This document shows positions 1-59,367 of a stretch of 59,367 nt of DNA, in pieces. Within the stretch, counting starts at the first letter, position 1, and each line of letters begins with the position of its first letter. Under the pieces are notes generated by a model. That model made no database searches, was not told where the DNA came from, and saw only the letters and a list, made by a program, of their open reading frames with translations. Both the position numbers and the translations under genes were made by a program. The stretch lies in IMG/VR virus record IMGVR_UViG_3300037244_000010, positions 1-59,367 of that record; one strand, written 5' to 3'. Origin of the DNA: a virus (taxonomy: Duplodnaviria > Caudoviricetes).

Positions 1-340
1 CCGGGGCCTTCGCCTTCTGGTAGGCTTCATAAGCCGGGGCCGTCGCCTTCTGGTAGGCTTCATAAGCCGGGGCCTTCGCCTTCTGGTAGGCTTCATAAGC
101 CGGGGCCGTCGCCTTCTGGTAGGCTTCCTCAGCCGGGGCCTTCGCCTTCTGGTAGGCTTCATAAGCCGGGGCCGTCGCCTTCTGGTAGGCTTCCTCAGCC
201 GTGGCCATCGCCTTCTGGTAGGCTTCATAAGCCGGGGCCGTCGCCTTCTGGTAGGCTTCATAAGCCGGGGCCGTCGCCTTCTGGTAGGCTTCATAAGCCG
301 GGGCCTTCGCCTTCTGGTAGGCTTCATAAGCCGGGGCCGT
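1..340. repeat. 33-bp coding tandem repeat (~10 units), continued at the right end of the window
   Basis: Unit ccggggcc(t/g)tcgccttctggtaggcttcataag repeated head-to-tail with few substitutions; on the - strand it reads AYEAYQKA(K/T)AP. Confidence 0.97.
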
Positions 341-511
341 CCATTGATACCCGCAAGCGTTCAGTAGCCATTCAAGCCAATCGCCACGTTCGCAAGTATT
401 CCATATCGTCAAGAGGTCCAGACCTTTTGACCACCGGCGGGACTCGCCACATGCGCCTTCATCGCGCAACCACTTCGCAAATGCTTCTGCTTCAATTGGA
501 GGCTGTCTCAC
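1..511 (-). CDS. Repeat-containing hypothetical protein, 5' part (continues across the window junction)
   Basis: Not in the ORF track. GTG at 511 overlaps the TAG of the HTH gene (TAGTG). Manual translation: MRQPPIEAEAFAKWLRDEGACGESRRWSKGLDLLTIWNTCERGDWLEWLLNACGYQWTAP, then 11-aa repeats; frame open to base 1. Confidence 0.85.
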   Translation of the reverse strand, partial: MRQPPIEAEAFAKWLRDEGACGESRRWSKGLDLLTIWNTCERGDWLEWLLNACGYQWTAPAYEAYQKAKAPAYEAYQKATAPAYEAYQKATAPAYEAYQKAMATAEEAYQKATAPAYEAYQKAKAPAEEAYQKATAPAYEAYQKAKAPAYEAYQKATAPAYEAYQKAKAP

Positions 512-729
512 TACTTCACCTTTCCTTTCGGTGCCCGCACGTAAGCATCGGGCAGTTGGATGAAACCTACACGCAAGGCCAACTCAGCCGTAAGCGCCTT
601 CTTACCCATCAGGACTTGAGAGATGTACTGGGGCGTGTATCCGAGTCCTGCTGCCACTTTGCTTTGGTTGGACTTTGCAATGAGGTCACGAAGGGCCTGC
701 ATCACGTCGTCTTTGTCGTATTTCCTCAT
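511..729 (-). CDS. Cro/XRE-like HTH transcriptional regulator
   Basis: 72 aa; QSKVAAGLGYTPQYISQVLMGKK is an HTH_3-like motif. Confidence 0.8.
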   Translation of the reverse strand: MRKYDKDDVMQALRDLIAKSNQSKVAAGLGYTPQYISQVLMGKKALTAELALRVGFIQLPDAYVRAPKGKVK

Positions 730-736
730 AGCCGCA

Positions 737-766
737 ACTGTAACCGAACGGTTGTGAGCGTGTCAA
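737..766 (-). promoter_or_regulatory. Sigma70-type promoter of the HTH gene with palindromic operator; probably leaderless mRNA
   Basis: On the - strand TTGACA-18-TACAGT lies 7 nt before the ATG; palindrome AACCG-aa-CGGTT at 742-753 overlaps the spacer. Confidence 0.6.
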
Positions 767-775
767 GCGGAAAGT

Positions 776-1042
776 TTACCGCGTTGCCGTACTCAAATCC
801 CTAATTCTGCTAAATGGAATGAAAGCATCAGATTCAGAGGAGTGAATGCCGCGCTCAATCCAGTAGCATGTAGGGCATACCGGACCACCGCCCCATTCGC
901 CTTTGTAGTTGTCAGGTACGACTTCATCCTCATACCTTGCGACTCCAAAACTCGGCGCGGATGGAGGCTGTTCAGATGTGCGACCGCAAATGACGCACTC
1001 AATCACATATCGCTGCAAATCAATGACCGTTATGTTGCTCAT
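776..1042 (-). CDS. Hypothetical protein with CxxC...CxxC (Zn-binding)
   Basis: ORF coupled to the antirepressor stop (ATGA); CVIC and CPTC motifs. Confidence 0.65.
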   Translation of the reverse strand: MSNITVIDLQRYVIECVICGRTSEQPPSAPSFGVARYEDEVVPDNYKGEWGGGPVCPTCYWIERGIHSSESDAFIPFSRIRDLSTATR

Positions 1043-1779
1043 TCGAAGAACTCCCCTTGCCCATCAGGACCCAAACCGGCGACTTTTGGAGTCAGCCACG
1101 TTATCCCGCGCCCGGTTACGTACACCTGGGCGTAGATGCTGTGTTCTTCGCCCCGCATGTATGGCCGCTCTTTGACTACAAACCGATTGGGAATGTACTG
1201 CTGCAATGGCATGTTGTGAACGTCGAAGATGTGCTCCTGGCGGAGGAAACGAAATAAGCGACTGCGACCTGTCCCGATGATCTTCGCAGCCTCGCTCATG
1301 GTATGGAGTCCCTCGGCGTCGTTGATGCGGTCCACGATCAAAGCCTTGGGCCGCAGGACTCCATTCTCCGCTTCGAGCAGTTGCTTTGCCTCTACGGTCG
1401 CCACCAGCTCTTTGAGGGCGTCCAAGTAGGTAGATGGAAGCGCTGGAGCGGACTTTGCCAGTGCGATATGCTCACACTCGATGAAATACTGCCTCGCCTG
1501 CTTTCCGCGCTCATTGCGCTCCACCATGGAAAGTTCTTTCGCCATATCGATCGAAATTGCGTATTCTTTCGACGGGCGCCCACCGGTGAGGTTTTCCCCG
1601 GAACTGGTGAAAACTAAAAAGTCTGAGTTTTCAACGAATTCGTACTGGTAGATGCGGGACTTGATCCATGTGGAGAAGTCTTTTCCGACCTGTAGAAAAT
1701 TGTGAAGTTCACGCGCGTCAACCGTTGGGATTGACTCATCCTTGAATTGTTTGTTTGATACTTTGATAAGTTCGTTCAC
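1039..1779 (-). CDS. antA: Phage antirepressor (AntA/AntB N-domain + KilAC/ANT C-domain)
   Basis: VDARELHNFL..DFSTWIK..GGRPSKEYAISIDMAKELSMVERNERGKQARQYFIECE; C-terminal AAKIIGTGRSRLFRFLR..VTGRG; GTG start at 1779 overlaps the RNase H stop. Confidence 0.9.
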   Translation of the reverse strand: MNELIKVSNKQFKDESIPTVDARELHNFLQVGKDFSTWIKSRIYQYEFVENSDFLVFTSSGENLTGGRPSKEYAISIDMAKELSMVERNERGKQARQYFIECEHIALAKSAPALPSTYLDALKELVATVEAKQLLEAENGVLRPKALIVDRINDAEGLHTMSEAAKIIGTGRSRLFRFLRQEHIFDVHNMPLQQYIPNRFVVKERPYMRGEEHSIYAQVYVTGRGITWLTPKVAGLGPDGQGEFFE

Positions 1780-2249
1780 TTCGATTCCTCCGGTTGAATC
1801 CTGAAGACCACGCCTTTGTCTTTGAGTACCTGCTTTGACAGGACATCGCAAATCTCGTTCTTATCCCGCGGCACCCAATCGAACTTGATGCGGTCCTCGT
1901 TGCCTTTGAGAAGCTGAATAGCCTCGTCATAGAAAGGCTTATAGAGGCCGCCTTTCATCTTCCACTTGCCCGCGTACCCCAGTCGCCGCGCCGCATCGGC
2001 CGACAGGTGGCAAATCACCAAACGCGAGTCGCCACGAATATGGATCTTGCCGGGATACTTCAACGCTTCCCGCAACGCCGCGCAAAATCCAGAGTATTCG
2101 GCCACATTGTTGCTCATCTTTGGGCCTACTCCGCAATAGCCGTTTCCCTCGTAGACGCTCACTCCGTCAACGAAAACAGCCGCTCCCCATGCTGCGTGAC
2201 CACCAGGATTCCTCGGTTCGCAGCAGCCATCAAACCACGCTTCTATCAT
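1776..2249 (-). CDS. rnhA: Ribonuclease HI-like protein
   Basis: Catalytic motifs FDGCCEPRNPGG, SNNVAEY, GDSRLV, WVPRDKNEICDVLS. Confidence 0.9.
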   Translation of the reverse strand: MIEAWFDGCCEPRNPGGHAAWGAAVFVDGVSVYEGNGYCGVGPKMSNNVAEYSGFCAALREALKYPGKIHIRGDSRLVICHLSADAARRLGYAGKWKMKGGLYKPFYDEAIQLLKGNEDRIKFDWVPRDKNEICDVLSKQVLKDKGVVFRIQPEESK

Positions 2250-2698
2250 CGGACCGTTCCTTTCTTTGGTAGAACTTATCAACCCCGTCAGGACGCAAGT
2301 AACTTTGGCTCAAGAGCCCGTCTACCTGCTTATTAAATTGAATTCCAGAGTGTTTGCGCTCTATTGGAGTCCTGAAGATGATCGCTACCCCATCGACAGA
2401 AAACCTCTACACAGGACCAATCGGCAGCAGCTAGCTGTGGTTCCGATTCCGGCGTTTTCGCGGGCTGGAGATCAATCCCCAGGTCATGCGCCCAAAGTTA
2501 GCAAAAGCATTTGCGCTCTACACTGAAACCCGTGCCGAGGCGCAAGAATGCGATTGAAGAAGAGCAAGCCGAATTGTCGGGGTCTTTTTCATTTGCCTCT
2601 TGAATCCCTCAGCGATTGCAGAATAGACCAATTCCGCTCAGTACGTCAAATTATTTTTTAGGATTGCGTTATAAAGTTCTCGGTTGCACAACATCTGG

Positions 2699-2707
2699 TG
2701 GTATGAT
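2699..2707 (+). promoter_or_regulatory. Extended -10 promoter element upstream of dps
   Basis: TGgTATGAT in the divergent intergenic region between the two genome arms. Confidence 0.4.
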
Positions 2708-2830
2708 TACTGACGTGGGGGAGAAGTGGCGCAACTCCCTTCATCCGGCCTCGCCCTCAGCAAGCGTAACCGACACCCCCACACCTCTTTCAGAGTAACA
2801 ACCCGAAGAAGCCAGACTCCGAGCGCTGGC

Positions 2831-2864
2831 ACAGGAACCCGGCCAACCAGCCGGGTTTTCTGTT
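2831..2864 (+). terminator. Intrinsic terminator-like hairpin upstream of dps
   Basis: aacccggc-caacca-gccgggtt followed by ttctgtt. Confidence 0.55.
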
Positions 2865-2910
2865 GGGCATCAGGACCCAAAACGCTTACAATGTCTGCGA
2901 GGTGACTACC

Positions 2911-3408
2911 ATGGAATTCCCAAACGTAGACGGAGGCTCAAACGTGCAAGATGGTTTCAGTCCTGCGAACGTTGATAAGCTCTCTGAATCGTTGAACGCG
3001 CTGCTGGCCGACTGCTTCGCTTTGTACCTGAAGACAAAGAACTTCCACTGGCACATGACCGGCCCGCACTTCCGCGACTGGCACCTGATGCTGGACGAGC
3101 AAGCCGCGCAAATCTACAGCATCACCGACGACATTGCGGAGCGGGTGCGGAAGATCGGCGGGACCACAATCAAGTCAATTGGACAGATTGCCCGTTTGCA
3201 GCGGATTCAGGACTCAGATGAGCCCGGCCCGGCACCCGAGGACATGCTCAAGGAGCTTCTGGCCGACAACAGGACCCTTATCACCCAACTGCGGAGCGCC
3301 CATACGGTCTGTGCCCTGGCCGACGACTACGCCTCAACTGCGATGATTGAGGTGTGGATCGACGAAGCGGAGCGGCGCGCGTGGTTCCTCTTCGAGGCGA
3401 CTCGATGA
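2911..3408 (+). CDS. dps: Dps family ferritin-like DNA protection protein
   Basis: LYLKTKNFHWHMTGPHFRDWHLMLDEQ..DDIAER ferroxidase signature; GAGGTG RBS before ATG 2911. Confidence 0.95.
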   Translation: MEFPNVDGGSNVQDGFSPANVDKLSESLNALLADCFALYLKTKNFHWHMTGPHFRDWHLMLDEQAAQIYSITDDIAERVRKIGGTTIKSIGQIARLQRIQDSDEPGPAPEDMLKELLADNRTLITQLRSAHTVCALADDYASTAMIEVWIDEAERRAWFLFEATR

Positions 3409-3608
3409 ACCCTGCCGATATTCTCAACGCTATCGGCGCGCTGCCGAGTGTCAAGACTGTGCATATGGCGAAGCTAATCTCATCTACCGGGGGAGTATCC
3501 CCGTGGTGCGCAAAGACTCCGCGGCGCATCAATCTCAAGAAGGCTTTGTGGACCAACCGATGGGAAGCTGTTACGTGTGCTAGATGCGTAAAAGCTAAAG
3601 CGAATTAA
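3405..3608 (+). CDS. Hypothetical protein (H..C..CxxC)
   Basis: ATGA-coupled to dps; VTCARC motif. Confidence 0.6.
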   Translation: MNPADILNAIGALPSVKTVHMAKLISSTGGVSPWCAKTPRRINLKKALWTNRWEAVTCARCVKAKAN

Positions 3609-3775
3609 GATGCTTTATAATCCCGTCATGGTGGTAAATCCAATGGCCGACAGGACCCAAAAGACACTACCCAAGCCCCGAGTCCAGCTCTTCGTACACC
3701 TCTTGGTGTGTGAGCGTGGCTCGGCCTTGCGTTCGGAGCGTGTCCTGATCCTGCCGGCGAAGCGGGCGGCGTAGC

Positions 3776-3970
3776 ATGGCTGTACTACAAAAGCCTTTGA
3801 CTATGGAAGACATCCGCGCGCTGAACGTGAACCATCACCGATGTGACGGGAAGACATGCTCTTGCCGGTGTCAACGCCGTTGGCTCATTGACGTGTGGGA
3901 AGTGTTCATGGGGCCTGACCCGCGTTGGGCATGTAGATGTCACTGCGACTTCAAGAAAACAAAGGTTTAA
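3776..3970 (+). CDS. Cys/His-rich hypothetical protein
   Basis: CSCRC and CRCHC motifs; immediately upstream of terS. Confidence 0.55.
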   Translation: MAVLQKPLTMEDIRALNVNHHRCDGKTCSCRCQRRWLIDVWEVFMGPDPRWACRCHCDFKKTKV

Positions 3971-3977
3971 TAAACTC

Positions 3978-4409
3978 ATGGCAAACCTCGTAAAAGGCCC
4001 TCCACCTCGTTCAAAACGCTCCCCTAAAACGCGCGCGAAGTTCCTTGAGGCTTTGAAGGCTACAGGGAACATCAGTAAATCGTGCAAGTTGAGCCGTCTA
4101 CCGAAGACATGCGCCTACGAGTGGCGCCGGCAGGATGAGGAGTTCCGGCAAGCGTGGGATGAAGCCCAAGTGGAGGGCGAGGCGGTGCTTGAGGATGAGG
4201 CGAAGCGCAGGGCCTATGAGGGCGTGAAGAAGCCGGTCTACCAGGGTGGGAAGCGCGTGGGCTATGTCCAGGAGTACAGTGATACGCTTTTGATCTTCCT
4301 GCTGAAGGGAACGAACAAGGCAAAGTTCGGTGACCGCACCACGCTGGCCGGCGACAAAGACAATCCAGTGCAGGTGAGCGTGCTCGATAGTATCCTCAAG
4401 GGAGAATGA
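3978..4409 (+). CDS. terS: Terminase small subunit
   Basis: KFLEALKATGNISKSC..AYEWR..F..AWDEA..LEDEAKRRA..EYSDTLLIFLLKG; coupled to terL. Confidence 0.85.
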   Translation: MANLVKGPPPRSKRSPKTRAKFLEALKATGNISKSCKLSRLPKTCAYEWRRQDEEFRQAWDEAQVEGEAVLEDEAKRRAYEGVKKPVYQGGKRVGYVQEYSDTLLIFLLKGTNKAKFGDRTTLAGDKDNPVQVSVLDSILKGE

Positions 4410-6136
4410 AGCCGCTCACTGTAGTACAGAAGGCCAAAATCCGTAGTACACTCGTGAACCCAGTCAAGTTTGTACTACATTGGCTGGGGTCCGACTTGTG
4501 GAGCGTGCAGAAAGAAATCGCCATGGCGCTCACAAAGCCCCAGGCGAAGGTCAACGTAAAAGCGTGCCATAGCAGCGGCAAAACTTTTGAAGCGGCGCAA
4601 CTCGCGCTTTGGTGGCTGGCCCGGTACGAGAACGCCATCGTGGTGACCACGGCACCCACGAAAAAGCAGGTCGAGGTCCTGATGTGGGGTGAAATCCACA
4701 AGGCCCTCGTCAAGAGCAAGTATCCCTTCCCATCTGCAAACCTCACCAAACTTGAGTTTGATAAGACCAAGTACCCGATGCGGTACGCGCTCGGATTCAC
4801 GACGACCGTCCAGCAACAGAACGAGGGTGTCAAGTTCCAAGGCTTCCACGCTGACCACGTGCTCGTCATCATCGACGAAGCTCCTGGCGTTGATCCGAAG
4901 ATCATCGAAGCGATCGAGGGCATCCGGGCTGGCGGCGATGTGCGCATCCTGAAGCTGGGCAACCCTACCATATCTTCTGGCGCCTTCTACGACGAGTTCC
5001 ACAGCAAGCGCGCCAGCATCCAACCGTTCACAATCTGCGCGTTCGACACACCCAACTTCAAAGGCATCAAGCTTTCATATGAGGCTCAGGACTCAGAAGG
5101 TGCCCCGATCACCGTAACGCTCGGTGATCCCGCCGGCCGCGACCTGATGGACCTGACAGAGGAAGAGCTTGACCAGAACGTGATGCCTTGGCTGACCACC
5201 AGGCGGTGGGTCAAAGAGCGGTTTGAGGAGTGGGGGCCGGGAGACTTCCGCTGGGATTCACGCGTGATGGGAGACTTCCCCTCTCAGAGTCCTGATGCCC
5301 TGCTGTCCCTGGCATGGCTCGAGCGCGCTCAACGGGACACGCGGACCTACGAGGGGAAGGTAGACATCGGCATCGACGTGGCGGGTCCTGGCGAGGATGA
5401 GACGGTGATGGTGGCGCGGTGCGGCTTCCAGATTCTCGAGATTGTCGGCTGGGGCAATCCAGATCCCCGCGGCGAACTGGTGAGCGCGCTCCGGAAGTAT
5501 GGAGACAGAATCGGGATCCTCAACGTTGACTCGGCCGGCATCGGATACTACTTGCACAAGCACCTCCAAGACCTTGGCTTTCCATCGAATGCTGTCAACG
5601 TGGGCGAGTCTCCGGCCGACAAAGAGCAGTTCGTGAACCTCAAAGCTGAGCTGTACTGGGGCCTGCGGATGCGCGCGAAGTCCGGAGACCTATCAGGACT
5701 CGACGACGAGACGACCATTTCCCAGCTTGCCAGCATCCGGTGGAAGCCGAACAGCCGGGGGCAAACAGAGATCGAGTCCAAGGAAGCGATGCGGAAGAGG
5801 GGCGTCAAGAGCCCGGACCGCGCCGAGGCGATCATGCTGGCATTTGCCAAGGTGGCAAAGAACGGCGCCGGGCTGCTGGAGTACTACCAGGGCATCACGG
5901 CGGTGCAAACTGGTGGAGAACAGGACTCAAACCCAAAGACTCCCGGCTTTAGACCTGCACCTACCGTCACTACGCCCGTCAAAGCACCGGCTCTGACCGC
6001 CTACAACCGCGCTATGGCTGCCCTTGCGCCCCAAGACCTTTGTGATCATTGCGGCAAACCTCTTGGCGATACCGTAGTTGAAGAGGGCATACGCCGGATG
6101 CACCCCGACTGCGCAAGGCCGTCGTGGGCGTCCTGA
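4406..6136 (+). CDS. terL: Terminase large subunit
   Basis: Walker A ACHSSGKT, Walker B VIIDEA, coupling motif LGNP, nuclease GIDVA..D..SPDRAEA. Confidence 0.95.
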   Translation: MKPLTVVQKAKIRSTLVNPVKFVLHWLGSDLWSVQKEIAMALTKPQAKVNVKACHSSGKTFEAAQLALWWLARYENAIVVTTAPTKKQVEVLMWGEIHKALVKSKYPFPSANLTKLEFDKTKYPMRYALGFTTTVQQQNEGVKFQGFHADHVLVIIDEAPGVDPKIIEAIEGIRAGGDVRILKLGNPTISSGAFYDEFHSKRASIQPFTICAFDTPNFKGIKLSYEAQDSEGAPITVTLGDPAGRDLMDLTEEELDQNVMPWLTTRRWVKERFEEWGPGDFRWDSRVMGDFPSQSPDALLSLAWLERAQRDTRTYEGKVDIGIDVAGPGEDETVMVARCGFQILEIVGWGNPDPRGELVSALRKYGDRIGILNVDSAGIGYYLHKHLQDLGFPSNAVNVGESPADKEQFVNLKAELYWGLRMRAKSGDLSGLDDETTISQLASIRWKPNSRGQTEIESKEAMRKRGVKSPDRAEAIMLAFAKVAKNGAGLLEYYQGITAVQTGGEQDSNPKTPGFRPAPTVTTPVKAPALTAYNRAMAALAPQDLCDHCGKPLGDTVVEEGIRRMHPDCARPSWAS

Positions 6137-6139
6137 AGA

Positions 6140-6197
6140 TGTAGTACAGATTTATCTTGCAATCCCGTGTTTTCCTGTACTACACTTTTGTACTACA
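6140..6197 (+). promoter_or_regulatory. Promoter with three TGTACTACA boxes (candidate RHH operator)
   Basis: TTGCAA-18-TACACT overlapped by 9-mers at 6140-6148 (inverted), 6176-6184 and 6189-6197; GGAGG RBS follows. Confidence 0.6.
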
Positions 6198-6212
6198 GGA
6201 GGAACCGACACC

Positions 6213-6386
6213 GTGAAACTCCACCGCATGATTGAGCGCACGCTGGACAAACTGCGAGACCACTCGCCTCAGGCGCACGAACTGGCCAAGGTGATCGCTG
6301 GCACGCTTTGGCAGGACGATGGAACGATTGACTACCGGCGTGAGCACGTGAACCTGCTGGCGGCTGAAATGAGGAAACACAAATGA
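6213..6386 (+). CDS. Hypothetical protein
   Basis: AGGAGG RBS then GTG; MKLHRMIERTLDKL... Confidence 0.65.
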   Translation: MKLHRMIERTLDKLRDHSPQAHELAKVIAGTLWQDDGTIDYRREHVNLLAAEMRKHK

Positions 6387-6538
6387 AGTGTAAGAACTGC
6401 GGAGAGGAAATCGAAGCTATCGCCTATCACGGGCATACGTGGCGCCACATCAAGACGGCACTATTTATGTGCATGAAAGACAGGAAGCCCGTTCGCGGGT
6501 CTAAGTGCTATTTTGAAGCTGAACCGGAGGCCAAATGA
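6383..6538 (+). CDS. Small Zn-binding hypothetical protein
   Basis: Below the ORF-track cutoff; MKCKNCGEEIE..WRH..C; ATGA-coupled on both sides. Confidence 0.6.
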   Translation: MKCKNCGEEIEAIAYHGHTWRHIKTALFMCMKDRKPVRGSKCYFEAEPEAK

Positions 6539-7071
6539 GCGTACACATCAACATCCGCATACCGGACGAGTTGGCGGCAAGGATTGACGAACGGGCCAAA
6601 GCGGAGTCAATGAGCCAGACGGCGGTGATCGTGAATTGGCTTTGGTCTGCATCGTCTCCCACTGTCATTCAGGTGCCGCCGATGAGTCCTGAAGTCGTTG
6701 CTGAATTCCAGAAGGCTATGGACGCGCAACCGCAGGGCAAGATTACGGCTATGGGTGGGATGCGAGACAGCCCGAAGCGGCTCAAGCCGGTTACCGCCCT
6801 CGTCAGGACCCCCAAAAAAGTCTTCGGCCCCAGCCGTCTCGAAGCGATCCTCCCTGATTTGGCGATTGCCGCTGGAGTTTGGCATGGAGCGCCGCCGAAG
6901 AACCTGAAACTGGCACGCGAGACCAAACCTAAGCGCGGCCTTGGCAGGACTCAAAAGCCAAAGGACGGAACCGTAAGTGAACAGACGCAAGGATGGATTG
7001 ACGTTATCAAAGGCAAGCCACTGGTAACCCACGCACCGGGCTGCAAGTGCCTGATGTGCCAAGGAAAGTGA
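6535..7071 (+). CDS. Ribbon-helix-helix (Arc/CopG-like) DNA-binding protein with C-terminal HxxxCxCxxC
   Basis: N-terminus SVHINIRIPDELAARIDERAKAESMSQTAVI. Confidence 0.75.
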   Translation: MSVHINIRIPDELAARIDERAKAESMSQTAVIVNWLWSASSPTVIQVPPMSPEVVAEFQKAMDAQPQGKITAMGGMRDSPKRLKPVTALVRTPKKVFGPSRLEAILPDLAIAAGVWHGAPPKNLKLARETKPKRGLGRTQKPKDGTVSEQTQGWIDVIKGKPLVTHAPGCKCLMCQGK

Positions 7072-7077
7072 GTAGCG

Positions 7078-7317
7078 ATGAAATATTCAGATTTCTATGG
7101 AAAAGATGAGCGTCCATTTTTGATACCGTACATGGATGATCGGGCTAGACTTACTGGGTATTTCCGGGAGCACATGGAATCGCCAATTCTTCCGCCAAAC
7201 CCCACGGTATTCATAAGCCGGAGAAGTAAACTATGGGAATCGGTATGCCAAGGGTGCGGATGCATTAACGGCCACCTCCCAGAAATGCACAAAAGAACTG
7301 GAATCCCTATCGGTTGA
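7078..7317 (+). CDS. Hypothetical protein
   Basis: ORF fills the gap before the portal gene; CQGCGC motif. Confidence 0.5.
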   Translation: MKYSDFYGKDERPFLIPYMDDRARLTGYFREHMESPILPPNPTVFISRRSKLWESVCQGCGCINGHLPEMHKRTGIPIG

Positions 7318-7343
7318 TACACTAGACCACGGGAGCACACACC

Positions 7344-9008
7344 ATGGCCTTGTGGGACGAACCGACAGAGATCAACGACGATACAGTGTTTGGTAAACGG
7401 CTGAACGACAAGGCATTGCAGAAGATGCCGGACGCTACAGGCGGCTCGATGACGCTCCTGAATCCGCGGTATGGACTCTTGAGCGCAAGGAATCGCGGTG
7501 GTGCCCGGCCTACTCTGCCAGTTCGGGACCCTGAAAACGACCGTCCTGGCCCTGATGACCGCCTCCTTCCCTCCGACTTCATCCCCGACGTAGACGAAGA
7601 GCGCAACCGCTTCAGCCCTTACCAGCCCGTAGCGCCGTTCGGCCCCCCGTCTATCGTGGACGCTCGCGAGTGGGACTACCCTACCGGCTACAACCTTGAG
7701 ATCGTCAACCGGCATATCGTCTTGGGTGAGATGCTACGGGGCATCGTCCGGGGCTCGGGAATCATCGCCAATGAGTTGAGCGCGCGCGTCGATGAGCTGG
7801 TGAGTCTGCCGTGGAAGTTCGTCCTGAAGAACCCGGCCAAGGGCGTGAAGTCTGAGGATGACCCGCGCATCAAAGAGCTGAACGCCTTCTTCAAGATGCC
7901 TGACCGGAAGGTACCCTACCCGCAGTGGATGGAGATGATCTTTCGCGAGCGGTACACCATTGACGCCGCCACGGTCTTCATCTGGAAGAATCGGGCTGGG
8001 ACGAAGCCCTACGCGCTGGAATGTATTGACGGGAATACCATCGTTCCAAAAGTGGACGACCGCGGTCGCATCCCTGACTGGCCCTCCCTGGCCTATGTCC
8101 AGATCGTAAAGGGCCTCCCGATGGACAACTTTACCGAGCGGGAGATCGTCTACATGCCCCGGCATCGGTGGGCTCAGAATCCAATCTTCGGATACTCCGA
8201 GGTTGAGCAGATCCTGATGGAGGCTACCCAGCAGGTTCGCAAGACGATGTACATGCTCAACTTCTGGAACGAGGGAACCTGTCCTGATGTGATGGTGTGC
8301 TGCCCGGAGAACTGGACTGCTGAGCAGATTGCGCTATGGCAAGGAACGTTCGACGCACTGATGAGCGGGAATCTCAAGCTCAAGTCCAAGATGCGGTTCA
8401 TCCCTGGCGGTGGAAAGCCTTTCGAAATGAAGGGTTCGGCCGGCGACCTGCTCAAGTCGGAATACGACGAGTGGATGGCCCGCATCGTTTGCCGCGCCTT
8501 CAGGACCGACCCAAAGCCCTACATCAAAGAGCCTGAGCCGCGGGCGAACTCCGAGCAGCTTCAGGAGCAGATGCGCGCTCAAGGGCTCAACGGAGAGATG
8601 CTTTGGTGGTCGAGCCTGATGGAGCGCCTTATTTTTCTCGGATGGGGATGGGATGACATCGGCCACGCGTTCGACCAGAATGAGGAAGTGGCGGCAACCG
8701 ACCAAGCCACCATCGACACCGACAATACATCTCTCGGCGCCAGAACGATTAACGAACTACGGGACCGCGACGGCTTGGACGCGGTAGAGGGCGGCGACGT
8801 GCCGATGGTCAAGACGGGCACCGGATGGATGCCGCTGGCGGTCCTGGCGGCGCAGACCGCACTGCCTACACCAGTTGCACCGGGCGGCACCGGCGGGGCG
8901 TCAGGACCCGGAAAGAGTACCAGTAAGCCCACTCCCACGCAAAAGGAGGCCGGGACGGAAGCCGGCAACCCTTTAGCAAAGCGGGGAAGTCACTGGAGCA
9001 GTTACTAG
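7344..9008 (+). CDS. Portal protein
   Basis: Follows terL; HK97-like portal motifs (IDGNTI, YVQIV.G, GYSEVE, RTINELRDRDGLDAVEGGD). Confidence 0.9.
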   Translation: MALWDEPTEINDDTVFGKRLNDKALQKMPDATGGSMTLLNPRYGLLSARNRGGARPTLPVRDPENDRPGPDDRLLPSDFIPDVDEERNRFSPYQPVAPFGPPSIVDAREWDYPTGYNLEIVNRHIVLGEMLRGIVRGSGIIANELSARVDELVSLPWKFVLKNPAKGVKSEDDPRIKELNAFFKMPDRKVPYPQWMEMIFRERYTIDAATVFIWKNRAGTKPYALECIDGNTIVPKVDDRGRIPDWPSLAYVQIVKGLPMDNFTEREIVYMPRHRWAQNPIFGYSEVEQILMEATQQVRKTMYMLNFWNEGTCPDVMVCCPENWTAEQIALWQGTFDALMSGNLKLKSKMRFIPGGGKPFEMKGSAGDLLKSEYDEWMARIVCRAFRTDPKPYIKEPEPRANSEQLQEQMRAQGLNGEMLWWSSLMERLIFLGWGWDDIGHAFDQNEEVAATDQATIDTDNTSLGARTINELRDRDGLDAVEGGDVPMVKTGTGWMPLAVLAAQTALPTPVAPGGTGGASGPGKSTSKPTPTQKEAGTEAGNPLAKRGSHWSSY

Positions 9009-9733
9009 CGGCCTACCTCAAGCGCAAAGGAAAAGAGGCGGCAGCAGGACTCACCGTCGAGAAACTGGCGAAGGCTGCGAAGAAGAAGCCAGAAGATCAG
9101 GACACGATAGACGTCGTGGTGGACTGGGGCGACCTGATCCCGGAGGTGACGCCTTATCTTGAAACCGATGCGGTAGCTGGCGCCACAGAGTTCTTGACCG
9201 ACCGCGGCATTGTTGAAGACTCGGACATGTGGACCAAAGTCTTAGACCAGGCGCGGCAGATGGCTCGTGAGCGCGGCGCGGAACTGGTGGGCAAGCGCAT
9301 CACAGACAAGGGCGAGATTGTTGATAATCCTGATGCCCGCTACGCCATCACAGAGACGACGCGCGAAAACCTGAGAGAGTTGATAAGCAAGTCAGTCGAT
9401 GAAGGATGGACGACGACAGAACTTCAGCACAACATCTTACAGAGCGAGGACTTCAGCGCAGCTCGGGCTCTGACCATCAGCAGGACCGAAAGCATGTACG
9501 CCTACAACCACGGCAAGCATGAGGCGGCTAAAGGCACAGGGCAGAAGTTCAAGCAGAGTTTCCCTGGCGAGGGGTGCTGTGAAGAGTGCGAAGAAAATGC
9601 AGATGCGGGTCTCATCCCTATCGACGAGGATTTCCCGTCTGGAGATGACTGCCCCCCATTTCATCCTGCGTGTAGGGACGGTATCGGCTATTCTGAAGCG
9701 AAGGACGATAGCGAATCAGAGGGAGAGGAATAG
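8969..9733 (+). CDS. Minor head protein (SPP1 gp7/Mu gpF-like), probably entered by -1 frameshift from the portal
   Basis: RALTISRTE, CCEEC..N, PPFHPACR motifs. Frame open from 8927; first GTG only at 9116; slippery C_CCT_TTA at 8969-8975. Confidence 0.8.
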   Translation, partial: PFSKAGKSLEQLLAAYLKRKGKEAAAGLTVEKLAKAAKKKPEDQDTIDVVVDWGDLIPEVTPYLETDAVAGATEFLTDRGIVEDSDMWTKVLDQARQMARERGAELVGKRITDKGEIVDNPDARYAITETTRENLRELISKSVDEGWTTTELQHNILQSEDFSAARALTISRTESMYAYNHGKHEAAKGTGQKFKQSFPGEGCCEECEENADAGLIPIDEDFPSGDDCPPFHPACRDGIGYSEAKDDSESEGEE

Positions 9734-9928
9734 ATGGCGGCAACGGGACGCATAAGAATTGACGAGGAGTCAGCCTTGAAGTCTATGCCGGTGACGGCTG
9801 AGGCTATCCTGCGCTCTGCCCATGCCCTAAGGCCGATTCTTCCTGAAAAGTTCTACGGCCGGTTCATCCTGATATTCGAGGACGGCCGGCCGATTCGTTG
9901 GGAGACTCTTCAGAGCGGGAAGCTATAG
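9734..9928 (+). CDS. Small protein, DUF2292/YezD-like by eye; candidate late regulator
   Basis: GAGGA RBS; C-terminal FYGRFILIFEDGRPIRWETLQSGK beta-hairpin-like pattern. Confidence 0.6.
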   Translation: MAATGRIRIDEESALKSMPVTAEAILRSAHALRPILPEKFYGRFILIFEDGRPIRWETLQSGKL

Positions 9929-10102
9929 AGGGTTTGCTTTGCGGATGAGGTCCAATATTGCGCAAGCCTTTTCTACGTGTTCACGGTCAAGCGCATCAGT
10001 CGGCTGACTAATGGTGAGGCCATAGCGGAGCGCTATGAACAGGTCAGCGTGCGCATCTTCGATGGCTTGCCGCGTGTTGATTGGTTTCAAGTCTAGTTCC
10101 AT
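9923..10102 (-). CDS. Hypothetical protein
   Basis: AAGGA RBS before MELDLKPIN. Confidence 0.6.
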   Translation of the reverse strand: MELDLKPINTRQAIEDAHADLFIALRYGLTISQPTDALDREHVEKACAILDLIRKANPL

Positions 10103-10170
10103 GTTTTCCTTTCCTGTGCCCGGCCTGCGATTACCGCTTACGGTAAGGACCGCGCGGCGGAGGTTAAAGG

Positions 10171-10494
10171 TTACAGAGCAAAAACGCATCCGGTCATAAT
10201 GGCGCACTCTATATCTGTGACCGTCACGGGGTCCGTCGTATCCAGGAGCTTCTCGCGGACAGCTCTTGCCGCCTCGCGGGCTGCGAGTTGCTGGTAGAGA
10301 TAGCAGACGGCCTGCTCAAGAGTGTCTCCAAAAGCGTAATTGTTGAGAGTGTTGCCTGCAAAAATCATCCCGGCTGAGTAGCGCAACGGCTTACCGTTGC
10401 GGCTCTTGCTGGACTCATAGCGCACTGTGACCGCGCCCATTGTGCCATTGATAACCACTTCCTGCCCTGCATTGAGTTGCTCGTGGATTGTCAT
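10171..10494 (-). CDS. Hypothetical protein
   Basis: TAAGGAG RBS and own promoter. Confidence 0.7.
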   Translation of the reverse strand: MTIHEQLNAGQEVVINGTMGAVTVRYESSKSRNGKPLRYSAGMIFAGNTLNNYAFGDTLEQAVCYLYQQLAAREAARAVREKLLDTTDPVTVTDIECAIMTGCVFAL

Positions 10495-10526
10495 TTTTGC
10501 TGCTCCTTATGCGGTTGATTGCCAAC

Positions 10527-10636
10527 AACCGTTTAGTTGATAAACCGAGAATAGCACCCCCACTGCGCATGTCAACAGAAAAGTTTAATAAGCGCATAAT
10601 ATTTATGTTGATAAACCCGGCGAGTGGTGGTTTAAT
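10527..10636. promoter_or_regulatory. Divergent sigma70 promoter pair of the accessory block
   Basis: Leftward TTGACA-16-TATTCT (10575-10548); rightward TTGATA-17-TTTAAT (10608-10636); AT-rich island with several TTRATAA boxes. Confidence 0.65.
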
Positions 10637-10664
10637 AATCCTGTTCACAGAAAGGGGTCTTGAG

Positions 10665-10940
10665 ATGACCGAAACAGAACGGATCACGAACGAAGTCATG
10701 AGCAATTGCGGATTCGATGCCAAGGGGCGTTATCACGCTCCCGAATATCCACATGCCAACGTCCTCGGCGAAGGGCCGAACGTAAGCGAGTTGCGGAACG
10801 ACGACGGCATTGCTTTCTTCACTGGCATCCGCAACGCGCTGGCCTTTGAGGTCCTGGCAGGACTCGCAATCTGGGGCTTGTGGGAGTTGCATTACCCCAT
10901 CATGGTCCTGGCCCACTGGCTGGTGGCCCATGCACGTTAA
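10665..10940 (+). CDS. Hypothetical membrane protein
   Basis: Hydrophobic C-terminal half; AAAGGGG RBS. Confidence 0.6.
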   Translation: MTETERITNEVMSNCGFDAKGRYHAPEYPHANVLGEGPNVSELRNDDGIAFFTGIRNALAFEVLAGLAIWGLWELHYPIMVLAHWLVAHAR

Positions 10941-11178
10941 CCTCCGCAACGCCTACCTGTGCGCTGATTGTGACGCAATCGGCGACTCGCCAGTGCAGTG
11001 CCCGGCTTGTGCGAGCCGGTTGGGCATCCTGCCTCTGATAACCGTCCTCAACAGGACCCAGAAGGCCACGTTGGTTCCAAAGGACCTCACCCACATGGAA
11101 GTGTTCGGAGTGGATGGAATAACTTGGAGTGGCTATGCAAGCCACCGCAGCGCTGCATTGGCAGCCTCAAAGGAGTAG
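10930..11178 (+). CDS. Zn-ribbon hypothetical protein
   Basis: CADC...CPAC. Confidence 0.65.
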   Translation: MHVNLRNAYLCADCDAIGDSPVQCPACASRLGILPLITVLNRTQKATLVPKDLTHMEVFGVDGITWSGYASHRSAALAASKE

Positions 11179-11180
11179 AC

Positions 11181-11402
11181 ATGTACCAAACCGACAGACA
11201 ACGGGACGCCGAAGCAATTGTGAGGATTCTGCACGAGGTGACAGACGATGACCGTTCAGTAGAGGGATATTGCTACTTGTGTGGGGAAATAACCCCAGAT
11301 GACCCTCCAGAAGTGCATGGAGAATCTTGCCCTTTTGGCATGGCAGACGAGTTCATCGCCAAGTACGGGACTCACCCGCCGGCAGAACCGAGGCGCGTAT
11401 GA
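11181..11402 (+). CDS. Hypothetical protein (CxxC..H..C)
   Basis: AAGGAG RBS; MYQTDRQRD. Confidence 0.65.
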   Translation: MYQTDRQRDAEAIVRILHEVTDDDRSVEGYCYLCGEITPDDPPEVHGESCPFGMADEFIAKYGTHPPAEPRRV

Positions 11403-11575
11403 AGTCTAAAAAAACAGATAGAGGACTTGATGCGACCTTTCACCCCACTGCGGTTTCTCCAGATGGTCAGATTGGGAGCTTAGTCCTAACATTGGGAGGA
11501 GATCGCATTGAGATGACTTATGCTCAAGCGCGGGCTTTGGTGGCGGCAATCATCATGAAAGTAGGACTCGCGTGA
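11399..11575 (+). CDS. Hypothetical protein
   Basis: Translationally coupled in a chain of small ORFs. Confidence 0.5.
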   Translation: MKSKKTDRGLDATFHPTAVSPDGQIGSLVLTLGGDRIEMTYAQARALVAAIIMKVGLA

Positions 11576-11742
11576 CGCTCCCCGAGATGATCGACGAGGT
11601 CTACGAGAAAACCCACGTTCCGATGATCGAGGTCCTGAACTTGATTGAGGACAACTGGCCGGGACACGAGACGTTCACCCCAACCCAATGCAACCTGCTC
11701 GTAAGCCTGATCGGCAGGAAGAAACAGGAGATGCAATCTTGA
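11572..11742 (+). CDS. Hypothetical protein
   Basis: Manual translation MTLPEMIDEVYEKTHVPMIEVLNLIEDNWPG...; coupled on both sides. Confidence 0.55.
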   Translation: MTLPEMIDEVYEKTHVPMIEVLNLIEDNWPGHETFTPTQCNLLVSLIGRKKQEMQS

Positions 11743-11921
11743 AATACATCGTCCAAATTAAGAGCGAAGATGGCAAGCGCTATCAATCCACAATATGGAC
11801 TGACCCTTTCGGAGAGAAGCCAACTCCCGTCTCAAAGCGGCGCGCAGGAGAGGCGCTGGCATGTGCCCATCAGCTCTATCCTGCCGAGACTTATCGCATT
11901 CATCCCGTGGAGGCGAAATGA
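11739..11921 (+). CDS. Hypothetical protein
   Basis: AGGAG RBS then TTG; coupled. Confidence 0.55.
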   Translation: MKYIVQIKSEDGKRYQSTIWTDPFGEKPTPVSKRRAGEALACAHQLYPAETYRIHPVEAK

Positions 11922-12451
11922 CCACCATCTACAGTGAACTGCTGGCAGCGGCCGGCACTGAGTTCTTACCCCAGGCCGAGGGCGAGCCTGACGGCCACTA
12001 CCTGCGGCGCCTTGTGCTGGCCGTGTCGAAGGCGTCAGATAGCGACTGGGAGCGCCTGAGCAAAGATGCACAGGACTGGTACAACGCCCAGGCAAAGCGC
12101 GTGAAGGCGCATCAGAATTCCGAGTATTGCCCAGGATTCATCAACCCCATCGTCGATGCCGTGGTGGATGCTGGCTGGCCCGCGGACGCACCCGCGCAAG
12201 CCGATGCCGCTATTGGCCCGGTTCCTGTCGGAGATCAGGACTCACCGCACGCTCTGAGCCCCAAGCACACCGCAACGGATGCCGTCCGCGCGCTGGTGAT
12301 GCTCCACACCGACTGGAACCAAGCGCAGATCATGCGCGAACTGGAAAGCCAAGGGCGCGTGGTCAGCATCGGGACCATCGCCACGGTGCGCAGCATGACC
12401 CTGGCGACCATCGCTGTAGCGAAGGGACTGGGAAAGTGGGTGGAGGGATGA
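11918..12451 (+). CDS. Hypothetical protein, possible C-terminal HTH
   Basis: GGAGG RBS; WNQAQIMRELESQGRVVSIGTIATVR. Confidence 0.65.
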   Translation: MTTIYSELLAAAGTEFLPQAEGEPDGHYLRRLVLAVSKASDSDWERLSKDAQDWYNAQAKRVKAHQNSEYCPGFINPIVDAVVDAGWPADAPAQADAAIGPVPVGDQDSPHALSPKHTATDAVRALVMLHTDWNQAQIMRELESQGRVVSIGTIATVRSMTLATIAVAKGLGKWVEG

Positions 12452-12816
12452 GAAAGATTCACGACATAGAACTTGACGGGTATACGGGTCCTGATGGCAA
12501 GTTCCACGCTACCGGCGTATCGCTCGTGGAGAATTCACGGGACCCGCACACTGGCATCTTTGTCGATGATGGCGTGTCTCCAACTATCCTGCGGCACGAC
12601 TTCCTCGCATGGGTTCCAGACAATTTACTTCGTCAGTGGAAACTCGTAGTCGAACCTGAGCGCAAGGAGATTGTAGCCACAGTGACGGCGGAAGCGATAA
12701 ACGCTCGCGTCGGTATTGACAGGATCAGTGAGCGCATCGAATTGCAACTCAGCAAGATATTCGCTCGCGTCCCGTCTCTGACTAAAGCTATCGAGCATCA
12801 CTGGAAGCCGCTATGA
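12448..12816 (+). CDS. Hypothetical protein
   Basis: Coupled ORF MRKIHDIELDG. Confidence 0.6.
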   Translation: MRKIHDIELDGYTGPDGKFHATGVSLVENSRDPHTGIFVDDGVSPTILRHDFLAWVPDNLLRQWKLVVEPERKEIVATVTAEAINARVGIDRISERIELQLSKIFARVPSLTKAIEHHWKPL

Positions 12817-13101
12817 GCATCCCACGTCTACCGGGCCGTATGCGCTTTGCACGCGGTCCTCGTCACGTCTTGCGAGTCCTGAAGTACATGCAGAGGATTG
12901 CGCGGGCACTCAACAAACAGAAAGCGAGGTCGAAATGAGCAAAGAAATCATTGAAGCAGGCTGGGCGCTGGTTTTAGGTTTTATTCTCAGCAATCCGCTA
13001 TGGTGGTTTTACTACTGGACTAATCAGAAAATGCGGATAGCCAAATGGGAGCGCGACAAAACAGTGAGGGCTATTCGCCTTGAAATGATGAGGTCAAAAC
13101 G

Positions 13102-13509
13102 ATGAGCAATACACCATGGGATACATTTCACGGCCCAACGTGCAAAGGATGCTATGCTCTCGGCACAGCGTGCGGTCATTGCGATAAATGCAAATGGGAG
13201 TGCGAACAATTGGGAATAGGCGCTAATCCTGATTGCACTGTTGAAGTAGTCGCCGCAACTCCAAAGCCTCCTATTCATCCCGTTGAGGTGCGCATCTCTA
13301 TCGGAGGCGATGATTGGCAGTATGTGCGTGGAGTCTTGAGTGAGTTGGCGGCAGAAGCTGGATGGCGTGATGCTGATTCATTCCATATGATGAGCGGTGG
13401 CGCTGGAGGTAGCTATTCGGCAACCGTGGCAAAGCGTAATGTGACTCCCGAACAGTTCCGCAAAGAGTTAGATGACTGGTTCACTGCGGAGAAAGCGAAG
13501 GCGAAATGA
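13102..13509 (+). CDS. Hypothetical protein with Cys-rich N-terminus
   Basis: CKGCYALGTACGHCDKC motif; GAGGT RBS. Confidence 0.65.
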   Translation: MSNTPWDTFHGPTCKGCYALGTACGHCDKCKWECEQLGIGANPDCTVEVVAATPKPPIHPVEVRISIGGDDWQYVRGVLSELAAEAGWRDADSFHMMSGGAGGSYSATVAKRNVTPEQFRKELDDWFTAEKAKAK

Positions 13510-13832
13510 AGGCAGCAATCAATGGATCAGTCCCGATGAAGAAACTCACCATCAAGATGTTTGCACCCGGCAACAGGACCCACAAGACCGTCATCCTGGC
13601 AGCCGGCAAAGGCAAAGTGTTCAAGCCCGGAGGCGAGTTCGACGTGCTGTCCAACGTGGCCGACTCACTGGAAACGCAGTTCCCTAACGACGAGTTCCGC
13701 ATGGTCCAGGTTGGCCCGGCGGCGTTCAATTTCGTATGGGAGCGCAAGAAGACGCTCGAAGAGGTAGCCGATAGGGTGATGATCGGCGGGATGCACCTGG
13801 GCGAAGTGGCAACTGTGGAGGTGGGCCAATGA
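13506..13832 (+). CDS. Hypothetical protein
   Basis: Coupled ORF with genome-typical codon usage. Confidence 0.65.
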   Translation: MKAAINGSVPMKKLTIKMFAPGNRTHKTVILAAGKGKVFKPGGEFDVLSNVADSLETQFPNDEFRMVQVGPAAFNFVWERKKTLEEVADRVMIGGMHLGEVATVEVGQ

Positions 13833-14035
13833 AACAGGTAATTATCCTTTTAGCGCTCGCGTGCGTGATGTGGTTCTTGGCTGCGATGATTCATCCGGTC
13901 CCGACTAGCGTTCATTCGCATCCAAACACTTGGGATGGAATTGAGGGACATCCAGATTGCACAGACAACGGGCATCCTTCACCAACAGAGTCCGGCGTCA
14001 CCATCAGCGACCAGTACACGGATGCTTGCAGATGA
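13829..14035 (+). CDS. Small protein with N-terminal signal/TM segment
   Basis: MKQVIILLALACVMWFLAAMI. Confidence 0.55.
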   Translation: MKQVIILLALACVMWFLAAMIHPVPTSVHSHPNTWDGIEGHPDCTDNGHPSPTESGVTISDQYTDACR

Positions 14036-14086
14036 GCGGTGGAGGCTGGCAAACAGAAAAGAAGCTCGGACTATGGAGGTAGCACC

Positions 14087-14485
14087 TTGGAATATGAAGC
14101 AGTGGTTTTGATTGCAGACGGTACGGTGGATCAGGAAAACGACTCAATCTCAATCGAGAATGTGTCCTTTACGAATCCTGTCCGTGTCGTCAAAGACTTC
14201 GGCATCAAACGGTCTATCGGCAAAGCTGTCCTCTCGGTAAAAGGGAAGACTCTCGTAGCCAAGATCAGCATCCCGTTTGCTGACGAGATGAATCATGGCC
14301 CGTTCAAGGATTACATTCCGTCCATCGGCGGTGGCTGTGATCCGGTCAAGCCTGATGGCAATAAGGTCAGGACTATCACGAATCTGCGCATCTATGAGAT
14401 TGCGCTCACCGAGAAGCCCAACAGCGACCCGCGCATCAAGTCGCTTGTCGAGCAGTTCAGGACTCAACGCGTAGAATCTCGTTAG
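14087..14485 (+). CDS. Prohead-protease-like paralog, apparently lacking the catalytic His
   Basis: GGAGGT RBS then TTG; aligns by eye with the N-domain of 15223..16857 (DQENDSI, SIGG, YEIALTEKPNSDPRI). Confidence 0.6.
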   Translation: MEYEAVVLIADGTVDQENDSISIENVSFTNPVRVVKDFGIKRSIGKAVLSVKGKTLVAKISIPFADEMNHGPFKDYIPSIGGGCDPVKPDGNKVRTITNLRIYEIALTEKPNSDPRIKSLVEQFRTQRVESR

Positions 14486-14527
14486 ACCGGTGGTACCGGC
14501 GACCTCCTTGGAACACATGGTCCTCCT

Positions 14528-14562
14528 GCCCGGCATCCTGCGAAGATGTCGGGCTCTTTTTT
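14528..14562 (+). terminator. Intrinsic terminator
   Basis: gcccggcatc-loop-gatgtcgggc followed by tctttttt. Confidence 0.75.
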
Positions 14563-14617
14563 GCGCTATACTCCTGTCAGTCAGTTCATCGACTACTTAC
14601 CTACGCAGGAGAAAATC

Positions 14618-15109
14618 ATGAGTCCTATCACCTTTCGCAACTCGAAGATCGTCTACTACGGCCCTCACGAGTGTCCCAACTGCGGTGTCCTGATTGTCAA
14701 GATGGGCACAGAGTTCGGCGGCACCGCGTTCACCAATCCCGAAGGCCCCATCTACCCCAACACTGAATGGCATCCGCATGTGTGCGACCCGGCGCTTGTC
14801 AGGACCCGAAAGGGATTCTCCGCGCAGTCCAGGGTTCTGATTGACTTCCCCCAAGCCTTCGCCGGCAAGATCGGCCAGCTTGGATATGTGATCTTCGGAG
14901 AACCCATCAATCCGAACGTTCAAGGCGGAAGCTACCTATGCGTGAGTACCAACCAGAACTTTTCCGATACTGCGGAGGGTGCATGGCTGGGAGCATTGGA
15001 GCGCATTGAAAAGGGATGGCCGTCCTGGCATATTGATCTCGGCCACTACAATCCCACGTCACGGTTCGGCGACGACCTCGACCGCCTGCCAGAATGCCCT
15101 GAACCATAG
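14618..15109 (+). CDS. Hypothetical protein (CxxC..HxC), own TATACT promoter
   Basis: AGGAG RBS; CPNC, WHPHVC. Confidence 0.7.
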   Translation: MSPITFRNSKIVYYGPHECPNCGVLIVKMGTEFGGTAFTNPEGPIYPNTEWHPHVCDPALVRTRKGFSAQSRVLIDFPQAFAGKIGQLGYVIFGEPINPNVQGGSYLCVSTNQNFSDTAEGAWLGALERIEKGWPSWHIDLGHYNPTSRFGDDLDRLPECPEP

Positions 15110-15120
15110 CCCCTCGGTGC

Positions 15121-15205
15121 TGTGGTAATATCTCAATCGACGGGTACAGAAACAATCTGGCTCGGACGTGACGGCTTATCAAAGCTCAATCGTCCGGGCC
15201 TTTTT
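15121..15205 (+). promoter_or_regulatory. Late leader element A (promoter + antiterminator/terminator switch)
   Basis: TGgTAATAT-7nt-GACGGGTAC-hairpin-terminator GGCTCGGAC/GTCCGGGCC-TTTTT; two further copies at 23545 and 39951. Confidence 0.8.
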
Positions 15206-15222
15206 GCGTTTACAGGAGCCAG

Positions 15223-16857
15223 ATGGACGATTTCAGCGTATTTCTCCCGATTGAAAAGGTGGACGCGCAGAGCGGAATGGTCTGGGGCTATGCCTCAACG
15301 CCATCGAAGGACCTGCAAGGGGAGATTGTTCCGCTGGACGCCATCAAGGCCGCCCTCCCCGACTACATGAAGTGGGCGAACATCAGGACCATGCACACCA
15401 ACAATGCCGTTGGCGTGACCAAAGAGGCCCACATTGACGCCAAAGGGCTCTACATCGGTGCCAAGATCGTTGATCCCGCCGCATGGAAACTGTGCAAGGA
15501 AGGCGTCTACAAGGGCTTCAGTATCGGCGGTTCCAAGCTGGAGAAGGTTGGCGATGTAGTAAAGGCGCTTTCCTTACGAGAGATCAGCCTCGTTGACCGG
15601 CCGGCGAACTCCGATTGCCGCATCGACGTATGCAAGATTGCCGGTGGACTCGCCTTTGGAGGGTCGATGGAGAATCAAACCAGTAACGAGACTTTGATGG
15701 AAAAGGCGCTTGACACGTTCCGGACGATTCTCGGAATGGGGAAGATTGCCCTTCCTGACCTTGCCAAAGCCGCACAGGACCCGAATCCGAGTCCTGTTGA
15801 GTCCGACGAACTGACCGCCGATGAGATGGCCACTCTGACCGCCAAGTTTGCGGACGGCGTTGACCTTGAGAAGCGGGAGTTCAGCGAAAAGGAACGGAAG
15901 CACCTCGGTAGCACTGGGGTAGCGCTTCCCGACGGTTCTTTCCCTGTCCAGACCGTGAAGGATCTTGAGAACGCCGTCCAAGCCTTTGGCCGCGCATCGG
16001 ACCCCGAGAAAGCCAAGGCTCACATTGTCACACGCGCGAAAGCGCTGAACGCAACACACCTTCTACCCGCCGATTGGCCGGGCAGCACCAAAGAGGAGAA
16101 AACAATCATGGCTATGGAACTCCAGAAGCGCTTCACGGCGGCAAGCAAGGCGGCCATAAAGAAGGCCGATGACCACATCAAGAAGGCTTCGGCCTCCCAC
16201 GGCAAGGCGGTCGACGAGATTGAAGCCCTCCACAAGTGCATGGGCAAGGCGGCCGACGGCGGCGATGAGTTCAAGAAGCACCTCACGGCGCTTTCGGGAC
16301 ACATGAACGACATTGCCGACCATCACGAACTGGCTCATGCCGCACTCGGCAAGGCTATGACCGGATGGGATGGAGAGAAGGCGGAAACCGACTTGGGCGA
16401 AGAGCCTGCTTCGGAGAACGTGGAAGAGCTTTCCCCCCGGCGCATGACTGAAGGCGAAGTTGAGGGAAACACCTTCCGCGGCGCTGGCGACTCGCCATAT
16501 TCGGCGTCTGCGATTGCGACGATGGTCAAGGCCGCTGTGGCCGAAGCTACCGCCCCGCTGATTGCCGACAACGCCTTCCTCAAGGGTCAGATGTCCGTGA
16601 TTGAGAATCAGCCCTCCGCGGGGCGCCGCCCGAAGCTGTTCGTTGCCAGCTCCACCGGCGATGTGTTCCCGGCCAGCGACGGCAAGGCCGACTTCAACCG
16701 GATGATCAACAAGTCGCTCTCCGAAGCTGACCCGAACGACCAGCGCAGTTCCGAGCAAGCCACGGCGCGCGCTTTCGGCCTGATGTGTACCCCCGGCAGC
16801 GGGTTTGCGAAGTCGATCAACGACCCCAACTTCAAGATTGACCTGGGCGGCAACTAG
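15223..16857 (+). CDS. Prohead protease (HK97-type) fused to scaffold region
   Basis: VWGYAST..DLQGE..IRTMH..GVYKGFSIGG..EISLVDRPAN; helical C-terminal part; directly before the capsid gene. Confidence 0.9.
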   Translation: MDDFSVFLPIEKVDAQSGMVWGYASTPSKDLQGEIVPLDAIKAALPDYMKWANIRTMHTNNAVGVTKEAHIDAKGLYIGAKIVDPAAWKLCKEGVYKGFSIGGSKLEKVGDVVKALSLREISLVDRPANSDCRIDVCKIAGGLAFGGSMENQTSNETLMEKALDTFRTILGMGKIALPDLAKAAQDPNPSPVESDELTADEMATLTAKFADGVDLEKREFSEKERKHLGSTGVALPDGSFPVQTVKDLENAVQAFGRASDPEKAKAHIVTRAKALNATHLLPADWPGSTKEEKTIMAMELQKRFTAASKAAIKKADDHIKKASASHGKAVDEIEALHKCMGKAADGGDEFKKHLTALSGHMNDIADHHELAHAALGKAMTGWDGEKAETDLGEEPASENVEELSPRRMTEGEVEGNTFRGAGDSPYSASAIATMVKAAVAEATAPLIADNAFLKGQMSVIENQPSAGRRPKLFVASSTGDVFPASDGKADFNRMINKSLSEADPNDQRSSEQATARAFGLMCTPGSGFAKSINDPNFKIDLGGN

Positions 16858-16923
16858 ACCGTCCAGCGCAGTTCACAGCGGTTTCAGTTTGTAGTCAGCA
16901 ACTCGGCAATAGGAGAATCTGAG

Positions 16924-18516
16924 ATGAATGAATTCGAGAAGTTCCTGCAAAGCGACACTTTCAAGCAGGCCATTGACGAGCGTGTTGGCACTCTCGCGAA
17001 GGCCGACACTGTTGACCAGAACACGGGGCTGGTGTGGTACGACCTGAGCCGCATCGTTCAGGAAATGCACCCGTTCAAGCAGTTGATTCCGCTGATCTCC
17101 AGCCTCCCCCGCGTCCCCGCCGATGGCGGCACTGCGCACCGTTGGAAGAGGGTCACCGGCATCAACGTCAACAACGTATCCATCGGCGTCCCCGAGGGCG
17201 AGCGCGCGGCCGCTTCCGCCATCACCGTTCAGGATCAACTGGCAAGCTACAAGACCATGGGCCTCGAAGGATCCGTGTCATGGGAAGCCCGTCTGGCCGC
17301 TCTCAACCTCAAGCCCGATGCTCAAGGCGTGACGATTCAGGCCACGCTGCAAGGTGTCATGGTGGGCGAAGAGCAGACGCTCATCGGCGGCAACGCCTCC
17401 ACCCCGCTGGGTATCACTCCCACGCCCACCTTGACCGCCGCCGGCACTACTTCGGCGCTTTCCAATGTTCCCTACTACCTCGTATGCGTTGCCCTCAGTC
17501 ATGCGGGATGGCGTACCGGCAGCATGGCCAACGGCATCCCCGGACAGGTCACGTTGACCAGCACCACGGGAACCATCACCAACGTGGGCGGCGGATCGGC
17601 TCAGCCTTCCGCGCAGGCCACCATCACCCCGACTGCCGGCCAGATCATCACCGCAACCGTTACGCCTGTGGTCAACGCCGTAGCCTACGCTTGGTACTTC
17701 GGGACCACGACCGGCGCGGCCCGGCTCCAGGGCATCACCACCACGAACCAGGCGAAGTTCAGCTCGGTCCCGTCCACCACCAATCAACTGATTACCGCTC
17801 TCCAGGTCAATGGTGCGTATCAGGACAACTCGACAAATACCCTGTTGCCCGATGGCATTCTCAGCCAGATCAACGGTTCCGTATCCGGTTCCGCCCCTGG
17901 CACCGCCATGGCAACCAACCCGAACCTGCCCGTTGTGGCCAGCGGGACTCTCGGATATGCGGGCTCCGGCGCGCTGATCTTCCAAGGCGCCAGCGGCAAC
18001 ACTGGCTTGACCATTGCCGGTACCAGCATCGTCGAGTTCGATGCCGTCTTCCAGGCTACCTACGACCAGTACAAGATTGGCTTTGACCGGATTCTGGTCA
18101 GCTCCACCGACCTGAACTCGAACATCGCTCAGTTCTTGAACACGGCCAGCACCAATAACAGTCTCCGCATGGTGTTTGAGGCGGACTCGGGCAGCGGATC
18201 TCAGATCGTTGCCGGGCGCGCGGTCAACGCCTACAAGAACAAGATCTACGGCAACACTCTGCCGATTGAAACGCATCCCAACCTGCCTCCGGGCACGATC
18301 CTCTTCTGGTCTGATCGCTCTCCGTACCCGCTGAGCGGTGTGGCCAACATCCTCGAAGCGCGTGTCCGTCAGGACTATGTGCAAGTGTCCTGGCCTCTGC
18401 GCACCCGGCGCAATGAGTACGGCGTGTATGTCGATGAGACATTCGCCCTGTACTTCGCCCCGGCCTTCGCCATCCTGACCAACATCAACCAGCCGACGGG
18501 AACCCAGACGTTCTAA
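16924..18516 (+). CDS. Major capsid protein with inserted beta-rich domain
   Basis: Follows protease; strong RBS and codon bias; HK97-like ends (LPRV, EEQTLIGGN, IETHPNLPPGTI, EYGVYVDETF..FAILTNI). Confidence 0.85.
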   Translation: MNEFEKFLQSDTFKQAIDERVGTLAKADTVDQNTGLVWYDLSRIVQEMHPFKQLIPLISSLPRVPADGGTAHRWKRVTGINVNNVSIGVPEGERAAASAITVQDQLASYKTMGLEGSVSWEARLAALNLKPDAQGVTIQATLQGVMVGEEQTLIGGNASTPLGITPTPTLTAAGTTSALSNVPYYLVCVALSHAGWRTGSMANGIPGQVTLTSTTGTITNVGGGSAQPSAQATITPTAGQIITATVTPVVNAVAYAWYFGTTTGAARLQGITTTNQAKFSSVPSTTNQLITALQVNGAYQDNSTNTLLPDGILSQINGSVSGSAPGTAMATNPNLPVVASGTLGYAGSGALIFQGASGNTGLTIAGTSIVEFDAVFQATYDQYKIGFDRILVSSTDLNSNIAQFLNTASTNNSLRMVFEADSGSGSQIVAGRAVNAYKNKIYGNTLPIETHPNLPPGTILFWSDRSPYPLSGVANILEARVRQDYVQVSWPLRTRRNEYGVYVDETFALYFAPAFAILTNINQPTGTQTF

Positions 18517-18537
18517 CCTACGGATGGATTTACAATG

Positions 18538-18578
18538 AGGCAGGCGGCGGCAACCAAACGCCTCCTGCCTTATTTTTT
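18538..18578 (+). terminator. Intrinsic terminator after the capsid gene
   Basis: aggcagg...cctgcct followed by tatttttt. Confidence 0.75.
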
Positions 18579-18590
18579 GGAGGGAATGAA

Positions 18591-18857
18591 ATGGTCAGAT
18601 TGCAGTGTCCTGAAGGAAATTCGCAGGTTTCTGTCGATGGCAGGAACTACCAAGCAGACGATACCGGGTTCGTGACCGTGCAAGAGGAGAGTGTCCAGAA
18701 GTTGCAAGCTATCGGCTTCAAGATTTCTCCAGTCAGCATGACGGTGAGTCAAGAGGACTTTGACGCCATCGCCGCGAACGCGAGAAATTTGAACTTGCCA
18801 GTACCGGGCGAAGTCAAGGTTGCGGGCAAGCAGAGCGCGCGCATCAAGGTGGAGTGA
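18591..18857 (+). CDS. Hypothetical virion-associated protein
   Basis: GGAGGG RBS; position after capsid. Confidence 0.7.
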   Translation: MVRLQCPEGNSQVSVDGRNYQADDTGFVTVQEESVQKLQAIGFKISPVSMTVSQEDFDAIAANARNLNLPVPGEVKVAGKQSARIKVE

Positions 18858-18861
18858 TCAG

Positions 18862-19695
18862 ATGCCTCATGCGGTTGATTTGACGACATTGACGGACCTG
18901 AAGAACTACATAAGCCCCGCTTTGGGCCAAACAACCGCATCAGATTCAGCACTGGCAAAGATCATCACTGCGGTATCGGACGGCATCAATCGCTATGTAT
19001 CGCGCACCCTGGCTGTGGGAATGTTTGCCGAGGTCCGGAATGGGAATGGCCGGCGCTCAATGCGTGCGCTGATCTATCCGGTCCTGAACGTATCATCTGT
19101 CGTACTGGCAGGATTCTACGGGGAAACAGGACACGTAATCCTCTCGTCTACGAACGGCTCAGCATCTCACCTGTCATGGGACAATTGGTTTATTAACCTA
19201 CGCGATGAGTGCTTCTGGGAAGGTCGTCAGAACATCACTTTGAACTACTCTGGTGGGTTCATGACTCCGGGGCAGCTTGGAGTCCTGACCTTGCCGGGAT
19301 GGACGGCGGCCGCAGTCACCCTGGCCAATGCGCAGATTCAGGTAGGCGGCTTCTACTATGAGGCTGTCAACGGCGGCACGACGGGCGCAACGGCGCCGGG
19401 AACATGGCTCCAGACGCGCAACTCGCTCACGAATGACAACGGCATCTTCTGGAGGTGCGAGGGCGCCATTCCAGTTTTGCCAAGCAATGCGAACATGGTG
19501 CCTGACGATTTCCAGATGGCCTGTATGCAGCAATCGGCGCTGCTGTTCAAGAACAGGACCCGCGTAGGCGATACGGGCTCTGGCGTGGGTCCTGATCGCA
19601 TCAACTATTTTTTGAAGGACGCGCATCCTTCCACAATCTCGATGCTTGACAAGCACCGCGAAGTTTTCCCAACTGACGGCATGGGAACCGTCTAA
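18862..19695 (+). CDS. Head-tail adaptor (gp6/gp15-like) with inserted Trp-rich module
   Basis: DLTTLTDLKNY..I..Y..R, GRQNITLNYSGG, VPDDFQMAC, MLDKHR. Confidence 0.8.
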   Translation: MPHAVDLTTLTDLKNYISPALGQTTASDSALAKIITAVSDGINRYVSRTLAVGMFAEVRNGNGRRSMRALIYPVLNVSSVVLAGFYGETGHVILSSTNGSASHLSWDNWFINLRDECFWEGRQNITLNYSGGFMTPGQLGVLTLPGWTAAAVTLANAQIQVGGFYYEAVNGGTTGATAPGTWLQTRNSLTNDNGIFWRCEGAIPVLPSNANMVPDDFQMACMQQSALLFKNRTRVGDTGSGVGPDRINYFLKDAHPSTISMLDKHREVFPTDGMGTV

Positions 19696-19718
19696 CTTAG
19701 CATAGGAGAATCATCACC

Positions 19719-20498
19719 ATGGCAAATCTCAATCTCCCTAGTCCCACCGCGCAGCAGAGCGACGTTGTTGCAGCGTTGCAGACCGCAGTGCAGGCGGTTC
19801 CGGTCACTCCCCCCGTGGTTGTGGTCACTCCGCTGGCGCCCGCTTCCACCACTCAAACCTACGCCGTTGTCGCCAAGATCGGGACTCAGACGGTTCCCGG
19901 CACGGCCACGATCACCACCGGCGCAGCCACGCTCTCGGCCGCAGCCTCCAATAACATCTCGTGGAACACCATTCCCGGCGCGGTATACGATGTGTACCGC
20001 ACGGCTGGCGGATCGACGCAGGGCAAGATTGCATCCAACCTGCCCGGCGTGACGCTGAACATTTACGGTGGCCCACAAGCCACGCTCCAGAGCGTTTCGC
20101 TGGTGGATACCGGTCTGTCCGCAGATGGCTCTACGGTCCCCGGATTCAACACCAGCGGGACCCTGGCGCATGGTTTGGTTGAGCCCGTCCAGGTTCTTGC
20201 GGCAAACGGCGCCATCTCGCTCGTGACGGGCAACGTGGTCATTACCAAGGGAAGCGTAGCGGCCATCACCCTGCCTCAGCCCATTGCAGGTTCTGCGCAG
20301 TCTGGTGGGCAGGACGGCGCATCGCTGACCGTCACGACCACCACAGCGTATGCGCACACCATCACCACGGCAGCGAGCGGCATCAACGGGACCCTGCATA
20401 TTGCCACGTTCACGGCGGGCGCGGGAAATTCCGTCACGTTCACGGCTTACAACGGAGAGTGGTACGCAACGACTCTCAGCGGCGTGGCCATCAGCTAA
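19719..20498 (+). CDS. Thr/Ala/Gly-rich virion (decoration-like) protein with FN3-like domain
   Basis: AGGAG RBS; TYAVVA..ISWNTIPGAVYDVYRT. Confidence 0.7.
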   Translation: MANLNLPSPTAQQSDVVAALQTAVQAVPVTPPVVVVTPLAPASTTQTYAVVAKIGTQTVPGTATITTGAATLSAAASNNISWNTIPGAVYDVYRTAGGSTQGKIASNLPGVTLNIYGGPQATLQSVSLVDTGLSADGSTVPGFNTSGTLAHGLVEPVQVLAANGAISLVTGNVVITKGSVAAITLPQPIAGSAQSGGQDGASLTVTTTTAYAHTITTAASGINGTLHIATFTAGAGNSVTFTAYNGEWYATTLSGVAIS

Positions 20499-20500
20499 GC

Positions 20501-21097
20501 ATGGACATCACCCTAGAAGGCGGCAAGCGGCTCTCTGCACGGTTGGATCATATGGGTCCTGCCATCAGAACGGCCGCGCGCCGCCAACTGGCAAACATCG
20601 GCGAGCACCTGGCTAGATACGGGCAACAGCACTTCAAGGAATCAGGACTCAAGAAACGATCTGGAAATCTCGCTGTATCTATGGCTGCATTGCCAGTTGA
20701 GGAAGACGAGCACAGCATTACTGGCGGAATGATGGTCGGCAAAGGACTCAAGTACGCAAAGGCCCAAGAATATGGTGCCGAGATCGATGCGCAATCAGGA
20801 CACATGTTGGCAATACCGATGGAAGACGCACTGACCCCCGCTGGAGTTGCAAGATTCGCACCTCGGGACGCGCAGTCTGAAGGCGCTTATGATCGAATCT
20901 TCTTCTCAAATGTGGGCAGCAACGTTTACATGTTCGGCGTGAAAGACGGCATCGTTCACCTGCTTTTCGTTCTCGTGCATCACGTTTCAATCCCGGCGCG
21001 GCCGTTTGCGGGTCCTGCTCTTGACGCCAACCGGGCATGGATTGAAGCGAGACTAAAACAAGCGGTCGATGAAGGAATCAAGGAGTCGGGAGAGTAG
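20501..21097 (+). CDS. Neck/tail completion protein (HK97 gp10/Mu gpG-like)
   Basis: RSGNLAVS, KYAKAQEYG, IPARPF motifs. Confidence 0.75.
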   Translation: MDITLEGGKRLSARLDHMGPAIRTAARRQLANIGEHLARYGQQHFKESGLKKRSGNLAVSMAALPVEEDEHSITGGMMVGKGLKYAKAQEYGAEIDAQSGHMLAIPMEDALTPAGVARFAPRDAQSEGAYDRIFFSNVGSNVYMFGVKDGIVHLLFVLVHHVSIPARPFAGPALDANRAWIEARLKQAVDEGIKESGE

Positions 21098-21099
21098 CC

Positions 21100-21678
21100 A
21101 TGTTCTACAACGATCCGAGAATCGGGATGGTTCAGGGAGATCTTCACAAGGCCGAAGACGAAGACGGCTCATGGATCACTATGAACGGGACGCATGTCCA
21201 TATGAAAGACGGAGAAGTGGATAAGGGGCCGCAGAAGGTCAAGGACCACGTCGCCGGCAAGAACGCAGAGAAAGCAAAATCTGCTGAGCCAAAAGCGATG
21301 CCGAAACTGCAAGGATCGGAAAAGCAGATAGCTTGGGCCGATAACATTAGAGATCGACGCATCAAAACCATCAATGATCTTCATCAAATCAACGTAAGAC
21401 GAGTAGAGAATGATCGCAAAGATGATGGCGGCCATACTCCATCTACCGATAGAATGCTAGAAGCGTCAGAGAGAGCGAAAGCGGACATGATGGATCATAT
21501 CGCTTCTCAAACCGACGCACACGAAATCATCGAGACAAGAGACAGGGCCCCCTATGACCGCATGATGTTTTCTCGGTTTAGTGAGCACTACAACGCCATC
21601 AAGAACGGGACCACTCCGAAATCATTTGGTGCCCAATACCCAAAAGGTGACCGAGAATTCATGCCGGAGTACGACTAA
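21100..21678 (+). CDS. Hypothetical protein, candidate internal head protein
   Basis: MFYNDPRIGM leader; WITMNGTHVHM motif; LQGSEKQIAWA..IR motif. Confidence 0.7.
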   Translation: MFYNDPRIGMVQGDLHKAEDEDGSWITMNGTHVHMKDGEVDKGPQKVKDHVAGKNAEKAKSAEPKAMPKLQGSEKQIAWADNIRDRRIKTINDLHQINVRRVENDRKDDGGHTPSTDRMLEASERAKADMMDHIASQTDAHEIIETRDRAPYDRMMFSRFSEHYNAIKNGTTPKSFGAQYPKGDREFMPEYD

Positions 21679-21680
21679 TG

Positions 21681-21902
21681 CTAAAATCTTTTGCCTTTAA
21701 TCCCGCTTGCAGGACCACTGTAAAGTACAGATCCGCGATCAGACATGACCTTGATGGAGATGTAATCTTTATCGCTGCATTGATGGATATTATCGGCCAG
21801 CACTTTGTGGAGTTGTGCGCGATCCGGAATCGAATCAATTATCGTGGATACTGGATAGTAGGCTGGGTAGGAGGGATCGTTGCGGGTAATAGTCAGCTTC
21901 AT
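21681..21902 (-). CDS. Moron-like small gene antisense within the structural operon
   Basis: GGAG RBS; own promoter TTGACA-16-TAAACT at 21978-21951. Confidence 0.65.
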   Translation of the reverse strand: MKLTITRNDPSYPAYYPVSTIIDSIPDRAQLHKVLADNIHQCSDKDYISIKVMSDRGSVLYSGPASGIKGKRF

Positions 21903-22012
21903 GTCTTTCTCCAACGCCTCTGGTTGAGGCTGTTTCTCAGGTACAAACTGAGTTTATCAAACCCTATGAGAATGTCAAGCAATTTGTTTATTAAATGCGT
22001 GGAGGCTTGCTG

Positions 22013-22483
22013 ATGGGAAACCCGCTCGGCCGCGAAACGATATATTCGGCATTCTTCACGCAGTTGAAGGCGGCGCTCGTGACCCCGACAAGCCCGTTCA
22101 ACTATGCTGGCCGTCGTCCGGTTCCTGATACCGACTTGGCTGAGGAGCAGTACCCCGCATTCTTCATGATGGAGGCCGGTGAAATCTATGACCGTAGCGT
22201 TCTATTTGCGCCTGCGCGGGTATCTCTACTCTGCACGATTTCAGTTGTTTCCCTTCAAGGCGAAGTTCCAGATGAGACCAATGTCTCAAATCTTAACAAC
22301 CTTGCGGATGCGGTTGAGAGCGCCATACAGGATTCGGTCGGGCCAACGGCGGACTTGACCCTGGGCGGACTGGTGCAAGATTGCTGGATCACGCATCGGA
22401 CCTTGACAATTACCGGCTCATCGTCGCAACGTCAGAGCAAACAGAACTTCGGCGTAGAAATCGTACTGCCGCATTCGAGGTGA
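22013..22483 (+). CDS. Tail terminator/neck-like protein
   Basis: GGAGG RBS; RETIY..L..YPAFF..LADAVESAI..TLGGLV. Confidence 0.7.
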   Translation: MGNPLGRETIYSAFFTQLKAALVTPTSPFNYAGRRPVPDTDLAEEQYPAFFMMEAGEIYDRSVLFAPARVSLLCTISVVSLQGEVPDETNVSNLNNLADAVESAIQDSVGPTADLTLGGLVQDCWITHRTLTITGSSSQRQSKQNFGVEIVLPHSR

Positions 22484-22486
22484 CAA

Positions 22487-22930
22487 ATGTTCTACGAAGA
22501 CTCCAGAATGGGAATGGCGAAGTCGGCAACCCCCAACCCCTACAACAATCACGGCGTGGGCTGCCCTTGTATTCTATGCGGCCAGACGCGCGGGATGGCG
22601 ATGGCAAAGCGGGACGCCGGTGCCAGCGAAGAGAAGATGCACCTGGCCATTGCCCATAGCCTGCACCACTCGCAGGCAAAGGGTGATCACGAGCGCAAGG
22701 CTTACGGCTGGGGAGGCGTTCATGATGGGCAGGCACCGCCCGAACTCACTGTCGAGCAGAAGGCCAAGCATCTGGAAGCGGCCGCCGCTCACGGGCAAGC
22801 TCAGGACCATTACCGTTCTGCGGCCAACTCCTACCGCGACAACCTGCCTAAGGGTGCCGCTGAGCATCAGAAGCTGGCAGAGGAAGCGGCGGCGCGGGCC
22901 GAGAAGCTGAGCGCAAAGGCGAACGCGTAA
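22487..22930 (+). CDS. His/Ala-rich hypothetical protein, candidate internal head protein
   Basis: GAGGTG RBS; MFYEDSRMGM leader shared with 21100..21678; HxxxCxCxxC. Confidence 0.7.
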   Translation: MFYEDSRMGMAKSATPNPYNNHGVGCPCILCGQTRGMAMAKRDAGASEEKMHLAIAHSLHHSQAKGDHERKAYGWGGVHDGQAPPELTVEQKAKHLEAAAAHGQAQDHYRSAANSYRDNLPKGAAEHQKLAEEAAARAEKLSAKANA

Positions 22931-23539
22931 ATGAGCGACCCAACATATGGCGCGCTCCCGGTACAGATCGACCCCACGGCATGGGGCGGCAGGACCAACA
23001 CGCCTACCGCGTCCCTTACCGTAGACTCGATTCAGAACCAGATAGCCGCCCAGCTTGTAGCGTTCTTCGCTTCCGGTTCGCTGGCAATTCCGGTCTACAT
23101 CTACCCGGCCTTCGATCTTGATACGTGGTGGGCTTCATCGGCGATTGCTTTCGTCCTGATTTCCTACAGCAACACGGGACTCTCGAAACCGCTTGCAACG
23201 TCGAGCATGGTCCAGGAGCGCACTCTCCAGTTCAAGGTCCACGTTGAAGCGCGCAAGACAGCGTGGAACCTCAGCGGGGTCGGCTCAGTCTACGCGCTCA
23301 TCGATGCAATTGAATCGGCGCTCGGGGGATTCCAGCCTACCGGATGCCGTCACGCCTACTTCACTGAGGAAAGATTCTCGGAACAGGACCCACAAGGGCG
23401 CGTCTGGCTGTACGACTTGACGTTCAACGTCCTCACCATTCGCCCGCGGCTGTTGCCCTCTTACGCGCTGGCGAACTTGCAGCAAGCGATTTTCAACGTT
23501 ACTCCGAGCGGAGATCAGATCATCGTTCCATCGGAGTAG
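22931..23539 (+). CDS. Mu gp37-like tail completion protein
   Basis: QERTLQF, YALIDAIESALGGFQP, VWLYDLTF; precedes sheath. Confidence 0.7.
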   Translation: MSDPTYGALPVQIDPTAWGGRTNTPTASLTVDSIQNQIAAQLVAFFASGSLAIPVYIYPAFDLDTWWASSAIAFVLISYSNTGLSKPLATSSMVQERTLQFKVHVEARKTAWNLSGVGSVYALIDAIESALGGFQPTGCRHAYFTEERFSEQDPQGRVWLYDLTFNVLTIRPRLLPSYALANLQQAIFNVTPSGDQIIVPSE

Positions 23540-23544
23540 CAACC

Positions 23545-23627
23545 TGATACACTTTGTATCGACGGGTACTCAAGCACTGAGGCTCGGATGGTTCTGGTTT
23601 GATAAGCCAGCACTGTCCGGGCCTTTT
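23545..23627 (+). promoter_or_regulatory. Late leader element B
   Basis: TGaTACACT-7nt-GACGGGTAC-hairpin-terminator GGCTCGGATGGT/ACTGTCCGGGCC-TTTT. Confidence 0.8.
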
Positions 23628-23656
23628 CACGTTTGGCGGCAAAGGAGCGGAGAAAT

Positions 23657-25966
23657 ATGAGTTTCTTCCATGGCATTACAGTAACCGAGGTCAACACCAA
23701 CGGCGTATCGATTCAGGTGGTCAACTCGGCAGTTATTGGCCTCATCGGCTCGGCTCCGCAGTGGTCGGCATCGTCTGGAGCAGGACCCGGAATCAACGTC
23801 CCGACGCTCATTCAGTCCGCCGCGCAGGGCTCGGCGTTTGGCAAGCAGATTCAGGGTTATACGATTCCTGAAGCCCTTGCGGACATTCAACTCCAGGGCG
23901 CGGGGGCCGTCATCGTCATCGACGTGTTCAACCCACTGCTCCATCAGAGCACCTTTGCGACCAATCCCTTGACAGGACCCGCATCCAACAGTGTGCCGGT
24001 AACACTCGGTCACATGGGCCTAATTGGTCCAGGCTTGCCCAACACTCCCCTTTCTACCGCTTCGGTTGACACCGTGGCGCAGGCGGGCGGCGCGGCAAGC
24101 CACAGTTATGCAACAGGCGACACGATCACCCTCGCGGGTGGAACGGCGTCAACTCCCGCGGTCCTGACCGTGGCGACAACGAAGCTCGTATCGCTGGCGG
24201 TGAATGCCCCCGGCGGCGCTACATCGCACAACTACGCAGCCGGCGACAGCGTTACGCTGGCAGGCGGAACCGCTTCGGTTGCTCCTCAACTCACCGTTAC
24301 CTCCACTCAGGTTACGGGCGCAACGGTTGCGATCGGTGGAAGCGGCGGCACGAACGGGACTCAAACTGTGACCGGAACGACTGGCACCGGGACACGCTTT
24401 CAGGCTTCTGTGACTGTGGCCGGTGGCGCGATTACCGCGGTCCTGTCGATCTCTTTGGCTGGCTCCTACTCCATAAACCCCACGGCTCCCGCTCTTGAGC
24501 CTGTGACGGGCGGTGGACTGGTTGGCGCCGAACTGGCAATCACTCTGGGCGTGGCCACCTTCAACATCGTCAACGCGGGTAGCTTCACCGTGAACAGTGC
24601 CGCGCTGACACAGGCAAGCTCAACAGGACTCGGCACCGGGGCAACCTTCAACCTTGGCGTCTTTGGAGTCCTGACGGCCACGGTATCCACTGCGGGCAGC
24701 TACTCGGCTGTCCCGGCGAACCCTGTAGCTCAGGCCAGCACCTCGGGCAGCGGCACCGGTGCCACTTTCAATGTGACCTTTGCGGGGCCGCCTACCACTG
24801 TCGTGGTCAAGAACCAGGCCGGCTCGACGACCTACGTCGAGGGCACTGATTACACCATCGATTACGTGAACGGCCTGCTCTACACCAAGAGCGGCGGCGC
24901 AATCACCTCGGCGCAGGCATTGCAGGTCTCCGGCGCCTACTGCGACCCGTCCAAGGTTGCATATACCGACATCATCGGGACCGTGACCGGAAGCACCTAT
25001 ACCGGCATCCAAGCCTTGCAGACCACCTTCCAGACGATGGGCCTGTTCGCCAAGCTGCTCATCACCCCAACCTTCTACGATGCGTCAACCAGCGCCAACC
25101 TGCTGGCCATGGCGACGAAGCTCCAGGCCATCTCGTTCACCGACGCGCCCCCGAACACGACTGTGGCAACCGCCATCGCCAACCGCGGAGCCGCCGGCAA
25201 TGCCTTCAATCAGGCCAGCGACAGGCTCGCGCTCACCTTCCCTTGGCAGTTGAAGACTCCCACCGCCATCATCCCCACTGGCGTTGTGGTGAGCGCGCAG
25301 GGAAACATCGGCTATACGTCCGTGACTGGCACCGTGGACACGCCGTATAGCACGTGGGTAGCTGGCGCTACGGCAGCCAGCGATATCGCCAATGGCTTCT
25401 GGTTCTCGCCGTCGAACACGGTCATCAACGGTATTCTGGGTCCCGATGTCAGCCTATACATGAGCGCCTACGACCCGACTTCAGACACGAACGCGCTGAA
25501 CGCGGCTGGCATCATGACGGTCTTCAACGGCTTCGGTACCGGCTACAGGACATGGGGCAACCGCGCATCGAGCTTCCCGTCGAGCGGCGCAGTGACCACG
25601 TTTATCGCCGTTCGCAGGACCCTCGACGTTGTGGAGCAGAGCATCCAGTACAGTTCGCTGCCCTTCGCCGATAAGCCCATCACCAACGGTCTCATCAATT
25701 CGATCTTGCAGAGCGTGAATGGGTTTATCAACTCGCTCATCCAGCAGGGCGCATTGATTGCCGGAAGCGCGGTCACCTACAACCCGGTTGACAACCCCCC
25801 TGCGAGTCTGGCGAATGGGCAACTCACGTTTGAAGTAAGCGTGATGCCGCCGCCGCCGGCCGAGCAGATCATTTACAACTTCTCCATCAACACCAGCCTG
25901 CTTGCGAACCTCGGGGCATCCGTAACGAGCACCAGCACAACCAGCAACTTCAACGTGACCGCATAA
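23657..25966 (+). CDS. Tail sheath protein with large insertion
   Basis: MSFFHGITV..SAVIGLIGSAP; C-terminal GFWFSPSN, LNAAGI, GYRTWGNR, FIAVRRT (P2 FI-like). Confidence 0.95.
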   Translation: MSFFHGITVTEVNTNGVSIQVVNSAVIGLIGSAPQWSASSGAGPGINVPTLIQSAAQGSAFGKQIQGYTIPEALADIQLQGAGAVIVIDVFNPLLHQSTFATNPLTGPASNSVPVTLGHMGLIGPGLPNTPLSTASVDTVAQAGGAASHSYATGDTITLAGGTASTPAVLTVATTKLVSLAVNAPGGATSHNYAAGDSVTLAGGTASVAPQLTVTSTQVTGATVAIGGSGGTNGTQTVTGTTGTGTRFQASVTVAGGAITAVLSISLAGSYSINPTAPALEPVTGGGLVGAELAITLGVATFNIVNAGSFTVNSAALTQASSTGLGTGATFNLGVFGVLTATVSTAGSYSAVPANPVAQASTSGSGTGATFNVTFAGPPTTVVVKNQAGSTTYVEGTDYTIDYVNGLLYTKSGGAITSAQALQVSGAYCDPSKVAYTDIIGTVTGSTYTGIQALQTTFQTMGLFAKLLITPTFYDASTSANLLAMATKLQAISFTDAPPNTTVATAIANRGAAGNAFNQASDRLALTFPWQLKTPTAIIPTGVVVSAQGNIGYTSVTGTVDTPYSTWVAGATAASDIANGFWFSPSNTVINGILGPDVSLYMSAYDPTSDTNALNAAGIMTVFNGFGTGYRTWGNRASSFPSSGAVTTFIAVRRTLDVVEQSIQYSSLPFADKPITNGLINSILQSVNGFINSLIQQGALIAGSAVTYNPVDNPPASLANGQLTFEVSVMPPPPAEQIIYNFSINTSLLANLGASVTSTSTTSNFNVTA

Positions 25967-25976
25967 GGAGCGCACC

Positions 25977-26498
25977 GTGGCAAATCTTGTCATCAACAGC
26001 CTGTCGAATTGCAACGTGTATCTGAACGGCGTCGAACTCCTCGGGCGCGCCGCGGAAGTCAAGATTCCCCAGCCCAAGCGCATCAGGACAGACTACAAGG
26101 GCCTCGGCATGGCCGCGCGCATCAAGATCCCGACCGGATGGGACATGATGGAGTCCACCATCAAGTGGTCTTCGTTTGATCCTGACACCATCAAGCGGGT
26201 GGCGCTTTCGAGTCAGACGTGCTGGATTGCTTGCCTGGGCGATCTCCAGACACTCTCGGCATCGGGAGAGATCTTCGAGAGTCCCGTTATTTACAACTTC
26301 AACGGCGTCCCGTTCGACGTGGGAGACGTGGATTTCAAATCTCAGGAGTTGGTCGAGTTCACGTCCAGCTTCGATGTCTACCACGTAGACCTGAGCGTAG
26401 GCGGCGTGCGGATTTACCTTTTCGACGCTTTCTCGAATCAGTACGTCGTGAATGGCGTTGACCAGTTGGCGAACTATCGCGCAAACATCGGAGGTTGA
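25977..26498 (+). CDS. Tail tube protein (P2 FII-like)
   Basis: NVYLNG..LGRAAEVKIP..GLGM..VNGVDQLANYRANIG. Confidence 0.9.
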   Translation: MANLVINSLSNCNVYLNGVELLGRAAEVKIPQPKRIRTDYKGLGMAARIKIPTGWDMMESTIKWSSFDPDTIKRVALSSQTCWIACLGDLQTLSASGEIFESPVIYNFNGVPFDVGDVDFKSQELVEFTSSFDVYHVDLSVGGVRIYLFDAFSNQYVVNGVDQLANYRANIGG

Positions 26499-26501
26499 TA
26501 A

Positions 26502-26798
26502 GTGGCAGCCAACGGATATGCACCATCCGCTTCTCAGCAAGTCGTAGCAAGCGGAATAGCACAGACAGTCGCCAATCCAGGCACAGGATCAACGCTGCGT
26601 CTTGCCAATGTGGGAGCAGAGCCTGTGTATGTCGCACTGGGCGCATCGAGTCCTGTTGCGGTCACTCCCCAGACGGGACTCGCGATCTTGCCCGGCGCGC
26701 CTGCTGAGTTTCTGACGGCGGTATCAAACGGGTTCATCAGCTTCGTGACTGACGGATGCACTTTCAATGTTCGGCTCAACATCTCGCAAGGGACGTAG
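26502..26798 (+). CDS. Hypothetical virion protein
   Basis: ORF between tube and chaperone; GGAGG RBS. Confidence 0.65.
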   Translation: MAANGYAPSASQQVVASGIAQTVANPGTGSTLRLANVGAEPVYVALGASSPVAVTPQTGLAILPGAPAEFLTAVSNGFISFVTDGCTFNVRLNISQGT

Positions 26799-26843
26799 AG
26801 GCCGGCCACAACCATAGCCAAGCACTGGCGTGAGGTGATTCAA

Positions 26844-27227
26844 ATGGCAACAGGACCCATCGTACTGACTTCCGATACAACCCCTTCCCCCGAACAGATT
26901 CGCCGCGAGTTCGATCTTCCCTCTGGCAAGCACGTTATCTTGCTCAAAGGCACAGGCCGTGACCAGCGTCTGGCCGCCACGGTTGCCGGCGAGAACGCAG
27001 ACAGCATCAAGATTCAGGACGCCCTGGCTTCCCGTCTGTCCCTTGTGGACGGCAAGCGCATCCGCATGGAAGACGTGGACGAGATGGACTTTGACGATGC
27101 GATGGTGTTTCGCGCCGAGGTCTCTCAGGTATTGCGCCCTTTGCTCCAGAGGATTTCCAGTGTCCTGAAACCGACGCCGGACGCTCCGAACCCCAATCAG
27201 GACGCGGAAACAGACCAGTCGTCCTAA
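26844..27227 (+). CDS. Tail assembly chaperone (gpE/gpG-like)
   Basis: Position before TMP; FDLPSGK..GTGRD..MEDVDEMDFDD; slippery C_CCT_TTG at 27137-27143. Confidence 0.8.
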   Translation: MATGPIVLTSDTTPSPEQIRREFDLPSGKHVILLKGTGRDQRLAATVAGENADSIKIQDALASRLSLVDGKRIRMEDVDEMDFDDAMVFRAEVSQVLRPLLQRISSVLKPTPDAPNPNQDAETDQSS

Positions 27228-27379
27228 GCATGGAAGCGTTGGGCGCGATGGTGCATGAAGGGGTCAGTCCTGAATCCATCGATTCCATGTCAATAGGCGA
27301 TTTAGTAGGGTGGTACCAAGTTCTACAACAGTACAGCCGGGCAGTTGAGAAGCGCATCCCGAAGCGGAGGAAACCTTGA
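27137..27379 (+). CDS. Tail chaperone frameshift extension (gpE'/gpT-like)
   Basis: -1 frame open from the slippery site to TGA 27379; encodes SPESIDSMSIGDLVGW; in-frame ATG at 27230. Confidence 0.7.
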   Translation, partial: PFAPEDFQCPETDAGRSEPQSGRGNRPVVLSMEALGAMVHEGVSPESIDSMSIGDLVGWYQVLQQYSRAVEKRIPKRRKP

Positions 27380-29139
27380 GCGAAGACGATCAAACATCCA
27401 TCCTGAAGGTTCTCGTCCAACTCCGCGACGAGGTTACTGACCCTCTAAAGCAGGTCAATGACCGATTCAGCGAGATGGCGGAGAACTTCGCCAGCATTGG
27501 GATGGCGGCCGGCGAAGTGTTTGCCGGATACGAGGCGCTGAAGACAGTCATTGAGCCAGCCGCCGCCATGCAAGAGCAGATGGTAGGCCTGAAAGAGGCC
27601 ACTCTCGCCAATGCGGATGCGATGGAACGGTATAAGCATCAGGCTGACGAGATTGGAACTTCCTTGCCATTGAAGGGCGGCGCAGAAGAAGCAATGCAGG
27701 CAATGACGGAACTGTACAAGACGTTCCGTGACGATGGGGCGATCAAAGAACAGACCGAGACCGCAGCAAAATTAGCCGTAGTCATGGGAGACACGGCGCC
27801 TCTTGCCGCGAAAGTTCTGTCTTCGGCAGTCCAGAACCTCGGGGATAATAGTCGCCCCGTTATCGACCAAATGAAGGAGTTTGGCGACGAGATTGCCGTT
27901 CTTCAGGCGCGCTTCCCGATGGGCAGCGGTGGCCTGATGCGCATGTCAATGGCGCTCAGAATGCTCGGCACAGCGGCACAAGTCAACAATGTCGCGCAGA
28001 AAACAATGCTCGCACTGATGGCCGAGGGCAACAGAATCAACCTTGGCGGCCCGCGCGGATCAGGCCCCATCCTGGCTGGAATCGTTAACTCTCTGCTCAA
28101 AATGAAAGATGGTCGCTACGAAATGGAGAAGTATGGCCTCCAAGTCGTAAAGACGAATGATGGGCACGTCAACCTTATCAAGACCCTTGAGAAGATGAGC
28201 GAACTGTCTGACAAGCAGAAGCGATCCCTTGAGTCTTCGATGGGAAGTCAAGGGGCCAATGTAGCACTGCTTATCAAGCACATGGACGATTTGAAGGAGG
28301 CATACAACGAAATAGACAATGCGAGTGGGCAATTAGATCAGGATGCGAAAGACCGCGCTGCTACCTTTGATGCGCACATGCAGGAAATGAAAAGCGCATG
28401 GCAGGAATTCAAGGAGTCCATCGGGACTCGTATCCTTCCTGATCTGACTACCGACATTAACCAGATGACGGAAATTATAAACAAGATGAACGAGTTTTCC
28501 GATAAGCATCCGACTGCGGCGAAAGTTGCCGGAAGAGGTTTGGAGCTTGGAGTAGGAGCGGGAATTTTAGCAGCGGCAGTAAAATTAGGGCCGATGATGT
28601 GGAAAGGTCTCGGAGGCGCCGCCGCTCTTGGGTGGGCGCGCAGTTTGTTCCCGACCGCGGCAAAGACTCTAACGGCGCGAGAAGCGATGTATGGGGGCGG
28701 CAGAGCCGCTGAAGCGGCTGGACTCTCAAGATTTCTCCCGTTTATTGGGGAGGCGGTGACCGGTGGGATGTTGGGGTGGCAGGGAGGCCACTGGATGCAA
28801 AGGCATGACGTTGTCGGATTTGAAGCCTATCAAGGCATGCAGACTCCAAAACCCTCAGTATTCGCAGATTGGAAGGGGCCTACCCAGGCTCCCATATTCG
28901 GCATTTATGGATGGGATACTGAGGCATTCGGATCGCCGCGATTGGCGACTCCTACATTTGGTCCGACCTCGCCCTTTTCCGCGCTGGGAACTTCGGGAAC
29001 CGTAAACAATAATCCGAATATCAATATCTACCCTCCAAGCCAAGAAATGGACCCAAAAGCGATGGGAGATATGGTTGAACGGGAGATTGAGAAGTACAAC
29101 CAGCAAAATGCCCGTAAGCAATTAGGGGGGGCGCGCTAA
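27376..29139 (+). CDS. Tape measure protein
   Basis: Helical Ala/Met-rich 587 aa after chaperones; GGAGG RBS then TTG. Confidence 0.85.
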   Translation: MSEDDQTSILKVLVQLRDEVTDPLKQVNDRFSEMAENFASIGMAAGEVFAGYEALKTVIEPAAAMQEQMVGLKEATLANADAMERYKHQADEIGTSLPLKGGAEEAMQAMTELYKTFRDDGAIKEQTETAAKLAVVMGDTAPLAAKVLSSAVQNLGDNSRPVIDQMKEFGDEIAVLQARFPMGSGGLMRMSMALRMLGTAAQVNNVAQKTMLALMAEGNRINLGGPRGSGPILAGIVNSLLKMKDGRYEMEKYGLQVVKTNDGHVNLIKTLEKMSELSDKQKRSLESSMGSQGANVALLIKHMDDLKEAYNEIDNASGQLDQDAKDRAATFDAHMQEMKSAWQEFKESIGTRILPDLTTDINQMTEIINKMNEFSDKHPTAAKVAGRGLELGVGAGILAAAVKLGPMMWKGLGGAAALGWARSLFPTAAKTLTAREAMYGGGRAAEAAGLSRFLPFIGEAVTGGMLGWQGGHWMQRHDVVGFEAYQGMQTPKPSVFADWKGPTQAPIFGIYGWDTEAFGSPRLATPTFGPTSPFSALGTSGTVNNNPNINIYPPSQEMDPKAMGDMVEREIEKYNQQNARKQLGGAR

Positions 29140-29717
29140 TGTTCGCATCTTTCGGCCCCATCTCGTTTCAGCCTCTCGCCAGCCCGACAAAGCTGGAGAT
29201 AGAGAAAAAGTACCACTACGAAGCAATCAACGTGATAGGGGCGCCTCCTGTGTTGCAGTGGATCTACGACAATCTTCGCCACGTTGAAATTTCGATCTAC
29301 CTTCACAACTTCTGGTGCAAACCGCAGACGGCCATCAACGCTCTGACGCAGCTTGCCGACTTCCACGTTCCGCAGCAGTTCGTCTTTGGCAACAAGAACA
29401 TCCTCGGGACATTCGTCATCTCAAACTACCGGCTCAAGCAGCGGTGGATGGCAGATGACGGCTCTGTAATCGCTGCGGAGATGGATCTTGAACTGACCGA
29501 GTACGTCGCGCCCTCCACGCTCCAGAGCAACACCATGACGGTCGGGACCATCGGCAACTCAACAATCAACACCAATCCTCCAGGGCTCACCACTTCACAG
29601 AGCGCGGCGGCCGGATCGACGCTTGTCGTGAGTCCTGCCACAGCTTCCCCCTCGGGAATACCGGCACAGACGCCGTATACGAATGTCTCGTTGAGCACGA
29701 TTGCGAGGGCTGCCTAA
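29139..29717 (+). CDS. P2 gpU-like tail protein
   Basis: MFASFGPISF..PVLQWI..LGTFVI..LELTEY. Confidence 0.8.
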   Translation: MFASFGPISFQPLASPTKLEIEKKYHYEAINVIGAPPVLQWIYDNLRHVEISIYLHNFWCKPQTAINALTQLADFHVPQQFVFGNKNILGTFVISNYRLKQRWMADDGSVIAAEMDLELTEYVAPSTLQSNTMTVGTIGNSTINTNPPGLTTSQSAAAGSTLVVSPATASPSGIPAQTPYTNVSLSTIARAA

Positions 29718-30005
29718 ATGCCGAATGTCGTGATACCAAACGGTGGAAGCGGGGTCCTGACAGCGTCACTCGTTACCACCTACGTCAACCCGTCCGCACC
29801 GTCATCGGGAATCATCTACGTGTCCAAAGGGGAACGCTGGGATGCGATAGCGTACAAGATGTACGGAGACTCTACGCAGGTTGAGCCGCTGATTCAGAAC
29901 AACCCTGGCATTCCGATTGGCGACTATGTGGCGCAAGGCGTTCAGGTCTTTGTCCCGCTGATCACACCAGCGACCAGCACAACCAGTTCGACGCCGTGGA
30001 ACTAA
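29718..30005 (+). CDS. P2 gpX-like (LysM-like) tail protein
   Basis: GERWDAIAYKMYGD..LIQNNP..PW. Confidence 0.85.
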   Translation: MPNVVIPNGGSGVLTASLVTTYVNPSAPSSGIIYVSKGERWDAIAYKMYGDSTQVEPLIQNNPGIPIGDYVAQGVQVFVPLITPATSTTSSTPWN

Positions 30006-31100
30006 ATGAGCGCATCCGTACAAATCCCGGCGTGGCAAATCAAGATCGGCGGAACTCAGGTCGCCGGCAACCTGACGACCCATTCCCAGCACGTCCACTA
30101 CGACGAAGCTATCGGCGGCAAGGCAAACGTGCTGGAGATTCAGGTGGAGGACTCGGCGCGCGCGTGGGCGAACAATCCGCCTAAGATCGGCACAGCGCTC
30201 AGCTTGTCAATCGGTTATCAAGGTTCCTCTCTCGTGTCCTGCGGGAACTTTGAAGTGGATGAATGGGAGGCAGAGGGGCCGCCAGACACGTTCCTGATCC
30301 GGGCAATCCAGGCCGGGGTGACTCATGCCATCAGGACCTCATATTCGCAGCCCTATGAAGGCCAGACTCTTACATCGATAGCTAAGAGCATCGCCGCGAA
30401 GTATGGGATGAGCGTGTCAATTGACGCGGTGAATCCCGATGTTCCTTATCAGCATATAACCCAACGCCTAGAGAGTGACCTTGCATTTCTGCATAGGCTT
30501 GCCAACGGGCAAAATTACGAGTTCACCATCCGCGGCGATCAACTCGTCTTCTACAGCCGCCCGAAGTTGGATGCGAAGAAAATCACGGACCTCAAAGACA
30601 AGAATGCGCAGTACATCTACAAGACCGACAACACGCGATTCAGGATTCACCAGCAGCACCACGGCGACAAGACCTACAAGAAGGCCGTGGTGATGTATTT
30701 CGACCCGCACTCGAAGAAGCTGCTCCAGGCAACGGCCAACGCCGCGGCCACAGCTACCCAGGGCGTTGACTTAGGGCTTCAGGACACCCTACTAGTCCGG
30801 GAACGGATAGAGAACGCACAGCAAGCCACCCTACGCGCGCAAGCCCATCTCCACGCCGCCAATATGCACGTCCTGAAGGCCGAGGTAATCATTCCGGGGT
30901 CGATGGTCTACCGGGCCGGCAATCCAGTCATGCTCTCGGGGTTTGGCGCTGCGCTCGATTCGATAAAATGGATCATCAACGAGGGCAAGCATCGGCTGGA
31001 CCGGAACGGCTACAAAACCTCTTTGGAACTCAGGACCACAATCGCAACGACCGGAGCCGGCGCCGGTACGCAGACGGTTTCGGATGACTACGGAGAATAG
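30006..31100 (+). CDS. Baseplate hub (P2 gpD/late control D-like)
   Basis: SLSIGY, FEVDE..GPPD, QRLESDLAFLHRLA, GYKTSLEL. Confidence 0.9.
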   Translation: MSASVQIPAWQIKIGGTQVAGNLTTHSQHVHYDEAIGGKANVLEIQVEDSARAWANNPPKIGTALSLSIGYQGSSLVSCGNFEVDEWEAEGPPDTFLIRAIQAGVTHAIRTSYSQPYEGQTLTSIAKSIAAKYGMSVSIDAVNPDVPYQHITQRLESDLAFLHRLANGQNYEFTIRGDQLVFYSRPKLDAKKITDLKDKNAQYIYKTDNTRFRIHQQHHGDKTYKKAVVMYFDPHSKKLLQATANAAATATQGVDLGLQDTLLVRERIENAQQATLRAQAHLHAANMHVLKAEVIIPGSMVYRAGNPVMLSGFGAALDSIKWIINEGKHRLDRNGYKTSLELRTTIATTGAGAGTQTVSDDYGE

Positions 31101-31724
31101 ATGCCAGACTTAGTACGCGGACCATATACGGAGCAGTTCCACCCGCCTTACAGGACGGGCATCGTTGCGCAGATCGAGTCTGTTCCGCCTTACCGAGTGC
31201 GCGTGCAGTTCCCCGACCAGGCGAATGTCCTGTCATGGTGGCTGCCGGTCCAGGTCCCGAAGACACAGAATGACAAGTTCTTTTGGCAACCGGACATCGG
31301 CGAGCAGGTTTCCGTCGTCATGGATGAGTGGGACGAAAACGGCATCGTGACCGGCAGTGTCCCGTCACAGGTAGACTCGGCACCATCGGGACTCACTCCT
31401 TCAGACTTCTACATTCAGTTTGCAGATGGCACGATAATCCAATACAACCGCGTCACGTCTACGTTGAAGGTGAGCATCTGCCCGGCTGGAACCGCAACAA
31501 TTCAGACCGCCGATAACCTTTCGAGCGTGACAGTGGGGGACGATAGCGTCACCGTTGACTCTTCAGATGTAGGGCTGACGGCAGAGATTGGCGAGATTGA
31601 CCTGACTGGAGAGGTCTACACTGACCAGAACCTACATGTTGGCTCTGGGGCAACCGGGACATTTAGCACGTCAACCGGGCAAACTGTGACAGTGCAAGAT
31701 GGAATAATCATCGACATTGAGTGA
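31101..31724 (+). CDS. Baseplate spike (gpV-like)
   Basis: RVRVQFPD..SWWLPV..PDIGEQV..FADGTIIQYN. Confidence 0.9.
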   Translation: MPDLVRGPYTEQFHPPYRTGIVAQIESVPPYRVRVQFPDQANVLSWWLPVQVPKTQNDKFFWQPDIGEQVSVVMDEWDENGIVTGSVPSQVDSAPSGLTPSDFYIQFADGTIIQYNRVTSTLKVSICPAGTATIQTADNLSSVTVGDDSVTVDSSDVGLTAEIGEIDLTGEVYTDQNLHVGSGATGTFSTSTGQTVTVQDGIIIDIE

Positions 31725-31731
31725 GGTAAAA

Positions 31732-32265
31732 ATGAATACAGCCTACTTCCAATCGACGATCACCGAACTCAATAAAGCTGCGACGTACATCAACAAGTAC
31801 ACCGCATATGTGAACAAACAGATCTCGAGCATCGAATCTCAACCGTTGCCGAACGGTACGCTGGCGATTCCAGGAGTCCTATCACCGTGCGGACAACTTG
31901 CTCTTTTGGCAGTACAGGTAACTGAGAAGTTTGCGAAAATATCATCGAAAACCACACAGAACATAAACAAGGCCACTTCTGACAATGCCAAAATGCAAGC
32001 CAACATCATGACAGAGATGCAGGTATTAGAGTCATTGATGATTGTTCCGACAGACCTTCCCTCCGTTCTAACGTGGATACAGAAAGTCATCAACGCTTAC
32101 GCGGGTCCATATGCCGCATACACTGGGCAACAACTTCAAATTGCGGAGCAAGAGGCCCTTTTAGTTGCTGCCGTGACAAGGCTGACGACGGCTATCGCAA
32201 ATGCTACGCTTACATTGACTGAGGCCGTTGCGAATGCTCAGTCTAAACTAGGATGTGTGATCTAG
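31732..32265 (+). CDS. Helical hypothetical protein in the baseplate cluster
   Basis: GAGGT RBS; lies between gpV and gpW. Confidence 0.65.
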   Translation: MNTAYFQSTITELNKAATYINKYTAYVNKQISSIESQPLPNGTLAIPGVLSPCGQLALLAVQVTEKFAKISSKTTQNINKATSDNAKMQANIMTEMQVLESLMIVPTDLPSVLTWIQKVINAYAGPYAAYTGQQLQIAEQEALLVAAVTRLTTAIANATLTLTEAVANAQSKLGCVI

Positions 32266-32715
32266 ATGGCAACGACTTTCCCATATGCGACCCTCACCAA
32301 CATCCAGTCGTCGAGCTGGGAACTGATGCTTGACTCGACGGCTGGAGGCTGTGCGGGATCAGGACTCGGAAAAGTTTGCCAATCCTACGCGGATGTTCAT
32401 CAATGCCTCAAGATCATCTTTTCGACAATTCCTGGCGAAGATCCATTCCGTCCTACTTTCGGATGCGACCTGACGCAGTTCCTTGACCGCCCACTCACTG
32501 TTGCGATTCCGGCCATCATCGGTGCCATCTCCGCGGCTATTGCCGACTGGGAACCACGTATCACCCTTGAGAGCGTCGATGTTGTCGCCAGCACAACGAA
32601 CATCGGGACTCTGACCGTGACAATCAACTGGAAGCCGGACATGGGGTCGAGCAGTTCTGCCACGACTACGATAGGCACAGAGAGCACGACAATATCTGTC
32701 GGAGGATCTTCTTAA
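32266..32715 (+). CDS. Baseplate wedge gpW/gp25-like
   Basis: DVHQCLKIIFSTIPGEDPFRPTFG..WEPRI. Confidence 0.9.
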   Translation: MATTFPYATLTNIQSSSWELMLDSTAGGCAGSGLGKVCQSYADVHQCLKIIFSTIPGEDPFRPTFGCDLTQFLDRPLTVAIPAIIGAISAAIADWEPRITLESVDVVASTTNIGTLTVTINWKPDMGSSSSATTTIGTESTTISVGGSS

Positions 32716-34002
32716 ATGCCGGTCATAATCCCCGCGAACTCGTTCCCGCCGGCCACCGGCACTCCTCAGACAGTTCCCGTTGACCTGCCCACGCCTTCAT
32801 TCGTCAACGACTCAGACGGACTCGATGCAACGCTGGTCCTGAACGACATGGTGAGCAAGTTCGAGACGGACACCAGCAGGACCCTCTACCCGGCCCAGGT
32901 CGAGCAGTTGCTTATCAACCTCTACGCCTACCGCGAGATTCTGGTCCGGAACGCGATTCAGTATTGCGGACTTCAGAACCTGCTCGCATTCGCCGTCTAC
33001 CCGATGCTGGACTACCTCGGCGAGTATCTGGATTGCACCAGGCTTCCCGCGCAGTACGCCACCACGACATTGCAGTTCACGCTCACGGCCGCACAGTCGT
33101 CCGACACCACGATAGCCTCTGGCACGCAGGTCGGGACTCAAGACGGCCTCAACATCTTCGCCACCACCTCGGCGCTCACGATTGCTGCCGGGCAGACGGT
33201 TGGCACCGTAGCGGCGCAATGCACCACGGCAGGACTCAGCGGCAACGGCTACCTCGCCGGACAGGTCAGTGTCCTGATGGGCTCGTTCCCGCTTGTCTCT
33301 GCTGTCGCCAACACGACGACCCCGGCCAACGGAACTGACGGTGAACCTGCTGGCACTACCGCAGGAGACAACCACTACCGCACGCGCATTCAGGCAGCCC
33401 CGAACAATCTCACGACCGCCGGCCCGTCTGGCCAGTACCGATCTCTCGCGCTTGACGTGAGTTCGACCATCGTTGACGCGCAAGTCCCGACAAATCCGAC
33501 AACGCCGGGCACGGTGCAGGTCTACGTCCTGACAGGACCCGTAACGCAGCCGTCCGCATCCCCAAACAGTTCTGGCATCGCATCCGGTACTCTACTTTCC
33601 GCTGTTCAGTCGGCGCTCAGCGCGCAGACTGTGAGGCCTCTTTGTGATACCGTTCTAGTCTCGGCAGTGACCGAAGTTGATTACACCGTGACCGGGGCGA
33701 TCACACTCTACGCGAACGCCAACTATGCGACGATTGCCGCTGGAATCACCGCAGCGGCGCAGAATCTTGCCTTGACGCTCGCTGCAAATATTGAGCAGGA
33801 TATAGTCCTGAGTCAGTGGCAATCGGCTCTCAGCGTGTCGGGGGTCTACGACATGCAACTGACACTTGCTGCGAACATCGGCGGCACACCACTCACTCCA
33901 ACTTCGGACGGCAGTTTCTTGCTCACAGCGGGACAATGGGCGAACTGCATAGGCATCAACCTCACAATCGTTATGGGCACAAAAAATCAGCCAGTTAGCT
34001 AG
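32716..34002 (+). CDS. Baseplate J-like protein
   Basis: RTLYPAQVE, QNLLAFA, LDYLG, YRTRIQAAP..TAGP..Y, PGTVQVY, VRPLCD. Confidence 0.92.
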   Translation: MPVIIPANSFPPATGTPQTVPVDLPTPSFVNDSDGLDATLVLNDMVSKFETDTSRTLYPAQVEQLLINLYAYREILVRNAIQYCGLQNLLAFAVYPMLDYLGEYLDCTRLPAQYATTTLQFTLTAAQSSDTTIASGTQVGTQDGLNIFATTSALTIAAGQTVGTVAAQCTTAGLSGNGYLAGQVSVLMGSFPLVSAVANTTTPANGTDGEPAGTTAGDNHYRTRIQAAPNNLTTAGPSGQYRSLALDVSSTIVDAQVPTNPTTPGTVQVYVLTGPVTQPSASPNSSGIASGTLLSAVQSALSAQTVRPLCDTVLVSAVTEVDYTVTGAITLYANANYATIAAGITAAAQNLALTLAANIEQDIVLSQWQSALSVSGVYDMQLTLAANIGGTPLTPTSDGSFLLTAGQWANCIGINLTIVMGTKNQPVS

Positions 34003-34021
34003 TCCACAAGGAGACTTCAGC

Positions 34022-37000
34022 ATGAAACGAATTGCGCCCTTTCTTTTCCTGATCTTGTCAGTTATCACATGCTTTGCTCAGACCCAGATTGACCCGACTT
34101 ACCAGATTCGGTGGAACGCTCTTGCTTATCCTGGCGCGCCTGCTGCAAACGGGATCACATGCACCCAGAACGGAAACTACGCGATTTATCCTTACGGCGC
34201 AGAGTGGGGGCAGTCTTATCAGGACACGACGAATAATGTCGAGTACAAATGCACAACATCTGGATGGGTGAAGAATCTACCCACGACAGGCGGCACGCTG
34301 ACCGGCCCACTCAACGGCACCAGCGCATCGTTCTCAGGCACCGTCGCGTCTCCCGCCATAGTGCCTACCAATATCACTCCCAGTACGTCTCCAATCTGTG
34401 CCAACGGCACAGGCGGGGCACTTACAACTATGGGGTGCGGTGGTGCAGGCGTAACGCAGATCATACCTGGGACAAACGTCACCATTTCGCCTAGTGGGGG
34501 CACAGGTGCAGTAACAATCAACAGCACAGGCGCTGGCTTGCCGACAAACGCTGTAGTTGCGTGGGCTGGTGATTCACGGTTCTGGGTTTCCGGATCCAAT
34601 TCCTCCGCTGGCACTGCGGAGGGATCGATTACTTCTGGCTCTGTATCGGGCGGAGTACTGACTGCCCAGGTCGGTAATCTGTCAAACTCGACTCCATCTT
34701 ATGCGGGCACAATCTATAAACTTTATGGATTCACAGGCGCATACGCTGCCTTGAACGGTCAACATGTAACGGTCACTTCGGGCTCATCCTCACAGTTTGT
34801 GGCCACCGTGACCGGCGTCTCTGATGGCACGACGGTTGGAACAGGTTCGTTCATTGCCGATAGTATGGCCTTTGCAGTGTTTGGTACTAAACTTCCAAGC
34901 ACAAGCAGTTCTGTTTTTGTGGATGTTAGTACAGGTGTCGAAACTACCACAGATACCTTTATTGCCGCCTATCTATCAAAGCTGCACCCCATTAGCCCGG
35001 CTGTGACCGGATCGACAGGCTATCTGGTGCTGCAATTGGGCATCAACGATATTGTGACGCTGGAAAGCGCCTCTGCCGCTTATGTTGAAAACAACTATCT
35101 AACGATATGGGCAATGGCTCATGCCGATGGCTGGAAGATCCTCCAGACATCACTGATACCATATGGCACAGATCAGGGGCGGCTCTCCACAATCAATGAA
35201 GTCAACCTTTGGCTCCGTGGACGTTCCCCACAGGATGCAGTAACCAACAGCCAGAACTGGGATATCTTTGACGATGTTGCTCAGATACTTCCCACCGACA
35301 CGGATGCAGCGGTCTTTATGCAAACCGGCTCGCCCAATCCTCACCATTTGAACGATAGTGGAAACAACTTGCTGGCCGCATCGGTGGCGCAGGGCTTATC
35401 CTCCCCGCTCTCTTCTTTGTATTCTCTCAATGCTGATTACAATTTTGGATTAAACTGGGCGCTCATCAACGGAGGCACCCTTACCAACCAAGGTCTTATA
35501 GTGGGGAACAATGCATCTATATCACCCATCGGTAACGGTAGCATCGCGGCAACCTCTTTAGACGGTGTCACGGTGTCCGGCACACCTACTCCAGGGCAAT
35601 CTGTGATTGCTTCTGGGTCTACCTCAGCAGTGTGGGGGTATGTACCCTGTGGATACAACGATATTCCATGCACTGATGCTGCTAATAGCTGGTTTGGAAC
35701 TCAGACGTACACTACGTCTGGCCCTGCCTCACCAGCCGTAATCGAGAAAGGCTCCGCTGGTGCGATCTCTTCGGTGTTTGTGCAAAGCGCATTTGTCAGT
35801 ACTGGTTCTCCCTATACTCTGTCTTTCACGTCCCCTGTAACCGCTGGCGATACACTGCTGGTGTTTGAGACATCAGACTATGGCACAACAATCACAGACA
35901 CTCTGGGTAACACCTTCACTGGTGTTCCCGGATGTGGGACTAGTGGCTGTGGCAATCCCTTTTCGACCGCGATGGCCTATAGCGCAACTGGCGGGGCAGA
36001 TACAATAACTGTAACCCCATCTTCGTCACAAAGTTTTTATGTCTTGATTGCTGAGTACCGCGGTCCCCTATCTGTATCTCCTCTGGATGGTACTCCAGCT
36101 AACACAGACAACAACTTTAGCACCGGCTCAGGCGGCGCAACTACAGTCGGTCCTATAACCACTGTGGCGAACGGTGATTTGATTATCACCGCTACATCCA
36201 CGGACAACAATCTGGGAGCCCCTAGCGTTGCAGGATTCACAGCACGTGATTCCACCGATAAACTCAATCTTTACGACACAATACAAGTCTCGGCAGGGAA
36301 CCAATCCGCTGCTTGGAATTGGGCTACGGGTTATGGACGGTCAGTAGGTACTCTGTTCGCGCTCAAAGCACAAACCCTCTCAGGTCAAACCGCCGACTTG
36401 CATCAGTATGAATCAGCTGCGGGAGCCTTGGTAGGCGCGGTGAACGCATACGGGCAAATCCAACTTCCTACTGCCTCCAACTTACCAACCAACACCCCGG
36501 TTGACTCTGGTGTTGCGCTTGCGGCGGACACTACCTGCACGAGTTTACTGGCGGTCTACACCGGAAGCGCGTGGGAGTGCCTGCCAAGTAATCCTGGCAC
36601 AGTAACCAGCGTAGGCTTGACCATGCCGGGAGTGATTTTCAATTCCACGGTGCCTGGCTCTCCTGTGACGACATCTAGTACACTAGCACCAACTCTAGCA
36701 ACACAGACAGCAAATACTGTGCTGGCCGGTCCTGCGACCGGAAGCCCGGCAACGCCTACATTCCGAGCGTTGGTGAGCGCCGACATCCCAAACAATGCGG
36801 CGAGTACCACAGGCACAGCGGCTAATCTGAGCGGCACACCCGCCTTGCCCAACGGCACGACGGCCACGACTCAGAGCGTGGCGGACAACAGCACGAACCT
36901 GGAAACCACTGCGGGAACACTAGCTAAGATTACGGCCAAAACCTTGAGTTTGAATGTCCCTGCTTGGCTGCAAAATCTAGGCGACGGCTCGGACGGTAAC

Positions 37001-38374
37001 AATCTGACCGCCTATGCGGCCCTGACCGGCGACTTGTACTACAACAACTTCACCGTGCCGTATGGAAACACGGTAACAAGCAGTGCATACCAAGGTAGCC
37101 TAACCATCCATGCAAAAGGTACCTGCACGATTGCGGGATTGATAACCAGCACGAATAATAACTATATAAGTAACGGCCTTTATGGCGGGTCTTCCGGTGC
37201 AACTGGCGGGGGAACGTCGGCGGGTTCTGCGGGCAAAAGCACTCTCGGACCGCCTGGGATGAGTTCTTATGTCTGGGGCGGTATCACTATTGGAGCCGCG
37301 GGGCAAGCGGGAGGCGGTTCCGCATGGTCAGATCAAGCGCTAACTGGCGGAGCTTTGACAGAGTGGGCAAGAGTGGTTGCTACAGCTGGAGGAGCCACGG
37401 ACGGGCAATTCCTAGGCGGTGCTCCGAGTGCGGCAGGAACTAGTAGTTCTCAAGGTTCGGGAGTTACTCTGATCTGCGGCTCGATTGTGGGCACCGATGG
37501 TACACACACCGGCATCATTGATATGAGTGCTTCTCCCTCATCACCTCCTACCGCCAACAACACAGGCGCACAAGCGGGCGGCGGTGGTGGAGTTGTGCTG
37601 CTCTCGTCACAGTCCGCAATCGCCACGCCTCCGCTAGTCTATGTGGCTGGTGGCGCGGCTGCAATCGGCTCCGCCATCCTCACCACACCGGTCAATGGCA
37701 CGTTTACGACAGCGACGACAGGCGGTTCCTTAACAGGTTCCACAAGTTATTACTACACCGTTGTGGCACACAAGGGGCCAAATGGCTCCACGGCGCAGTC
37801 TACCGAAACCAGCCTTGCAACAGGCGCAGGAACCAACACCAATACCATTACTGTAAAATGGGCGGTCGTTCCTGGGGCGCAGAGCTACGACATCTGCGGC
37901 CGCACAACTGGCTCAGAGCAGCTGATTGCGACAATACTGAATAATGGTGCTGGAAATAATCCTCTGGCTACCCAGTATGTGGATACCGGCTCCATCACTC
38001 CTAGCGGAACGTGCTCAACTACAAACACTACATCTGGCTGGTTTACCACGCCGCAGGCCTTGAGCCACGGCGGCACCTGCACAAGTCCTGCCAAGCTGCT
38101 GCTGGGTGTTACCTCTGGCGCTCTCAATGGCACAGCAACGGTGATTCAAGCCGGTGCTGGGTGCGGCACGGGAACTGGAGTGCAATGGAGTGTGTTAGGT
38201 GCTGGCGGAACATTGGGCACAGGCACGGTTAATCCAACATGGTCTGGCGGCTCGGTCGTATCGGCTACCACAACCCCGGGCACAAGCTCAGGCTACACGC
38301 CAGTCAATTACACCGTCTCTGGTGATGGCGGAGATGGCTCCCCGGGCGTAACCGCAACATTTCAAGGATGGTAA
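34022..38374 (+). CDS. Large fibre/adhesin-like protein with Sec signal peptide and SGNH hydrolase domain
   Basis: MKRIAPFLFLILSVITCFA|Q; SGNH blocks AGDS, LGIND, HLNDSG; fibre-type motifs GGTLTGPL, GTVTSVGL, PTFRALVSADIP; Gly-rich and FN3-like regions. Confidence 0.8.
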   Translation: MKRIAPFLFLILSVITCFAQTQIDPTYQIRWNALAYPGAPAANGITCTQNGNYAIYPYGAEWGQSYQDTTNNVEYKCTTSGWVKNLPTTGGTLTGPLNGTSASFSGTVASPAIVPTNITPSTSPICANGTGGALTTMGCGGAGVTQIIPGTNVTISPSGGTGAVTINSTGAGLPTNAVVAWAGDSRFWVSGSNSSAGTAEGSITSGSVSGGVLTAQVGNLSNSTPSYAGTIYKLYGFTGAYAALNGQHVTVTSGSSSQFVATVTGVSDGTTVGTGSFIADSMAFAVFGTKLPSTSSSVFVDVSTGVETTTDTFIAAYLSKLHPISPAVTGSTGYLVLQLGINDIVTLESASAAYVENNYLTIWAMAHADGWKILQTSLIPYGTDQGRLSTINEVNLWLRGRSPQDAVTNSQNWDIFDDVAQILPTDTDAAVFMQTGSPNPHHLNDSGNNLLAASVAQGLSSPLSSLYSLNADYNFGLNWALINGGTLTNQGLIVGNNASISPIGNGSIAATSLDGVTVSGTPTPGQSVIASGSTSAVWGYVPCGYNDIPCTDAANSWFGTQTYTTSGPASPAVIEKGSAGAISSVFVQSAFVSTGSPYTLSFTSPVTAGDTLLVFETSDYGTTITDTLGNTFTGVPGCGTSGCGNPFSTAMAYSATGGADTITVTPSSSQSFYVLIAEYRGPLSVSPLDGTPANTDNNFSTGSGGATTVGPITTVANGDLIITATSTDNNLGAPSVAGFTARDSTDKLNLYDTIQVSAGNQSAAWNWATGYGRSVGTLFALKAQTLSGQTADLHQYESAAGALVGAVNAYGQIQLPTASNLPTNTPVDSGVALAADTTCTSLLAVYTGSAWECLPSNPGTVTSVGLTMPGVIFNSTVPGSPVTTSSTLAPTLATQTANTVLAGPATGSPATPTFRALVSADIPNNAASTTGTAANLSGTPALPNGTTATTQSVADNSTNLETTAGTLAKITAKTLSLNVPAWLQNLGDGSDGNNLTAYAALTGDLYYNNFTVPYGNTVTSSAYQGSLTIHAKGTCTIAGLITSTNNNYISNGLYGGSSGATGGGTSAGSAGKSTLGPPGMSSYVWGGITIGAAGQAGGGSAWSDQALTGGALTEWARVVATAGGATDGQFLGGAPSAAGTSSSQGSGVTLICGSIVGTDGTHTGIIDMSASPSSPPTANNTGAQAGGGGGVVLLSSQSAIATPPLVYVAGGAAAIGSAILTTPVNGTFTTATTGGSLTGSTSYYYTVVAHKGPNGSTAQSTETSLATGAGTNTNTITVKWAVVPGAQSYDICGRTTGSEQLIATILNNGAGNNPLATQYVDTGSITPSGTCSTTNTTSGWFTTPQALSHGGTCTSPAKLLLGVTSGALNGTATVIQAGAGCGTGTGVQWSVLGAGGTLGTGTVNPTWSGGSVVSATTTPGTSSGYTPVNYTVSGDGGDGSPGVTATFQGW

Positions 38375-38376
38375 AC

Positions 38377-38649
38377 ATGGCAGACTTTGGCAGTTTGACG
38401 ATAAACAGCGACGGCAGCGCGACTCTGAGCGTGACATTTGATATCGCAGGCGTCCAGTGTGACCCATCGCTGGCAGCCAATGACACGGACTTTCCTCTGC
38501 CGGTGCGGGCAGATGGCAACGGTAATATCATCCCTTGGACACAGGCCGCGGCTCAAGCTACGCTGGGGCCACAGATCGCAGCAGCTAAGGCGGCATTTCT
38601 TGCGGCTGCTCCGGAATGGATACCAACCCTCCCTGCATCTGGGGAGTAG
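38377..38649 (+). CDS. Hypothetical protein (fibre-associated)
   Basis: Directly after the fibre gene. Confidence 0.6.
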   Translation: MADFGSLTINSDGSATLSVTFDIAGVQCDPSLAANDTDFPLPVRADGNGNIIPWTQAAAQATLGPQIAAAKAAFLAAAPEWIPTLPASGE

Positions 38650-38814
38650 TGGCACAGAACGAAGGCTAGGAGGCCTCATGGCAACACCAATTCCTTGTGC
38701 AGCCACCACACCAAAACCAATCCCCAATAAGTAGCCGCAGTTGTCCGCACTGCGGTGCCTGAGCAGGACCGGCATCTACGATAGAGAGATAGGCCAAAGG
38801 AGGGCCTGAGCAAC

Positions 38815-39948
38815 ATGGCAAACAATCTCAGGCCTGCGTCATCGATCAACGACCTCAGAACTCAAGCGCACATGCAACTATCTGCACGACTTGAGTCGCT
38901 CGACCTGACGCCCCTGCTTATCAGGACTCTAGGAAACAACCTCCCGGCATCCATCTTGCCCTACTTGACATGGGAACTAGACATGATGGTGCCGAGTGTC
39001 CCGATGCAGCAGCTAGGGGCTACGGCGTTAGATGTTATCCAGAACGCCCTACCTCTGCATCGCATCAGTGGCACTCCTGGCGCAATCATCCATGCTCTTG
39101 CCTTGTGCGGCATAACAGCAACGATCTTAGAGGGTCAAGACTCATGGGGAGGTACTTCATATCCAGCCAGTCAAGGATGGGCTGTCTTCAGGGTGGGATT
39201 TACCGGTGCTGGGATGGCCCCCGCTGGACTAATCAACGGAACCAATATGCACTTTGTTCTTCCTGAGACGCCAAACGGTAACTCGCTCCGAGTCTTCTAT
39301 AACGGACTCCTTCTGCGGCCGACGACAGACTATGGAGTTTCAGGACTCAACATGACCACGGCATTCGCGCCGGCTACGAACGCGACGCTCTTGATTGTGT
39401 TTCGCAGCGGCACATCCATCCCACTATATTTCGATGCCATTGTGCCAACAGTCTCAGGCTCAAATCTAACTTTTCCTGAGACGCCGGTCAGCATTGAATT
39501 GTATAAGAATGGCATATTGCAGAGTGGGGGATTGAATGCAAGTCAGCTTTCCGCACTGGAGATCATCGTCAACTTCTTCAAGCCAGCGCGGTGCCTATTG
39601 GATTCCGTTTATGCCTTAGGTGGCAAGGATTACTCGATTTCGGGGAACACGGCGGCGCTGACGGTTGCTCCGAAGTCTACCGACTCGTTCATTGCGTGGG
39701 GAACTTACGCGGGCACAGGCACCGCGCCGAACTACGCTGACTATGTGACGCCGACAGGACTCGTAAACGGCTCCAATACCGTGTTTACCCTTCCCCAAGC
39801 TCCGAGTCCTGCTGCCAGTCTCAGGCTGTACCGAGGATGGCAAGTACTGAAGCCGGGAGGGGTTGACTTCACCTTGAGCGGCGCAACGATCACCTACACC
39901 ATCGCCCCGGCGCCCACGGCCACGCATCTAGCCTTCTACCGCTACTAG
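38815..39948 (+). CDS. P2 gpI-like baseplate/tail protein with added repeat modules
   Basis: LDLTPLL..LPYLTWELD..LHRISGTPGAI; modules NGxN..F.LP..P..SLR...NG....DY..SG. Confidence 0.8.
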   Translation: MANNLRPASSINDLRTQAHMQLSARLESLDLTPLLIRTLGNNLPASILPYLTWELDMMVPSVPMQQLGATALDVIQNALPLHRISGTPGAIIHALALCGITATILEGQDSWGGTSYPASQGWAVFRVGFTGAGMAPAGLINGTNMHFVLPETPNGNSLRVFYNGLLLRPTTDYGVSGLNMTTAFAPATNATLLIVFRSGTSIPLYFDAIVPTVSGSNLTFPETPVSIELYKNGILQSGGLNASQLSALEIIVNFFKPARCLLDSVYALGGKDYSISGNTAALTVAPKSTDSFIAWGTYAGTGTAPNYADYVTPTGLVNGSNTVFTLPQAPSPAASLRLYRGWQVLKPGGVDFTLSGATITYTIAPAPTATHLAFYRY

Positions 39949-39950
39949 GG

Positions 39951-40032
39951 TGCGGTACAATCGGCATTGACGGGTACAGAACCAGTCTGACTCGCCACAT
40001 GACCTTGATAAGAGGATCAGTGGCGAGTCTTT
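39951..40032 (+). promoter_or_regulatory. Late leader element C
   Basis: TACAAT-7nt-GACGGGTAC-hairpin-terminator GACTCGCCAC/GTGGCGAGTC-TTTCACTTT. Confidence 0.8.
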
Positions 40033-40051
40033 CACTTTGGAGGGAACACTG

Positions 40052-40336
40052 ATGGAAACGAAGATTGAACCGAACGAAACCGCTATTGTGACTCCTGTTA
40101 TGCTGCCAGCCTGCCCGTACTGCGCAGACGATCCGGCCCGGCTCTCGATCATGAACCAGATATTTCCCGGCGGCATGATTGGTGCCATCATCTTTTGCGG
40201 AAACCCAGAGTGCCGGAAGATCATCTCGACGCAGATCGTTGGGCGTATCGAGCAACAGACGGTAAATCAGGACTCAAAACCGCAAGAGGCCGTAGTTGCT
40301 GGCCCACAGTTGGTGAAGTCTCCGGAGGCCCTGTGA
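40052..40336 (+). CDS. Small Zn-binding hypothetical protein
   Basis: GGAGGG RBS; CPYC..CGNPEC. Confidence 0.7.
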   Translation: METKIEPNETAIVTPVMLPACPYCADDPARLSIMNQIFPGGMIGAIIFCGNPECRKIISTQIVGRIEQQTVNQDSKPQEAVVAGPQLVKSPEAL

Positions 40337-41406
40337 ATCGATCAGTAAAGCGCATCATTGCCCTCGCCGCTCTCTGGCTGTGCGCGGCCTTCGCCATCGC
40401 CCAGGCTCCTATCGGGGTCTGCGTCAACAACGTTGCACAGACCATCTCGAACGGCGTCATCGCTCCGATACCCTACGCCACGGTTGCGCTCTGCACACCA
40501 GGGTCGACTGCGTCCAACTGTGTTGCAAACAAGGTCAGCATCTACACCACGACAGACCTCAGCACGGCAACCCCCACAAACCCATTCACGGCCGATGCCG
40601 GCGGCAACTACTACTTCTGCGCCCACGTGGGGCATTACGGACTCCTGATCAACTCCTCGTATGGTCAGTATTTTGTTCCCGATGTGACCTTGGTTGACAA
40701 CTGGGCGGCCGGCGGCACAATGACAGGGACACTCACTGACGCCGCAGGATTCATCGGGCCGCTGACCGGCAACGCCACGACAGCCTCCGCGTCAGATCAC
40801 ACTCCGACGCAATGCGGATCAGGACTCTACTCGCAAGGCGATACCACTACATGGGCAGCCAACTGCTCTCAGGTCCTGTGGAACCAAATAGGCGGTGACC
40901 CTGCACTGGTGACGAGTTTCAATACCCGCACGGGAGCCGTGACGCTGACCGCCGCTGATGTGGATGCAGTCGGCAACATCACCAATAGCACGAGCGGCAA
41001 TGCTGGGACGGCTACAGCGTTTGCGAATGCCCCAAGCGTACTCACGAGTCCTGCCGTTGCCAAAGGTGTGGACGCATCTGGAAACGCGATTGCTCAGACC
41101 TTTGCTGGCACGATGGCCGCTTCTGGTTATACGACTCTACCTGGCGGTGTCATGCTGCAATGGGTGCAAGGGTCCGAAATGTCGGCAGTTGGGACTGAGA
41201 CTGTGAGCTGGACCGGGACAGTTCCAAATGGCTGTCTTGGGGCATGGGTTAGCACGATACCGAGCGGCGGCATCGGAGACGGAACTTCACTCAGCTATTT
41301 CACGATGGTTTCATGGAACTCTTCGGGGGCTACGGTGTCATTCCAGCGTAACGCCGATCACACCTTTTACCCGGCAACCCCCATTGTTTTTGGCATTTGC
41401 TACTAG
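40333..41406 (+). CDS. Tail fibre-like protein with Sec signal peptide
   Basis: GGAGG then GTG; MNRSVKRIIALAALWLCAAFAIA|Q; VTSFNTRTGAVTLTAADV fibre repeat; C-terminal GYTTLPGGVMLQW fibre-tip motif. Confidence 0.8.
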   Translation: MNRSVKRIIALAALWLCAAFAIAQAPIGVCVNNVAQTISNGVIAPIPYATVALCTPGSTASNCVANKVSIYTTTDLSTATPTNPFTADAGGNYYFCAHVGHYGLLINSSYGQYFVPDVTLVDNWAAGGTMTGTLTDAAGFIGPLTGNATTASASDHTPTQCGSGLYSQGDTTTWAANCSQVLWNQIGGDPALVTSFNTRTGAVTLTAADVDAVGNITNSTSGNAGTATAFANAPSVLTSPAVAKGVDASGNAIAQTFAGTMAASGYTTLPGGVMLQWVQGSEMSAVGTETVSWTGTVPNGCLGAWVSTIPSGGIGDGTSLSYFTMVSWNSSGATVSFQRNADHTFYPATPIVFGICY

Positions 41407-41415
41407 GGAGTAAAA

Positions 41416-41757
41416 ATGGTTGAGCGCAGAACGAACGTAAGCCAATTCGCCGGGGTGAACGCTCTCCAAAAAGACATTGAGCGGCTAACCAAAGAGCGTG
41501 ACGCCTTCGCCAAAGAGCGAGAGAATGCGCAGACAAGGCTACTCGAAGAGCATGGCGTAGCGCTGGCAGCACTGAAGACCGACCTTACTTTGATGGTAGA
41601 GCGCACGAAGGATCTTCCTGCTGCTATCGAAAAACTTAACACTCGACTGACCTCCCAGGAACGGTGGAAGATCCTCATGACCGGTTACGCGGCCGCCTTT
41701 GGCATCATGGGAGCATTCCTGGGATGGGTTACAAATTTGATCTTCCGCGCGCACTAA
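41416..41757 (+). CDS. Coiled-coil protein with C-terminal TM helix (lysis cassette, holin-like)
   Basis: Hydrophobic C-terminus; precedes endolysin. Confidence 0.6.
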   Translation: MVERRTNVSQFAGVNALQKDIERLTKERDAFAKERENAQTRLLEEHGVALAALKTDLTLMVERTKDLPAAIEKLNTRLTSQERWKILMTGYAAAFGIMGAFLGWVTNLIFRAH

Positions 41758-41839
41758 AACGGGTACGCCATGGATATACCGAGTCCCAATCCGGAATGGC
41801 CCCGCGATCTTCCGCAACCCGACGACCTATGAGGGCAAC

Positions 41840-42352
41840 ATGAACAGCTTTCCAAAGATCGACGTACTGGCTGCCTGCGCAAAGTATGGCCCGGTATTGA
41901 AAGTCCCGACAGGACTCGACGGTGAACGTATCATGGCCTCCCTGGCTTCTAACGAGAGCAGCACTGGCAACGACTGCGGGCCGCGGCATGAACCCGCATA
42001 CGACGTAGGCGGTTCGGTATGGGCTTCGAGTCCTGCGCAGCGCGCGCTCGTGGCCCAGTACGGTCGTCTCGGGGCCTCCAGTTTTGGCCCATGGCAACTC
42101 ATGCTTATCAACTACCCAGGGTTCTCGCCGGCAGAACTAGAGATCAACCTCGACGACTGTGCCCGCGGATGCGTCAGCCACTTCAATTCCTACGTGGCGC
42201 ACTTTGAGCCCAAGAACCTCGTGGAGATCGGTCAAATCTGGAACCTCGGCCACAAGACGGTCAACCCTACGGCTGGCGTTATCAAATACTGCGCCGATTT
42301 GCAAAAGGCGTACGATTATTCTGTGAAGCAACCCGCTTCGGCGGTATCCTAA
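41840..42352 (+). CDS. Endolysin, lysozyme/lytic-transglycosylase-like
   Basis: ASNESS (catalytic Glu), SSFGPWQLM, WNLG motifs. Confidence 0.7.
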   Translation: MNSFPKIDVLAACAKYGPVLKVPTGLDGERIMASLASNESSTGNDCGPRHEPAYDVGGSVWASSPAQRALVAQYGRLGASSFGPWQLMLINYPGFSPAELEINLDDCARGCVSHFNSYVAHFEPKNLVEIGQIWNLGHKTVNPTAGVIKYCADLQKAYDYSVKQPASAVS

Positions 42353-42367
42353 AGCGAAGAGGGCAGC

Positions 42368-42613
42368 ATGAAGCTACCTGAGCCCTTCTGGGCAGTTCTA
42401 CTCGCAGTTCTGGGGGTGATCGTTGCATTGGCCGTCCTTTTTCACCCGGACCCGGTCGCAGTTGGAACCGCCGTCCTCGCAATCGCCTCCAACCTCGTCA
42501 GCGGCGCCCTCGGAGCCTTTGCCGGTCATGCAAGCCAAACCAGCAACTCCACAGGACCCAACGCAACAATCAACAACCCTGGAGCCACCTTTCCCGGTGA
42601 CGCAAACAAGTAG
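42368..42613 (+). CDS. Putative holin (2 TM)
   Basis: Two hydrophobic helices; next to endolysin. Confidence 0.65.
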   Translation: MKLPEPFWAVLLAVLGVIVALAVLFHPDPVAVGTAVLAIASNLVSGALGAFAGHASQTSNSTGPNATINNPGATFPGDANK

Positions 42614-42632
42614 CGCCAAGGAGGCGCAAGAC

Positions 42633-43082
42633 ATGGGATTTTCAATCAAGGCAGTCATCAGCGACATTGAAGGCAGCGAAAAGACCTTCGTTAGCTTCCT
42701 GGTCAAAGAGTACGCGGAGTTCTACAAGAATGAACCCACGCTGATTCAGACCGTCGATACTGTGGTCAGCTATACGGAGGACGGACTTGCTATCGTTCTT
42801 CCGTTGGCCGGAGAGGGCGCATTGGCTGGCCCCATCGATGCCATCGTAGAAGAGGCTGTAACTGACCTCAACCGTGCCTCGGCTTTGGTGTACGACTTTG
42901 GCCCGAGCCCCACCGCAGCTTCGATCTTTGCCGCTGTGCAGTCCAATCTCGTGGCTTTGGAGACGGCAGGCCACATCACAAACCCCGCCACGATTGCCAA
43001 ACTCAAGCTCATTATCAACGCTATCGGCACGGTTGCTCAGCTGATTGCCAAGGCAGTTGCTGCGGCAACTCCATCGGCCTAA
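42633..43082 (+). CDS. Hypothetical protein (lysis region)
   Basis: AAGGAGG RBS; amphipathic Ala-rich. Confidence 0.7.
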   Translation: MGFSIKAVISDIEGSEKTFVSFLVKEYAEFYKNEPTLIQTVDTVVSYTEDGLAIVLPLAGEGALAGPIDAIVEEAVTDLNRASALVYDFGPSPTAASIFAAVQSNLVALETAGHITNPATIAKLKLIINAIGTVAQLIAKAVAAATPSA

Positions 43083-43152
43083 TACGTTCACTGCACCACT
43101 TCATACGGCAGCCGGTCTCGCAAAGGACCGGCTGAATTTTCGGAGGTACACC

Positions 43153-43884
43153 ATGCGCCCTATCTCCATCACCATCGGCATAATCTCCGCAGCCTTGCTC
43201 GGCTTGACCGTGTGGGGAGCGTTCGGGATATCGCACCATTTGATCGTGGCCGTAGACAAGTGGGGAAACTCCGCGCCGGGGCCAGAATTTTCACAAACAA
43301 TCAAGGACGCGCACCAGGGCATTTTAGACGTTACAGCCGAGAGTCGCGACGTTACCATTGCCGTGCTCAAGCCGTGCAAGTTGGGGCGCCCTGAAACTTG
43401 TGGACTGATTCCGGCGGTTCGGATGACGGTGCAAGACACCGGCGCAGCTGTCCAGACAATGCAACAGCAGGTGGCACAGACGCAACCGCTCATCACGGCG
43501 GCGGCGCAGAACCTCAATCTGGCTGGCGATGCGGTAAAGGATACAGCGGGACACCTGTCTAAGACGGCTGACGCGGCCACTGTAGCCATTCAGACAGTCA
43601 CGATAGATGCCAAGACGGCCAACGACTTGCTGATGCAGTTGAGGCCCCTCATAGCCAGCTACACAGCCACCGGAAATGACCTGGATACCACTATCAAAAC
43701 CGCCAACGACATCATGGCAAGTCCAAACGTCACGATCATGCTGGCGAACGGAGCGCAGTTCACTACCACGGCGGTTCAGCTTGAGCAAAAGTTGGCTCAA
43801 TGCACGCTACACCCAACGCTTCCTTGCGTGCTAAAGAGCGACATTCTCTTCGGAGCACAGGTGGGCGGTTACCTTTTGAGATGA
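43153..43884 (+). CDS. Membrane-anchored coiled-coil protein (spanin-like)
   Basis: GGAGGT RBS; N-terminal TM then long helical region with two Cys pairs. Confidence 0.55.
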   Translation: MRPISITIGIISAALLGLTVWGAFGISHHLIVAVDKWGNSAPGPEFSQTIKDAHQGILDVTAESRDVTIAVLKPCKLGRPETCGLIPAVRMTVQDTGAAVQTMQQQVAQTQPLITAAAQNLNLAGDAVKDTAGHLSKTADAATVAIQTVTIDAKTANDLLMQLRPLIASYTATGNDLDTTIKTANDIMASPNVTIMLANGAQFTTTAVQLEQKLAQCTLHPTLPCVLKSDILFGAQVGGYLLR

Positions 43885-43940
43885 GCTTAGGAGTCAAATT
43901 CAACATGTAGGAGGATTGCGGTAGTAGTCAGAGCAAAGAG

Positions 43941-43970
43941 AGGGTCACCTTCGGGTGGCCTTTTCTTTTT
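43941..43970 (+). terminator. Intrinsic terminator ending the late region
   Basis: agggtcacc-TTCG-ggtggcctt followed by ttcttttt. Confidence 0.85.
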
Positions 43971-44015
43971 GATAAATAGTCAAAAGTGAAGCAAAATATG
44001 GTTTATAATGCAAAA

Positions 44016-47000
44016 ATGATCGACTTATCAACTCGCCTCCTTCTACTCAACCGCAGGACCCGGATTCAGCGTCCTGTAGAGAATCTGAATGCTTATCAAG
44101 AGGTCTACACCTCACTTTCCAGCCTTCAAGATGAGGCGGTGATGTGCCCGCGGTCGATGAAAGAGCCGATGCGGGAGGCCATGGAGCGCGTCCGGTCAGA
44201 GGTGGGAGACTTGGACGAGTTCGTGGCCCGCGAACTGGAGTACCCCTCGGTCAAGGAGATGCAGAGCTACTTCATGGGCCTCCAGGTCGATTCGATTGCC
44301 CTGGCCATCTGGCAGATCAGGAAACAGAAGTCGCTTATCGACGCGGACCAGACCGGAGTTGGCAAGGGCAGAGTAGCGGCGGCCGTCTGCCGGTGGACGA
44401 TCCTCCATGGCCTTCTGCCGATCTTCGTCACCTACTCAGATACCCTCTTCACCGACTTCCAGCGGGATCTTGACGACATTGGCTTCGGGACGAGCGTCTG
44501 GCCGCTGCTCTTCAATGCGGGGGCGTCGATAACCGAGCAGGCAACAGGACGCAAGATATTCGCTAACAAGAGCAGCATGAAAGGGGTCCTGACTCGCATA
44601 TCCGAGACGGGCGGGCTGCCCCGTGCCCGCAATGCCGTATACCTGACCTACTCGCAGATCAACACGATCAACATCCAGCAGGAGGCCCTGAGCCGGTTGG
44701 CGCCGAAAGCCGTCTTCATCCTTGACGAGTCCCACAACGCCGGCGGCGACGACTCGAACACTGGCACATTCTTCCAGGAGGTTCTGCCCGCGGCGCACGG
44801 CGTGATGTTCATGTCGGCAACGTGGGCGAAGCGGCCGGACAATATGACGCTCTACGCGACAAAGACAGACATCTCGATTGCAATTCACGACAACCAGCGC
44901 GTCTCTGACGCCATCCGCGCCGGCGGTCCACCCCTACAGACTGTCGTGAGCCATCAGCTCGCCCAGGCAGGCCAACTCGTGCGGCGTGAGCGGTCCTTTG
45001 AGGGCATAAGCATCTTGAATTTCATTGACGACCGGAATCAGCTTTATCAAGAGCAGGTGTGCGACGATGTGACAGAAGTCCTGCGGGCCATATTCAAGGC
45101 GGATCAGGACTATCATCAGAACGATTTCGAGACGTTGCGCCTCCAGTACAAGAAGCGGCACATCAAAATCTACCACCACAAGTTCAGCGCCATCGTCCAC
45201 AACATCGTGAAGCAGTTCCTCCTGGCCTTGAAGTCGGACGCGGCGGCGGATTGCGCCATCGAAGCGCTCGGCCGCGGAGAGAAGCCGATTGTGGCCCTTG
45301 AGAGCACCATGGGGGCGTTCCTCGACAGCTATGTGAGCGCGGCGAACCTGAGCGAGGGCGAAGTGCTTGATAAGCTCTCATGGTCCACCATCCTCAGACG
45401 TGCGCTCGACAGGACCCTCCACTACACCATCAAGACCTCAATGGGCAATGACCGTCAAGAGTTCCCGCGCCATCTGCTCTATGTCGAGACGGAGGCCAAG
45501 TACCGGGAGGCTGAGCGGCTGCTGGACGCCCTTGCGGTGACGTTGCCAGTTTCGCCTATCGACTGGATCAGGACTCGCATCACGCAAGCTGGCTTTACCG
45601 TGGCAGAGATTACGGGGCGTTCCTACCGAATCAACTATGCGGGCCCCGTCCCGGTTCTGTCTTCAGTGCCGTCCAGCGAACGCAAGGACCGCGTGCAGAC
45701 GGGGAGCTTATTCAACAATGGCGGTGTCGATTGTCTCATCCTCAACCAGGCCGGTTCTACGGGAATCAGCCTTCACGCCTCCGAGAAGTTCAAAGACCAG
45801 CATCAGCGGCACATGATCGTTGCCCAGCCGGCCGGCGACGTGAACGTGTTCATGCAGATCCTCGGACGTTCGAACAGGACCGGCCAGATGGTCCTGCCAA
45901 GGTACACGATGCTCTCCCTGGCCATCCCCGCAGAGATTCGCCCGGCCATCAGCCTCGCCAAGAAACTGAAGAGCCTGAACGCCAACACGTCGAGCAACAC
46001 GCGGTCGGCAATGTCGATTGAGGCGCCAGACATGATGAACAAGTACGGCGACAAGATCGTGGCGGAATGGCTGCACGAGAATGAGCAGATTGCCCGTCTC
46101 ATGGGCCTCACGATGGACAAGTCGGAAGAGGAAGGGGGTACTCCAGAGGAGGACCTGGCGCGCACGGCAACAGGACGCTCGGCATTGCTTCCCGTCAAAG
46201 AGCAGCGCGAGTTCATGGAGACGATCACCGAAAGCTACACGGACTACATCGCCTACCTCGACGAAACCGGGCAGAACGACCTTGAACCCAAGACCTACAA
46301 CTTCGATGCAGAGCATAAGACCTCGCACGTCATATATGTTGGGTCTGATCCTTCATCGCCATTCGGGGAAGATGCCATCTTCGGAACCTACTCAATCAAG
46401 CGTCAAGGCAAGTCCTACACCCCGGAAGAGGTCGAGGAACTCATTGCACAGACTTATGGTCCTGACCTCATGAAGTACGAGCCATGGCAGCGGGACACGT
46501 ACCACGCGCGGGCCTTGAGCGCACACCTTGAGGGCTTGTTCAAGCCATACATTGAGGGCGTGGAAGCCCCACACATCTTTGATCGAGCGCAGAAAATCAG
46601 GGAATGGTCACGGTCGATATTGAACGACTTCCGAATGGGAACAGGACTCAGAATCGAAATCAACGGAGACACCTACAACGGCATCATCTACGACATTCGC
46701 GGCCGCAAGAAAGTAAGCGGAAACCCCTACGCTCCCAGTTCGCTGAAGTTCTACATTGCAGTCAACGGGCCTTTGCGCGAGGTGCGCGTACCTGGCTCGC
46801 AGATCAAGAAGATTACGCTGTCGAACCTTGGACGCAATGCGGATATTGCTGAACTGTTTCAGGACTATCTAAGCGACACTCGGCAGCGCGCCAAGATCAT
46901 CACCGGGAATCTGCTGGGAGCTTATGGGCAGTTGAAGCCGGGGAGCAAGGGAAGAATTATCACGTTCACAAAGCATGAGGGCGGCACAGAGCAGGGAATC

Positions 47001-47057
47001 TTGATGCCAGCACGGTTCGATTGGGAGAAGGACGTCACCCCGCAGAAGCTCGATTGA
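44016..47057 (+). CDS. Strawberry-notch-family SF2 helicase-like protein
   Basis: DQTGVGKGR, TYSQ, LDESHNA, MSATWAK, AEITGR, GSTGISLHAS, QILGRSNRTGQ; TATAAT 6 nt before ATG suggests a leaderless mRNA. Confidence 0.88.
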   Translation: MIDLSTRLLLLNRRTRIQRPVENLNAYQEVYTSLSSLQDEAVMCPRSMKEPMREAMERVRSEVGDLDEFVARELEYPSVKEMQSYFMGLQVDSIALAIWQIRKQKSLIDADQTGVGKGRVAAAVCRWTILHGLLPIFVTYSDTLFTDFQRDLDDIGFGTSVWPLLFNAGASITEQATGRKIFANKSSMKGVLTRISETGGLPRARNAVYLTYSQINTINIQQEALSRLAPKAVFILDESHNAGGDDSNTGTFFQEVLPAAHGVMFMSATWAKRPDNMTLYATKTDISIAIHDNQRVSDAIRAGGPPLQTVVSHQLAQAGQLVRRERSFEGISILNFIDDRNQLYQEQVCDDVTEVLRAIFKADQDYHQNDFETLRLQYKKRHIKIYHHKFSAIVHNIVKQFLLALKSDAAADCAIEALGRGEKPIVALESTMGAFLDSYVSAANLSEGEVLDKLSWSTILRRALDRTLHYTIKTSMGNDRQEFPRHLLYVETEAKYREAERLLDALAVTLPVSPIDWIRTRITQAGFTVAEITGRSYRINYAGPVPVLSSVPSSERKDRVQTGSLFNNGGVDCLILNQAGSTGISLHASEKFKDQHQRHMIVAQPAGDVNVFMQILGRSNRTGQMVLPRYTMLSLAIPAEIRPAISLAKKLKSLNANTSSNTRSAMSIEAPDMMNKYGDKIVAEWLHENEQIARLMGLTMDKSEEEGGTPEEDLARTATGRSALLPVKEQREFMETITESYTDYIAYLDETGQNDLEPKTYNFDAEHKTSHVIYVGSDPSSPFGEDAIFGTYSIKRQGKSYTPEEVEELIAQTYGPDLMKYEPWQRDTYHARALSAHLEGLFKPYIEGVEAPHIFDRAQKIREWSRSILNDFRMGTGLRIEINGDTYNGIIYDIRGRKKVSGNPYAPSSLKFYIAVNGPLREVRVPGSQIKKITLSNLGRNADIAELFQDYLSDTRQRAKIITGNLLGAYGQLKPGSKGRIITFTKHEGGTEQGILMPARFDWEKDVTPQKLD

Positions 47058-49388
47058 GTCCTGCGGGGTGTTGGGTTCCTGTGCGTCCTCTGCGGCTTCC
47101 CCGGTGACGTAGGAATACGGATCATCATTCAACTCTTCTTCTGACACTTCCTCTTGCTCTGCGAACAGTCCGGCATTGCTTGCCAGCGCCCGGTCAAGGT
47201 TGCGGCACGCCTGATTGTAGTAAGACTTTTTCAGTTCACTTCCAAGGAACTTGCGGCCCATCTCCAGAGCAACAAACCCTTCAGAACCGATGCCAGCGAA
47301 CGGACTCCAAACCACATCGCCGGGATTCGTCCACAGTTTGACGGCGCGGCGGATAACTTCAAGCTGCAAAGGGCAGATGTGGCGTTCGTCGTTGTGTTCC
47401 CGAGCCGAACGATATTGCAGCGTATCCGATGGGTTTATGTCCATCCAAATCGGGCTGGCATACTGCTGCCACAGTTGGACGGGAAACTCCTCGGCGGTGT
47501 GTGCGCAGCGTTCGGGATTATCCCCCGGCTTCCTCATGGTCACAAGATAGTCAGGCACGCCCTGGCGGCTCATGGTAGAGTCCTTGCGAATCTGCTTGTG
47601 GAGTAGCCCGAGAGCCTTCGTACGCTGCATGGCGGTAACTGGGTCTTTCCAGATGCAGACCTCAGAATGGTAGATGAACCCCACTTCCTCAAATGCGCGG
47701 ATGATCTCGCCCCTGAAGTCCCGCAAGCCGATATGACCATCCCTGACCTTTGACGTAGGCAGGTTCATGCAATGAATGGAAACCAACCTGCCGGGCATCA
47801 ATGCGCGGTACTGCTCTTTGATGAGGAAACGGTAGTGGCGCCAGAACTCGTCATGGTCTTTGCTGTTTCCCAAGTCCCGCTCCGAATTGCTGTATGTGTA
47901 GAGTGAAGCGAACGGAGGCGAGTAGACGGAATAGTGGATGCTGTTGTCGGGAAGCTCCCGCGCAAGATCAACGCAGTCAGCAAGGTGCATTGTCCAGTTT
48001 TCGGAAGTCTTCACTTCGCGCTCATAGGTCGATTCGCTGCGCACGGTGCCTACCAGATTCATGCGTGTCAAGTCCTGCATGTTTTCCTGCATCTCTTCTG
48101 CCATCTGCTCTGACTCCCTTTCTTTACGCTTCAGATTTTCAAGTACGTTTCCCTCTGTCGATGCTGCGATGATGTGAACGTGGACGGGTTCATCCTGGCC
48201 AAACCTCCAGCATCGCCGGATTGCCTGAAAGAACTGCTCCCATGAATCGTTCACTCCGGCGAAGATCATGTGTGAGCAAACCTGATAGTTCACACCGAAA
48301 CCTAAGATGGAAGCCTTGGAAACCATGCGCTTGATCTTTCCTTGTGCAAACTCCAGTGACCGAGCAGCCTTCACTTCTGGCGTGTCCGATCCCGTCAATT
48401 CAACCCCATCGATACTTGCGGCTGCCATCTCGCTTTCCTTGTTCAAATTCGTCCAGACGAGCCAAGTTTCGTCAGGTTCCGCGTCAACGACTAGCTTGAC
48501 TTCCATGATCCGATCAATGACAGTGGACCTCCGCGCATTCAGCCTCTCGGAAAGTGTCTCAGCGGGCATCGCGAACAACATCCCTTCGCTCGGCGTGTCT
48601 ACGCCCACGATGTGTTCGTGGTAGACCAGTTCCGGCAGGATGAAAGGCCCATCGTCGTATCCCACATCTGAAGGCTTGCGGATGTTGACAGCCCAGGAGC
48701 AAACCCACTTCCAGAACTCCGCCCGAGCATGGCCCTTGAGCCTCCACTTCTGCGTCTCTCCGCCGTCGTGCGTGAAGAACATGGAAAGCATCTCAGTGGC
48801 CGTCATGACGCCCAAGAACTCCGCATGGTTGCCAAGCTCCATATGATCGTTCGGGGCAGGTGTGGCGGTCGCAGCGAGCCGGTACGGGGTATCCTTGAAC
48901 ACTTCAATGAGTGCGGAACGAGTCGCGCCATCGAAAGACTTCAGGATGCTGGATTCATCAAGCACTACTCCCGCGAAGTCGGAAGGGTCGAAGTTATCCA
49001 TGCGTTCATAGTTCGTGACGATGATGGATTCCGTGACAAGTTCTCCGTGATCGTAGAACTTTCCGTTGTGCGCGACATAATCCTTGCAGTACCTAACTTT
49101 GATGCCGAACTTCGCCCCCTCTGTGACCATCTGGTAAGCCACAGCCAGAGGTGCGAGAATCAGGACCGGCATACCGGTATGTTCTGACACGACGCGCGCC
49201 CACTCTTCCTCAATGAGCGTCTTCCCCATGCCGGTGCCAAGGAATGCGGCCGCCCGTCCAAGGCGAAGCGCCCATGAGCACACGTCGCGCTGATGCGGAA
49301 ACATGGATGGATTCAGCGGAGGAACGGTAGTCAAACCGGAGACAATCGGCGTGAACCGCTTCGCTTTCAGAAACTCTTCATAGTTCAT
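46869..49388 (-). CDS. SF2 helicase - DNA methyltransferase (beta-class N4C/N6A) fusion
   Basis: GTGMGKT, LDESS, TATPAPND, QAIRRCWRFGQ; then SPPF and SPFAGIGSEG. Confidence 0.9.
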   Translation of the reverse strand: MNYEEFLKAKRFTPIVSGLTTVPPLNPSMFPHQRDVCSWALRLGRAAAFLGTGMGKTLIEEEWARVVSEHTGMPVLILAPLAVAYQMVTEGAKFGIKVRYCKDYVAHNGKFYDHGELVTESIIVTNYERMDNFDPSDFAGVVLDESSILKSFDGATRSALIEVFKDTPYRLAATATPAPNDHMELGNHAEFLGVMTATEMLSMFFTHDGGETQKWRLKGHARAEFWKWVCSWAVNIRKPSDVGYDDGPFILPELVYHEHIVGVDTPSEGMLFAMPAETLSERLNARRSTVIDRIMEVKLVVDAEPDETWLVWTNLNKESEMAAASIDGVELTGSDTPEVKAARSLEFAQGKIKRMVSKASILGFGVNYQVCSHMIFAGVNDSWEQFFQAIRRCWRFGQDEPVHVHIIAASTEGNVLENLKRKERESEQMAEEMQENMQDLTRMNLVGTVRSESTYEREVKTSENWTMHLADCVDLARELPDNSIHYSVYSPPFASLYTYSNSERDLGNSKDHDEFWRHYRFLIKEQYRALMPGRLVSIHCMNLPTSKVRDGHIGLRDFRGEIIRAFEEVGFIYHSEVCIWKDPVTAMQRTKALGLLHKQIRKDSTMSRQGVPDYLVTMRKPGDNPERCAHTAEEFPVQLWQQYASPIWMDINPSDTLQYRSAREHNDERHICPLQLEVIRRAVKLWTNPGDVVWSPFAGIGSEGFVALEMGRKFLGSELKKSYYNQACRNLDRALASNAGLFAEQEEVSEEELNDDPYSYVTGEAAEDAQEPNTPQDSIELLRGDVLLPIEPCWHQDSLLCAALMLCERDNSSLAPRLQLPISSQQIPGDDLGALPSVA

Positions 49389-49740
49389 GATCTTTCCTTT
49401 CGATGTGTGGTTTGCTTCCGTGCTGATGTTCAAACTGGTGACATCTCCAACAACTCCAGCGATGCTTCTGGCCTGTCTCTTCTGATTCAAACCATCCGAA
49501 CCGACTCTTAGATTTCAGGTGGCTCAGTTGCCCTTGGTGTTCCTCGTCGTCCAGTGCGTTGAGCGGCGCATATCCGAGGCAGTGAGGCCCGTTGTGAAGC
49601 TCACACATGCCGCCAGCGCGCAAATAGCAGTCCAACCTGGCCGATTGCTTCTCTTCGCTGGTCGGCTGCCCCTTGCGCATCCCTGGCCGTTTCTTGCGTA
49701 CTGGCGTGTAGCGTTTGAGTGGAGTCCTACGAGCAATCAT
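49378..49740 (-). CDS. HNH-like/Zn-binding nuclease-like protein
   Basis: RRTPLKR N-terminus; CE...C...H...CWRCH. Confidence 0.6.
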   Translation of the reverse strand: MIARRTPLKRYTPVRKKRPGMRKGQPTSEEKQSARLDCYLRAGGMCELHNGPHCLGYAPLNALDDEEHQGQLSHLKSKSRFGWFESEETGQKHRWSCWRCHQFEHQHGSKPHIERKDHEL

Positions 49741-49937
49741 TCCGCCTCTTCTTTCTGGCTTACACCTAACAGCAATCGGCGCGCTTCATCGTTCTGGCAG
49801 AGTGACACTTGAACTATGTAGCGGTTGAGGAGCGTTTTTTGCTTCACGGATAGTTCGTACCGTTGAGCATAGGCATCAATCACCGCATCAGATGGACTTC
49901 CGCTCCCCGGCGTCTTCGGTTTTCTTTTGATCGGCAT
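49737..49937 (-). CDS. Hypothetical protein
   Basis: Coupled ORF. Confidence 0.55.
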   Translation of the reverse strand: MPIKRKPKTPGSGSPSDAVIDAYAQRYELSVKQKTLLNRYIVQVSLCQNDEARRLLLGVSQKEEAE

Positions 49938-50023
49938 CTTTCCCTTTCCATACGTTCTTCTTGAGGTATTTGGTTATGCCAGCAAGTTGCTGCTGGATGA
50001 GGTTCAAATCAACATCAGGACGC

Positions 50024-51379
50024 TCACGCATAGTAGTCCTGCCCTTCATAGTCAATTTCCGCTTCTGCCTCAAAGCAAAGTTTGCGCGGATTAAACTCTC
50101 CGTCTACATTCCCAGGTGAACCGCCGCCACGGATGAGGGCTAGATTGATATTTGCCTTCCGCGTCATCTTCAGCGTTTCTTTGTCCTGATACCGATGCAA
50201 AAGGACCATGGCAAAGCAGTCTTGCAGCGGCTTCTTGCTCTCGCTTATGTCGCCCGGCTGCGGCCGCTTGTCGGCAAACTCTCTCGGTACTTCGCCAAGC
50301 TGGAAGAGGTTGAGCAGTGCTGCGTTCTTGTGCTGCTTGATCTTCTTGCGCAGCCGCTCCGAGTTCTCGACGTAGCGCTTTCGGATGTCCCGATCTCCGC
50401 CGGCTATCAGCCCGAAGTGATCCAAGACAAACAGCACATCACCATCCTTGCGCGCTTCCCGGTCGATGGCCCAGCATATTTGGTCACAGTCCATGTCGCC
50501 GTCATAGATGGTCAGCGGCCATTCGCCGATGGTGTAAAGCCCCTGCATCACGAGCGATTGCTGTTCTGGAGTCCTGAGTTCGGGCTTGACCACTACGATG
50601 TTCGGAAGATCCACAACGTGAGGCACGAGGTTCAATTCCACTTCCTCGTGGTCCATTTCCAGCGAGAACCACACGACGCGAGTCCCGCGTAGGCAGTTGT
50701 ATGCCGCTGACAGGACTCCCATGCCTGTCTTGCCCACCTTTGGCCGCGCTGCAACGATGGTGTACCTCCCCTTCCGGTATCCGCCGCCCATCTTTGCGTC
50801 AAGCCATGCGTTGCCGGTCGGGATGCCCCGCGGCGTCTTCTCCGTGTACTCCCGAACTACCCTGTCCATCAGTTCGACGATGTGGCTCTGAATCGGGGCC
50901 TTGTTTGACTGCATAGCAGGTTCGGCCAGTTTCTCGATCTTGCCGGCCATGTCCGCGGCAACTTCCAGCGCTGTTTCGCTTTGGTCCTGAGCCCGCTGGA
51001 TTGCATCGCTTGACAGGACTATCAAACTCCGGAGCATCGACTTGTCTTTTACGATCCGGATATACTCGTCAATCACCGGGCGCCGCGGCAAACCCTCCGT
51101 GAGCGCCGCCATGTAGGCAACGCCGCCCACCGCTTCAGTTTCATGAGTCCTGCTGAGTTCATTGGCCAGCGTCACAATATCGATTGCCGAGTTGGCATCT
51201 GCCAGTCGCTTCATTGCCGAGCCGATGCGCCGATGCGAGTCAAGGCTAAAGTCCGCAGGACGCAAACGAATTGCAATCTCTGGCCATGCGGCGTTATCAA
51301 GCAAGCACGCCCCAAGCAAGGTGCGCTCTGCGTCAACATTGCATGGCAGCATGGAATCAAGTGTGAGGTCCACATTCAC
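50024..51379 (-). CDS. dnaB: Replicative DNA helicase DnaB-like
   Basis: AERTLLGACLLDN..DFSLDSHRRI N-domain; AARPKVGKT, FSLEM, VLDH. Confidence 0.92.
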   Translation of the reverse strand: MNVDLTLDSMLPCNVDAERTLLGACLLDNAAWPEIAIRLRPADFSLDSHRRIGSAMKRLADANSAIDIVTLANELSRTHETEAVGGVAYMAALTEGLPRRPVIDEYIRIVKDKSMLRSLIVLSSDAIQRAQDQSETALEVAADMAGKIEKLAEPAMQSNKAPIQSHIVELMDRVVREYTEKTPRGIPTGNAWLDAKMGGGYRKGRYTIVAARPKVGKTGMGVLSAAYNCLRGTRVVWFSLEMDHEEVELNLVPHVVDLPNIVVVKPELRTPEQQSLVMQGLYTIGEWPLTIYDGDMDCDQICWAIDREARKDGDVLFVLDHFGLIAGGDRDIRKRYVENSERLRKKIKQHKNAALLNLFQLGEVPREFADKRPQPGDISESKKPLQDCFAMVLLHRYQDKETLKMTRKANINLALIRGGGSPGNVDGEFNPRKLCFEAEAEIDYEGQDYYA

Positions 51380-51897
51380 TCTGGCCTCGTCCCGTCCCGG
51401 TAGATTTTCGGAACCCCGCAAGCTGCAAGAAACATGGCCGGAGTGGGCATTCTCTTCATCGTTTCATCCTGGCTCAGGACTCGATAAGCCGTGTCCATGT
51501 CCTGATCTGTCCGATGGCCGGCGCGCTCCTCGTAGAGCAAAAGCAGTTCCTCGTCGACCGTCACGCCAAAGATGCGCGCTAGTTTCGCCACAATTCCCCT
51601 CAGATGCCTTTGCGGGTGCCGGATGGACCGGATGGCCACCAGAAGCGTACCGTAGTCAGGGCAGGCAGTTTCTCGCTCACGGCGGGGGCTCTCTGCGATC
51701 TTTTGGATGGTTGCAATCACATCCTCAAAGGGTTCCGTCAATAGTCCTGCCGCGAAAGTCTCCAGCGTCTTCGAGTCGTACTCCCCGTTCCTCCTGAGCG
51801 CCAGAACTCCCAGCGCCGCGATGATCTCTTCCTTTGGAGATAGCCTCTCGAACTGCGTCAACTGTCCGACTTGCTTTCGTGCCAATCTGCTTTCCAT
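51376..51897 (-). CDS. Putative helicase loader/inhibitor (lambda P/G39P-like), start uncertain
   Basis: Directly before dnaB; two similar helical units ending ..CPDYGTLL and ..MPTPAMFL. Confidence 0.55.
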   Translation of the reverse strand: MESRLARKQVGQLTQFERLSPKEEIIAALGVLALRRNGEYDSKTLETFAAGLLTEPFEDVIATIQKIAESPRRERETACPDYGTLLVAIRSIRHPQRHLRGIVAKLARIFGVTVDEELLLLYEERAGHRTDQDMDTAYRVLSQDETMKRMPTPAMFLAACGVPKIYRDGTRPE

Positions 51898-52204
51898 TGC
51901 TTCCCCCGTTGGGTTTCTGCCACTCGGCAGGGTCATCAAAATAGCGTTCTTGATTGAACCAGGTTGCGGGATGAGGGCGGAAGTCTTCGGGTCCTGGCGG
52001 CTTTTGTCCTGCTGGCGACCGCGCGTACTCGGTTGCTTTCTTCCAGAGGAACCGCCTAGCCGTCTCGGAGTCCATGGCGATATATTCATCGCACCCTCTG
52101 CGCAGCCGGTCAACTGCCTTGCGAATGGCCTTGATTGCGGCGGCGGGGGCAACATGCCGCGAATAGGCAAGATATATCGCTCGTTCCTGCTCTTGCTCGG
52201 TCAC
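51725..52204 (-). CDS. Replication-initiator C-terminal-like domain protein
   Basis: AYSRHVA..AIKA..FRPHPATWFNQERY motif typical of phage O-like initiator C-termini. Confidence 0.65.
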   Translation of the reverse strand: MTEQEQERAIYLAYSRHVAPAAAIKAIRKAVDRLRRGCDEYIAMDSETARRFLWKKATEYARSPAGQKPPGPEDFRPHPATWFNQERYFDDPAEWQKPNGGSNGKQIGTKASRTVDAVREAISKGRDHRGAGSSGAQEERGVRLEDAGDFRGRTIDGTL

Positions 52205-52413
52205 TATCCCCTCCTGAATTCATCGCGGTCAGGGCATGTAACGAAGTGAGCGACGGCAGGACTCGAACCCTTCTCCATGAGGTTGAAAGGCATCTTCTTG
52301 CCCTTTGGCGTGAACCACCATTCGACCTCAGCATTGCATCCACGGCACCGCGCATGGTTATCAAACCGATAGCCGGCCAATTTCAAAGCATCAAAATCTT
52401 GCGGAAATGGCAT
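52204..52413 (-). CDS. Small Zn-finger protein
   Basis: CRGC..W..T..GKKMP..HFVTCP; GGAGGG RBS. Confidence 0.75.
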   Translation of the reverse strand: MPFPQDFDALKLAGYRFDNHARCRGCNAEVEWWFTPKGKKMPFNLMEKGSSPAVAHFVTCPDRDEFRRG

Positions 52414-52590
52414 CCTGTTCCCTCCTTCAAGGGGTCGGGAGCGGCAGTGAAGGACTACCGCCCCCTGACCAGAGGAGCAACCCTCTGGGTGAGGTCCGTT
52501 GCTGGCGCGCGGGACTTATTAAAGGTAATTCGCGCCAGTTCGGGAGTCAAGAAAAATCAGACTAAAGTTTGTCAAGGTGACGAGTTTGGT

Positions 52591-53283
52591 TCAATCCGTG
52601 TTGTGGTTCAGGTGGTAGGCGGCCAGTTCGCGGGGTCCTGATGTTGCCGGCTTTCCGCTCGATGGCGGAGTCTCGAACGGAATGTCGTCTTGGGCATTCG
52701 GGTCAAGCTCTGGTTCGCCCTCGCCCTCGCCCTCTTCAGGACTCTCGGCATCTTCCGTATCGTCGTCCACCAGTTCCGTCTCATCGGCCGTTGCGAACGC
52801 CAGCTTCGATTCCGAGTTGGAATACACCGTTTCGATGTAGAAGTCTTTGTGCAAGTGGATCGCTGCCCATTCCATCATCTCTTTGGTGAACGGGACATAG
52901 ATTGCCAGATGCAGGTTGACTTCCTTCTTCTCGCCTTCTCCCACCGTTGCCAGATACAGCTTCATGAGCTTGGCGCCGGTTGTCGATACCCAGTGGTCTT
53001 TGCTGGTGTCGGTTGAGAAGATGTCCAGCGTCATGCCTTCGATCTCAACATTGATCGCCGAACGCTCCGTCTTAGAGTCGTTCTTCGCCATGAGGCCGAA
53101 CGGTTCGCCGATCTCGTCGTTCATGCCGATGAGAGACTGGTTGAGCAACGGGAGTCGCATGTCGAGCTTAATCGTTGAGATCCCGGCACGATTGCAATGC
53201 TGAATCCACTGGATGAGGAAGCATTTGCGACGATGGCCTTCAAAGAACGTTGCCAGTTTCGTGGGTTGCACTTTTGCTGCCAT
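52591..53283 (-). CDS. Hypothetical protein with acidic tail
   Basis: GAGGTG RBS; acidic C-terminal region containing DDIPF. Confidence 0.7.
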   Translation of the reverse strand: MAAKVQPTKLATFFEGHRRKCFLIQWIQHCNRAGISTIKLDMRLPLLNQSLIGMNDEIGEPFGLMAKNDSKTERSAINVEIEGMTLDIFSTDTSKDHWVSTTGAKLMKLYLATVGEGEKKEVNLHLAIYVPFTKEMMEWAAIHLHKDFYIETVYSNSESKLAFATADETELVDDDTEDAESPEEGEGEGEPELDPNAQDDIPFETPPSSGKPATSGPRELAAYHLNHNTD

Positions 53284-53300
53284 GAATCACCTCTCCTTGG

Positions 53301-53831
53301 TTAAAACTCTGGAAGTTCGGCGAAGTATATAGCCTCTTGCTTCGCGGGTTTCTTGACGCCCTTCGCATCCTTTCGAGGAAAATTACGAAGCATATTCCCG
53401 ATGCCGCCGTTCCTCATCACGCCTTCCAATCGCTGCCGGAACGGGGACCCAGGGCCTTGCATGAACTTGACGATCTCCACATACTCATCGTGGGTAAAGT
53501 CGCCTTTACTGCCGTTGCACTTGCGGCAGATGACTTGCTTGTTACTGAGTTCAGGACCACCATCCCGCCGTTTTGGAGTCTTGTGGTCTAACTCCATGCT
53601 GAGGATGTCAATCGGCGCGCCACAATAGGGGCAAAGGATCACCCCGAGTTGAATCTGTGTCCAGAGCCACTTCCCGAATTGTGCTTGCGTGTAGGGCAGG
53701 ATTTCGTCCAGGGCAACATCAAGCACGAATCCTGCCTTAGTGGCTTGCTTTTCGAGTTCCCTGCGCCACCACTTACGCTCATCGTTGTAGAGTTGCGCTA
53801 CACGCTTTTGGTACTGCTTCATGTCGATCAT
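53301..53831 (-). CDS. HNH endonuclease
   Basis: CPYCG..LDHKTP..GG..SN..CRKCNGSKG. Confidence 0.85.
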   Translation of the reverse strand: MIDMKQYQKRVAQLYNDERKWWRRELEKQATKAGFVLDVALDEILPYTQAQFGKWLWTQIQLGVILCPYCGAPIDILSMELDHKTPKRRDGGPELSNKQVICRKCNGSKGDFTHDEYVEIVKFMQGPGSPFRQRLEGVMRNGGIGNMLRNFPRKDAKGVKKPAKQEAIYFAELPEF

Positions 53832-54232
53832 AGGGTCCACAATGTGCTTTCGTTGACTTCGAAGAATCCAAGTGCGCCCTTGAATGGGATAGGACGCCCA
53901 AACTCCATGGGATCGTCTAGTACGAATCCATGCTTGCCTTGAAAGAATGCGCTCGGGTGCTTTGTCACACAATCGGTGATGACCACTGATCCTACAAGGC
54001 ACCCTCCGGCGGCTTTCATCACGTCCAGGTCAACATCTGGAAGCTTGATTCCGTCATCTGCGGCCATGTCGTAAATGTCATCCAGATCGCAGTTGATCTC
54101 GTCTTTCTTCCAGAACTTGCTGGCATGGAGAAAGACGCGACCGCGGACGTTGGTATACCAATCCCGGTTCTCAATTGGCTTACCGTGGAGGATGGCCCAC
54201 CACCACGGGGCGCGCACACTTAGAGCTTTCAT
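53828..54232 (-). CDS. ASCH domain protein
   Basis: KALSVRAPWWWAILHGKPIENRDW..RG....HAS..PIPFKGALGFF. Confidence 0.9.
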   Translation of the reverse strand: MKALSVRAPWWWAILHGKPIENRDWYTNVRGRVFLHASKFWKKDEINCDLDDIYDMAADDGIKLPDVDLDVMKAAGGCLVGSVVITDCVTKHPSAFFQGKHGFVLDDPMEFGRPIPFKGALGFFEVNESTLWTL

Positions 54233-56151
54233 GACAGTCTCTCAACCTTCCCTTTCTCCACCAGGTAGAACCCGACTCCCTCTTGCTTCGGAGCCTCACG
54301 CCGCTTGTCAGCGACAAAGATGAAAGCCTTCTCCAACAGTCCGGTATCGAGTAGATGCTTGACCCCGGCGAAGAGCTTGCCGCGGTGAGCATCGATCAGA
54401 ATATCGGCCTTGTCAATGAGGACCATCTTGATCTTGGAATAGACGGCGATAGCACACTGGAGAGCCACCAGGAACCGGAACAACTCGGACCCGCTCAGCT
54501 CCTTGACAGGCAGCGTCTTCGGTGTAGTCTCCGGCGTCACCACGTCGAAACTGTAGGGCTCAAAGGAGAGCGTTGCTGAGTATCCCCACCAATTCAGGAC
54601 ACGATTCACAGACTCATTGAACCCGCCGATGTGCTTCTGTAGAAGAGTGGCCTTGATGCCTTTGGGGCCAAAGTGCTCGCACAGTGTTTCCAGTTCGTCC
54701 ACATCGTTCTTTTTGTCCTGCCATTGCTTTGTAGCCGTCTCGATCTGCTTCAGCGTTGACTCGTACTGGACTGCCGGCGCCAGCCGCGCTTCCCACTCGC
54801 TAATTTCGGTATTGACGGCATCGATTGCTGTCGTATCGACCGGCTCGGACTCGGAAGCCTTGGCGGTTTCCAAAGCGGCCTTGGCATCTCCGCTTTGCTT
54901 TTCCAGTGTGGCGATGCGTTCGGTGGTTTCGGTGACCTTCTTGACCTGCTCCAGCTTCGCCGCGACAGCCTTCTCCTGCTTCTGTATGGCATCCTCGGCC
55001 GCCTTGATGTCGCCAAGCGCTTTCTGCTGCTGGATGAGTTGCGCGCGGCTCTCAGTAAGTTCCAGTTCGTGCCCTTTGTGCTCGGCAATCTTAGCGGCGA
55101 TGAACTCGGGCTTGATGACTTGCTTGCATGTCGGGCAGAGGCAATCGTCCCGAAGACCTTCGTAAATCTCCTGGGCATCCTTCATATCCTGAATCTCGCC
55201 GGCAAAGGCATCGATGGCCGTCTGGAGGGTGGCGAAGGCTGAGCGCTGGCCGGCAATCTGCTTGAGACTGGCAAGCGCCGCGCCATCCACCATCTCGGCC
55301 TCAATCTCGCCACGCTTGGCAATGGCCGCCGTGCGCTCGGAGAATGCCGCAGTGAGCTTTTCCGCTACCTGCTCCAGCTCCCGTTCAAGCCGTCCAGTTT
55401 GCGCTGTGCCGGAGCGCTTGACCTTCTTCGATTCCTGCGAAGCTTTCTCGCGCAAGGCCAGTAGCTTCTGCTGTACCAACTCAGCAGGATACTGAGGCTG
55501 TACCGGCTTCTGCGGGATGTAGATGGCCCCCAGCGCCGCTTTGGCTTGCGTCCTGGCGTTGTAGACGCCGCTGCTCTTGTCACCGAACACCTTGTCAATG
55601 ACGGCAACAGGACTCGCATTCCAGTCGATGACCTTGCCGAGGTGCTTCTCGACCAATGCAACCATCTTCGCGTCGAAGTCGTGATGCGTGGGAAGTACCA
55701 GCGATGCGAGGATAGCGCGCTGATCCGTGCCGGGACGCGTGAAGTATTCCGAGTCCAGGACACAGGAGAACCGCTCTTCACTGCGCTGGAGGTACTGCTC
55801 GAATCCGGCTGCGATTTTCTGACCGTCGCCACCTTGGCCCGCAATCACAACGGAGTCGCGTCCCCTCTTGCCGGGTCCGTAGGTGGTCCTGATTTGGATG
55901 GCTCCCTGCGCCGTTTCCAGCCCAGCGGTGATGATGGCTTTGTCTTCCCCGAGACGGATCTTGTCACGGAAGCCGGAGCCCTTTCCGTCGATGCCGTCGC
56001 ATATCTTGGCAAAGCTGAGTTGGATGGCCTGCGAGAGCTTCGTCTTGCCCTGTGCAAGATCGCCGCGGATAACGTTGAGTGGTTGGTCAAAGTTGATGGT
56101 TTGGTCCACGTATGGGCCGAAGTCCTCAAGATGGATGGTGCTGAGTTTCAT
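54229..56151 (-). CDS. Rad50/SbcC-like SMC-family ATPase
   Basis: Walker A GDLAQGKT, coiled coils with CPTC zinc hook, signature LSGSE, Walker B region LIDKAD. Confidence 0.85.
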   Translation of the reverse strand: MKLSTIHLEDFGPYVDQTINFDQPLNVIRGDLAQGKTKLSQAIQLSFAKICDGIDGKGSGFRDKIRLGEDKAIITAGLETAQGAIQIRTTYGPGKRGRDSVVIAGQGGDGQKIAAGFEQYLQRSEERFSCVLDSEYFTRPGTDQRAILASLVLPTHHDFDAKMVALVEKHLGKVIDWNASPVAVIDKVFGDKSSGVYNARTQAKAALGAIYIPQKPVQPQYPAELVQQKLLALREKASQESKKVKRSGTAQTGRLERELEQVAEKLTAAFSERTAAIAKRGEIEAEMVDGAALASLKQIAGQRSAFATLQTAIDAFAGEIQDMKDAQEIYEGLRDDCLCPTCKQVIKPEFIAAKIAEHKGHELELTESRAQLIQQQKALGDIKAAEDAIQKQEKAVAAKLEQVKKVTETTERIATLEKQSGDAKAALETAKASESEPVDTTAIDAVNTEISEWEARLAPAVQYESTLKQIETATKQWQDKKNDVDELETLCEHFGPKGIKATLLQKHIGGFNESVNRVLNWWGYSATLSFEPYSFDVVTPETTPKTLPVKELSGSELFRFLVALQCAIAVYSKIKMVLIDKADILIDAHRGKLFAGVKHLLDTGLLEKAFIFVADKRREAPKQEGVGFYLVEKGKVERLS

Positions 56152-56177
56152 TGTCGCTCACTTTCTGAAAGGTTGAA

Positions 56178-56357
56178 TCGCGCGGTTGCCGGGCGTTACT
56201 CCGGCTGGTGTTTCGCTGTGTCCACCAAACAAGGCCGATGCACTCTAAGCCGGTAGCACATCGGGAAGCCAATTTGTCTTCCACCGTTGGACTAGACGGT
56301 CATTTTTCCGGTTTTGCGTGTCCCGCCTCTTTCGATGCTCCACGCCGAACCGCGCGA
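56178..56357 (-). ncRNA. Putative tRNA-like structured RNA
   Basis: 10-bp terminal stem, D-arm-like GCGTG/CACGC and T-arm-like GCCGG/CCGGC abutting the 3' stem; fills the whole intergenic gap. Confidence 0.55.
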
Positions 56358-56361
56358 ACTG

Positions 56362-57666
56362 TTAAAACTCCATCGGTTCATCACCGGAAGCGTCCCAAGG
56401 TTTCTTTTCTTCCACTCCGTCATCGACTTCCGCTTCTTTGGTAATCCCGTACTCTACGGCTGTCTTGACGGTTACTAGGTCTTTGATCCTGTTGTGGATG
56501 ATCTCGCGCTTGTTCGCTTTGAGATAGCTCTTGAGTTGCGACCAACCGATGCGGAGGTTGCAGAACCACGGCTGGCTTCCCTTGCGCGGGATGAGGTCTT
56601 TCGGATTTGCGTTGGCCCAGTCCATCAAGGCGTCAAGTATGGGCATTGAGAATCCACCCTTGCCGTCCTGAACGAACAGCGGGGCGATGGTTTCAGTGGA
56701 TTCCTTCGGTCCGTACTTGTAGACCTTTCCGTTGGCATCCTGGGAGTAGATGTCTTCCCCTGTTGCGTCCACCATCTCCTTCAGAATCCTATCGGCCGAT
56801 GCGATGGTCTGCTGTGCTGCCAGCTTCACACTTAGCCAGTCATCTGGCTTGCGGTTGAGGTATGGATTCAGCGGCATCGTTGGGCACTTGTAGGTCAGTG
56901 GGTCCAACATGCAAGGGCAGCAGGTGCATTGCTTGCCGCCGTGGGTCCTGAGCGGTTCGAGATTGGCCACTTTCTCGTGGATGGCAACCTGGCGCGCACG
57001 AACCCGGCGAACCTCGTCCATCAGTGCCGGCACATCGGAGCGGAAGTACTTCTGAGTCTTGGTGCAATTCTGATAGCGGAGGAAGTTCAAACTGAAGTCA
57101 ACCTCATTCACTTCAGGCAGGTGCATCAGGAACGCGAGAGAGTAATCCTTTCCTTGGAAAGTGTCGGCAGGGAACGGACGAGGATGCGTCTTGCTGTCTT
57201 TGATAGCCCCACTCTTGCCGCCGGGAAAGAGGTAAATCTCGTCAATGATTCCGCAGTGCTCGGGCTCTTCTCCGCTTCCCTCAATGCCCCAGATAGGATT
57301 GATCTCGACTCGTTTCCCGTCGTGGTCATAACTCCATGTGGGGCGAAAGTTTATGTCTAGTCCCCAGTGGACCTCAGCACCAGCGAAGTTCTGCCAGTCA
57401 ATCGTCCAGCTCTGACCGTTGTTTTCAACGATGGATGCAACTTCATCCGTAGCCGATGATGTGAGACTTTCCAAGTAGGAGAAGTCAGCAGGAATACGCT
57501 TCTTCGAGCAGTATTCAGCATATGCGGCCCGGATGGCGTGAACGTCCGTACCGCGGTCCCCTGGCTCAGTATCAGGGAACCGCACGCCGTCAATGTGTAC
57601 GAGCCGATAACCCGACTCGCACCCCATCGACTCATAAATGCTTTGACGCAGGGCAGGGACGTTCAT
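56362..57666 (-). CDS. PD-(D/E)XK exonuclease (RecB/Cas4-like)
   Basis: N-terminal C..Y, RGTDVH, GIIDEI..IKDSKT, C-terminal CTCCPC cluster. Confidence 0.75.
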   Translation of the reverse strand: MNVPALRQSIYESMGCESGYRLVHIDGVRFPDTEPGDRGTDVHAIRAAYAEYCSKKRIPADFSYLESLTSSATDEVASIVENNGQSWTIDWQNFAGAEVHWGLDINFRPTWSYDHDGKRVEINPIWGIEGSGEEPEHCGIIDEIYLFPGGKSGAIKDSKTHPRPFPADTFQGKDYSLAFLMHLPEVNEVDFSLNFLRYQNCTKTQKYFRSDVPALMDEVRRVRARQVAIHEKVANLEPLRTHGGKQCTCCPCMLDPLTYKCPTMPLNPYLNRKPDDWLSVKLAAQQTIASADRILKEMVDATGEDIYSQDANGKVYKYGPKESTETIAPLFVQDGKGGFSMPILDALMDWANANPKDLIPRKGSQPWFCNLRIGWSQLKSYLKANKREIIHNRIKDLVTVKTAVEYGITKEAEVDDGVEEKKPWDASGDEPMEF

Positions 57667-57667
57667 G

Positions 57668-57871
57668 CTATCCCTCCACTGTGACGTTGGCCGCTTGCAA
57701 ACCGTTCGGACCTTGCTCGACTTCAAACGAGACCTTCTGGCCTTCCTTGAGTGTCCTGTATCCCTTCATCTGGATAGCGGTGTGGTGAACGAAAAGATCC
57801 TTCTCTCCGTCCTCGCGGGATATAAATCCGTATCCCTTTTGTGCTGAGAACCAGCAAACCGTTCCTTGCAT
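57668..57871 (-). CDS. cspA: Cold-shock protein
   Basis: RNP1 KGYGFI, RNP2 [28 protein letters not shown]. Confidence 0.95.
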
Positions 57872-57999
57872 GACGTTCCTTTCTGTGTCCTGAAGTTATG
57901 GTGCGCGGGCCGGGAGCGTACACCCTTGCGGATATGGAGCCCAGTATGCACCCGCGCACCTTCCGGCCAGCTTACCCATTGGGGATGGCCGAAACTTGA

Positions 58000-59190
58000 T
58001 TACCAGTTTTCGAATGACGGAGCGGCCGGTGCGCTCTTCTTCGTCTCGACTGTCTTCTCATGCTCAGCAGGACCCGACTGCTTTGCGTCCTGATGTGGCT
58101 CCGGTTCGGCCGACTCGCGGTGAGCGGTCTTCTGCTCCGGCTTGGGATCTTCCTTCTTCGGAGGATCTTCACGCTTGCTGCCGTCGTTGCGCTTCTTGGC
58201 AACTTCACCCTCAAGCCACTCGATCAGTTCCTTGGGGCGGCCGGCATACTTCGCCTTCTTCGTCCTGGCCTGTGCGGGGGTGTATTCGAGTTCCTTCACC
58301 AGCACTTCGATGCGCTCTGCCGATCCGTCGTCTTTGCCTTCACCCTTACTGGCCGCTATCTCTGCCCAAGTGGTGTACTTCTCGCTGATTCCACCGTACA
58401 GGCTTCGCAGTTCATCAAGCTCCGCAGGACTCAAAGCGTTTGTGTGTCCGATGTAGTCGTTCAGTTGAACTGCTGATACTCCAATAGAAGCGAAGGCATC
58501 GAAGATTTGAGTCTTGGCCGCGCCGGGGTTCTCTGCGTCTTTGGCCGCCGCCGTCTCACGAATCTTCGCCTTGCACTCTTCCACCAGCCAGCCGTCAATG
58601 CACTGCATGATGACGTTGCGCCTGGCTTTGGAGTTGAGAGCGTTGCGCTTCACCTGAAGATCATCGTCAGTTGGAACGATAGTGAATGTGGTCTTGCCCT
58701 GGCTGTTCTCGCGACGCCCCAGCACCACGTCAGAGTCTTTCGCGTAACTCCGTTCGATGCGCTTCGGGACAATAACGATCTCGCTGCCGCCGTCGTTGTT
58801 CTGGTAGTCAGTCGCTTCTACCTGATAAATCTGCTGCGTCTCATCCTCGCCGAGGGGAGTAACTTCCACGAAAATGTGACCGTAGCAGCGCTTGGCCATC
58901 TCGGCAAACCTGATCGTCACGCCCTCGATCTTGTTGCCGCCGCGCGGGACTCGATAGATTGCCACGCTCGATCCGTTCTTGCTCATATCGGGAGCGCAGA
59001 AAGACGGCCGGCTGCATTCACGCAGCATCTTCTGGCGAACCACTTCCAGGTCACGCGGTTGACGCAGCGCCATGATGTAGCGGGATTCGATCTTGGCCTT
59101 TTCCCGCTGCTGCACCATAGAGATGCTTTGCTCTTGATACTCAGCCAGTTTGTCAGTGTCCTGAACTTGCAGTGCATTCTGATTGTCCAC
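58000..59190 (-). CDS. Putative recombination/ssDNA-annealing protein
   Basis: Adjacent to exonuclease; A..PRD, YRVPRGG..IEGVTIRFAE, SKARRN motifs; disordered charged tail. Function inferred from context. Confidence 0.55.
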   Translation of the reverse strand: MDNQNALQVQDTDKLAEYQEQSISMVQQREKAKIESRYIMALRQPRDLEVVRQKMLRECSRPSFCAPDMSKNGSSVAIYRVPRGGNKIEGVTIRFAEMAKRCYGHIFVEVTPLGEDETQQIYQVEATDYQNNDGGSEIVIVPKRIERSYAKDSDVVLGRRENSQGKTTFTIVPTDDDLQVKRNALNSKARRNVIMQCIDGWLVEECKAKIRETAAAKDAENPGAAKTQIFDAFASIGVSAVQLNDYIGHTNALSPAELDELRSLYGGISEKYTTWAEIAASKGEGKDDGSAERIEVLVKELEYTPAQARTKKAKYAGRPKELIEWLEGEVAKKRNDGSKREDPPKKEDPKPEQKTAHRESAEPEPHQDAKQSGPAEHEKTVETKKSAPAAPSFENW

Positions 59191-59367
59191 TACTTGCCTT
59201 CTTTCTCAAACGGATATGGGACGATTTTGCGAATGCTCGTGGCCGTCGCCTTCTGGTAGGCTTCATAAGCCGGGGCCTTCGCCTTCTGGTAGGCTTCATA
59301 AGCCGGGGCCGTCGCCTTCTGGTAGGCTTCATAAGCCGGGGCCTTCGCCTTCTGGTAGGCTTCATAA
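59190..59367 (-). CDS. Repeat-containing hypothetical protein, 3' part
   Basis: ...AYEAYQKATATSIRKIVPYPFEKEGK-TAG; stop overlaps the next GTG (TAGTG). Confidence 0.8.
   Translation of the reverse strand, partial: YEAYQKAKAPAYEAYQKATAPAYEAYQKAKAPAYEAYQKATATSIRKIVPYPFEKEGK
59241..59367. repeat. 33-bp tandem repeat (~4 units), same array as the left end
   Basis: Identical unit to 1..340. Confidence 0.97.

Follow-up and report, generated by a model that had tools for sequence, protein, structure and literature searches.

The portal gene of this uncultured phage from peat very probably contains, near its end, a programmed −1 ribosomal frameshift signal, a C_CCU_UUA heptamer at which the MuF-like minor head protein encoded downstream would be fused to some of the portal subunits. 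We give this reading a probability of about 85%, based on the reading frames of the window (by which we mean the whole stretch of 59,367 nucleotides that was analysed) and on a comparison with related viral contigs. The most likely product pair, to judge from the two frames, is a plain portal of 554 aa and a portal-MuF fusion of roughly 796 aa. It is plausible that a minority of the portal subunits carry MuF.

Layout of the portal/MuF junction

The features of the junction are collected in Table 1. The portal ORF scored 41.5 bits against PF04860 over residues 154 to 476 (E 1.2e-10; curated cut-off 39.1), and the −1 frame scored 34 bits against PF04233 (curated cut-off 29.6), which places both in their families. 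The portal family alignment also found the PDB portal 8q7d. When 7344-9733 was compared to GenBank phages by megablast there was no match, and relatives there are found at the protein level only.

The preliminary description of this DNA had read the gpF/MuF frame as open from 8927, with no ATG, GTG or TTG until 9116, and had located C_CCT_TTA in the portal frame ten codons before the stop, where a −1 slip enters the MuF frame. These coordinates hold after a check of the ORFs and codons, and the peptide that was quoted for the intervening stretch is present in the translation of the −1 frame. This frame runs open for 268 codons (8927 to 9733), with the GTG at 9116 as the earliest ATG, GTG or TTG. 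The heptamer is phased as C (8969), CCT (8970-72) and TTA (8973-75) and is followed by ten sense codons and then the TAG. It lies in the 0 frame, inside the open −1 frame and before the 0-frame stop, which is the structure of a tandem-slippage X_XXY_YYZ site. The fusion had been estimated at about 795 aa; the corrected figure is about 796 aa (544 + 252).

The occurrence of such a heptamer by chance is rare. In the portal genes of relatives there are 13 in-frame X_XXW_WWN heptamers per 11,319 codons, so that only about 0.03 would be expected in a 26-codon overlap. Across the window, the hexamer CCCTTT as such occurs about as often as expected (27 matches versus 25.7).

Table 1. Positions of the portal/MuF junction features and of the tail-chaperone pair in the window
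Feature	Positions	Strand	Basis and remarks
Portal gene (0 frame)	7344..9008	+	ORF; 554-aa product; stop TAG 9006-9008
Portal C-terminal linker	8850..8968	+	Translation and alignments; Pro/Gly/Ser/Thr-rich, variable; ends directly 5' of the candidate slip site
Shine-Dalgarno-like AAGGAGG	8943..8949	+	19 nt upstream of the heptamer; invariant in the clade of the window
Candidate slippery heptamer C_CCT_TTA	8969..8975	+	Portal frame; predicted P-site CCU, A-site UUA
−1 frame read after the proposed slip	8975..9733	+	252 codons and TAG 9731-9733; MuF-like C-terminal extension
Overlap 3' of the candidate slip site	8976..9008	+	Ten 0-frame codons and TAG (plain portal); first −1-frame codons (predicted fusion)
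CTG codon	8993..8995	+	Sole plausible rival start near the portal stop; TTG in some relatives; no GGAG/GAGG upstream
GTG GTG	9116..9121	+	First canonical starts of the −1 frame; not conserved as starts among relatives
Phage_Mu_F (PF04233) domain	9368..9676	+	Residues 148-250 of the 268-codon open frame; E 5.5e-08
Tail assembly chaperone pair G/GT	26844..27379	+	G 26844-27227; −1 extension to 27379; C_CCT_TTG at 27137-27143

Conservation and frame of selection

We compared 27 distinct 730-nt junction sequences, consisting of the window and related viral contigs. No base of the heptamer varies among them, the portal TAG is invariant at 39 nt from the start of the heptamer, and in every one of them the −1 frame encodes MuF. 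The heptamer is also unchanged in the L046 cluster, which has 56% identity in MuF, and it reads C_CCT_TTC in the L074 cluster (50% identity). Conservation had been named in advance as a check on the frameshift, and heptamer and −1 overlap are both kept in all diverged relatives with the same layout.

In-frame fusions are present in the nearest annotated phages and in many relatives from metagenomes, and it could be argued that the offset is an assembly or sequencing indel in a truly single portal-MuF gene. This reading is effectively refuted. The identical −1 offset is present in the 27 distinct junction sequences, which come from many independent assemblies and include three 100%-identical contigs. 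The preliminary description had asked for reads to confirm that the offset is not an indel, and the independent contigs contain none: no letters are added or missing in a DNA contig that spans the stretch (X8) or in the DNA pieces of X10, and the RNA-library contig X15 bridges 8872-9030 without an indel (the RNA-library contigs cover parts of the stretch and bear on its sequence only, not on transcription, ends or level). CCCTTT also lacks the long homopolymer runs that are prone to indel errors.

The positions of the variable bases indicate where the frame of selection changes. Counted at portal codon positions 1, 2 and 3, respectively, there are 70, 40 and 177 variable bases in the portal body (8609-8900) and 20, 17 and 26 in the portal linker (8850-8968), which is only weakly phased. 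The counts are 0, 5 and 0 in 8976-8992, 28, 51 and 27 in 9009-9115, and 56, 124 and 70 in 9116-9338. Because portal position 2 is the third position of the −1 frame, selection changes frame at the heptamer. Third-position variation keeps to the portal frame before the heptamer and to the −1 frame directly after it, and the synonymous fractions match. All five variable sites between the heptamer and the CTG at 8993 are −1-frame third positions, an outcome with a probability of about 0.004 if position were random. Judged by this pattern of variation and by homology to fused proteins, the downstream frame is protein-coding from the putative slip site onward. It has no conserved start or Shine-Dalgarno sequence, with the reservation that a CTG/TTG codon lies at 8993.

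A sister pair pins the location of the predicted slip site at the sequence level. When L100, which carries C_CCT_TTC, is compared to the in-frame protein of L116, 0-frame homology stops at Pro-Phe and −1-frame homology begins at the same point. We also considered A_AAG at 8942-8945 as a slip site and rejected it. Upstream of 8943, in the portal linker, the relatives have two alternative sequence types, and the base preceding A_AAG is G in the second type of the clade; the phase switch lies at 8969-8975.

A −1 overlap is present in 21 clusters of relatives; in 14 of them the overlap contains an in-frame X_XXW_WWN heptamer, where 0.68 would be expected. None of 200,000 simulations reached 14 clusters, the maximum being 6; the clusters, which were defined at 70% MuF identity, are interrelated, so that this enrichment test is not fully independent. 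Several heptamer types are represented (CCCTTTA/C/T, AAAAAAG, GGGAAAA and TTTAAAA). In the remaining seven, no heptamer is present and a start codon lies at the portal stop.

Could the downstream frame be a decaying pseudogene behind an inactivating frameshift, or could its frame be restored by transcriptional slippage? Both are very improbable. For the window, nothing beyond the offset itself points in this direction, although L053 and other lineages have a run of 9 to 10 A at the site, and slippage of RNA polymerase is a known alternative at long A runs. The −1 ORF is intact, however, and its variation is concentrated at third positions in relatives down to 50-56% identity. The site in the window consists of runs of three bases only, which are too short for transcriptional slippage, and the RNA-library contig bridges it without an indel, with the limitation that contigs drop rare variants.

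Homology to single-ORF fusions and predicted fold

Both frames match the phrog_2662 profile collinearly, the portal at profile positions 33-434 (E 5.5e-44) and the −1 frame at positions 488-712 (open-frame residues 19-260). The window thus has the two domains of the PHROG 2662 single-ORF type in the same order, but not in one uninterrupted frame. The portal-MuF protein of phage Strzyga (775 aa) is 33% identical to the window portal over its residues 50-471, and residues 13-250 of the open −1 frame align to its residues 532-765. The 268-aa frame is covered to 85-92% by many proteins of 715-820 aa that have both PF04860 and PF04233. In single-ORF portal-MuF proteins, the homologue of the stretch before 9116 is an internal segment.

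An AlphaFold model starting from 8969 had a mean pLDDT of 87.4 and a pTM of 0.82. In this model, three helices at residues 9-46, upstream of 9116 (residue 50), fold confidently together with the MuF domain. Foldseek comparison of the MuF model with the PDB gave no match at E <= 0.001, and a sequence search of the PDB returned portals only, with no MuF sequence relative of solved structure found.

Possible start codons for MuF

MuF could instead be a separate protein, made without any frameshift from an independent start or by termination-reinitiation after the portal TAG, at CTG/TTG 8993 or at GTG 9116/9119. We consider this unlikely. There are indications in its favour. All relatives examined have either CTG or TTG at 8993, 24 nt past the heptamer, and 6 nt before this codon there is a G-rich run (8983-8986). 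GTG 9119 is retained in most close relatives and aligns with a GTG in L053. In L026 an in-frame TAA followed by an ATG lies between the linker and MuF, which is perhaps made separately there, and the seven −1 clusters with a start codon at the portal stop show that separate expression exists in the family.

Against this, initiation at 8993 leaves unexplained why the five variable bases between the heptamer and this codon all occupy −1-frame third positions, and why homology to internal parts of single-ORF fusions starts at the heptamer. The GTG codons are most likely internal Val codons, as far as can be judged from the alignments: codon 9116 is TCG, TTG or GTC in relatives, and codon 9119 is ATC in L026. 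A start at 9116 would also delete the three confidently modelled helices. In L035 there is no ATG, GTG or TTG in the MuF frame until 230 nt past the portal stop, and this lineage and the GGGAAAA lineages, which lack a canonical start for 110-230 nt past the stop, nevertheless keep the −1 peptide from the heptamer onward. Between 8927 and 8992 the −1 frame, when its codons are read directly, contains no CTG, ATT, ATC, ATA, ACG, AAG or AGG. A GGAG or GAGG at −5 to −15 precedes about 18 of the 24 other gene starts inspected, and none is found before 8993 or 9116/9119; the sole Shine-Dalgarno-like motif before the two GTG codons is an AGGA at −17/−20. Separate synthesis would, finally, give no reason for an invariant heptamer.

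The preliminary description had named independent initiation at 9116 or at CTG ~8993 as the findings that would speak against a frameshift. Neither is borne out by the comparison, since GTG 9116/9119 is not conserved as a start and lacks a Shine-Dalgarno sequence, and the coding signature changes frame at the heptamer, upstream of CTG 8993.

Candidate signals around the proposed slip site

An excerpt of a study of frameshifting motifs in E. coli (PMC4066793) lists C_CC.U_UU.A and C_CC.U_UU.G among 18 motifs that gave more than 0.10% frameshifting without stimulators. According to the same excerpt, the best U_UU motifs in E. coli end in C or U, not in A (PMC4066793). In the 23 ORFs of the window, UUA accounts for 12 of 497 Leu codons.

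The AAGGAGG upstream of the heptamer is a candidate stimulator, as suggested by its invariance in the clade and by the presence of AAGGGGG at the identical 19-nt spacing in the L046 and L074 clusters. Its conservation may instead be purely at the protein level (K-E/G-A-G). The best Shine-Dalgarno spacing for dnaX- and IS-type signals is roughly 10-14 nt, and the spacer of 19 nt found here falls outside the range of the dnaX/IS911 type. Downstream, the fold of 8976-9075 is no better than that of shuffled sequences (MFE z-score 0.78). Two RNAalifold runs gave a weak consensus hairpin that partly pairs the heptamer, with one compensatory pair and several broken pairs. We propose no stimulatory structure from these folds.

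Discussion

What the sequences show is the layout of the frames, their conservation, the change of coding frame at the heptamer and the homology to single-ORF fusions; slippage of ribosomes at the heptamer, the ratio of the two products, a role of this ratio in stoichiometry and any stimulatory element are inferred. Ribosomes on the portal mRNA would reach C_CCU_UUA, of which UUA is the rarest Leu codon of the phage, and a fraction would slip back by one base, so that pairing changes from CCU to CCC in the P site and from UUA to UUU in the A site. From 8975 to 9730 the slipped ribosomes would translate the −1 frame. Ribosomes that do not slip would make the plain portal, ending 10 codons past the heptamer, and the others a portal of about 796 aa in which the flexible C-terminal linker leads into a helical segment and a MuF (SPP1 gp7-like) minor head domain. 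Since the C-terminus of the portal points into the capsid interior, MuF in the fusion would come to lie within the head, at the portal, and the number of MuF-bearing subunits among the 12 would depend on how often ribosomes slip.

Portal-MuF fusions in a single ORF are known. An excerpt of PMC7302621 describes them for the Microbacterium phage subclusters EA3, EA5 and EA8 and cluster EB. Others are gp3 of Arthrobacter phage Sonali ('portal and MuF-like fusion protein'), the proteins of the Brevundimonas phages Strzyga and Polewnik, and PHROG 2662. They resemble the predicted fusion in domains, domain order, a comparable linker and length (775 aa in Strzyga versus about 796 aa here). However, they are encoded in one frame, whereas here two frames are used and joining them needs a −1 slip. 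Because the halves are in different frames, the plain portal is expected to be the default product and the fusion optional, unlike in the single-ORF phages. The literature searched contains no portal-MuF frameshift, only in-frame portal-MuF fusions, and a search by the letters of the heptamer gave mainly papers on miRNAs and, among the matches listed, no report on phages or bacteria. In SPP1, the portal gp6 and the MuF family protein gp7 are linked non-covalently and gp7 has its own start codon; a low-frequency covalent tether, as proposed here, would reach the same end.

The frameshift would be a simple route by which a protein inside the head is positioned at the portal vertex in a fixed, small number of copies; SPP1 reaches this placement through non-covalent binding, and other phages do so with a full fusion. 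Annotation is affected as well. Gene callers place the start of such MuF genes at a GTG or TTG further downstream, or annotate them in truncated form, and recognition of the frameshift would correct this in a whole clade of environmental myoviruses and in several other lineages.

A wider reading, to which we give slightly less than even odds, is that the portal-MuF junction is a general recoding hot-spot of tailed phages and that nearly all lineages in which the two are linked encode two isoforms of the portal in a single stretch of DNA. The layout may be either a short 0-frame and a long −1 product, or an in-frame fusion with a slip in the linker that leads to an early −1 stop, as in dnaX. 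These two layouts may interconvert via single-base indels at the slip site, and the slip frequency may be an evolved dial for the number of MuF-bearing subunits and for fused cargo (inteins here; toxins or enzymes elsewhere).

Frameshifts of the −1 type are known for capsid proteins, namely in T7 gene 10A/10B and in the major head protein of phage A2. They resemble the proposed case in that −1 slippage gives two versions of a structural protein of the head, but there the major capsid protein receives a short extension, whereas here two otherwise independent head proteins would be joined. The E. coli dnaX tau/gamma and IS3/IS911-type signals (see also PMC4066793) share the tandem-slippage heptamer and possibly the upstream Shine-Dalgarno-like element. 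They differ in that the heptamer here is C_CCU_UUA instead of A_AAA_AAG, the Shine-Dalgarno-like motif lies at a distance of 19 nt, no clear hairpin or pseudoknot emerged downstream of the heptamer, and the shifted product is the longer one.

The G/GT frameshift of the tail chaperones, reportedly described by Xu, Hendrix and Duda in 2004 for lambda and most long-tailed phages (work cited in PMC7302621 and PMC7911831), is a further parallel. There too, a −1 slip on X_XXY_YYZ near the end of a structural gene yields a short and a C-terminally extended product, and it is by the conserved overlap, in phages whose heptamers differ, that the frameshift is recognised. Unlike in G/GT, the proteins concerned here are portal and MuF, of the head and not of the tail, and what is added is an entire folded domain of about 250 residues, encoded elsewhere by a separate gene or as part of an in-frame fusion. 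Next to the tail-chaperone site, the portal-MuF site would be a second structural-gene frameshift that is widely conserved in tailed phages. The window contains a G/GT pair of its own, and the earlier remark that its site is of the C_CCT_TTN type proved correct, the heptamer being C_CCT_TTG. On this comparison of sequences the chaperone site is an internal control, as the same heptamer class appears to serve −1 frameshifting in this lineage. Its −1 frame continues for 80 codons to 27379, and the tape measure gene begins at 27376. The chaperone heptamer is conserved in L061-L063 and is C_CCT_TTA in L064 (46-49% identical), and the peptide of the −1 extension is conserved as well.

Results

The window comprises an entire virus record of 59,367 bp, which is complete and bears direct terminal repeats; its genome is of the myovirus type. 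The last 40-odd portal residues upstream of the putative slip site form a variable linker rich in Pro, Gly, Ser and Thr. A preliminary description had stated that the MuF frame is open from 8927 but lacks ATG, GTG or TTG until 9116, and that C_CCT_TTA lies in the portal frame about 10 codons ahead of the stop. These coordinates check out: the first such codon is GTG 9116, and the heptamer is followed by ten codons and then by the portal-frame stop TAG (9006-9008). The hexamer CCCTTT occurs 27 times in the window against 25.7 expected; as it is not enriched, the significance of the heptamer depends on phase, position and conservation.

Positions of the features discussed in the text
Feature	Position	Remarks
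TerS and TerL	3843-6136	
Portal ORF	7344-9008	554 aa, PF04860
-1 frame behind portal	8927-9733 (open)	268 codons; Phage_Mu_F domain, residues 148-250
C_CCT_TTA	8969-8975	CCT and TTA are portal-frame codons
Tail sheath	23633-25966	
Tail assembly chaperone G ORF	26844-27227	C_CCT_TTG in frame, 27137-27143
Tape measure	27376 (start)	

The frame offset is no artefact. Relatives of the -1-frame protein are encoded at 56 loci in the viral contigs scanned. The window and all junction-covering loci with at least 56% MuF identity have an identical layout, with MuF in the -1 frame and the portal stop about 80 nt past the position at which the MuF frame opens or continues. Over this region, three contigs match the window with 100% identity. 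We also compared contigs from four further sequencing runs over 8700-9300, and none of the four listed an inserted or missing letter; one DNA contig covers the whole interval with one mismatch and no gap, and an RNA library yielded a variant contig that crosses 8872-9030 without a gap. The assembly indel against which the preliminary description had advised a check is contradicted by these sequences, which, being contigs, are unable to reveal rare variants or demonstrate transcription. Taken jointly, an artefact, a pseudogene or RNA-level slippage can hardly explain the offset.

For the junction we aligned 27 distinct sequences of 730 nt each; five loci on related contigs (L020, L041, L050, L051 and L052) were excluded as too short. 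None of the seven heptamer columns contains a variable base, and the portal TAG is invariant, so that the conservation of heptamer and overlap, also named earlier as a point to check, holds across these sequences.

Variable bases at each portal codon position in the junction alignment
Region	Position 1	Position 2	Position 3
Portal body, 8609-8900	70	40	177
Linker, 8901-8968	20	17	26
Heptamer to codon 8993, 8976-8992	0	5	0
9009-9115	28	51	27
9116-9338	56	124	70

As portal codon position 2 is the third position in the -1 frame, these counts give a portal-frame signature up to the slip site and a MuF-frame signature from the first codons after it; synonymous fractions agree with a switch at this point. 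Among the relatives, two sequence types occur in the final portal linker at 8931-8943 (…SKPTPTQ… and …AQQPSK.ASVK…), and the difference between them ends precisely at AAGGAGG (8943), from which point they are identical, a pattern that suggests a recombination boundary where the conserved putative frameshift cassette begins.

The same counts bear on the possibility that MuF is initiated independently with no frameshift at all, as CTG or TTG at 8993 and GTG at 9119 could yield some independent or re-initiated MuF. Read codon by codon, the -1 frame from 8927 to 8992 contains no ATG, GTG, TTG, CTG, ATT, ATC, ATA, ACG, AAG or AGG, and CTG 8993 is the only candidate start nearby. The -1-frame third-position signature already covers the codons upstream of CTG 8993 and the entire stretch upstream of GTG 9116, and the starts are not conserved. 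GTG at codon 9116 is restricted to the window and contigs nearly identical to it, other sequences having TCG, TTG or GTC; codon 9119 is ATC in the related locus L026, and in another, L035, the first canonical start lies 230 nt beyond the portal stop. By manual count, GGAG or GAGG is present at -5 to -15 in about 18 of 24 other gene starts of the window, and at this distance there is none for 8993, 9116 or 9119. We therefore consider independent initiation without frameshifting unlikely.

In the nearest annotated phages both domains are present in one ORF. Brevundimonas phages Strzyga and Polewnik have a single-ORF portal-MuF protein of 775 aa, and a single ORF of Arthrobacter phage Sonali is annotated as 'portal and MuF-like fusion protein'. 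The window portal aligns with Strzyga residues 50-471, and the alignment of the -1 frame, which begins at its residue 13 (two codons ahead of the heptamer Pro), covers residues 532-765. Both parts fit a single PHROG profile of 717 positions, the portal at 33-434 and -1-frame residues 19-260 at 488-712. A large protein collection contains many PF04860+PF04233 proteins of 715-820 aa that span 85-92% of the 268-aa frame, and the stretch upstream of 9116 aligns to an internal segment of such proteins. Modelled with AlphaFold, the -1 product read from 8969 (mean pLDDT 87.4, pTM 0.82) has three helices in residues 9-46; all three would be lost with a start at 9116 (residue 50).

Insertions were also seen in relatives. 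In loci L027 (3558-5273) and L074 (3501-5264) and in proteins P0002 and P0003, an intein (PF14890) lies directly past the MuF domain in the MuF frame; the -1 product of intein-bearing relatives is about 570-590 residues, and the window has no intein. Two further groups (L024:3449-4642 and L040:3736-4929) carry an in-frame insertion of about 130 residues, with no hit in Pfam, that separates the post-heptamer helix from the MuF domain. To judge from these two groups, large insertions are tolerated in the linker.

More distant loci were added by a profile-based scan of viral and genome contigs and clustered at 70% MuF identity into 90 clusters, which were the unit of counting since some contigs were fetched twice. 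An in-frame X_XXW_WWN heptamer is present in the overlap of 14 of the 21 clusters with a -1 portal-MuF overlap, against 0.68 expected from the portal-body rate (13 heptamers per 11,319 codons); none of 200,000 simulations reached 14 (maximum 6). The heptamers vary by cluster (CCCTTTA, CCCTTTC, CCCTTTT, AAAAAAG, GGGAAAA, TTTAAAA), and the -1 peptide past them is alignable among lineages and with in-frame fusions. In the remaining seven clusters the overlap is short and a start codon lies at the portal stop or close to it, an arrangement that looks like that of ordinary coupled genes. In a quick, poorly resolved tree of 54 representatives, whose clusters are non-independent samples, the window clade and the L046 and L074 clusters, all with C_CCT_TT[A/C], group together with support of 100; lineages of the frameshift type are scattered among fused ones, and at least three state changes are required by well-supported branches. 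In the best-supported sister pair, L100 (C_CCT_TTC) and the in-frame L116, the 0-frame homology of L100 to the L116 protein stops at a Pro-Phe and its -1-frame homology starts at that very Pro-Phe, which places the shift at the heptamer.

Among loci L001-L196, 18 of 25 in-frame fusion clusters also have an in-frame slippery heptamer in the portal-MuF linker (e.g., L140:3476, L090:3446 and L150:3293). The remainder of these ORFs predicts 5.55, and in 200,000 simulations the count never rose above 16; as Lys-rich linkers may inflate the excess, we regard it as a lead. After most of these heptamers a -1 stop comes within 2-23 codons, and a dnaX-like slip could give a portal without MuF.

In tailed phages, -1 frameshifting at the tail chaperone site is the accepted rule. 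A C_CCT_TTN heptamer had been reported at this site of the window as well, and it is indeed there and conserved: C_CCT_TTG is identical in three relatives, and a relative at 46-49% identity has C_CCT_TTA at the equivalent site, followed by a conserved -1 peptide. In the window, the chaperone -1 frame runs for 80 codons onward to 27379, adjoining the tape measure. This lineage thus uses C_CCU_UUR at a position of accepted -1 frameshifting.

Discussion

The layout first noticed at this junction is confirmed, and conservation, the frame switch and fusion homology support its interpretation as a programmed -1 frameshift joining portal to MuF. Most likely, tandem -1 slippage at 8969-8975 would give the 554-aa portal and a portal-MuF protein of roughly 796 aa, with the portal linker as a flexible tether; as first proposed, a minority of portal subunits may carry MuF. 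The comparative data point to a frameshift that is conserved within one clade and has parallels in other clades. According to PMC4066793, 18 heptamers shift at more than 0.10% in E. coli when no stimulator is present, C_CC.U_UU.A and C_CC.U_UU.G among them. UUA is the rarest Leu codon (12 of 497 in 23 window ORFs), the phage encodes no tRNA genes, and it is reasonable to suppose that a slow A-site codon may contribute to the slip. Candidate stimulators are AAGGAGG (AAGGGGG in two sister clusters), conserved exactly 19 nt upstream of the heptamer, and a weak hairpin 7-13 nt downstream; no significant RNA structure was found near the slip site.

For phage SPP1, PMC6316719 describes how a few copies of gp7, a MuF homologue, enter the procapsid by binding the portal, and how gp7 supports the start of infection. 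Whereas gp7 binds the portal, a low-frequency covalent join in the window phage would, by analogy, serve the same job. In-frame portal-MuF fusions are described in PMC7302621, and a passage in PMC10885494, a text in which the word 'portal' is absent, says of MuF-VIP2 that pairs fused elsewhere might frameshift when in different frames. In the open-access main texts searched, we found no description of a portal-to-MuF frameshift; the proposed mechanism is canonical, and the gene pair is one for which no published account was found.

Locus L026 (4100-4260), on a 30-kb contig, has a net 60-nt linker insertion before MuF; it contains a GC-rich inverted repeat and an in-frame TAA, and the MuF frame restarts at an ATG 18 nt further on. 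Either this variant is naturally split or the genome is defective; if the genome is viable, covalent portal-MuF linkage is not obligatory.

Other ORFs of the window were also noted. Between terminase and portal, a 178-aa ORF (6535-7071) weakly matches partition-protein ATPases at its N-terminus (phrog_795, E 2.2e-05). The region 10488-12816 after MuF contains several + strand ORFs (120-230 codons) that overlap in differing frames; four of the five scanned against PHROGs gave no match, and ORF 11861-12451 has a marginal match to phrog_38529, a function-unknown family (E 0.00087). Further on, ORF 16924-18516 strongly matches a family of unknown function, and the ORF just before it (15223-16857, 544 aa) has PHROG matches to head maturation protease and major head protein and may be a protease-scaffold-type fusion.

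What the first reader, a model, noticed from the sequence alone, without database searches (positions are those of the whole stretch)
15121..40032. Three covarying promoter-antiterminator-terminator RNA leaders head the capsid, tail and fibre/lysis operons: candidate new late-gene antitermination system
Seen: elements at 15121-15205, 23545-23627 and 39951-40032 share one exact architecture. Each has a -10 hexamer (TAATAT, TACACT, TACAAT), exactly 7 nt, invariant GACGGGTAC, then a 4-bp hairpin with an ANCAN loop showing compensatory change (CAGA-AACAA-TCTG; CTCA-AGCAC-TGAG; CAGA-ACCAG-TCTG). A 10-12 bp terminator stem with U-tract follows, then the RBS. The 5' CGGGU can pair with (G/A)CUCG, which is also the 5' arm of the terminator, so the bulged-A hairpin and the terminator are mutually exclusive. 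Established: BglG/LicT RAT elements use this logic, and lambda late control uses promoter-short RNA-terminator with Q. No Q, Ogr or Mu C homolog is recognisable here. Inference: a protein-stabilised RNA switch coordinates all late operons.
Basis: partly seen in the sequence, partly recalled or inferred. Interest (0 to 1): 0.92.

Follow-up and report, generated by a model that had tools for sequence, protein, structure and literature searches.

The report
Late-operon leader RNA switch in phage
Three late operons of an uncultured peat phage each begin with a promoter, a small conserved RNA hairpin and a terminator that compete for the same bases, which looks like an on/off switch for making virus particles whose trigger is still unknown.

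Summary
The window is a complete 59,367-bp phage genome. Three leaders (15126-15205, 23548-23627, 39956-40038) share one layout: a -10 hexamer, 7 nt, GACGGGTAC, a 5'-proximal hairpin, then a long terminator hairpin with a U-tract, then the RBS. The hairpin is P1 (4-5 bp), a bulged A, P2 (4 bp) and an ANCAN pentaloop. The 3' arm of P1 is the first 4-5 nt of the terminator's 5' arm.

Related phages down to about 60% capsid identity keep this layout with different sequences. In 12 distinct leaders, 94 of 96 cells pair (65% when shuffled). All 8 pairs show double changes, and 0 of 500 shuffles reach the observed score. G.U outnumbers A.C 11 to 1, so this is a + strand RNA structure.

The terminator fold is 2.5-9 kcal/mol more stable than the hairpin-forced fold, so read-through should need a stabilising factor. 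No such factor was identified. There is no Q, N, NusG, sigma or CAT match among the ORFs scanned. Candidates are two uncharacterised genes that lie upstream of the capsid leader (13506-13832 and 11918-12451) and a phage cold-shock protein.

Rfam has no match, and three literature searches found no described equivalent. No transcription start or termination data exist. Verdict: a new variant of leader terminator/antiterminator control. The structure is shown; the regulation is inferred.

The parts
15123..15131 (+). E1 promoter: extended -10 (TG-n-TAATAT). The predicted start is about 15138-15140.
   Evidence: Orthologous leaders in G003, G005 and L154 add a -35 TTGACT or TTGACA at 17-18 nt. No start-site data exist.
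15141..15164 (+). E1 5'-proximal hairpin: P1 CGGGU/GCUCG, bulged A 15146, P2 CAGA/UCUG, loop AACAA.
   Evidence: covariation; model hit at 30.5 bits, E 1e-4.
15159..15205 (+). E1 intrinsic-terminator-like hairpin (10-bp stem plus an inner hairpin with TTATCAA at its tip) and T-tract. Its 5' arm contains the P1 3' arm.
23545..23553 (+). E2 promoter: extended -10 (TG-n-TACACT).
23563..23586 (+). E2 hairpin: P1 CGGGU/GCUCG, bulged A 23568, P2 CUCA/UGAG, loop AGCAC.
   Evidence: 28.2 bits.
23581..23627 (+). E2 terminator-like hairpin (13-bp stem, inner hairpin with TTGATAA at its tip) and T-tract.
39956..39961 (+). E3 -10 hexamer TACAAT.
39971..39994 (+). E3 hairpin: P1 CGGGU/ACUCG, bulged A 39976, P2 CAGA/UCUG, loop ACCAG.
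   Evidence: 24.4 bits.
39989..40038 (+). E3 terminator-like hairpin (10-bp stem, inner hairpin with TTGATAA at its tip) and an interrupted T-tract.
14528..14560 (+). Conventional terminator that closes the upstream operon. In relatives without ORF 14546-15109 it sits directly before the E1 promoter.
13506..13832 (+). Candidate factor 1: a small basic protein of an uncharacterised family (predicted beta-beta-alpha-beta-beta fold). It is always encoded upstream of E1 on the same strand.
   Evidence: In L154/L189 its stop codon overlaps the -35 of the leader.
11918..12451 (+). Candidate factor 2: a two-domain helical protein with a hypervariable linker. It is present in all six complete or near-complete genomes that carry leaders.
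57668..57871 (-). Phage cold-shock-domain protein (candidate general RNA chaperone/antiterminator). It is found only in G000-G002.
   Evidence: phrog_729, E 3e-22; CSD, E 5.5e-31.
15223..18516 (+). First genes controlled by E1: prohead protease/scaffold-like gene (15223-16857) and the putative major capsid protein (16924-18516).
   Evidence: The capsid assignment rests on position and conservation only.
23657..25966 (+). First gene after E2: tail sheath.
   Evidence: Phage_sheath_1, E 1.4e-13.
40052..41406 (+). First genes after E3: a 94-aa Cys-rich protein and a tail-fibre-like protein.
   Evidence: phrog_4209, E 4.8e-6; conserved in G003-G005.
18533..18578 (+). Plain intrinsic terminator after the capsid gene, inside the E1 operon. 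It has no P1-P2 hairpin before it.

Best explanation
Each of the three elements is a host-sigma70-type promoter followed by a 65-75-nt leader RNA that can fold in two ways.

Fold 1 is the terminator. By default a long hairpin plus U-tract forms and stops transcription before the first late gene.

Fold 2 is the antiterminator. A small hairpin at the very 5' end of the transcript (P1, bulged A, P2, A-rich pentaloop) holds the first 4-5 nt of the terminator's 5' arm. The remaining hairpin then ends 9-11 nt short of the U-tract, and RNA polymerase reads on into the capsid, tail and fibre genes.

The terminator fold is more stable, so I infer that a trans-acting factor made earlier in infection clamps the 5' hairpin. 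It would most likely recognise the shape, the bulged A and the loop rather than the stem sequences.

Shown: the sequence architecture, the covariation of P1 and P2 on the + strand RNA, and the overlap with the terminator.
Inferred: the transcription start, termination, the switch, the need for a factor, and its identity.
For: Architecture:
- It is the same at all three sites.
- It is kept in G001-G005 and in contigs L133, L146, L154, L155 and L162, with different sequences.

Covariation, 12 distinct leaders in a gapless alignment:
- 97.9% of 96 cells pair, against 65.4% in shuffles.
- 8 of 8 pairs have changes on both sides.
- 0 of 500 shuffles reach the paired-cell or covariation score.
- Sliding the partner drops pairing to 20-54%.
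- G.U cells number 11 against 1 A.C, so the + strand RNA is the structured molecule.

Within one species-level clade the E2 flanks are identical, while the roughly 55 nt between them are rewritten. P1, P2 and the terminator are all kept.

Overlap and energetics:
- The P1 3' arm lies inside the terminator stem in every leader folded.
- Among the 9 of 12 leaders folded to the U-tract, the terminator fold wins by 2.5-9 kcal/mol. The other 3 were cut short by my script.
- The 5' hairpin alone is worth -6 to -11 kcal/mol.

Promoter:
- There is a TAnnnT hexamer with conserved spacing.
- TGn precedes it in 2 of the 3 window copies.
- TTGACT or TTGACA lies at 17 nt in G003 E1 and G005 E1.
- A separate terminator closes the upstream operon.

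Specificity:
- The hairpin model finds 14 sites at E<=0.0085 in 412 kb, all of them leaders. The next hit is at E 0.37.
- The plain terminator after the capsid gene has no such hairpin. This argues for local rather than processive action.

Position: the elements precede protease/capsid, sheath and fibre-like genes.
Against: - No factor was identified. None of the 50 ORF translations sent to Pfam, the 30 sent to PHROGs or the 10 sent to NCBIfam matched an antiterminator, sigma, NusG/KOW or CAT RNA-binding family. Not every ORF was scanned.
- The best-placed candidate (13506-13832) is missing from G005 (97% complete), which still has an E1 leader. Its distant relatives in L177 and L194 have no leader downstream.
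- The cold-shock protein is confined to G000-G002.
- 3 of 15 leaders (G003 E1, L146 E1, L155 E1) fit only with a 3-bp P2, a 4-nt loop or a mismatch. I left them out of the count.
- One contig (L139) has U in place of the bulged A.
- The 12 counted leaders were picked because they fit one geometry, and paralogues and orthologues are not independent.
- There are no start-site or 3'-end data. The RNA runs are kept as contigs, which cannot show ends.
- The conserved TTGATAA/TTATCAA word at the terminator tips occurs in either orientation. That points to a DNA-level reader which this model does not explain.
Confidence: 0.5

Rival explanations
1. The leaders are fixed partial terminators, not a switch. 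They insulate the operons and set a constant fraction of read-through. The 5' hairpin only tunes terminator efficiency or protects the 5' end of the mRNA. Timing comes from promoter activity or genome copy number.
For: - No factor was found.
- The hairpin starts 2-6 nt from the predicted 5' end, where stem-loops are known to stabilise mRNAs (recalled).
- The phage also uses a plain attenuating terminator after the capsid gene.
- The energy gap between the two folds is only 2.5-9 kcal/mol, so kinetic partitioning without a factor is conceivable.
Against: - A stabilising 5' hairpin need not overlap the terminator. Yet the overlap is kept through every sequence change.
- The bulged A and loop positions 1, 3 and 4 are conserved while the stems vary. 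This looks like a recognition surface.
- Placing a strong terminator 65 nt after a promoter, with no means of relief, is wasteful.
Confidence: 0.15
2. Antitermination needs no protein and depends on dose. G-rich abortive or short transcripts from the late promoters carry the same first bases as the P1 5' arm. They pair in trans, and the 5' arm pairs in cis, with the C+U-rich 5' half of the terminators. Read-through then rises as template copies and promoter firing increase.
For: - There is a precedent in T7. Abortive transcripts from phi10 hybridise to the 5' half of Tphi and suppress termination (PMC2952870, abstract read).
- The first 9 transcribed bases are identical in all three window leaders, although P2 and the terminators differ.
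- G004's two leaders also share GACAGC.
- The P1 5' arm lies at about +3 to +7, within the range of abortive products.
Against: - The cis arm is already present at 1:1, so trans oligomers add little.
- The model does not need P2, the bulged A or the conserved loop, yet these covary or are conserved.
- G003's two leaders have different P1 sequences.
- The T7 case uses T7 RNA polymerase, not the host enzyme.
Confidence: 0.1
3. The 5' hairpin is a processive antitermination signal. It would be a boxB-like site for an N-like arginine-rich protein, or a put-like RNA that binds RNA polymerase. It makes the polymerase terminator-resistant for the whole operon rather than acting by alternative folding.
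For: - A 4-bp stem with an A-rich pentaloop close to a promoter recalls boxB (recalled).
- Arginine-rich small ORFs exist (12813-12938, conserved in G001 and G002; 49888-50073).
- The operons are 8-16 kb long.
Against: - The conserved overlap with the terminator is unnecessary for a processive mechanism.
- No boxA-like sequence was seen (by eye).
- The arginine-rich ORFs are not found in G003-G005.
- An unprotected terminator sits inside the E1 operon.
- Rfam gives no match even at E<=10 on E1.
Confidence: 0.1
4. The control acts on DNA. A Q-like or other DNA-binding protein loads at the promoter-proximal region or at the TTGATAA/TTATCAA word inside the terminator palindrome. The RNA pairing is secondary.
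For: - 'Promoter, short leader, terminator' is the layout of Q-controlled late operons (recalled; also the BrrG/BaGTA preprint 10.1101/2024.11.20.624540, abstract and outline read).
- The tip word occurs in either orientation at 3 of 3 leaders in each of G000-G002 and 2 of 2 in G003. It also lies upstream of the -35 in G003 E1.
- It is about 8-fold over-represented genome-wide.
- Candidate 11918-12451 has a C-terminal three-helix domain.
Against: - Compensatory changes and the 11:1 excess of G.U over A.C show selection on the RNA, not on a DNA site.
- No -10-like pause element is conserved in the initially transcribed region. The loop plus the next base reads AACAAT in E1 but AGCACT and ACCAGT in E2 and E3.
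- G004, G005 and L154 leaders lack the tip word.
- No Q family was detected.
Confidence: 0.07

Closest known systems
BglG/SacY/LicT antiterminators with their RAT leader RNA (features recalled, not tested against a model)
   Same: A short imperfect hairpin with a bulge lies just upstream of an intrinsic terminator and overlaps it. The terminator is the more stable fold, and read-through requires the small hairpin to be stabilised.
   Different: - No CAT or PRD protein was found among the ORFs scanned.
- The hairpin is 22-24 nt with a single bulged A and a pentaloop, and has no RAT consensus.
- It sits at the extreme 5' end of the transcript.
- It is repeated at three phage late operons rather than at a sugar operon.
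Lambdoid Q proteins at PR'-qut-tR', and the Q21-like BrrG of the Bartonella gene transfer agent (preprint 10.1101/2024.11.20.624540, abstract and outline read)
   Same: An apparently constitutive promoter is followed within about 70 nt by a terminator ahead of the late genes. A candidate regulator gene lies directly upstream of the promoter (13506-13832; in L154 its stop overlaps the -35).
   Different: - Q loads on DNA at a sigma-dependent pause and acts processively from one site.
- Here the conserved feature is a covarying RNA hairpin that overlaps the terminator.
- There are three sites.
- No Q family or pause element was found.
Lambda/P22 N protein with the nut boxB hairpin (recalled)
   Same: A small stem with an A-rich pentaloop in nascent RNA near a promoter, used by a phage to pass terminators.
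   Different: - There is no boxA and no N homologue.
- The loop starts with A, not G.
- The hairpin has a lower stem and a bulged A.
- The overlap with the terminator implies local, not processive, action.
HK022 put RNAs (recalled)
   Same: A cis-acting structured RNA just downstream of phage promoters that suppresses termination.
   Different: - put is about 65-70 nt with two stem-loops.
- It acts on RNA polymerase without alternative folding.
- It serves the early operons.
T7 abortive transcripts acting on Tphi (PMC2952870, abstract read)
   Same: A G-rich initially transcribed sequence is complementary to the C+U-rich 5' half of a terminator that gates late genes.
   Different: - In T7 the RNA acts in trans, the terminator is far from the promoter, and the enzyme is T7 RNA polymerase.
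- Here the complementary segment is in cis and is part of a conserved hairpin.
Coat-protein operator hairpins of MS2 and PP7 (recalled; a structural analogy only)
   Same: A stem with a single bulged purine on the 5' side, a short upper stem and a small A-containing loop. It is read by shape plus a few bases.
   Different: Those are translational operators of RNA phages. No coat-like protein is present here.

Membership tests
Intrinsic (factor-independent) terminator | G+C-rich hairpin followed directly by a U-tract | tested here: met
   -27 to -32 kcal/mol, z -3.4 to -5.9. T-tracts are TTTTT, TTTT and TTTCACTTT. Termination itself was not measured. The simple scanner missed the sites because their loops exceed 8 nt.
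Leader terminator/antiterminator switch (attenuator) | An alternative helix that uses part of the terminator stem and is supported by covariation | tested here: met
   (P1: 4 of 4 pairs with double changes). (overlap in every leader folded).
Leader terminator/antiterminator switch (attenuator) | A signal (protein, ligand, ribosome or tRNA) that shifts the balance between the folds | tested here: inconclusive
   No factor was identified. Candidates only.
BglG/LicT-RAT system | CAT RNA-binding domain protein with PRD domains | tested here: not met
   No such Pfam hit in the 50 ORF translations scanned. Not all ORFs were scanned.
BglG/LicT-RAT system | RAT consensus sequence and structure | not tested
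   No RAT model was at hand. The comparison was made from memory only.
Lambdoid Q antitermination | A Q protein family member encoded upstream of the late promoter | tested here: not met
   Pfam, PHROGs and NCBIfam give no hit for 13102-15109 or the other ORFs scanned. Foldseek on the models of 13536-13832 and 11918-12451 gives no hit at E<0.001.
Lambdoid Q antitermination | A -10-like sigma-dependent pause element in the initially transcribed DNA | tested here: not met
   By eye. The only -10-like hexamer (AACAAT in the E1 loop) is not conserved in E2 or E3.
Lambda N / nut | boxA plus a boxB hairpin with a GNRA-like pentaloop, and an N protein | tested here: not met
   The loops are ANCAN-like and none starts with G. 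No boxA was seen by eye. No N family was hit.
Any Rfam family (including known phage and antitermination RNAs held there) | A match to a curated covariance model | tested here: not met
   0 matches at gathering score over the window. 0 matches at E<=10 on 15100-15230. E2 and E3 were not run at the loose threshold.

The most novel reading that the evidence does not exclude
This is a previously undescribed phage late-gene control system. A novel small protein is encoded directly upstream of the first late promoter. The candidate is the 13506-13832 family, which has 327 representative clusters, no Pfam family and a beta-grasp-like predicted fold. The protein would bind a 5'-terminal bulged-A pentaloop hairpin in nascent RNA and so block formation of an overlapping terminator at several late operons at once. 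In effect this would be a RAT-like, RNA-read counterpart of Q.
Probability: 0.2. Interest if true: 0.8.

Novelty: new variant of a known kind. Interest (0 to 1): 0.62.

Why it matters
Control of phage late genes by antitermination is textbook, but the known forms are DNA-loaded (Q) or processive RNA-loaded (N, put).

Here a covarying RNA hairpin overlaps a terminator, is repeated at the head, tail and fibre operons, and is conserved across a clade of uncultured soil phages. That would add a local, attenuator-type solution to the list.

It also provides three things:
- a compact, testable RNA element of about 70 nt;
- a short list of unknown proteins to assay;
- a possible orthogonal switch for synthetic biology.

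It further shows that such leaders can be rewritten rapidly within a species while keeping both folds.

Tried and rejected
**RNA evidence**
- One search found 6 metatranscriptome runs of peat (X15-X20) that hold 27-44% of the sampled words of 15000-24900.
- laid X15-X18 on 10001-30000. All four runs are kept as contigs. They cannot show starts, ends or strand, and DNA may be present in them.
- Summed contig depth is higher over 15337-18671 than over 10001-14669. The runs were chosen with 15000-24900, and the tool warns against ranking by depth.
- The listed pieces begin at 15238, 15277, 15306, 23600 and 23626, but only 32 of 429 pieces were listed.
- I draw nothing from any of this.

**Factor hunt**
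- The ESM Atlas gave nothing usable for 11861-12451 (best score 0.79) or for P0069.
- A profile of the 11918-12451 family against PDB sequences gave only E 1.1.
- Foldseek on both models gave no hit at E<0.001. The beta-grasp likeness to protein L/G is generic.
- A profile of the 13506 family found nothing in 5 Acetobacteraceae MAGs with leaderless related prophages, nor in 401 sampled Alphaproteobacteria. These are empty answers, not proof of absence.
- The metagenome scan gave 17 loci, mostly of lineages already seen.

**Relatives and cultured phages**
- Acetobacteraceae MAG prophages with 54-57% capsid identity have no leader.
- The cultured-phage collection has no DNA match. Its only capsid relatives are two Brevundimonas phages at 37% identity.

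**Alignment and model**
- MAFFT alignments A4 and A5 misplaced gaps and were not used for counts. I used fixed 22-nt and 28-nt windows anchored on P2 instead.
- The strict structure scanner found 11 leader places and 4 other places in 490,578 bases on both strands. It missed G003 E1, G004 E3 and G005 E1, which I found by eye.
- In one search my U-tract rule cut three leaders short (G003 E3, G005 E1, L162 E2). Their energies are not quoted.

**Ideas rejected**
- IHF site at the tip word: the 3' TTR part is missing (by eye).
- boxA: absent.
- Ribosome-mediated attenuation: the upstream stop codons lie 23-24 nt before P1.

**Literature**
- Three searches found no description of such a leader. This covers only the held open-access library.
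- Supplementary files were not consulted.

Full report
**What the window is.** The window is a whole IMG/VR virus record of 59,367 bp with direct terminal repeats and 56% G+C. Its runs come from peat and permafrost metagenomes.

The gene map comes from Pfam and PHROGs:
- + strand: Dps-like ferritin (2863), small and large terminase (3843, 4406), an RHH protein (6535), portal (7344) and a MuF-like protein (9116).
- About 5 kb of small unknown ORFs follows.
- Then come prohead protease/scaffold (15223), the putative capsid protein (16924), neck genes, sheath (23657), tail genes, a 1450-aa fibre (34022) and a P2-I-like baseplate protein (38815).
- Next are a Cys-rich 94-aa protein (40052), a fibre-like protein (40195), unknown ORFs and a Strawberry-notch-like helicase (43986).
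- − strand: a helicase-methylase (46869-49490), DnaB (50024), HNH, an SMC-like ATPase, an exonuclease-like protein, a cold-shock protein (57668-57871) and an AntA-like antirepressor (1039-1851).

No cultured phage matches at DNA level. The capsid protein is 37% identical to that of two Brevundimonas phages.

Searches confirm the three elements base for base; coordinates are in the parts list. The exact 9-mer GACGGGTAC occurs three times only, all on the + strand and all intergenic. Two of the three -10 hexamers are preceded by TGn. The terminator hairpins are strong (-27 to -32 kcal/mol; 0 of 200 shuffles fold as well) and are followed by T-tracts. Rfam has no match at gathering score, nor at E<=10 on E1.

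**Relatives.**
- An exact-pattern scan of IMG/VR returned 60 loci. Of these, 45 are near-identical copies of E1 (19), E2 (10) or E3 (16), and 15 are chance matches inside genes.
- Searches with the sheath and capsid proteins brought more distant relatives. I fetched five near-complete genomes, G001-G005.
- G001 and G002 belong to the same genus-level group and carry three leaders each.
- G003, G004 and G005 have 61-68% capsid identity. They have no leader before the sheath gene.
- They do have diverged leaders before the protease/capsid genes. G003 and G004 also have one before the homologue of 40052.
- Further variants come from contigs L133, L139, L146/L150, L154/L174, L155, L162 and L169.
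- Prophage-like relatives in Acetobacteraceae MAGs, at 54-57% capsid identity, have no leader.

**Covariation.** The P1 and P2 sequences seen across the variants are:

| Helix | 5' arm / 3' arm variants |
|---|---|
| P1 | CGGGU/GCUCG, CGGU/GCCG, CGGG/CCCG, CAGC/GCUG, GAGC/GCUC, GAGU/GCUC |
| P2 | CAGA, CUCA, CAGG, CCAA, CAAA, CUUG, GCGG, CUAG, UCCG, CUGA, each with its complement |

- I counted 12 distinct leaders that share one geometry, in a gapless alignment anchored on P2.
- 94 of 96 cells form standard pairs (97.9%, against 65.4% in shuffles).
- All 8 pairs show changes on both sides.
- 0 of 500 shuffles reach the observed paired fraction or covariation score. Sliding the 3' partner by 1-3 columns gives 20-54% pairing. 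My own script gave the same result, with 0 of 2000 shuffles.
- Eleven cells are G.U and one is A.C, so selection acts on the + strand RNA and not on a DNA palindrome.

The count has three limits:
- The 12 leaders were chosen because they fit the geometry.
- Three irregular leaders (G003 E1, L146 E1, L155 E1) were left out. They do fit looser versions, with a 3-bp P2, a 4-nt loop or an A.C mismatch.
- Paralogues and orthologues are not independent events.

Invariant or nearly invariant unpaired positions are the bulged A, loop position 1 (A), position 3 (C or A) and position 4 (A, once U). One contig, L139, has U in place of the bulged A.

Within the window's own species-level clade, the first 25 nt and the last roughly 30 nt of E2 are identical. 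The roughly 55 nt between them are rewritten in four versions, and each version keeps P1, P2 and the terminator.

A covariance model of the hairpin finds 14 sites at E<=0.0085 in 412 kb. All are leaders, and the next hit is at E 0.37.

**Anatomy and energetics.**
- The P1 3' arm is always the start of the terminator's 5' arm.
- For the nine leaders folded to their U-tract, the terminator fold is 2.5-9 kcal/mol better than the best fold with P1-P2 forced.
- In the forced fold the remaining hairpin ends 9-11 nt before the U-tract.
- The 5' hairpin alone is worth -6 to -11 kcal/mol.
- So termination should be the default, and a modest stabilisation of the 5' hairpin would flip the outcome.
- P1 begins 2-6 nt after the predicted start, so the hairpin is 5'-terminal.

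**Promoter reading.**
- A TAnnnT hexamer sits at a conserved distance in most leaders (in L154 and L155 the hexamer or its distance from P1 differs). G003 E1 and G005 E1 add TTGACT or TTGACA at 17 nt, and L154 adds TTGACA at 17-18 nt.
- A conventional terminator (14528-14554) closes the upstream operon.
- In relatives that lack ORF 14546-15109, that terminator lies about 30 nt before the E1 -10.
- G004 and L146 also have a terminator just upstream of their E1 promoter.
- So E1 heads its own transcription unit. E2 and E3 follow the stop codon of the preceding gene directly, and their terminators would also end the preceding operon.
- A plain strong terminator follows the capsid gene (18533-18578) with no P1-P2 before it. 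This fits local rather than processive relief.

**Search for the factor.**
- No antiterminator, sigma, NusG or CAT family was hit in the ORFs scanned (50 in Pfam, 30 in PHROGs, 10 in NCBIfam). The tail genes and several small ORFs were not scanned.
- Comparison of six genomes leaves few non-structural genes shared by all leader-bearing phages.
- The 11918-12451 family is in all six genomes and in L146 and L150. It has two helical domains joined by a hypervariable linker and no structural or sequence relative of known function.
- The 13506-13832 family is in G000-G004, L146, L150, L154 and L155. It always lies upstream of E1 on the same strand, and in L154/L189 its stop codon overlaps the -35. 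That position recalls Q before PR'.
- This second family is widespread: 327 representative clusters at E<=0.001. It has no Pfam family and is predicted as beta-beta-alpha-beta-beta, with only generic beta-grasp likeness.
- Against it: G005 lacks the family, and two distant members (L177, L194) are not followed by a leader.
- The phage cold-shock protein and an arginine-rich 41-aa ORF occur only in G000-G002.

**What it most likely is.** It is a leader terminator/antiterminator switch at three late promoters. The 5' hairpin acts as antiterminator, and an unidentified trans-acting factor reads its shape, bulged A and loop.

The logic is that of BglG/LicT-RAT. The genomic layout (promoter, short leader, terminator, late genes, candidate regulator just upstream) is that of Q. 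Membership in either family fails on the protein and sequence tests.

The rivals are:
- a fixed partial terminator tuned by a 5' stabiliser;
- dose-dependent relief by abortive transcripts, as at T7 Tphi (PMC2952870, abstract);
- processive N- or put-like action;
- a DNA-level reader.

**Unexplained.**
- The terminator tips carry TTGATAA or its complement TTATCAA, in either orientation, in 3 of 3 leaders of each of G000-G002 and 2 of 2 of G003.
- The word occurs 31 times in the window, against 3.5 expected. It is the most over-represented 7-mer in G003 and G004.
- It clusters at 10448-10608 and also lies at 43969. This suggests a DNA-binding protein that I could not identify.

**Limits.**
- There are no start, end or strand data. 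The metatranscriptome runs are contigs only.
- The host is unknown.
- Comparisons with RAT, Q, N, put and MS2/PP7 are from memory, apart from the two papers named above.

Noticed in passing
window, genome-wide; for example 10448, 10537, 10608, 15176, 23599, 40005, 43969: The 7-mer TTGATAA/TTATCAA occurs 31 times against 3.5 expected under an order-2 model. It is also the top over-represented 7-mer in relatives G003 and G004. It sits at the tip of every leader terminator in G000-G003 in either orientation, and it clusters in a divergent promoter-like region near 10.5 kb. It may be the site of an unknown DNA-binding protein.
   Followed up: partly
window, genome-wide (82 sites, for example 609, 1064, 2288 ... 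59158): TCAGGAC/GTCCTGA occurs 82 times against about 9 expected. There are 42 copies on + and 40 on -, spread evenly about every 700 bp, often followed by T/C then C. It is not among the six most over-represented 7-mers in G003-G005. Its function is unknown.
   Followed up: partly
window 18533-18578: A strong intrinsic terminator (about 15 bp, then UUAUUUUUU) lies directly after the putative capsid gene and inside the E1 operon. It has no antiterminator hairpin. It probably sets the ratio of capsid to neck proteins.
   Followed up: partly
window 14546-15109: This 187-aa ORF with a CPNCG motif is inserted between the upstream operon's terminator and the E1 promoter. It is present in G000 and G003 (72% identity) but absent from G001, G002, L148, L169 and L170. 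It looks like a mobile 'moron'.
   Followed up: partly
window 46869-49490 (-): An 873-aa helicase plus N6/N4 DNA methylase fusion, conserved in G003 and G004. The + strand ORFs at 47154-49187 that a GC3-based gene call preferred are probably not genes.
   Followed up: partly
window 57668-57871 (-): The phage encodes a 67-aa cold-shock-domain protein in its early-side block (CSD, E 5.5e-31). It is present only in G000-G002.
   Followed up: partly
window 23561-23627 compared with L104:14768-14877, L108:2210-2319 and L162:12756-12865: Within one species-level clade the E2 leader exists in at least four versions. They have identical flanks but rewritten P1, P2 and terminator. This suggests cassette exchange or rapid compensatory evolution.
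   Followed up: partly
L154:5187-5330 (the same sequence in L174, L189 and L190): This relative's capsid leader carries two terminator hairpins in tandem after the 5' hairpin.
   Followed up: no
window 2863-3408: The phage carries a Dps/ferritin-like gene (Ferritin, E 7.7e-25) just upstream of the terminase genes. It is shared with G001 and G002 only.
   Followed up: no
window 9734-9928: A 64-aa basic ORF that follows the MuF-like gene in all six genomes. By eye its C-terminus recalls the YezD/DUF2292 pattern (recalled, no Pfam hit).
   Followed up: no
L115:6123-6708 (G004) and L112 region upstream of 7255 (G003): Different regulator-like ORFs sit between the 13506 homologue and the capsid leader. 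By eye they are LuxR-type and XRE-type HTH proteins in G004 and a Crp-like protein in G003. They were not scanned against any library.
   Followed up: no

Follow-up and report, generated by a model that had tools for sequence, protein, structure and literature searches.

Conserved Sec-type leaders on the tail-fibre and spike-like proteins of a contractile-tailed phage suggest maturation outside the cytoplasm

Introduction

Where do the receptor-binding proteins of a contractile-tailed phage mature if each candidate begins with an export signal? Tail fibres and tailspikes are taken to assemble in the cytoplasm. In one report, the absence of a signal peptide was even used as an argument for the phage origin of a protein (PMC6199706). 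A sequence-only reading of the genome studied here had proposed that two fibre-like proteins carry cleavable Sec-type leaders, and that they are either exported, folded oxidatively and attached to virions at lysis, or act as surface or secreted factors. The presence of an export signal on every fibre or spike gene of this phage and its relatives suggests that these proteins mature outside the cytoplasm, which would set them apart from those of every tailed phage studied so far.

Results

Genomic context of the two fibre-like genes

The window analysed is the whole record of 59,367 bp, a complete myovirus genome (CheckV 100%, terminal repeats) that encodes terminase, portal, protease, capsid, sheath, tube, tape measure and baseplate genes. 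Both fibre-like genes, ORF-A and ORF-B, were located in the baseplate J/I cluster, as had been proposed, in the order gpW-gpJ-(A)-gpI-(small ORF)-(B):

32266..32715, + strand: gpW/gp25-like baseplate wedge protein without leader (Pfam GPW_gp25 2.5e-16)
32716..34002, + strand: gpJ-like baseplate protein without leader (Pfam Baseplate_J 7.5e-45; PHROG 6 2e-64)
34022..38374, + strand: ORF-A, spike-like protein of 1450 aa in which a Sec-type leader is followed by a small conserved N-terminal domain and then by a variable, enzyme-bearing body
38368..38649, + strand: 93-aa ORF without leader, its ATG overlapping the end of A
38815..39948, + strand: gpI-like baseplate protein without leader (Pfam Tail_P2_I 1.9e-08)
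40052..40336, + strand: 94-aa ORF without leader, with four Cys (CPYC...CGNPEC), translationally coupled to B
40333..41406, + strand: ORF-B, tail-fibre protein of 357 aa in the gpH position, with a GTG start and a Sec-type leader

A search of the whole 59,367-bp genome found no fibre-like or spike-like gene besides A and B, which agreed with the earlier remark that no signal-less P2 gpH-type fibre is evident. The gpI-like protein (377 aa) had its gpI domain at residues 16-111 and was extended at the C-terminus by 260 aa of repeated beta-rich segments. The 93-aa ORF had no family match and was seen only beside this variant of A (one locus, L002). The 94-aa ORF lay upstream of B in 49/49 related loci and had no match in Pfam or PHROG. 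The gap before A was 19 nt and the overlap at the start of B was 4 nt. Promoter-like sites numbered 7 against 7.2 in shuffles (consensus sites; the promoter type of the host may differ), and terminator-like sites showed no excess (10 against 11.3).

Downstream of B, the following genes were found:

41416..41757, + strand: coiled-coil protein of 113 aa whose C-terminal part holds a membrane segment, read from sequence
41840..42352, + strand: probable SLT/muramidase-type endolysin without leader (Protein atlas feature score 0.95, SLT/Muramidase clusters)
42368..42613, + strand: holin candidate, a membrane protein of 81 aa (the DNA reads as a hydrophobic N-terminus; weak DUF matches only)
43153..43884, + strand: 243-aa protein with an N-terminal membrane anchor

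No family was found for the 113-aa protein, which may be an accessory of lysis or assembly. The candidate endolysin had no Pfam or PDB sequence match, and its assignment, though probable, serves as a lead only; since it lacks a leader, lysis would be holin-dependent.

Start codons and leaders of ORF-A and ORF-B

The sequences and coordinates of both Sec-type leaders were as the earlier reading had given them, and both starts were well supported. ORF-A opens with MKRIAPFLFLILSVITCFA ahead of QTQ, and ORF-B opens with (GTG read as M)NRSVKRIIALAALWLCAAFAIA ahead of QAP:

34022..34078, + strand: leader of A, residues 1-19 (MKR, hydrophobic stretch, CFA), predicted cut before Gln20
40333..40401, + strand: leader of B, residues 1-23, predicted cut between AIA and QAP

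The ATG of A lies 19 nt past the gpJ stop (34000-34002), with AAGGAG 8 nt upstream and no in-frame start further upstream. The GTG of B overlaps the TGA of the 94-aa ORF (GTGA) and has GGAGG 4 nt upstream; in four relatives, the B frame opens exactly at the leader Met, after a stop. A real start downstream of the hydrophobic region had been named as grounds for rejecting the leaders, and no usable one was present in either gene. In A, the next in-frame starts are codon 12, which falls within the h-region, and codon 83; in B, the next is codon 99. A leaderless isoform starting at codon 83 or 99 would therefore lose conserved domain sequence.

Leaders were called with our own heuristic, an n/h/c-region scheme combined with the -3/-1 rule, and not with SignalP or another trained predictor. 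Among 56 ORFs of at least 100 aa in the window, it flagged only A, B and the membrane-anchored 243-aa protein, and it flagged 0/8 canonical fibre-like controls. The uncharged stretch was 16 residues in both leaders. Gln instead of a lipobox Cys stands at +1, Cys17 of each leader is not conserved, and the n-regions lack a twin arginine (RR) and hence a Tat signal. By these features, both leaders are predicted to be of the Sec/signal-peptidase-I type.

Conservation of the leaders in both families

The B family comprised 71 examined proteins, 61 of them with the mature N-terminal motif, and a -3/-1 cleavage site was present within 40 residues in 58/61. Over 54 distinct leader sequences, these 58 proteins had Ala at -1 without exception, A/C/S/T/L at -3 (58/58), and Q (55), T (2) or V (1) at +1. 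The leader had a median length of 21 aa and an n-region net charge of +1 to +4 (58/58); the uncharged h+c stretch measured 14-18 residues in 55/58, with a median Kyte-Doolittle hydropathy of 2.34. In the A family, a leader directly preceded the QTQIDP domain in 13/13 database proteins and was present in 9/9 aligned loci, where A19-Q20-T21 was invariant and the h-region variable. Identity was lower in the leader than in the domain behind it (0.40 vs 0.71 for B; 0.43 vs 0.61 for A) while hydrophobicity was retained, indicating that the leader changes faster than the following domain in both aligned families. Because the cleavage site is conserved across 54 distinct leader sequences, the leaders are not chance features.

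A HMMER search with the mature N-domain of B against 1.84 billion representatives gave 57 matches. Among the 40 inspected, 35 passed the leader heuristic, and the other five were three fragments, one protein whose start had been miscalled upstream and one whose leader has no charged residue; no full-length leaderless form was seen among these 40. Distant relatives carried 2-4 leader-bearing large genes after gpI per genome. In three of their loci (L044, L046 and L050), every ORF of at least 200 aa after gpI had a leader (4/4, 4/4 and 3/3), and at the annotated starts none was found on tape measure, U, D, V, J or I. The nearest gpJ relatives (52-55% identity) were prophages in Ca. Binataceae MAGs, and the fibres there were leaderless.

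ORF-B as a tail-fibre protein

Two regions of B were delimited by alignment and by structure comparison (VIA), respectively:

40402..40887, + strand: conserved N-terminal module, residues 24-185, with six invariant Cys
41107..41403, + strand: C-terminal receptor-binding foot, residues 259-357

The foot matched the R1 pyocin fibre 6cxb (VIA Z 11.7, rmsd 2.1, 91 aligned), the R2 pyocin fibre 6ct8 (Z 10.1) and AP22 gp53 4mtm (Z 9.4), and the model had a pLDDT of 72-88 over residues 261-357. ORF-B further matched PHROG 4209 tail fiber (3e-06) and Pfam Gp53-like_C at 20.3 bits, under the cut-off of 24.9; PF21882 was precomputed on eight B homologs. Residues 31-124 formed a beta domain that gave Z 7.6 (Pan3), 7.1 (Sf6) and 6.5 (P22) within an overall range of 6.0-7.6, values that can reflect a common arrangement, as the tool warns for Z below 8. 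A PDB sequence profile gave 7eeq at E 0.13. The Z values suggest a middling resemblance to the particle-binding domains of podovirus tailspikes.

Close relatives shared the order W-J-A-I-small-B, and distant ones had W-J-I-small-B followed by A-like genes. W-J-I-small-B held in L042-L050, and I-small-B in all loci covering it; B therefore occupies the place of gpH. A leader also preceded the N-domain of B in distant members of 127-907 aa, known as proteins alone, so that it may be a general extracytoplasmic domain and not a baseplate-docking one.

ORF-A as a spike-like protein

34079..34279, + strand: conserved N-terminal domain, residues 20-86, with invariant C47 and C77 (alignment)
34568..35362, + strand: probable SGNH/GDSL esterase region (GDS at 183, GIND at 340, HH at 441)

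Residues 20-86 were the only part common to the whole A family (identity 0.61 vs 0.24 for residues 95-153). The AF2 pLDDT was ~75-80 over residues 30-85, and structure comparison of this domain gave no significant fold match. The body probably carries an SGNH esterase (residues ~180-450): Pfam Lipase_GDSL_2 scored 21.5 bits on A, under the cut-off of 32.9, and GDSL scored 56.5 bits on a homolog with the same N-terminus (P0010). In other bodies of the family, an endosialidase N-extension or modules of the pectate-lyase-like kind scored at the cut-off or slightly below it. ORF-A is a member of a modular family of spikes in which esterase and pectate-lyase-like modules are swapped. Both families combine a conserved N-terminal module with C-terminal parts that are mosaic, as is usual among receptor-binding proteins anchored to virions.

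Cysteine content

Closely spaced Cys pairs had been noted in both proteins, and the counts bore this out, with 16 Cys, in close pairs, in mature A and 8 in mature B. The core proteins used for comparison contained 1 in 769 residues (sheath), 1 in 530 (capsid protein) and 0 in 587 (tape measure). Six Cys of B were invariant in 21 sequences, and C47/C77 of A in 9. However, inter-ring disulfides are reported in the tail tube of a siphovirus (PMC13576161), so virion Cys alone do not imply a periplasmic step. The earlier interpretation was therefore upheld in part: conserved Sec-type signals do stand on fibre and spike proteins, but the disulfide argument is weaker than had been assumed.

Discussion

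The preferred reading and its proposed mechanism

We consider A and B to be virion receptor-binding proteins that are Sec-exported, oxidatively folded and joined to fibreless particles as the holin opens the membrane, and we give this reading a probability of roughly 0.45. Sequence and comparison establish the leaders and their conservation, the fibre and spike architecture with its folds, the positions of the genes and the lack of further fibre genes; export, cleavage, disulfides, trimerisation, docking, timing and virion attachment of both proteins are inferred. Leaderless tape measure, U, D, V, W, J and I from the late operon would assemble in the cytoplasm into fibreless particles. Pre-A and pre-B would pass through SecYEG, and signal peptidase I would cut past Ala19 of A and Ala23 of B, leaving an N-terminal Gln that can cyclise to pyroglutamate. 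The 16 and 8 Cys would form disulfides and the chains would trimerise in the periplasm, which presupposes a host with a periplasm. Once the holin had opened the inner membrane for the leaderless endolysin, the particles would meet the exported fibres, and the conserved N-terminal modules of A and B would dock on the baseplate. The phage could thereby gain fibres stabilised through oxidative folding, as well as enzymes working on the envelope of the dying cell ahead of release. More tentatively, we propose a clade of contractile-tailed phages that complete their virions outside the cytoplasm, all 2-4 fibres or spikes per genome being Sec-exported, cut by signal peptidase I, disulfide-bonded, trimerised in the periplasm and added at the holin breach, as on a two-compartment assembly line.

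We know of no tailed phage that adds exported fibres to its particles, and the literature searched held no such case or description. Late attachment would be inefficient through dilution at lysis, and the small ORFs 38368-38649 and 40052-40336 lack a leader and would be in the wrong compartment if they were fibre chaperones; both points count against this reading. In its favour, trimeric phage-like fibres are reported to be able to fold once Sec has exported them.

Alternative explanations

Real leaders would also suit exported accessory proteins that are not virion parts and that modify or mask envelope polysaccharide receptors from the periplasm or the cell surface. Such proteins could exclude superinfecting phages, shield progeny from debris or loosen a matrix, with adsorption left to the extended gpI-like protein, whose 377 aa include the 260-aa beta-rich repeat extension. 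The probable esterase of A and the pectate-lyase-like modules of its relatives fit this role, and leader-bearing morons, such as lambda lom, occur in phage tail regions. Bacterial precedents are WceF, a Tat-exported tailspike-like glycan-modifying enzyme (PMC7949094), and the Bdellovibrio MAT fibres, exported cell-surface adhesins of the same architecture (PMC10769870). Nevertheless, the phage would be left without a recognisable fibre or spike, B sits exactly in the gpH position with a pyocin-fibre foot, conserved N-modules with mosaic C-termini are a virion-anchored pattern, and A and B are packed in the late operon with promoter- and terminator-like sites at shuffle level. We regard the accessory role as rather unlikely. 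The comparative pattern favours virion receptor-binding proteins over secreted or surface factors, without amounting to proof, because of the conserved N-module with mosaic C-modules, the gpH position of B, its pyocin-type foot and the status of A and B as the only fibre candidates.

To our knowledge, assembly is cytoplasmic for every tail fibre that has been studied well, and A and B could be virion fibres of this kind whose leaders are not used for export during infection. Sec might be overwhelmed or blocked late, the leader might be held by a factor such as the 94-aa Cys-rich protein, or it might act as a membrane tether or a hydrophobic N-terminal plug. The translational coupling of this 94-aa ORF to B and its presence in 49/49 loci are in keeping with this, as is the lack of a leader on both small coupled ORFs. 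However, an unused leader would not be expected to hold Ala at -1 (58/58), a permitted residue at -3 (58/58) and Gln at +1 (55/58) amid h-region drift; 14-18 uncharged residues are short for a stable membrane anchor; and the even Cys number of each mature protein and the invariant domain Cys fit an oxidising compartment. Unused leaders thus appear quite improbable. That the starts were miscalled or the hydrophobic N-termini are chance features is close to refuted: the heuristic is not a trained predictor and B starts with GTG, but both starts have a Shine-Dalgarno sequence, A has no upstream start, the frames of relatives begin with the leader Met, neither gene has a usable start downstream, conservation extends over 54 distinct leaders, and the heuristic was passed by 0/8 canonical fibres and only 3/56 window ORFs.

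Implications

If the export of virion fibres is true, tailed-phage morphogenesis gains a new step, and Sec, signal peptidase I and the Dsb system become host factors for infectivity. The recognition of receptor-binding proteins in metagenomes would change, because filters that discard secreted proteins would miss leader-bearing fibres. These phages would also be a source of naturally disulfide-stabilised, export-competent fibres for engineering. The finding would link phage fibres to the phage-like fibres that bacteria export (MAT fibres, WceF), and it points to a way in which one kind could be converted into the other.

Comparison with known systems

P2 gpH and R-type pyocin fibres are not known to carry a leader, and they assemble in the cytoplasm. 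Like them (PA0620 and PALES_06171 for the pyocin fibre), the B gene follows the gpJ-gpI genes and its product joins a conserved N-terminal part to a distal part that can be exchanged, and its foot has the same fold as that of the R-type pyocin fibre (Z 11.7 and 10.1). Unlike them, B has a 23-residue Sec-type leader, present in all full-length members of its family, and a Cys-rich N-module, and a small Cys-rich ORF lies between gpI and B. Tailspikes are likewise not known to carry a leader. B residues 31-124 recall the head-binding domain of podovirus tailspikes (P22 gp9, Sf6, cyanophage Pan3/Pam1), although at Z 6.0-7.6 the similarity is middling and the present phage is contractile-tailed; the A family shares with tailspikes its depolymerase-type or esterase-type bodies.

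The MAT (mosaic adhesive trimeric) fibres of Bdellovibrio bacteriovorus combine a signal peptide, a conserved beta-rich N-domain, a phage-like trimeric fibre and mosaic tips (PMC10769870). Compared by description, they are like A and B in architecture only: MAT genes are chromosomal genes of a predatory bacterium and serve its own surface, whereas A and B belong to a complete phage genome and lie in its baseplate operon. WceF of Pantoea stewartii is an exported trimeric protein of tailspike fold acting on exopolysaccharide (PMC7949094). Its structural match to the N-region of B was weak (Z 4.8), and it is encoded in a bacterial biosynthesis cluster with a Tat signal, in contrast to the Sec-type leaders and phage genes here.

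A Sec-type leader has been described on a phage endolysin (PMC8951688), and the class of Sec-exported/SAR endolysins is named in a further paper (PMC7143992). These endolysins are likewise phage late proteins sent to the periplasm by host Sec before lysis, but they are lysis enzymes, whereas A and B are structural or receptor-binding candidates. Filamentous phage pIII is a receptor-binding virion protein with a Sec leader, disulfides and membrane assembly. Its phage is extruded with ssDNA and forms no cytoplasmic particle, whereas the phage described here has a tailed dsDNA virion.

Start codons and leaders of the two fibre genes

34022-38374: ORF-A, a spike-like protein of 1450 aa
40333-41406: ORF-B, a tail-fibre protein of 357 aa

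The translations of both genes proposed in the sequence-only reading were reproduced. ORF-A opens with an ATG that has AAGGAG 8 nt upstream, lies 19 nt past the gpJ stop, and is the first start in its frame; ORF-B opens with a GTG that overlaps the TGA of the upstream 94-aa ORF (GTGA), with GGAGG 4 nt upstream. A longer ORF-B frame from the TTG at 40195 was dismissed, as the homologous frames in four related viral loci (L043, L045, L046, and L047) open at the leader Met right after a stop. The next in-frame start codons past the leader were found at codon 83 (ORF-A) and codon 99 (ORF-B), both well within conserved sequence; no leaderless isoform is available. Each leader (residues 1-19 of ORF-A and 1-23 of ORF-B) consists of a basic n-region and a 16-residue uncharged stretch, ending in CFA (ORF-A) or AIA (ORF-B) directly before Gln. 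A lipoprotein or Tat signal was ruled out by reading the sequences, which contain no twin arginine and no lipobox.

Conservation of the leaders

The leaders were checked with a simple heuristic of our own, which combines n/h/c regions with the -3/-1 positions. It was observed that the heuristic flagged three of the 56 window ORFs of at least 100 aa, namely ORF-A, ORF-B, and the membrane-anchored 43153-43884 protein, and none of eight leaderless fibre-like controls (five database proteins matching ORF-A or ORF-B, and three fibre-position genes of the nearest genome-derived prophages). The comparative evidence was stronger. Among the 71 database proteins of the ORF-B family examined, the mature N-terminal motif was present in 61, and 58 had a permitted cleavage site in the first 40 residues; of the three exceptions, two were extended far upstream but retained the leader immediately before the domain, and one had Pro at -2/-3. 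The 58 proteins with a permitted site carried 54 different leader sequences; all 58 had Ala at -1, and 55/58 had Gln at +1. The leaders had a median length of 21 residues, an uncharged stretch of 14-18 residues in 55/58, and a net positive n-region in all 58. Pairwise identity was 0.40 in the ORF-B leader vs 0.71 in residues 24-120, and 0.43 in the ORF-A leader vs 0.61 in the domain behind it. A drifting hydrophobic leader with a fixed cleavage site before a conserved mature end is the evolutionary pattern of functional signal peptides.

Only 57 proteins were recovered when 1.84 billion representative proteins were searched exhaustively (HMMER) for the mature ORF-B N-domain. The domain began approximately 17-30 residues from the N-terminus in every one of the 40 matches inspected; 35 passed the heuristic, and the other five comprised three fragments, one miscalled start, and one leader without a charged residue. 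The A-type N-domain was preceded by a leader in 13/13 database proteins and 9/9 aligned loci. These results supported the earlier proposal that both proteins carry Sec-type leaders, with the predicted leaders conserved across both families (permitted site in 58/61 for ORF-B; leader in 13/13 for ORF-A). That the leaders reflect miscalled starts or chance is close to exclusion.

Architecture of ORF-B and ORF-A

ORF-B comprises a conserved N-terminal module (residues 24-185) with six invariant cysteines, a Gly/Thr-rich shaft, and a C-terminal foot (residues 259-357). The structure models of ORF-B and ORF-A were monomers with low mean confidence (58.5 and 56.3, respectively), and the shaft (pLDDT 30-46) lay beyond the resolution of a monomer model. 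The first beta domain (residues 31-124) bore a middling resemblance to the domain by which podovirus tailspikes bind the particle (Z 7.6 for Pan3, 7.1 for Sf6, and 6.5 for P22). The foot matched the fibre feet of R1 and R2 pyocins and AP22 gp53 (Z 11.7, 10.1, and 9.4, respectively) and gave a PHROG tail-fibre match (3e-06) and a sub-threshold Gp53-like_C match. The relatives retained the N-terminal module and exchanged the C-terminal part (identity 0.23). A complex prediction of the full-length gpI-like protein (9-row alignment) with three copies of ORF-B residues 24-190 yielded a score of 0.00, which counts neither for nor against binding.

The relatives of ORF-A conserved only the leader and a domain of approximately 67 residues with invariant C47 and C77, and the rest differed between relatives. 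The GDSL match of ORF-A itself was sub-threshold, with the GDS, GxND, and His motifs present; a database homolog (P0010) contained a clear GDSL domain (56.5 bits), and the homologs in two related loci (L017 and L044) gave endosialidase-N-extension or pectate-lyase-like matches at or slightly below the cut-offs. ORF-A as a whole matched no Pfam or PHROG family and no PDB sequence, and the protein atlas gave no usable match for residues 140-800. Foldseek searches of BFVD and PDB with the N-terminal model returned nothing at E <= 0.001; the best fold match, the collagen XV/XVIII trimerisation domain, was disregarded (E 0.66-1). Three further proteins matched by the ORF-A search (P0018, P0023, and P0024) showed 58-59% identity over 4-5% of ORF-A, and their N-termini were of the ordinary leaderless fibre type. 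If they match the C-terminal body of ORF-A, modules would travel between leader-bearing and canonical fibres.

The abundance of Cys noticed in the sequence-only reading was also found: mature ORF-A contains 16 (in close pairs) and mature ORF-B eight, compared with one each in the sheath and the capsid protein and none in the tape measure.

Gene order and neighbouring genes

The ORF-B profile led to 49 related viral contigs; these loci were found via ORF-B itself, so its presence there says nothing on universality. The close relatives shared the order W, J, A, I, small ORF, B, d1, d2, d3, d4, and the more distant relatives (L042-L050) had W, J, I, small ORF, B, with A-type genes downstream of B. 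ORF-B therefore holds the place of P2 gpH, and ORF-A would be a second receptor-binding gene that can change position. In L044, L046, and L050, the heuristic found a leader in every ORF of at least 200 aa past gpI (4/4, 4/4, and 3/3, respectively), and in L040 in three of the five ORFs of the block. At their own starts, the tape measure, gpU, gpD, gpV, gpJ, and gpI proteins of the relatives all went unflagged; the single gpI flag, in L046, arose at an internal alternative start also tried by the script. One 210-aa upstream ORF of L044 was flagged as well. A row of two or three more large ORFs with leaders (264-1258 aa) follows ORF-B in L044 (11029-17825), L046 (11048-16214), and L050 (10920-17833), and several of them start A-type, QT[QK][IV]NP.

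Three neighbours were observed around the two fibre genes:

38368-38649, +: 93-aa ORF, ATG overlapping the final codons of ORF-A
38815-39948, +: gpI-like protein of 377 aa, gpI domain at residues 16-111
40052-40336, +: 94-aa ORF, CPYC...CGNPEC, four Cys, zinc-ribbon-like by eye

The 94-aa ORF had no Pfam or PHROG match and lay directly upstream of ORF-B in 49/49 related loci; it could be a fibre chaperone, adaptor, or leader-binding factor. The 93-aa ORF was found in L002 alone, together with the same ORF-A variant, and thus may serve that C-terminal module as its cognate accessory, or may not be a gene. Beyond its gpI domain, the gpI-like protein consists of a beta-rich segment in three similar copies (motif ...NG.N..F.LP..P......Y.NG...). 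The CBM_X2 match there is weak and sub-threshold (18.7-20.3 bits); the protein is possibly a docking platform or a short fibre itself.

No match to ORF-B or the ORF-A N-terminus was found by tblastn among cultured phages (50,697 phage records), and the ORF-B profile found no relative among 185,579 species (one genome each). The gpJ profile found only six loci; the top matches were prophages of Ca. Binataceae MAGs (52-55% identity), in which the fibre genes after gpI are ordinary and leaderless, so the leader is a derived character in this viral clade. One of these prophages (L051) contains a 534-aa ORF (8093-9694) between gpW and gpJ with an arginine-rich leader-like N-terminus, in which a Pfam scan found no family; exported proteins may therefore occur within baseplate operons outside this clade as well.

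Genome and probable lysis genes

The window (59,367 bp) corresponds to an entire IMG/VR virus record, which CheckV scores as 100% complete and which is flanked by terminal direct repeats. The exact terminal repeat of 98 bp lies within a 33-bp tandem array found at both ends (1-341, 10.3 copies; 59241-59367, 3.8 copies), so the repeat may only mark the cut point of a circular assembly. A minus-strand ORF (59153-59332) reads the array as repeated MKPTRRRRPRL. The gene set looks complete for a contractile-tailed phage, and, as previously proposed, no leaderless gpH-type fibre was seen, the window containing no fibre gene other than ORF-A and ORF-B.

Genes of the head, tail, likely lysis block, and replication and modification arm
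4406-6136: terminase large subunit
7344-9008: portal
15223-16857: head protease
16924-18516: capsid-like protein
23633-25966: sheath
25977-26498: tube
27376-29139: tape measure
elsewhere in the window: Mu-F-like protein, adaptor; tail and baseplate genes gpU, gpX-like, gpD, gpV, gpW, gpJ; DnaB
within 41416-43884, +: 113-aa coiled-coil protein with C-terminal membrane segment (likely lysis block)
41840-42352, +: 170-aa SLT/muramidase-like protein without leader (protein atlas 0.95 to SLT/muramidase clusters, a lead only)
42368-42613, +: 81-aa membrane protein, after the 170-aa protein
43153-43884, +: 243-aa N-terminally anchored protein (likely lysis block)
43986-47057, +: Strawberry-notch-type helicase (AAA_34 + Helicase_C_4)
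46869-49490, -: 873-aa helicase-N6/N4 DNA methylase fusion

The region 41416-43884 is likely the lysis block, in which the 170-aa and 81-aa candidates lie between one protein anchored in the membrane by its C-terminus and another anchored by its N-terminus. A lipoprotein spanin was not seen there, and the sole lipobox-like match in 41400-44000 lay in the non-hydrophobic N-terminus of the endolysin-like protein. These predicted genes would fit a holin-dependent scheme. The protein-atlas row of the endolysin-like protein hints at an Acidobacteriota host, as a lead only. The helicase and the convergent methylase fusion overlap at their 3' ends by approximately 190 nt as listed. An AntA/KilAC antirepressor and an RNase H-like protein (1039-2249, -) and a ferritin/Dps-like protein (2944-3408, +; Pfam Ferritin 4.6e-25) were also observed. 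Among the window ORFs scanned, no integrase, Dsb protein, or signal peptidase was recognised.

Proposed assembly and alternatives

We infer an assembly in two compartments, to which we assign a probability of about 0.45. The leaderless core would be put together in the cytoplasm, and ORF-A and ORF-B would pass through Sec, be cleaved before Gln20 and Gln24, respectively, and be oxidised and trimerised; both would dock via their conserved N-terminal modules after the holin opens the inner membrane. The leaders, their conservation, the architecture and folds, the gene order, and the lack of a further fibre gene are observations, on which the proposed export, processing, disulfides, docking, and timing are built. 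Several points weigh against this scheme: it has no known precedent, the modelled likeness of ORF-B to a particle-binding domain is middling (Z 6.5-7.6), the modelled ORF-A N-domain has no assigned fold, the ORF-B N-domain also follows a leader in distant database proteins, and disulfides in virions need no periplasm (inter-ring disulfides are reported for a siphovirus tail tube, PMC13576161).

It is less probable, yet still a serious contender, that both are exported for an accessory role and never become part of the virion. The enzyme modules in the ORF-A family, the extended gpI, and the described precedent of WceF, an exported tailspike-like bacterial enzyme (PMC7949094), would agree with this; however, it does not sit well with the gpH position and pyocin foot of ORF-B or with the pattern of a conserved anchor and mosaic tip, and it would leave the phage without a recognisable fibre. 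A reading of both genes as morons gained no support from a promoter/terminator scan, in which nothing exceeded shuffles. Cytoplasmic assembly with the leader unused or re-purposed is rather improbable: the two small ORFs coupled to ORF-A and ORF-B are leaderless, which fits it, but the strict conservation of the cleavage site is left unexplained. The remaining probability belongs to mixtures, such as export of part of the pool as free enzyme, and to unforeseen options.

Comparison with known systems

In T4, the fibres can attach spontaneously to finished fibreless particles. Phage late proteins that pass through Sec before lysis are known from accounts of secreted and SAR endolysins (PMC8951688, PMC7143992), and the folding of phage-like trimeric fibres after Sec export has been described for the mosaic adhesive trimeric (MAT) fibres of Bdellovibrio, which, like ORF-A and ORF-B, begin with a signal peptide, continue in a conserved beta-rich N-domain, and end in mosaic tips (PMC10769870). 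In one account, the lack of signal peptides in variable proteins counts in favour of their phage origin (PMC6199706). A full-text literature search found no tailed phage whose fibre or spike was reported to have a Sec leader; supplements and most subscription journals lay outside it, so the absence of such receptor-binding proteins from print is provisional. ORF-A behaves as a tailspike with exchangeable enzyme bodies. ORF-B behaves as, and partly is, a gpH/pyocin-type fibre; however, a leaderless N-terminus is an implicit feature of that family, and ORF-B has a leader instead. Fibres and Sec leaders are each familiar, but not their consistent pairing across a phage clade.
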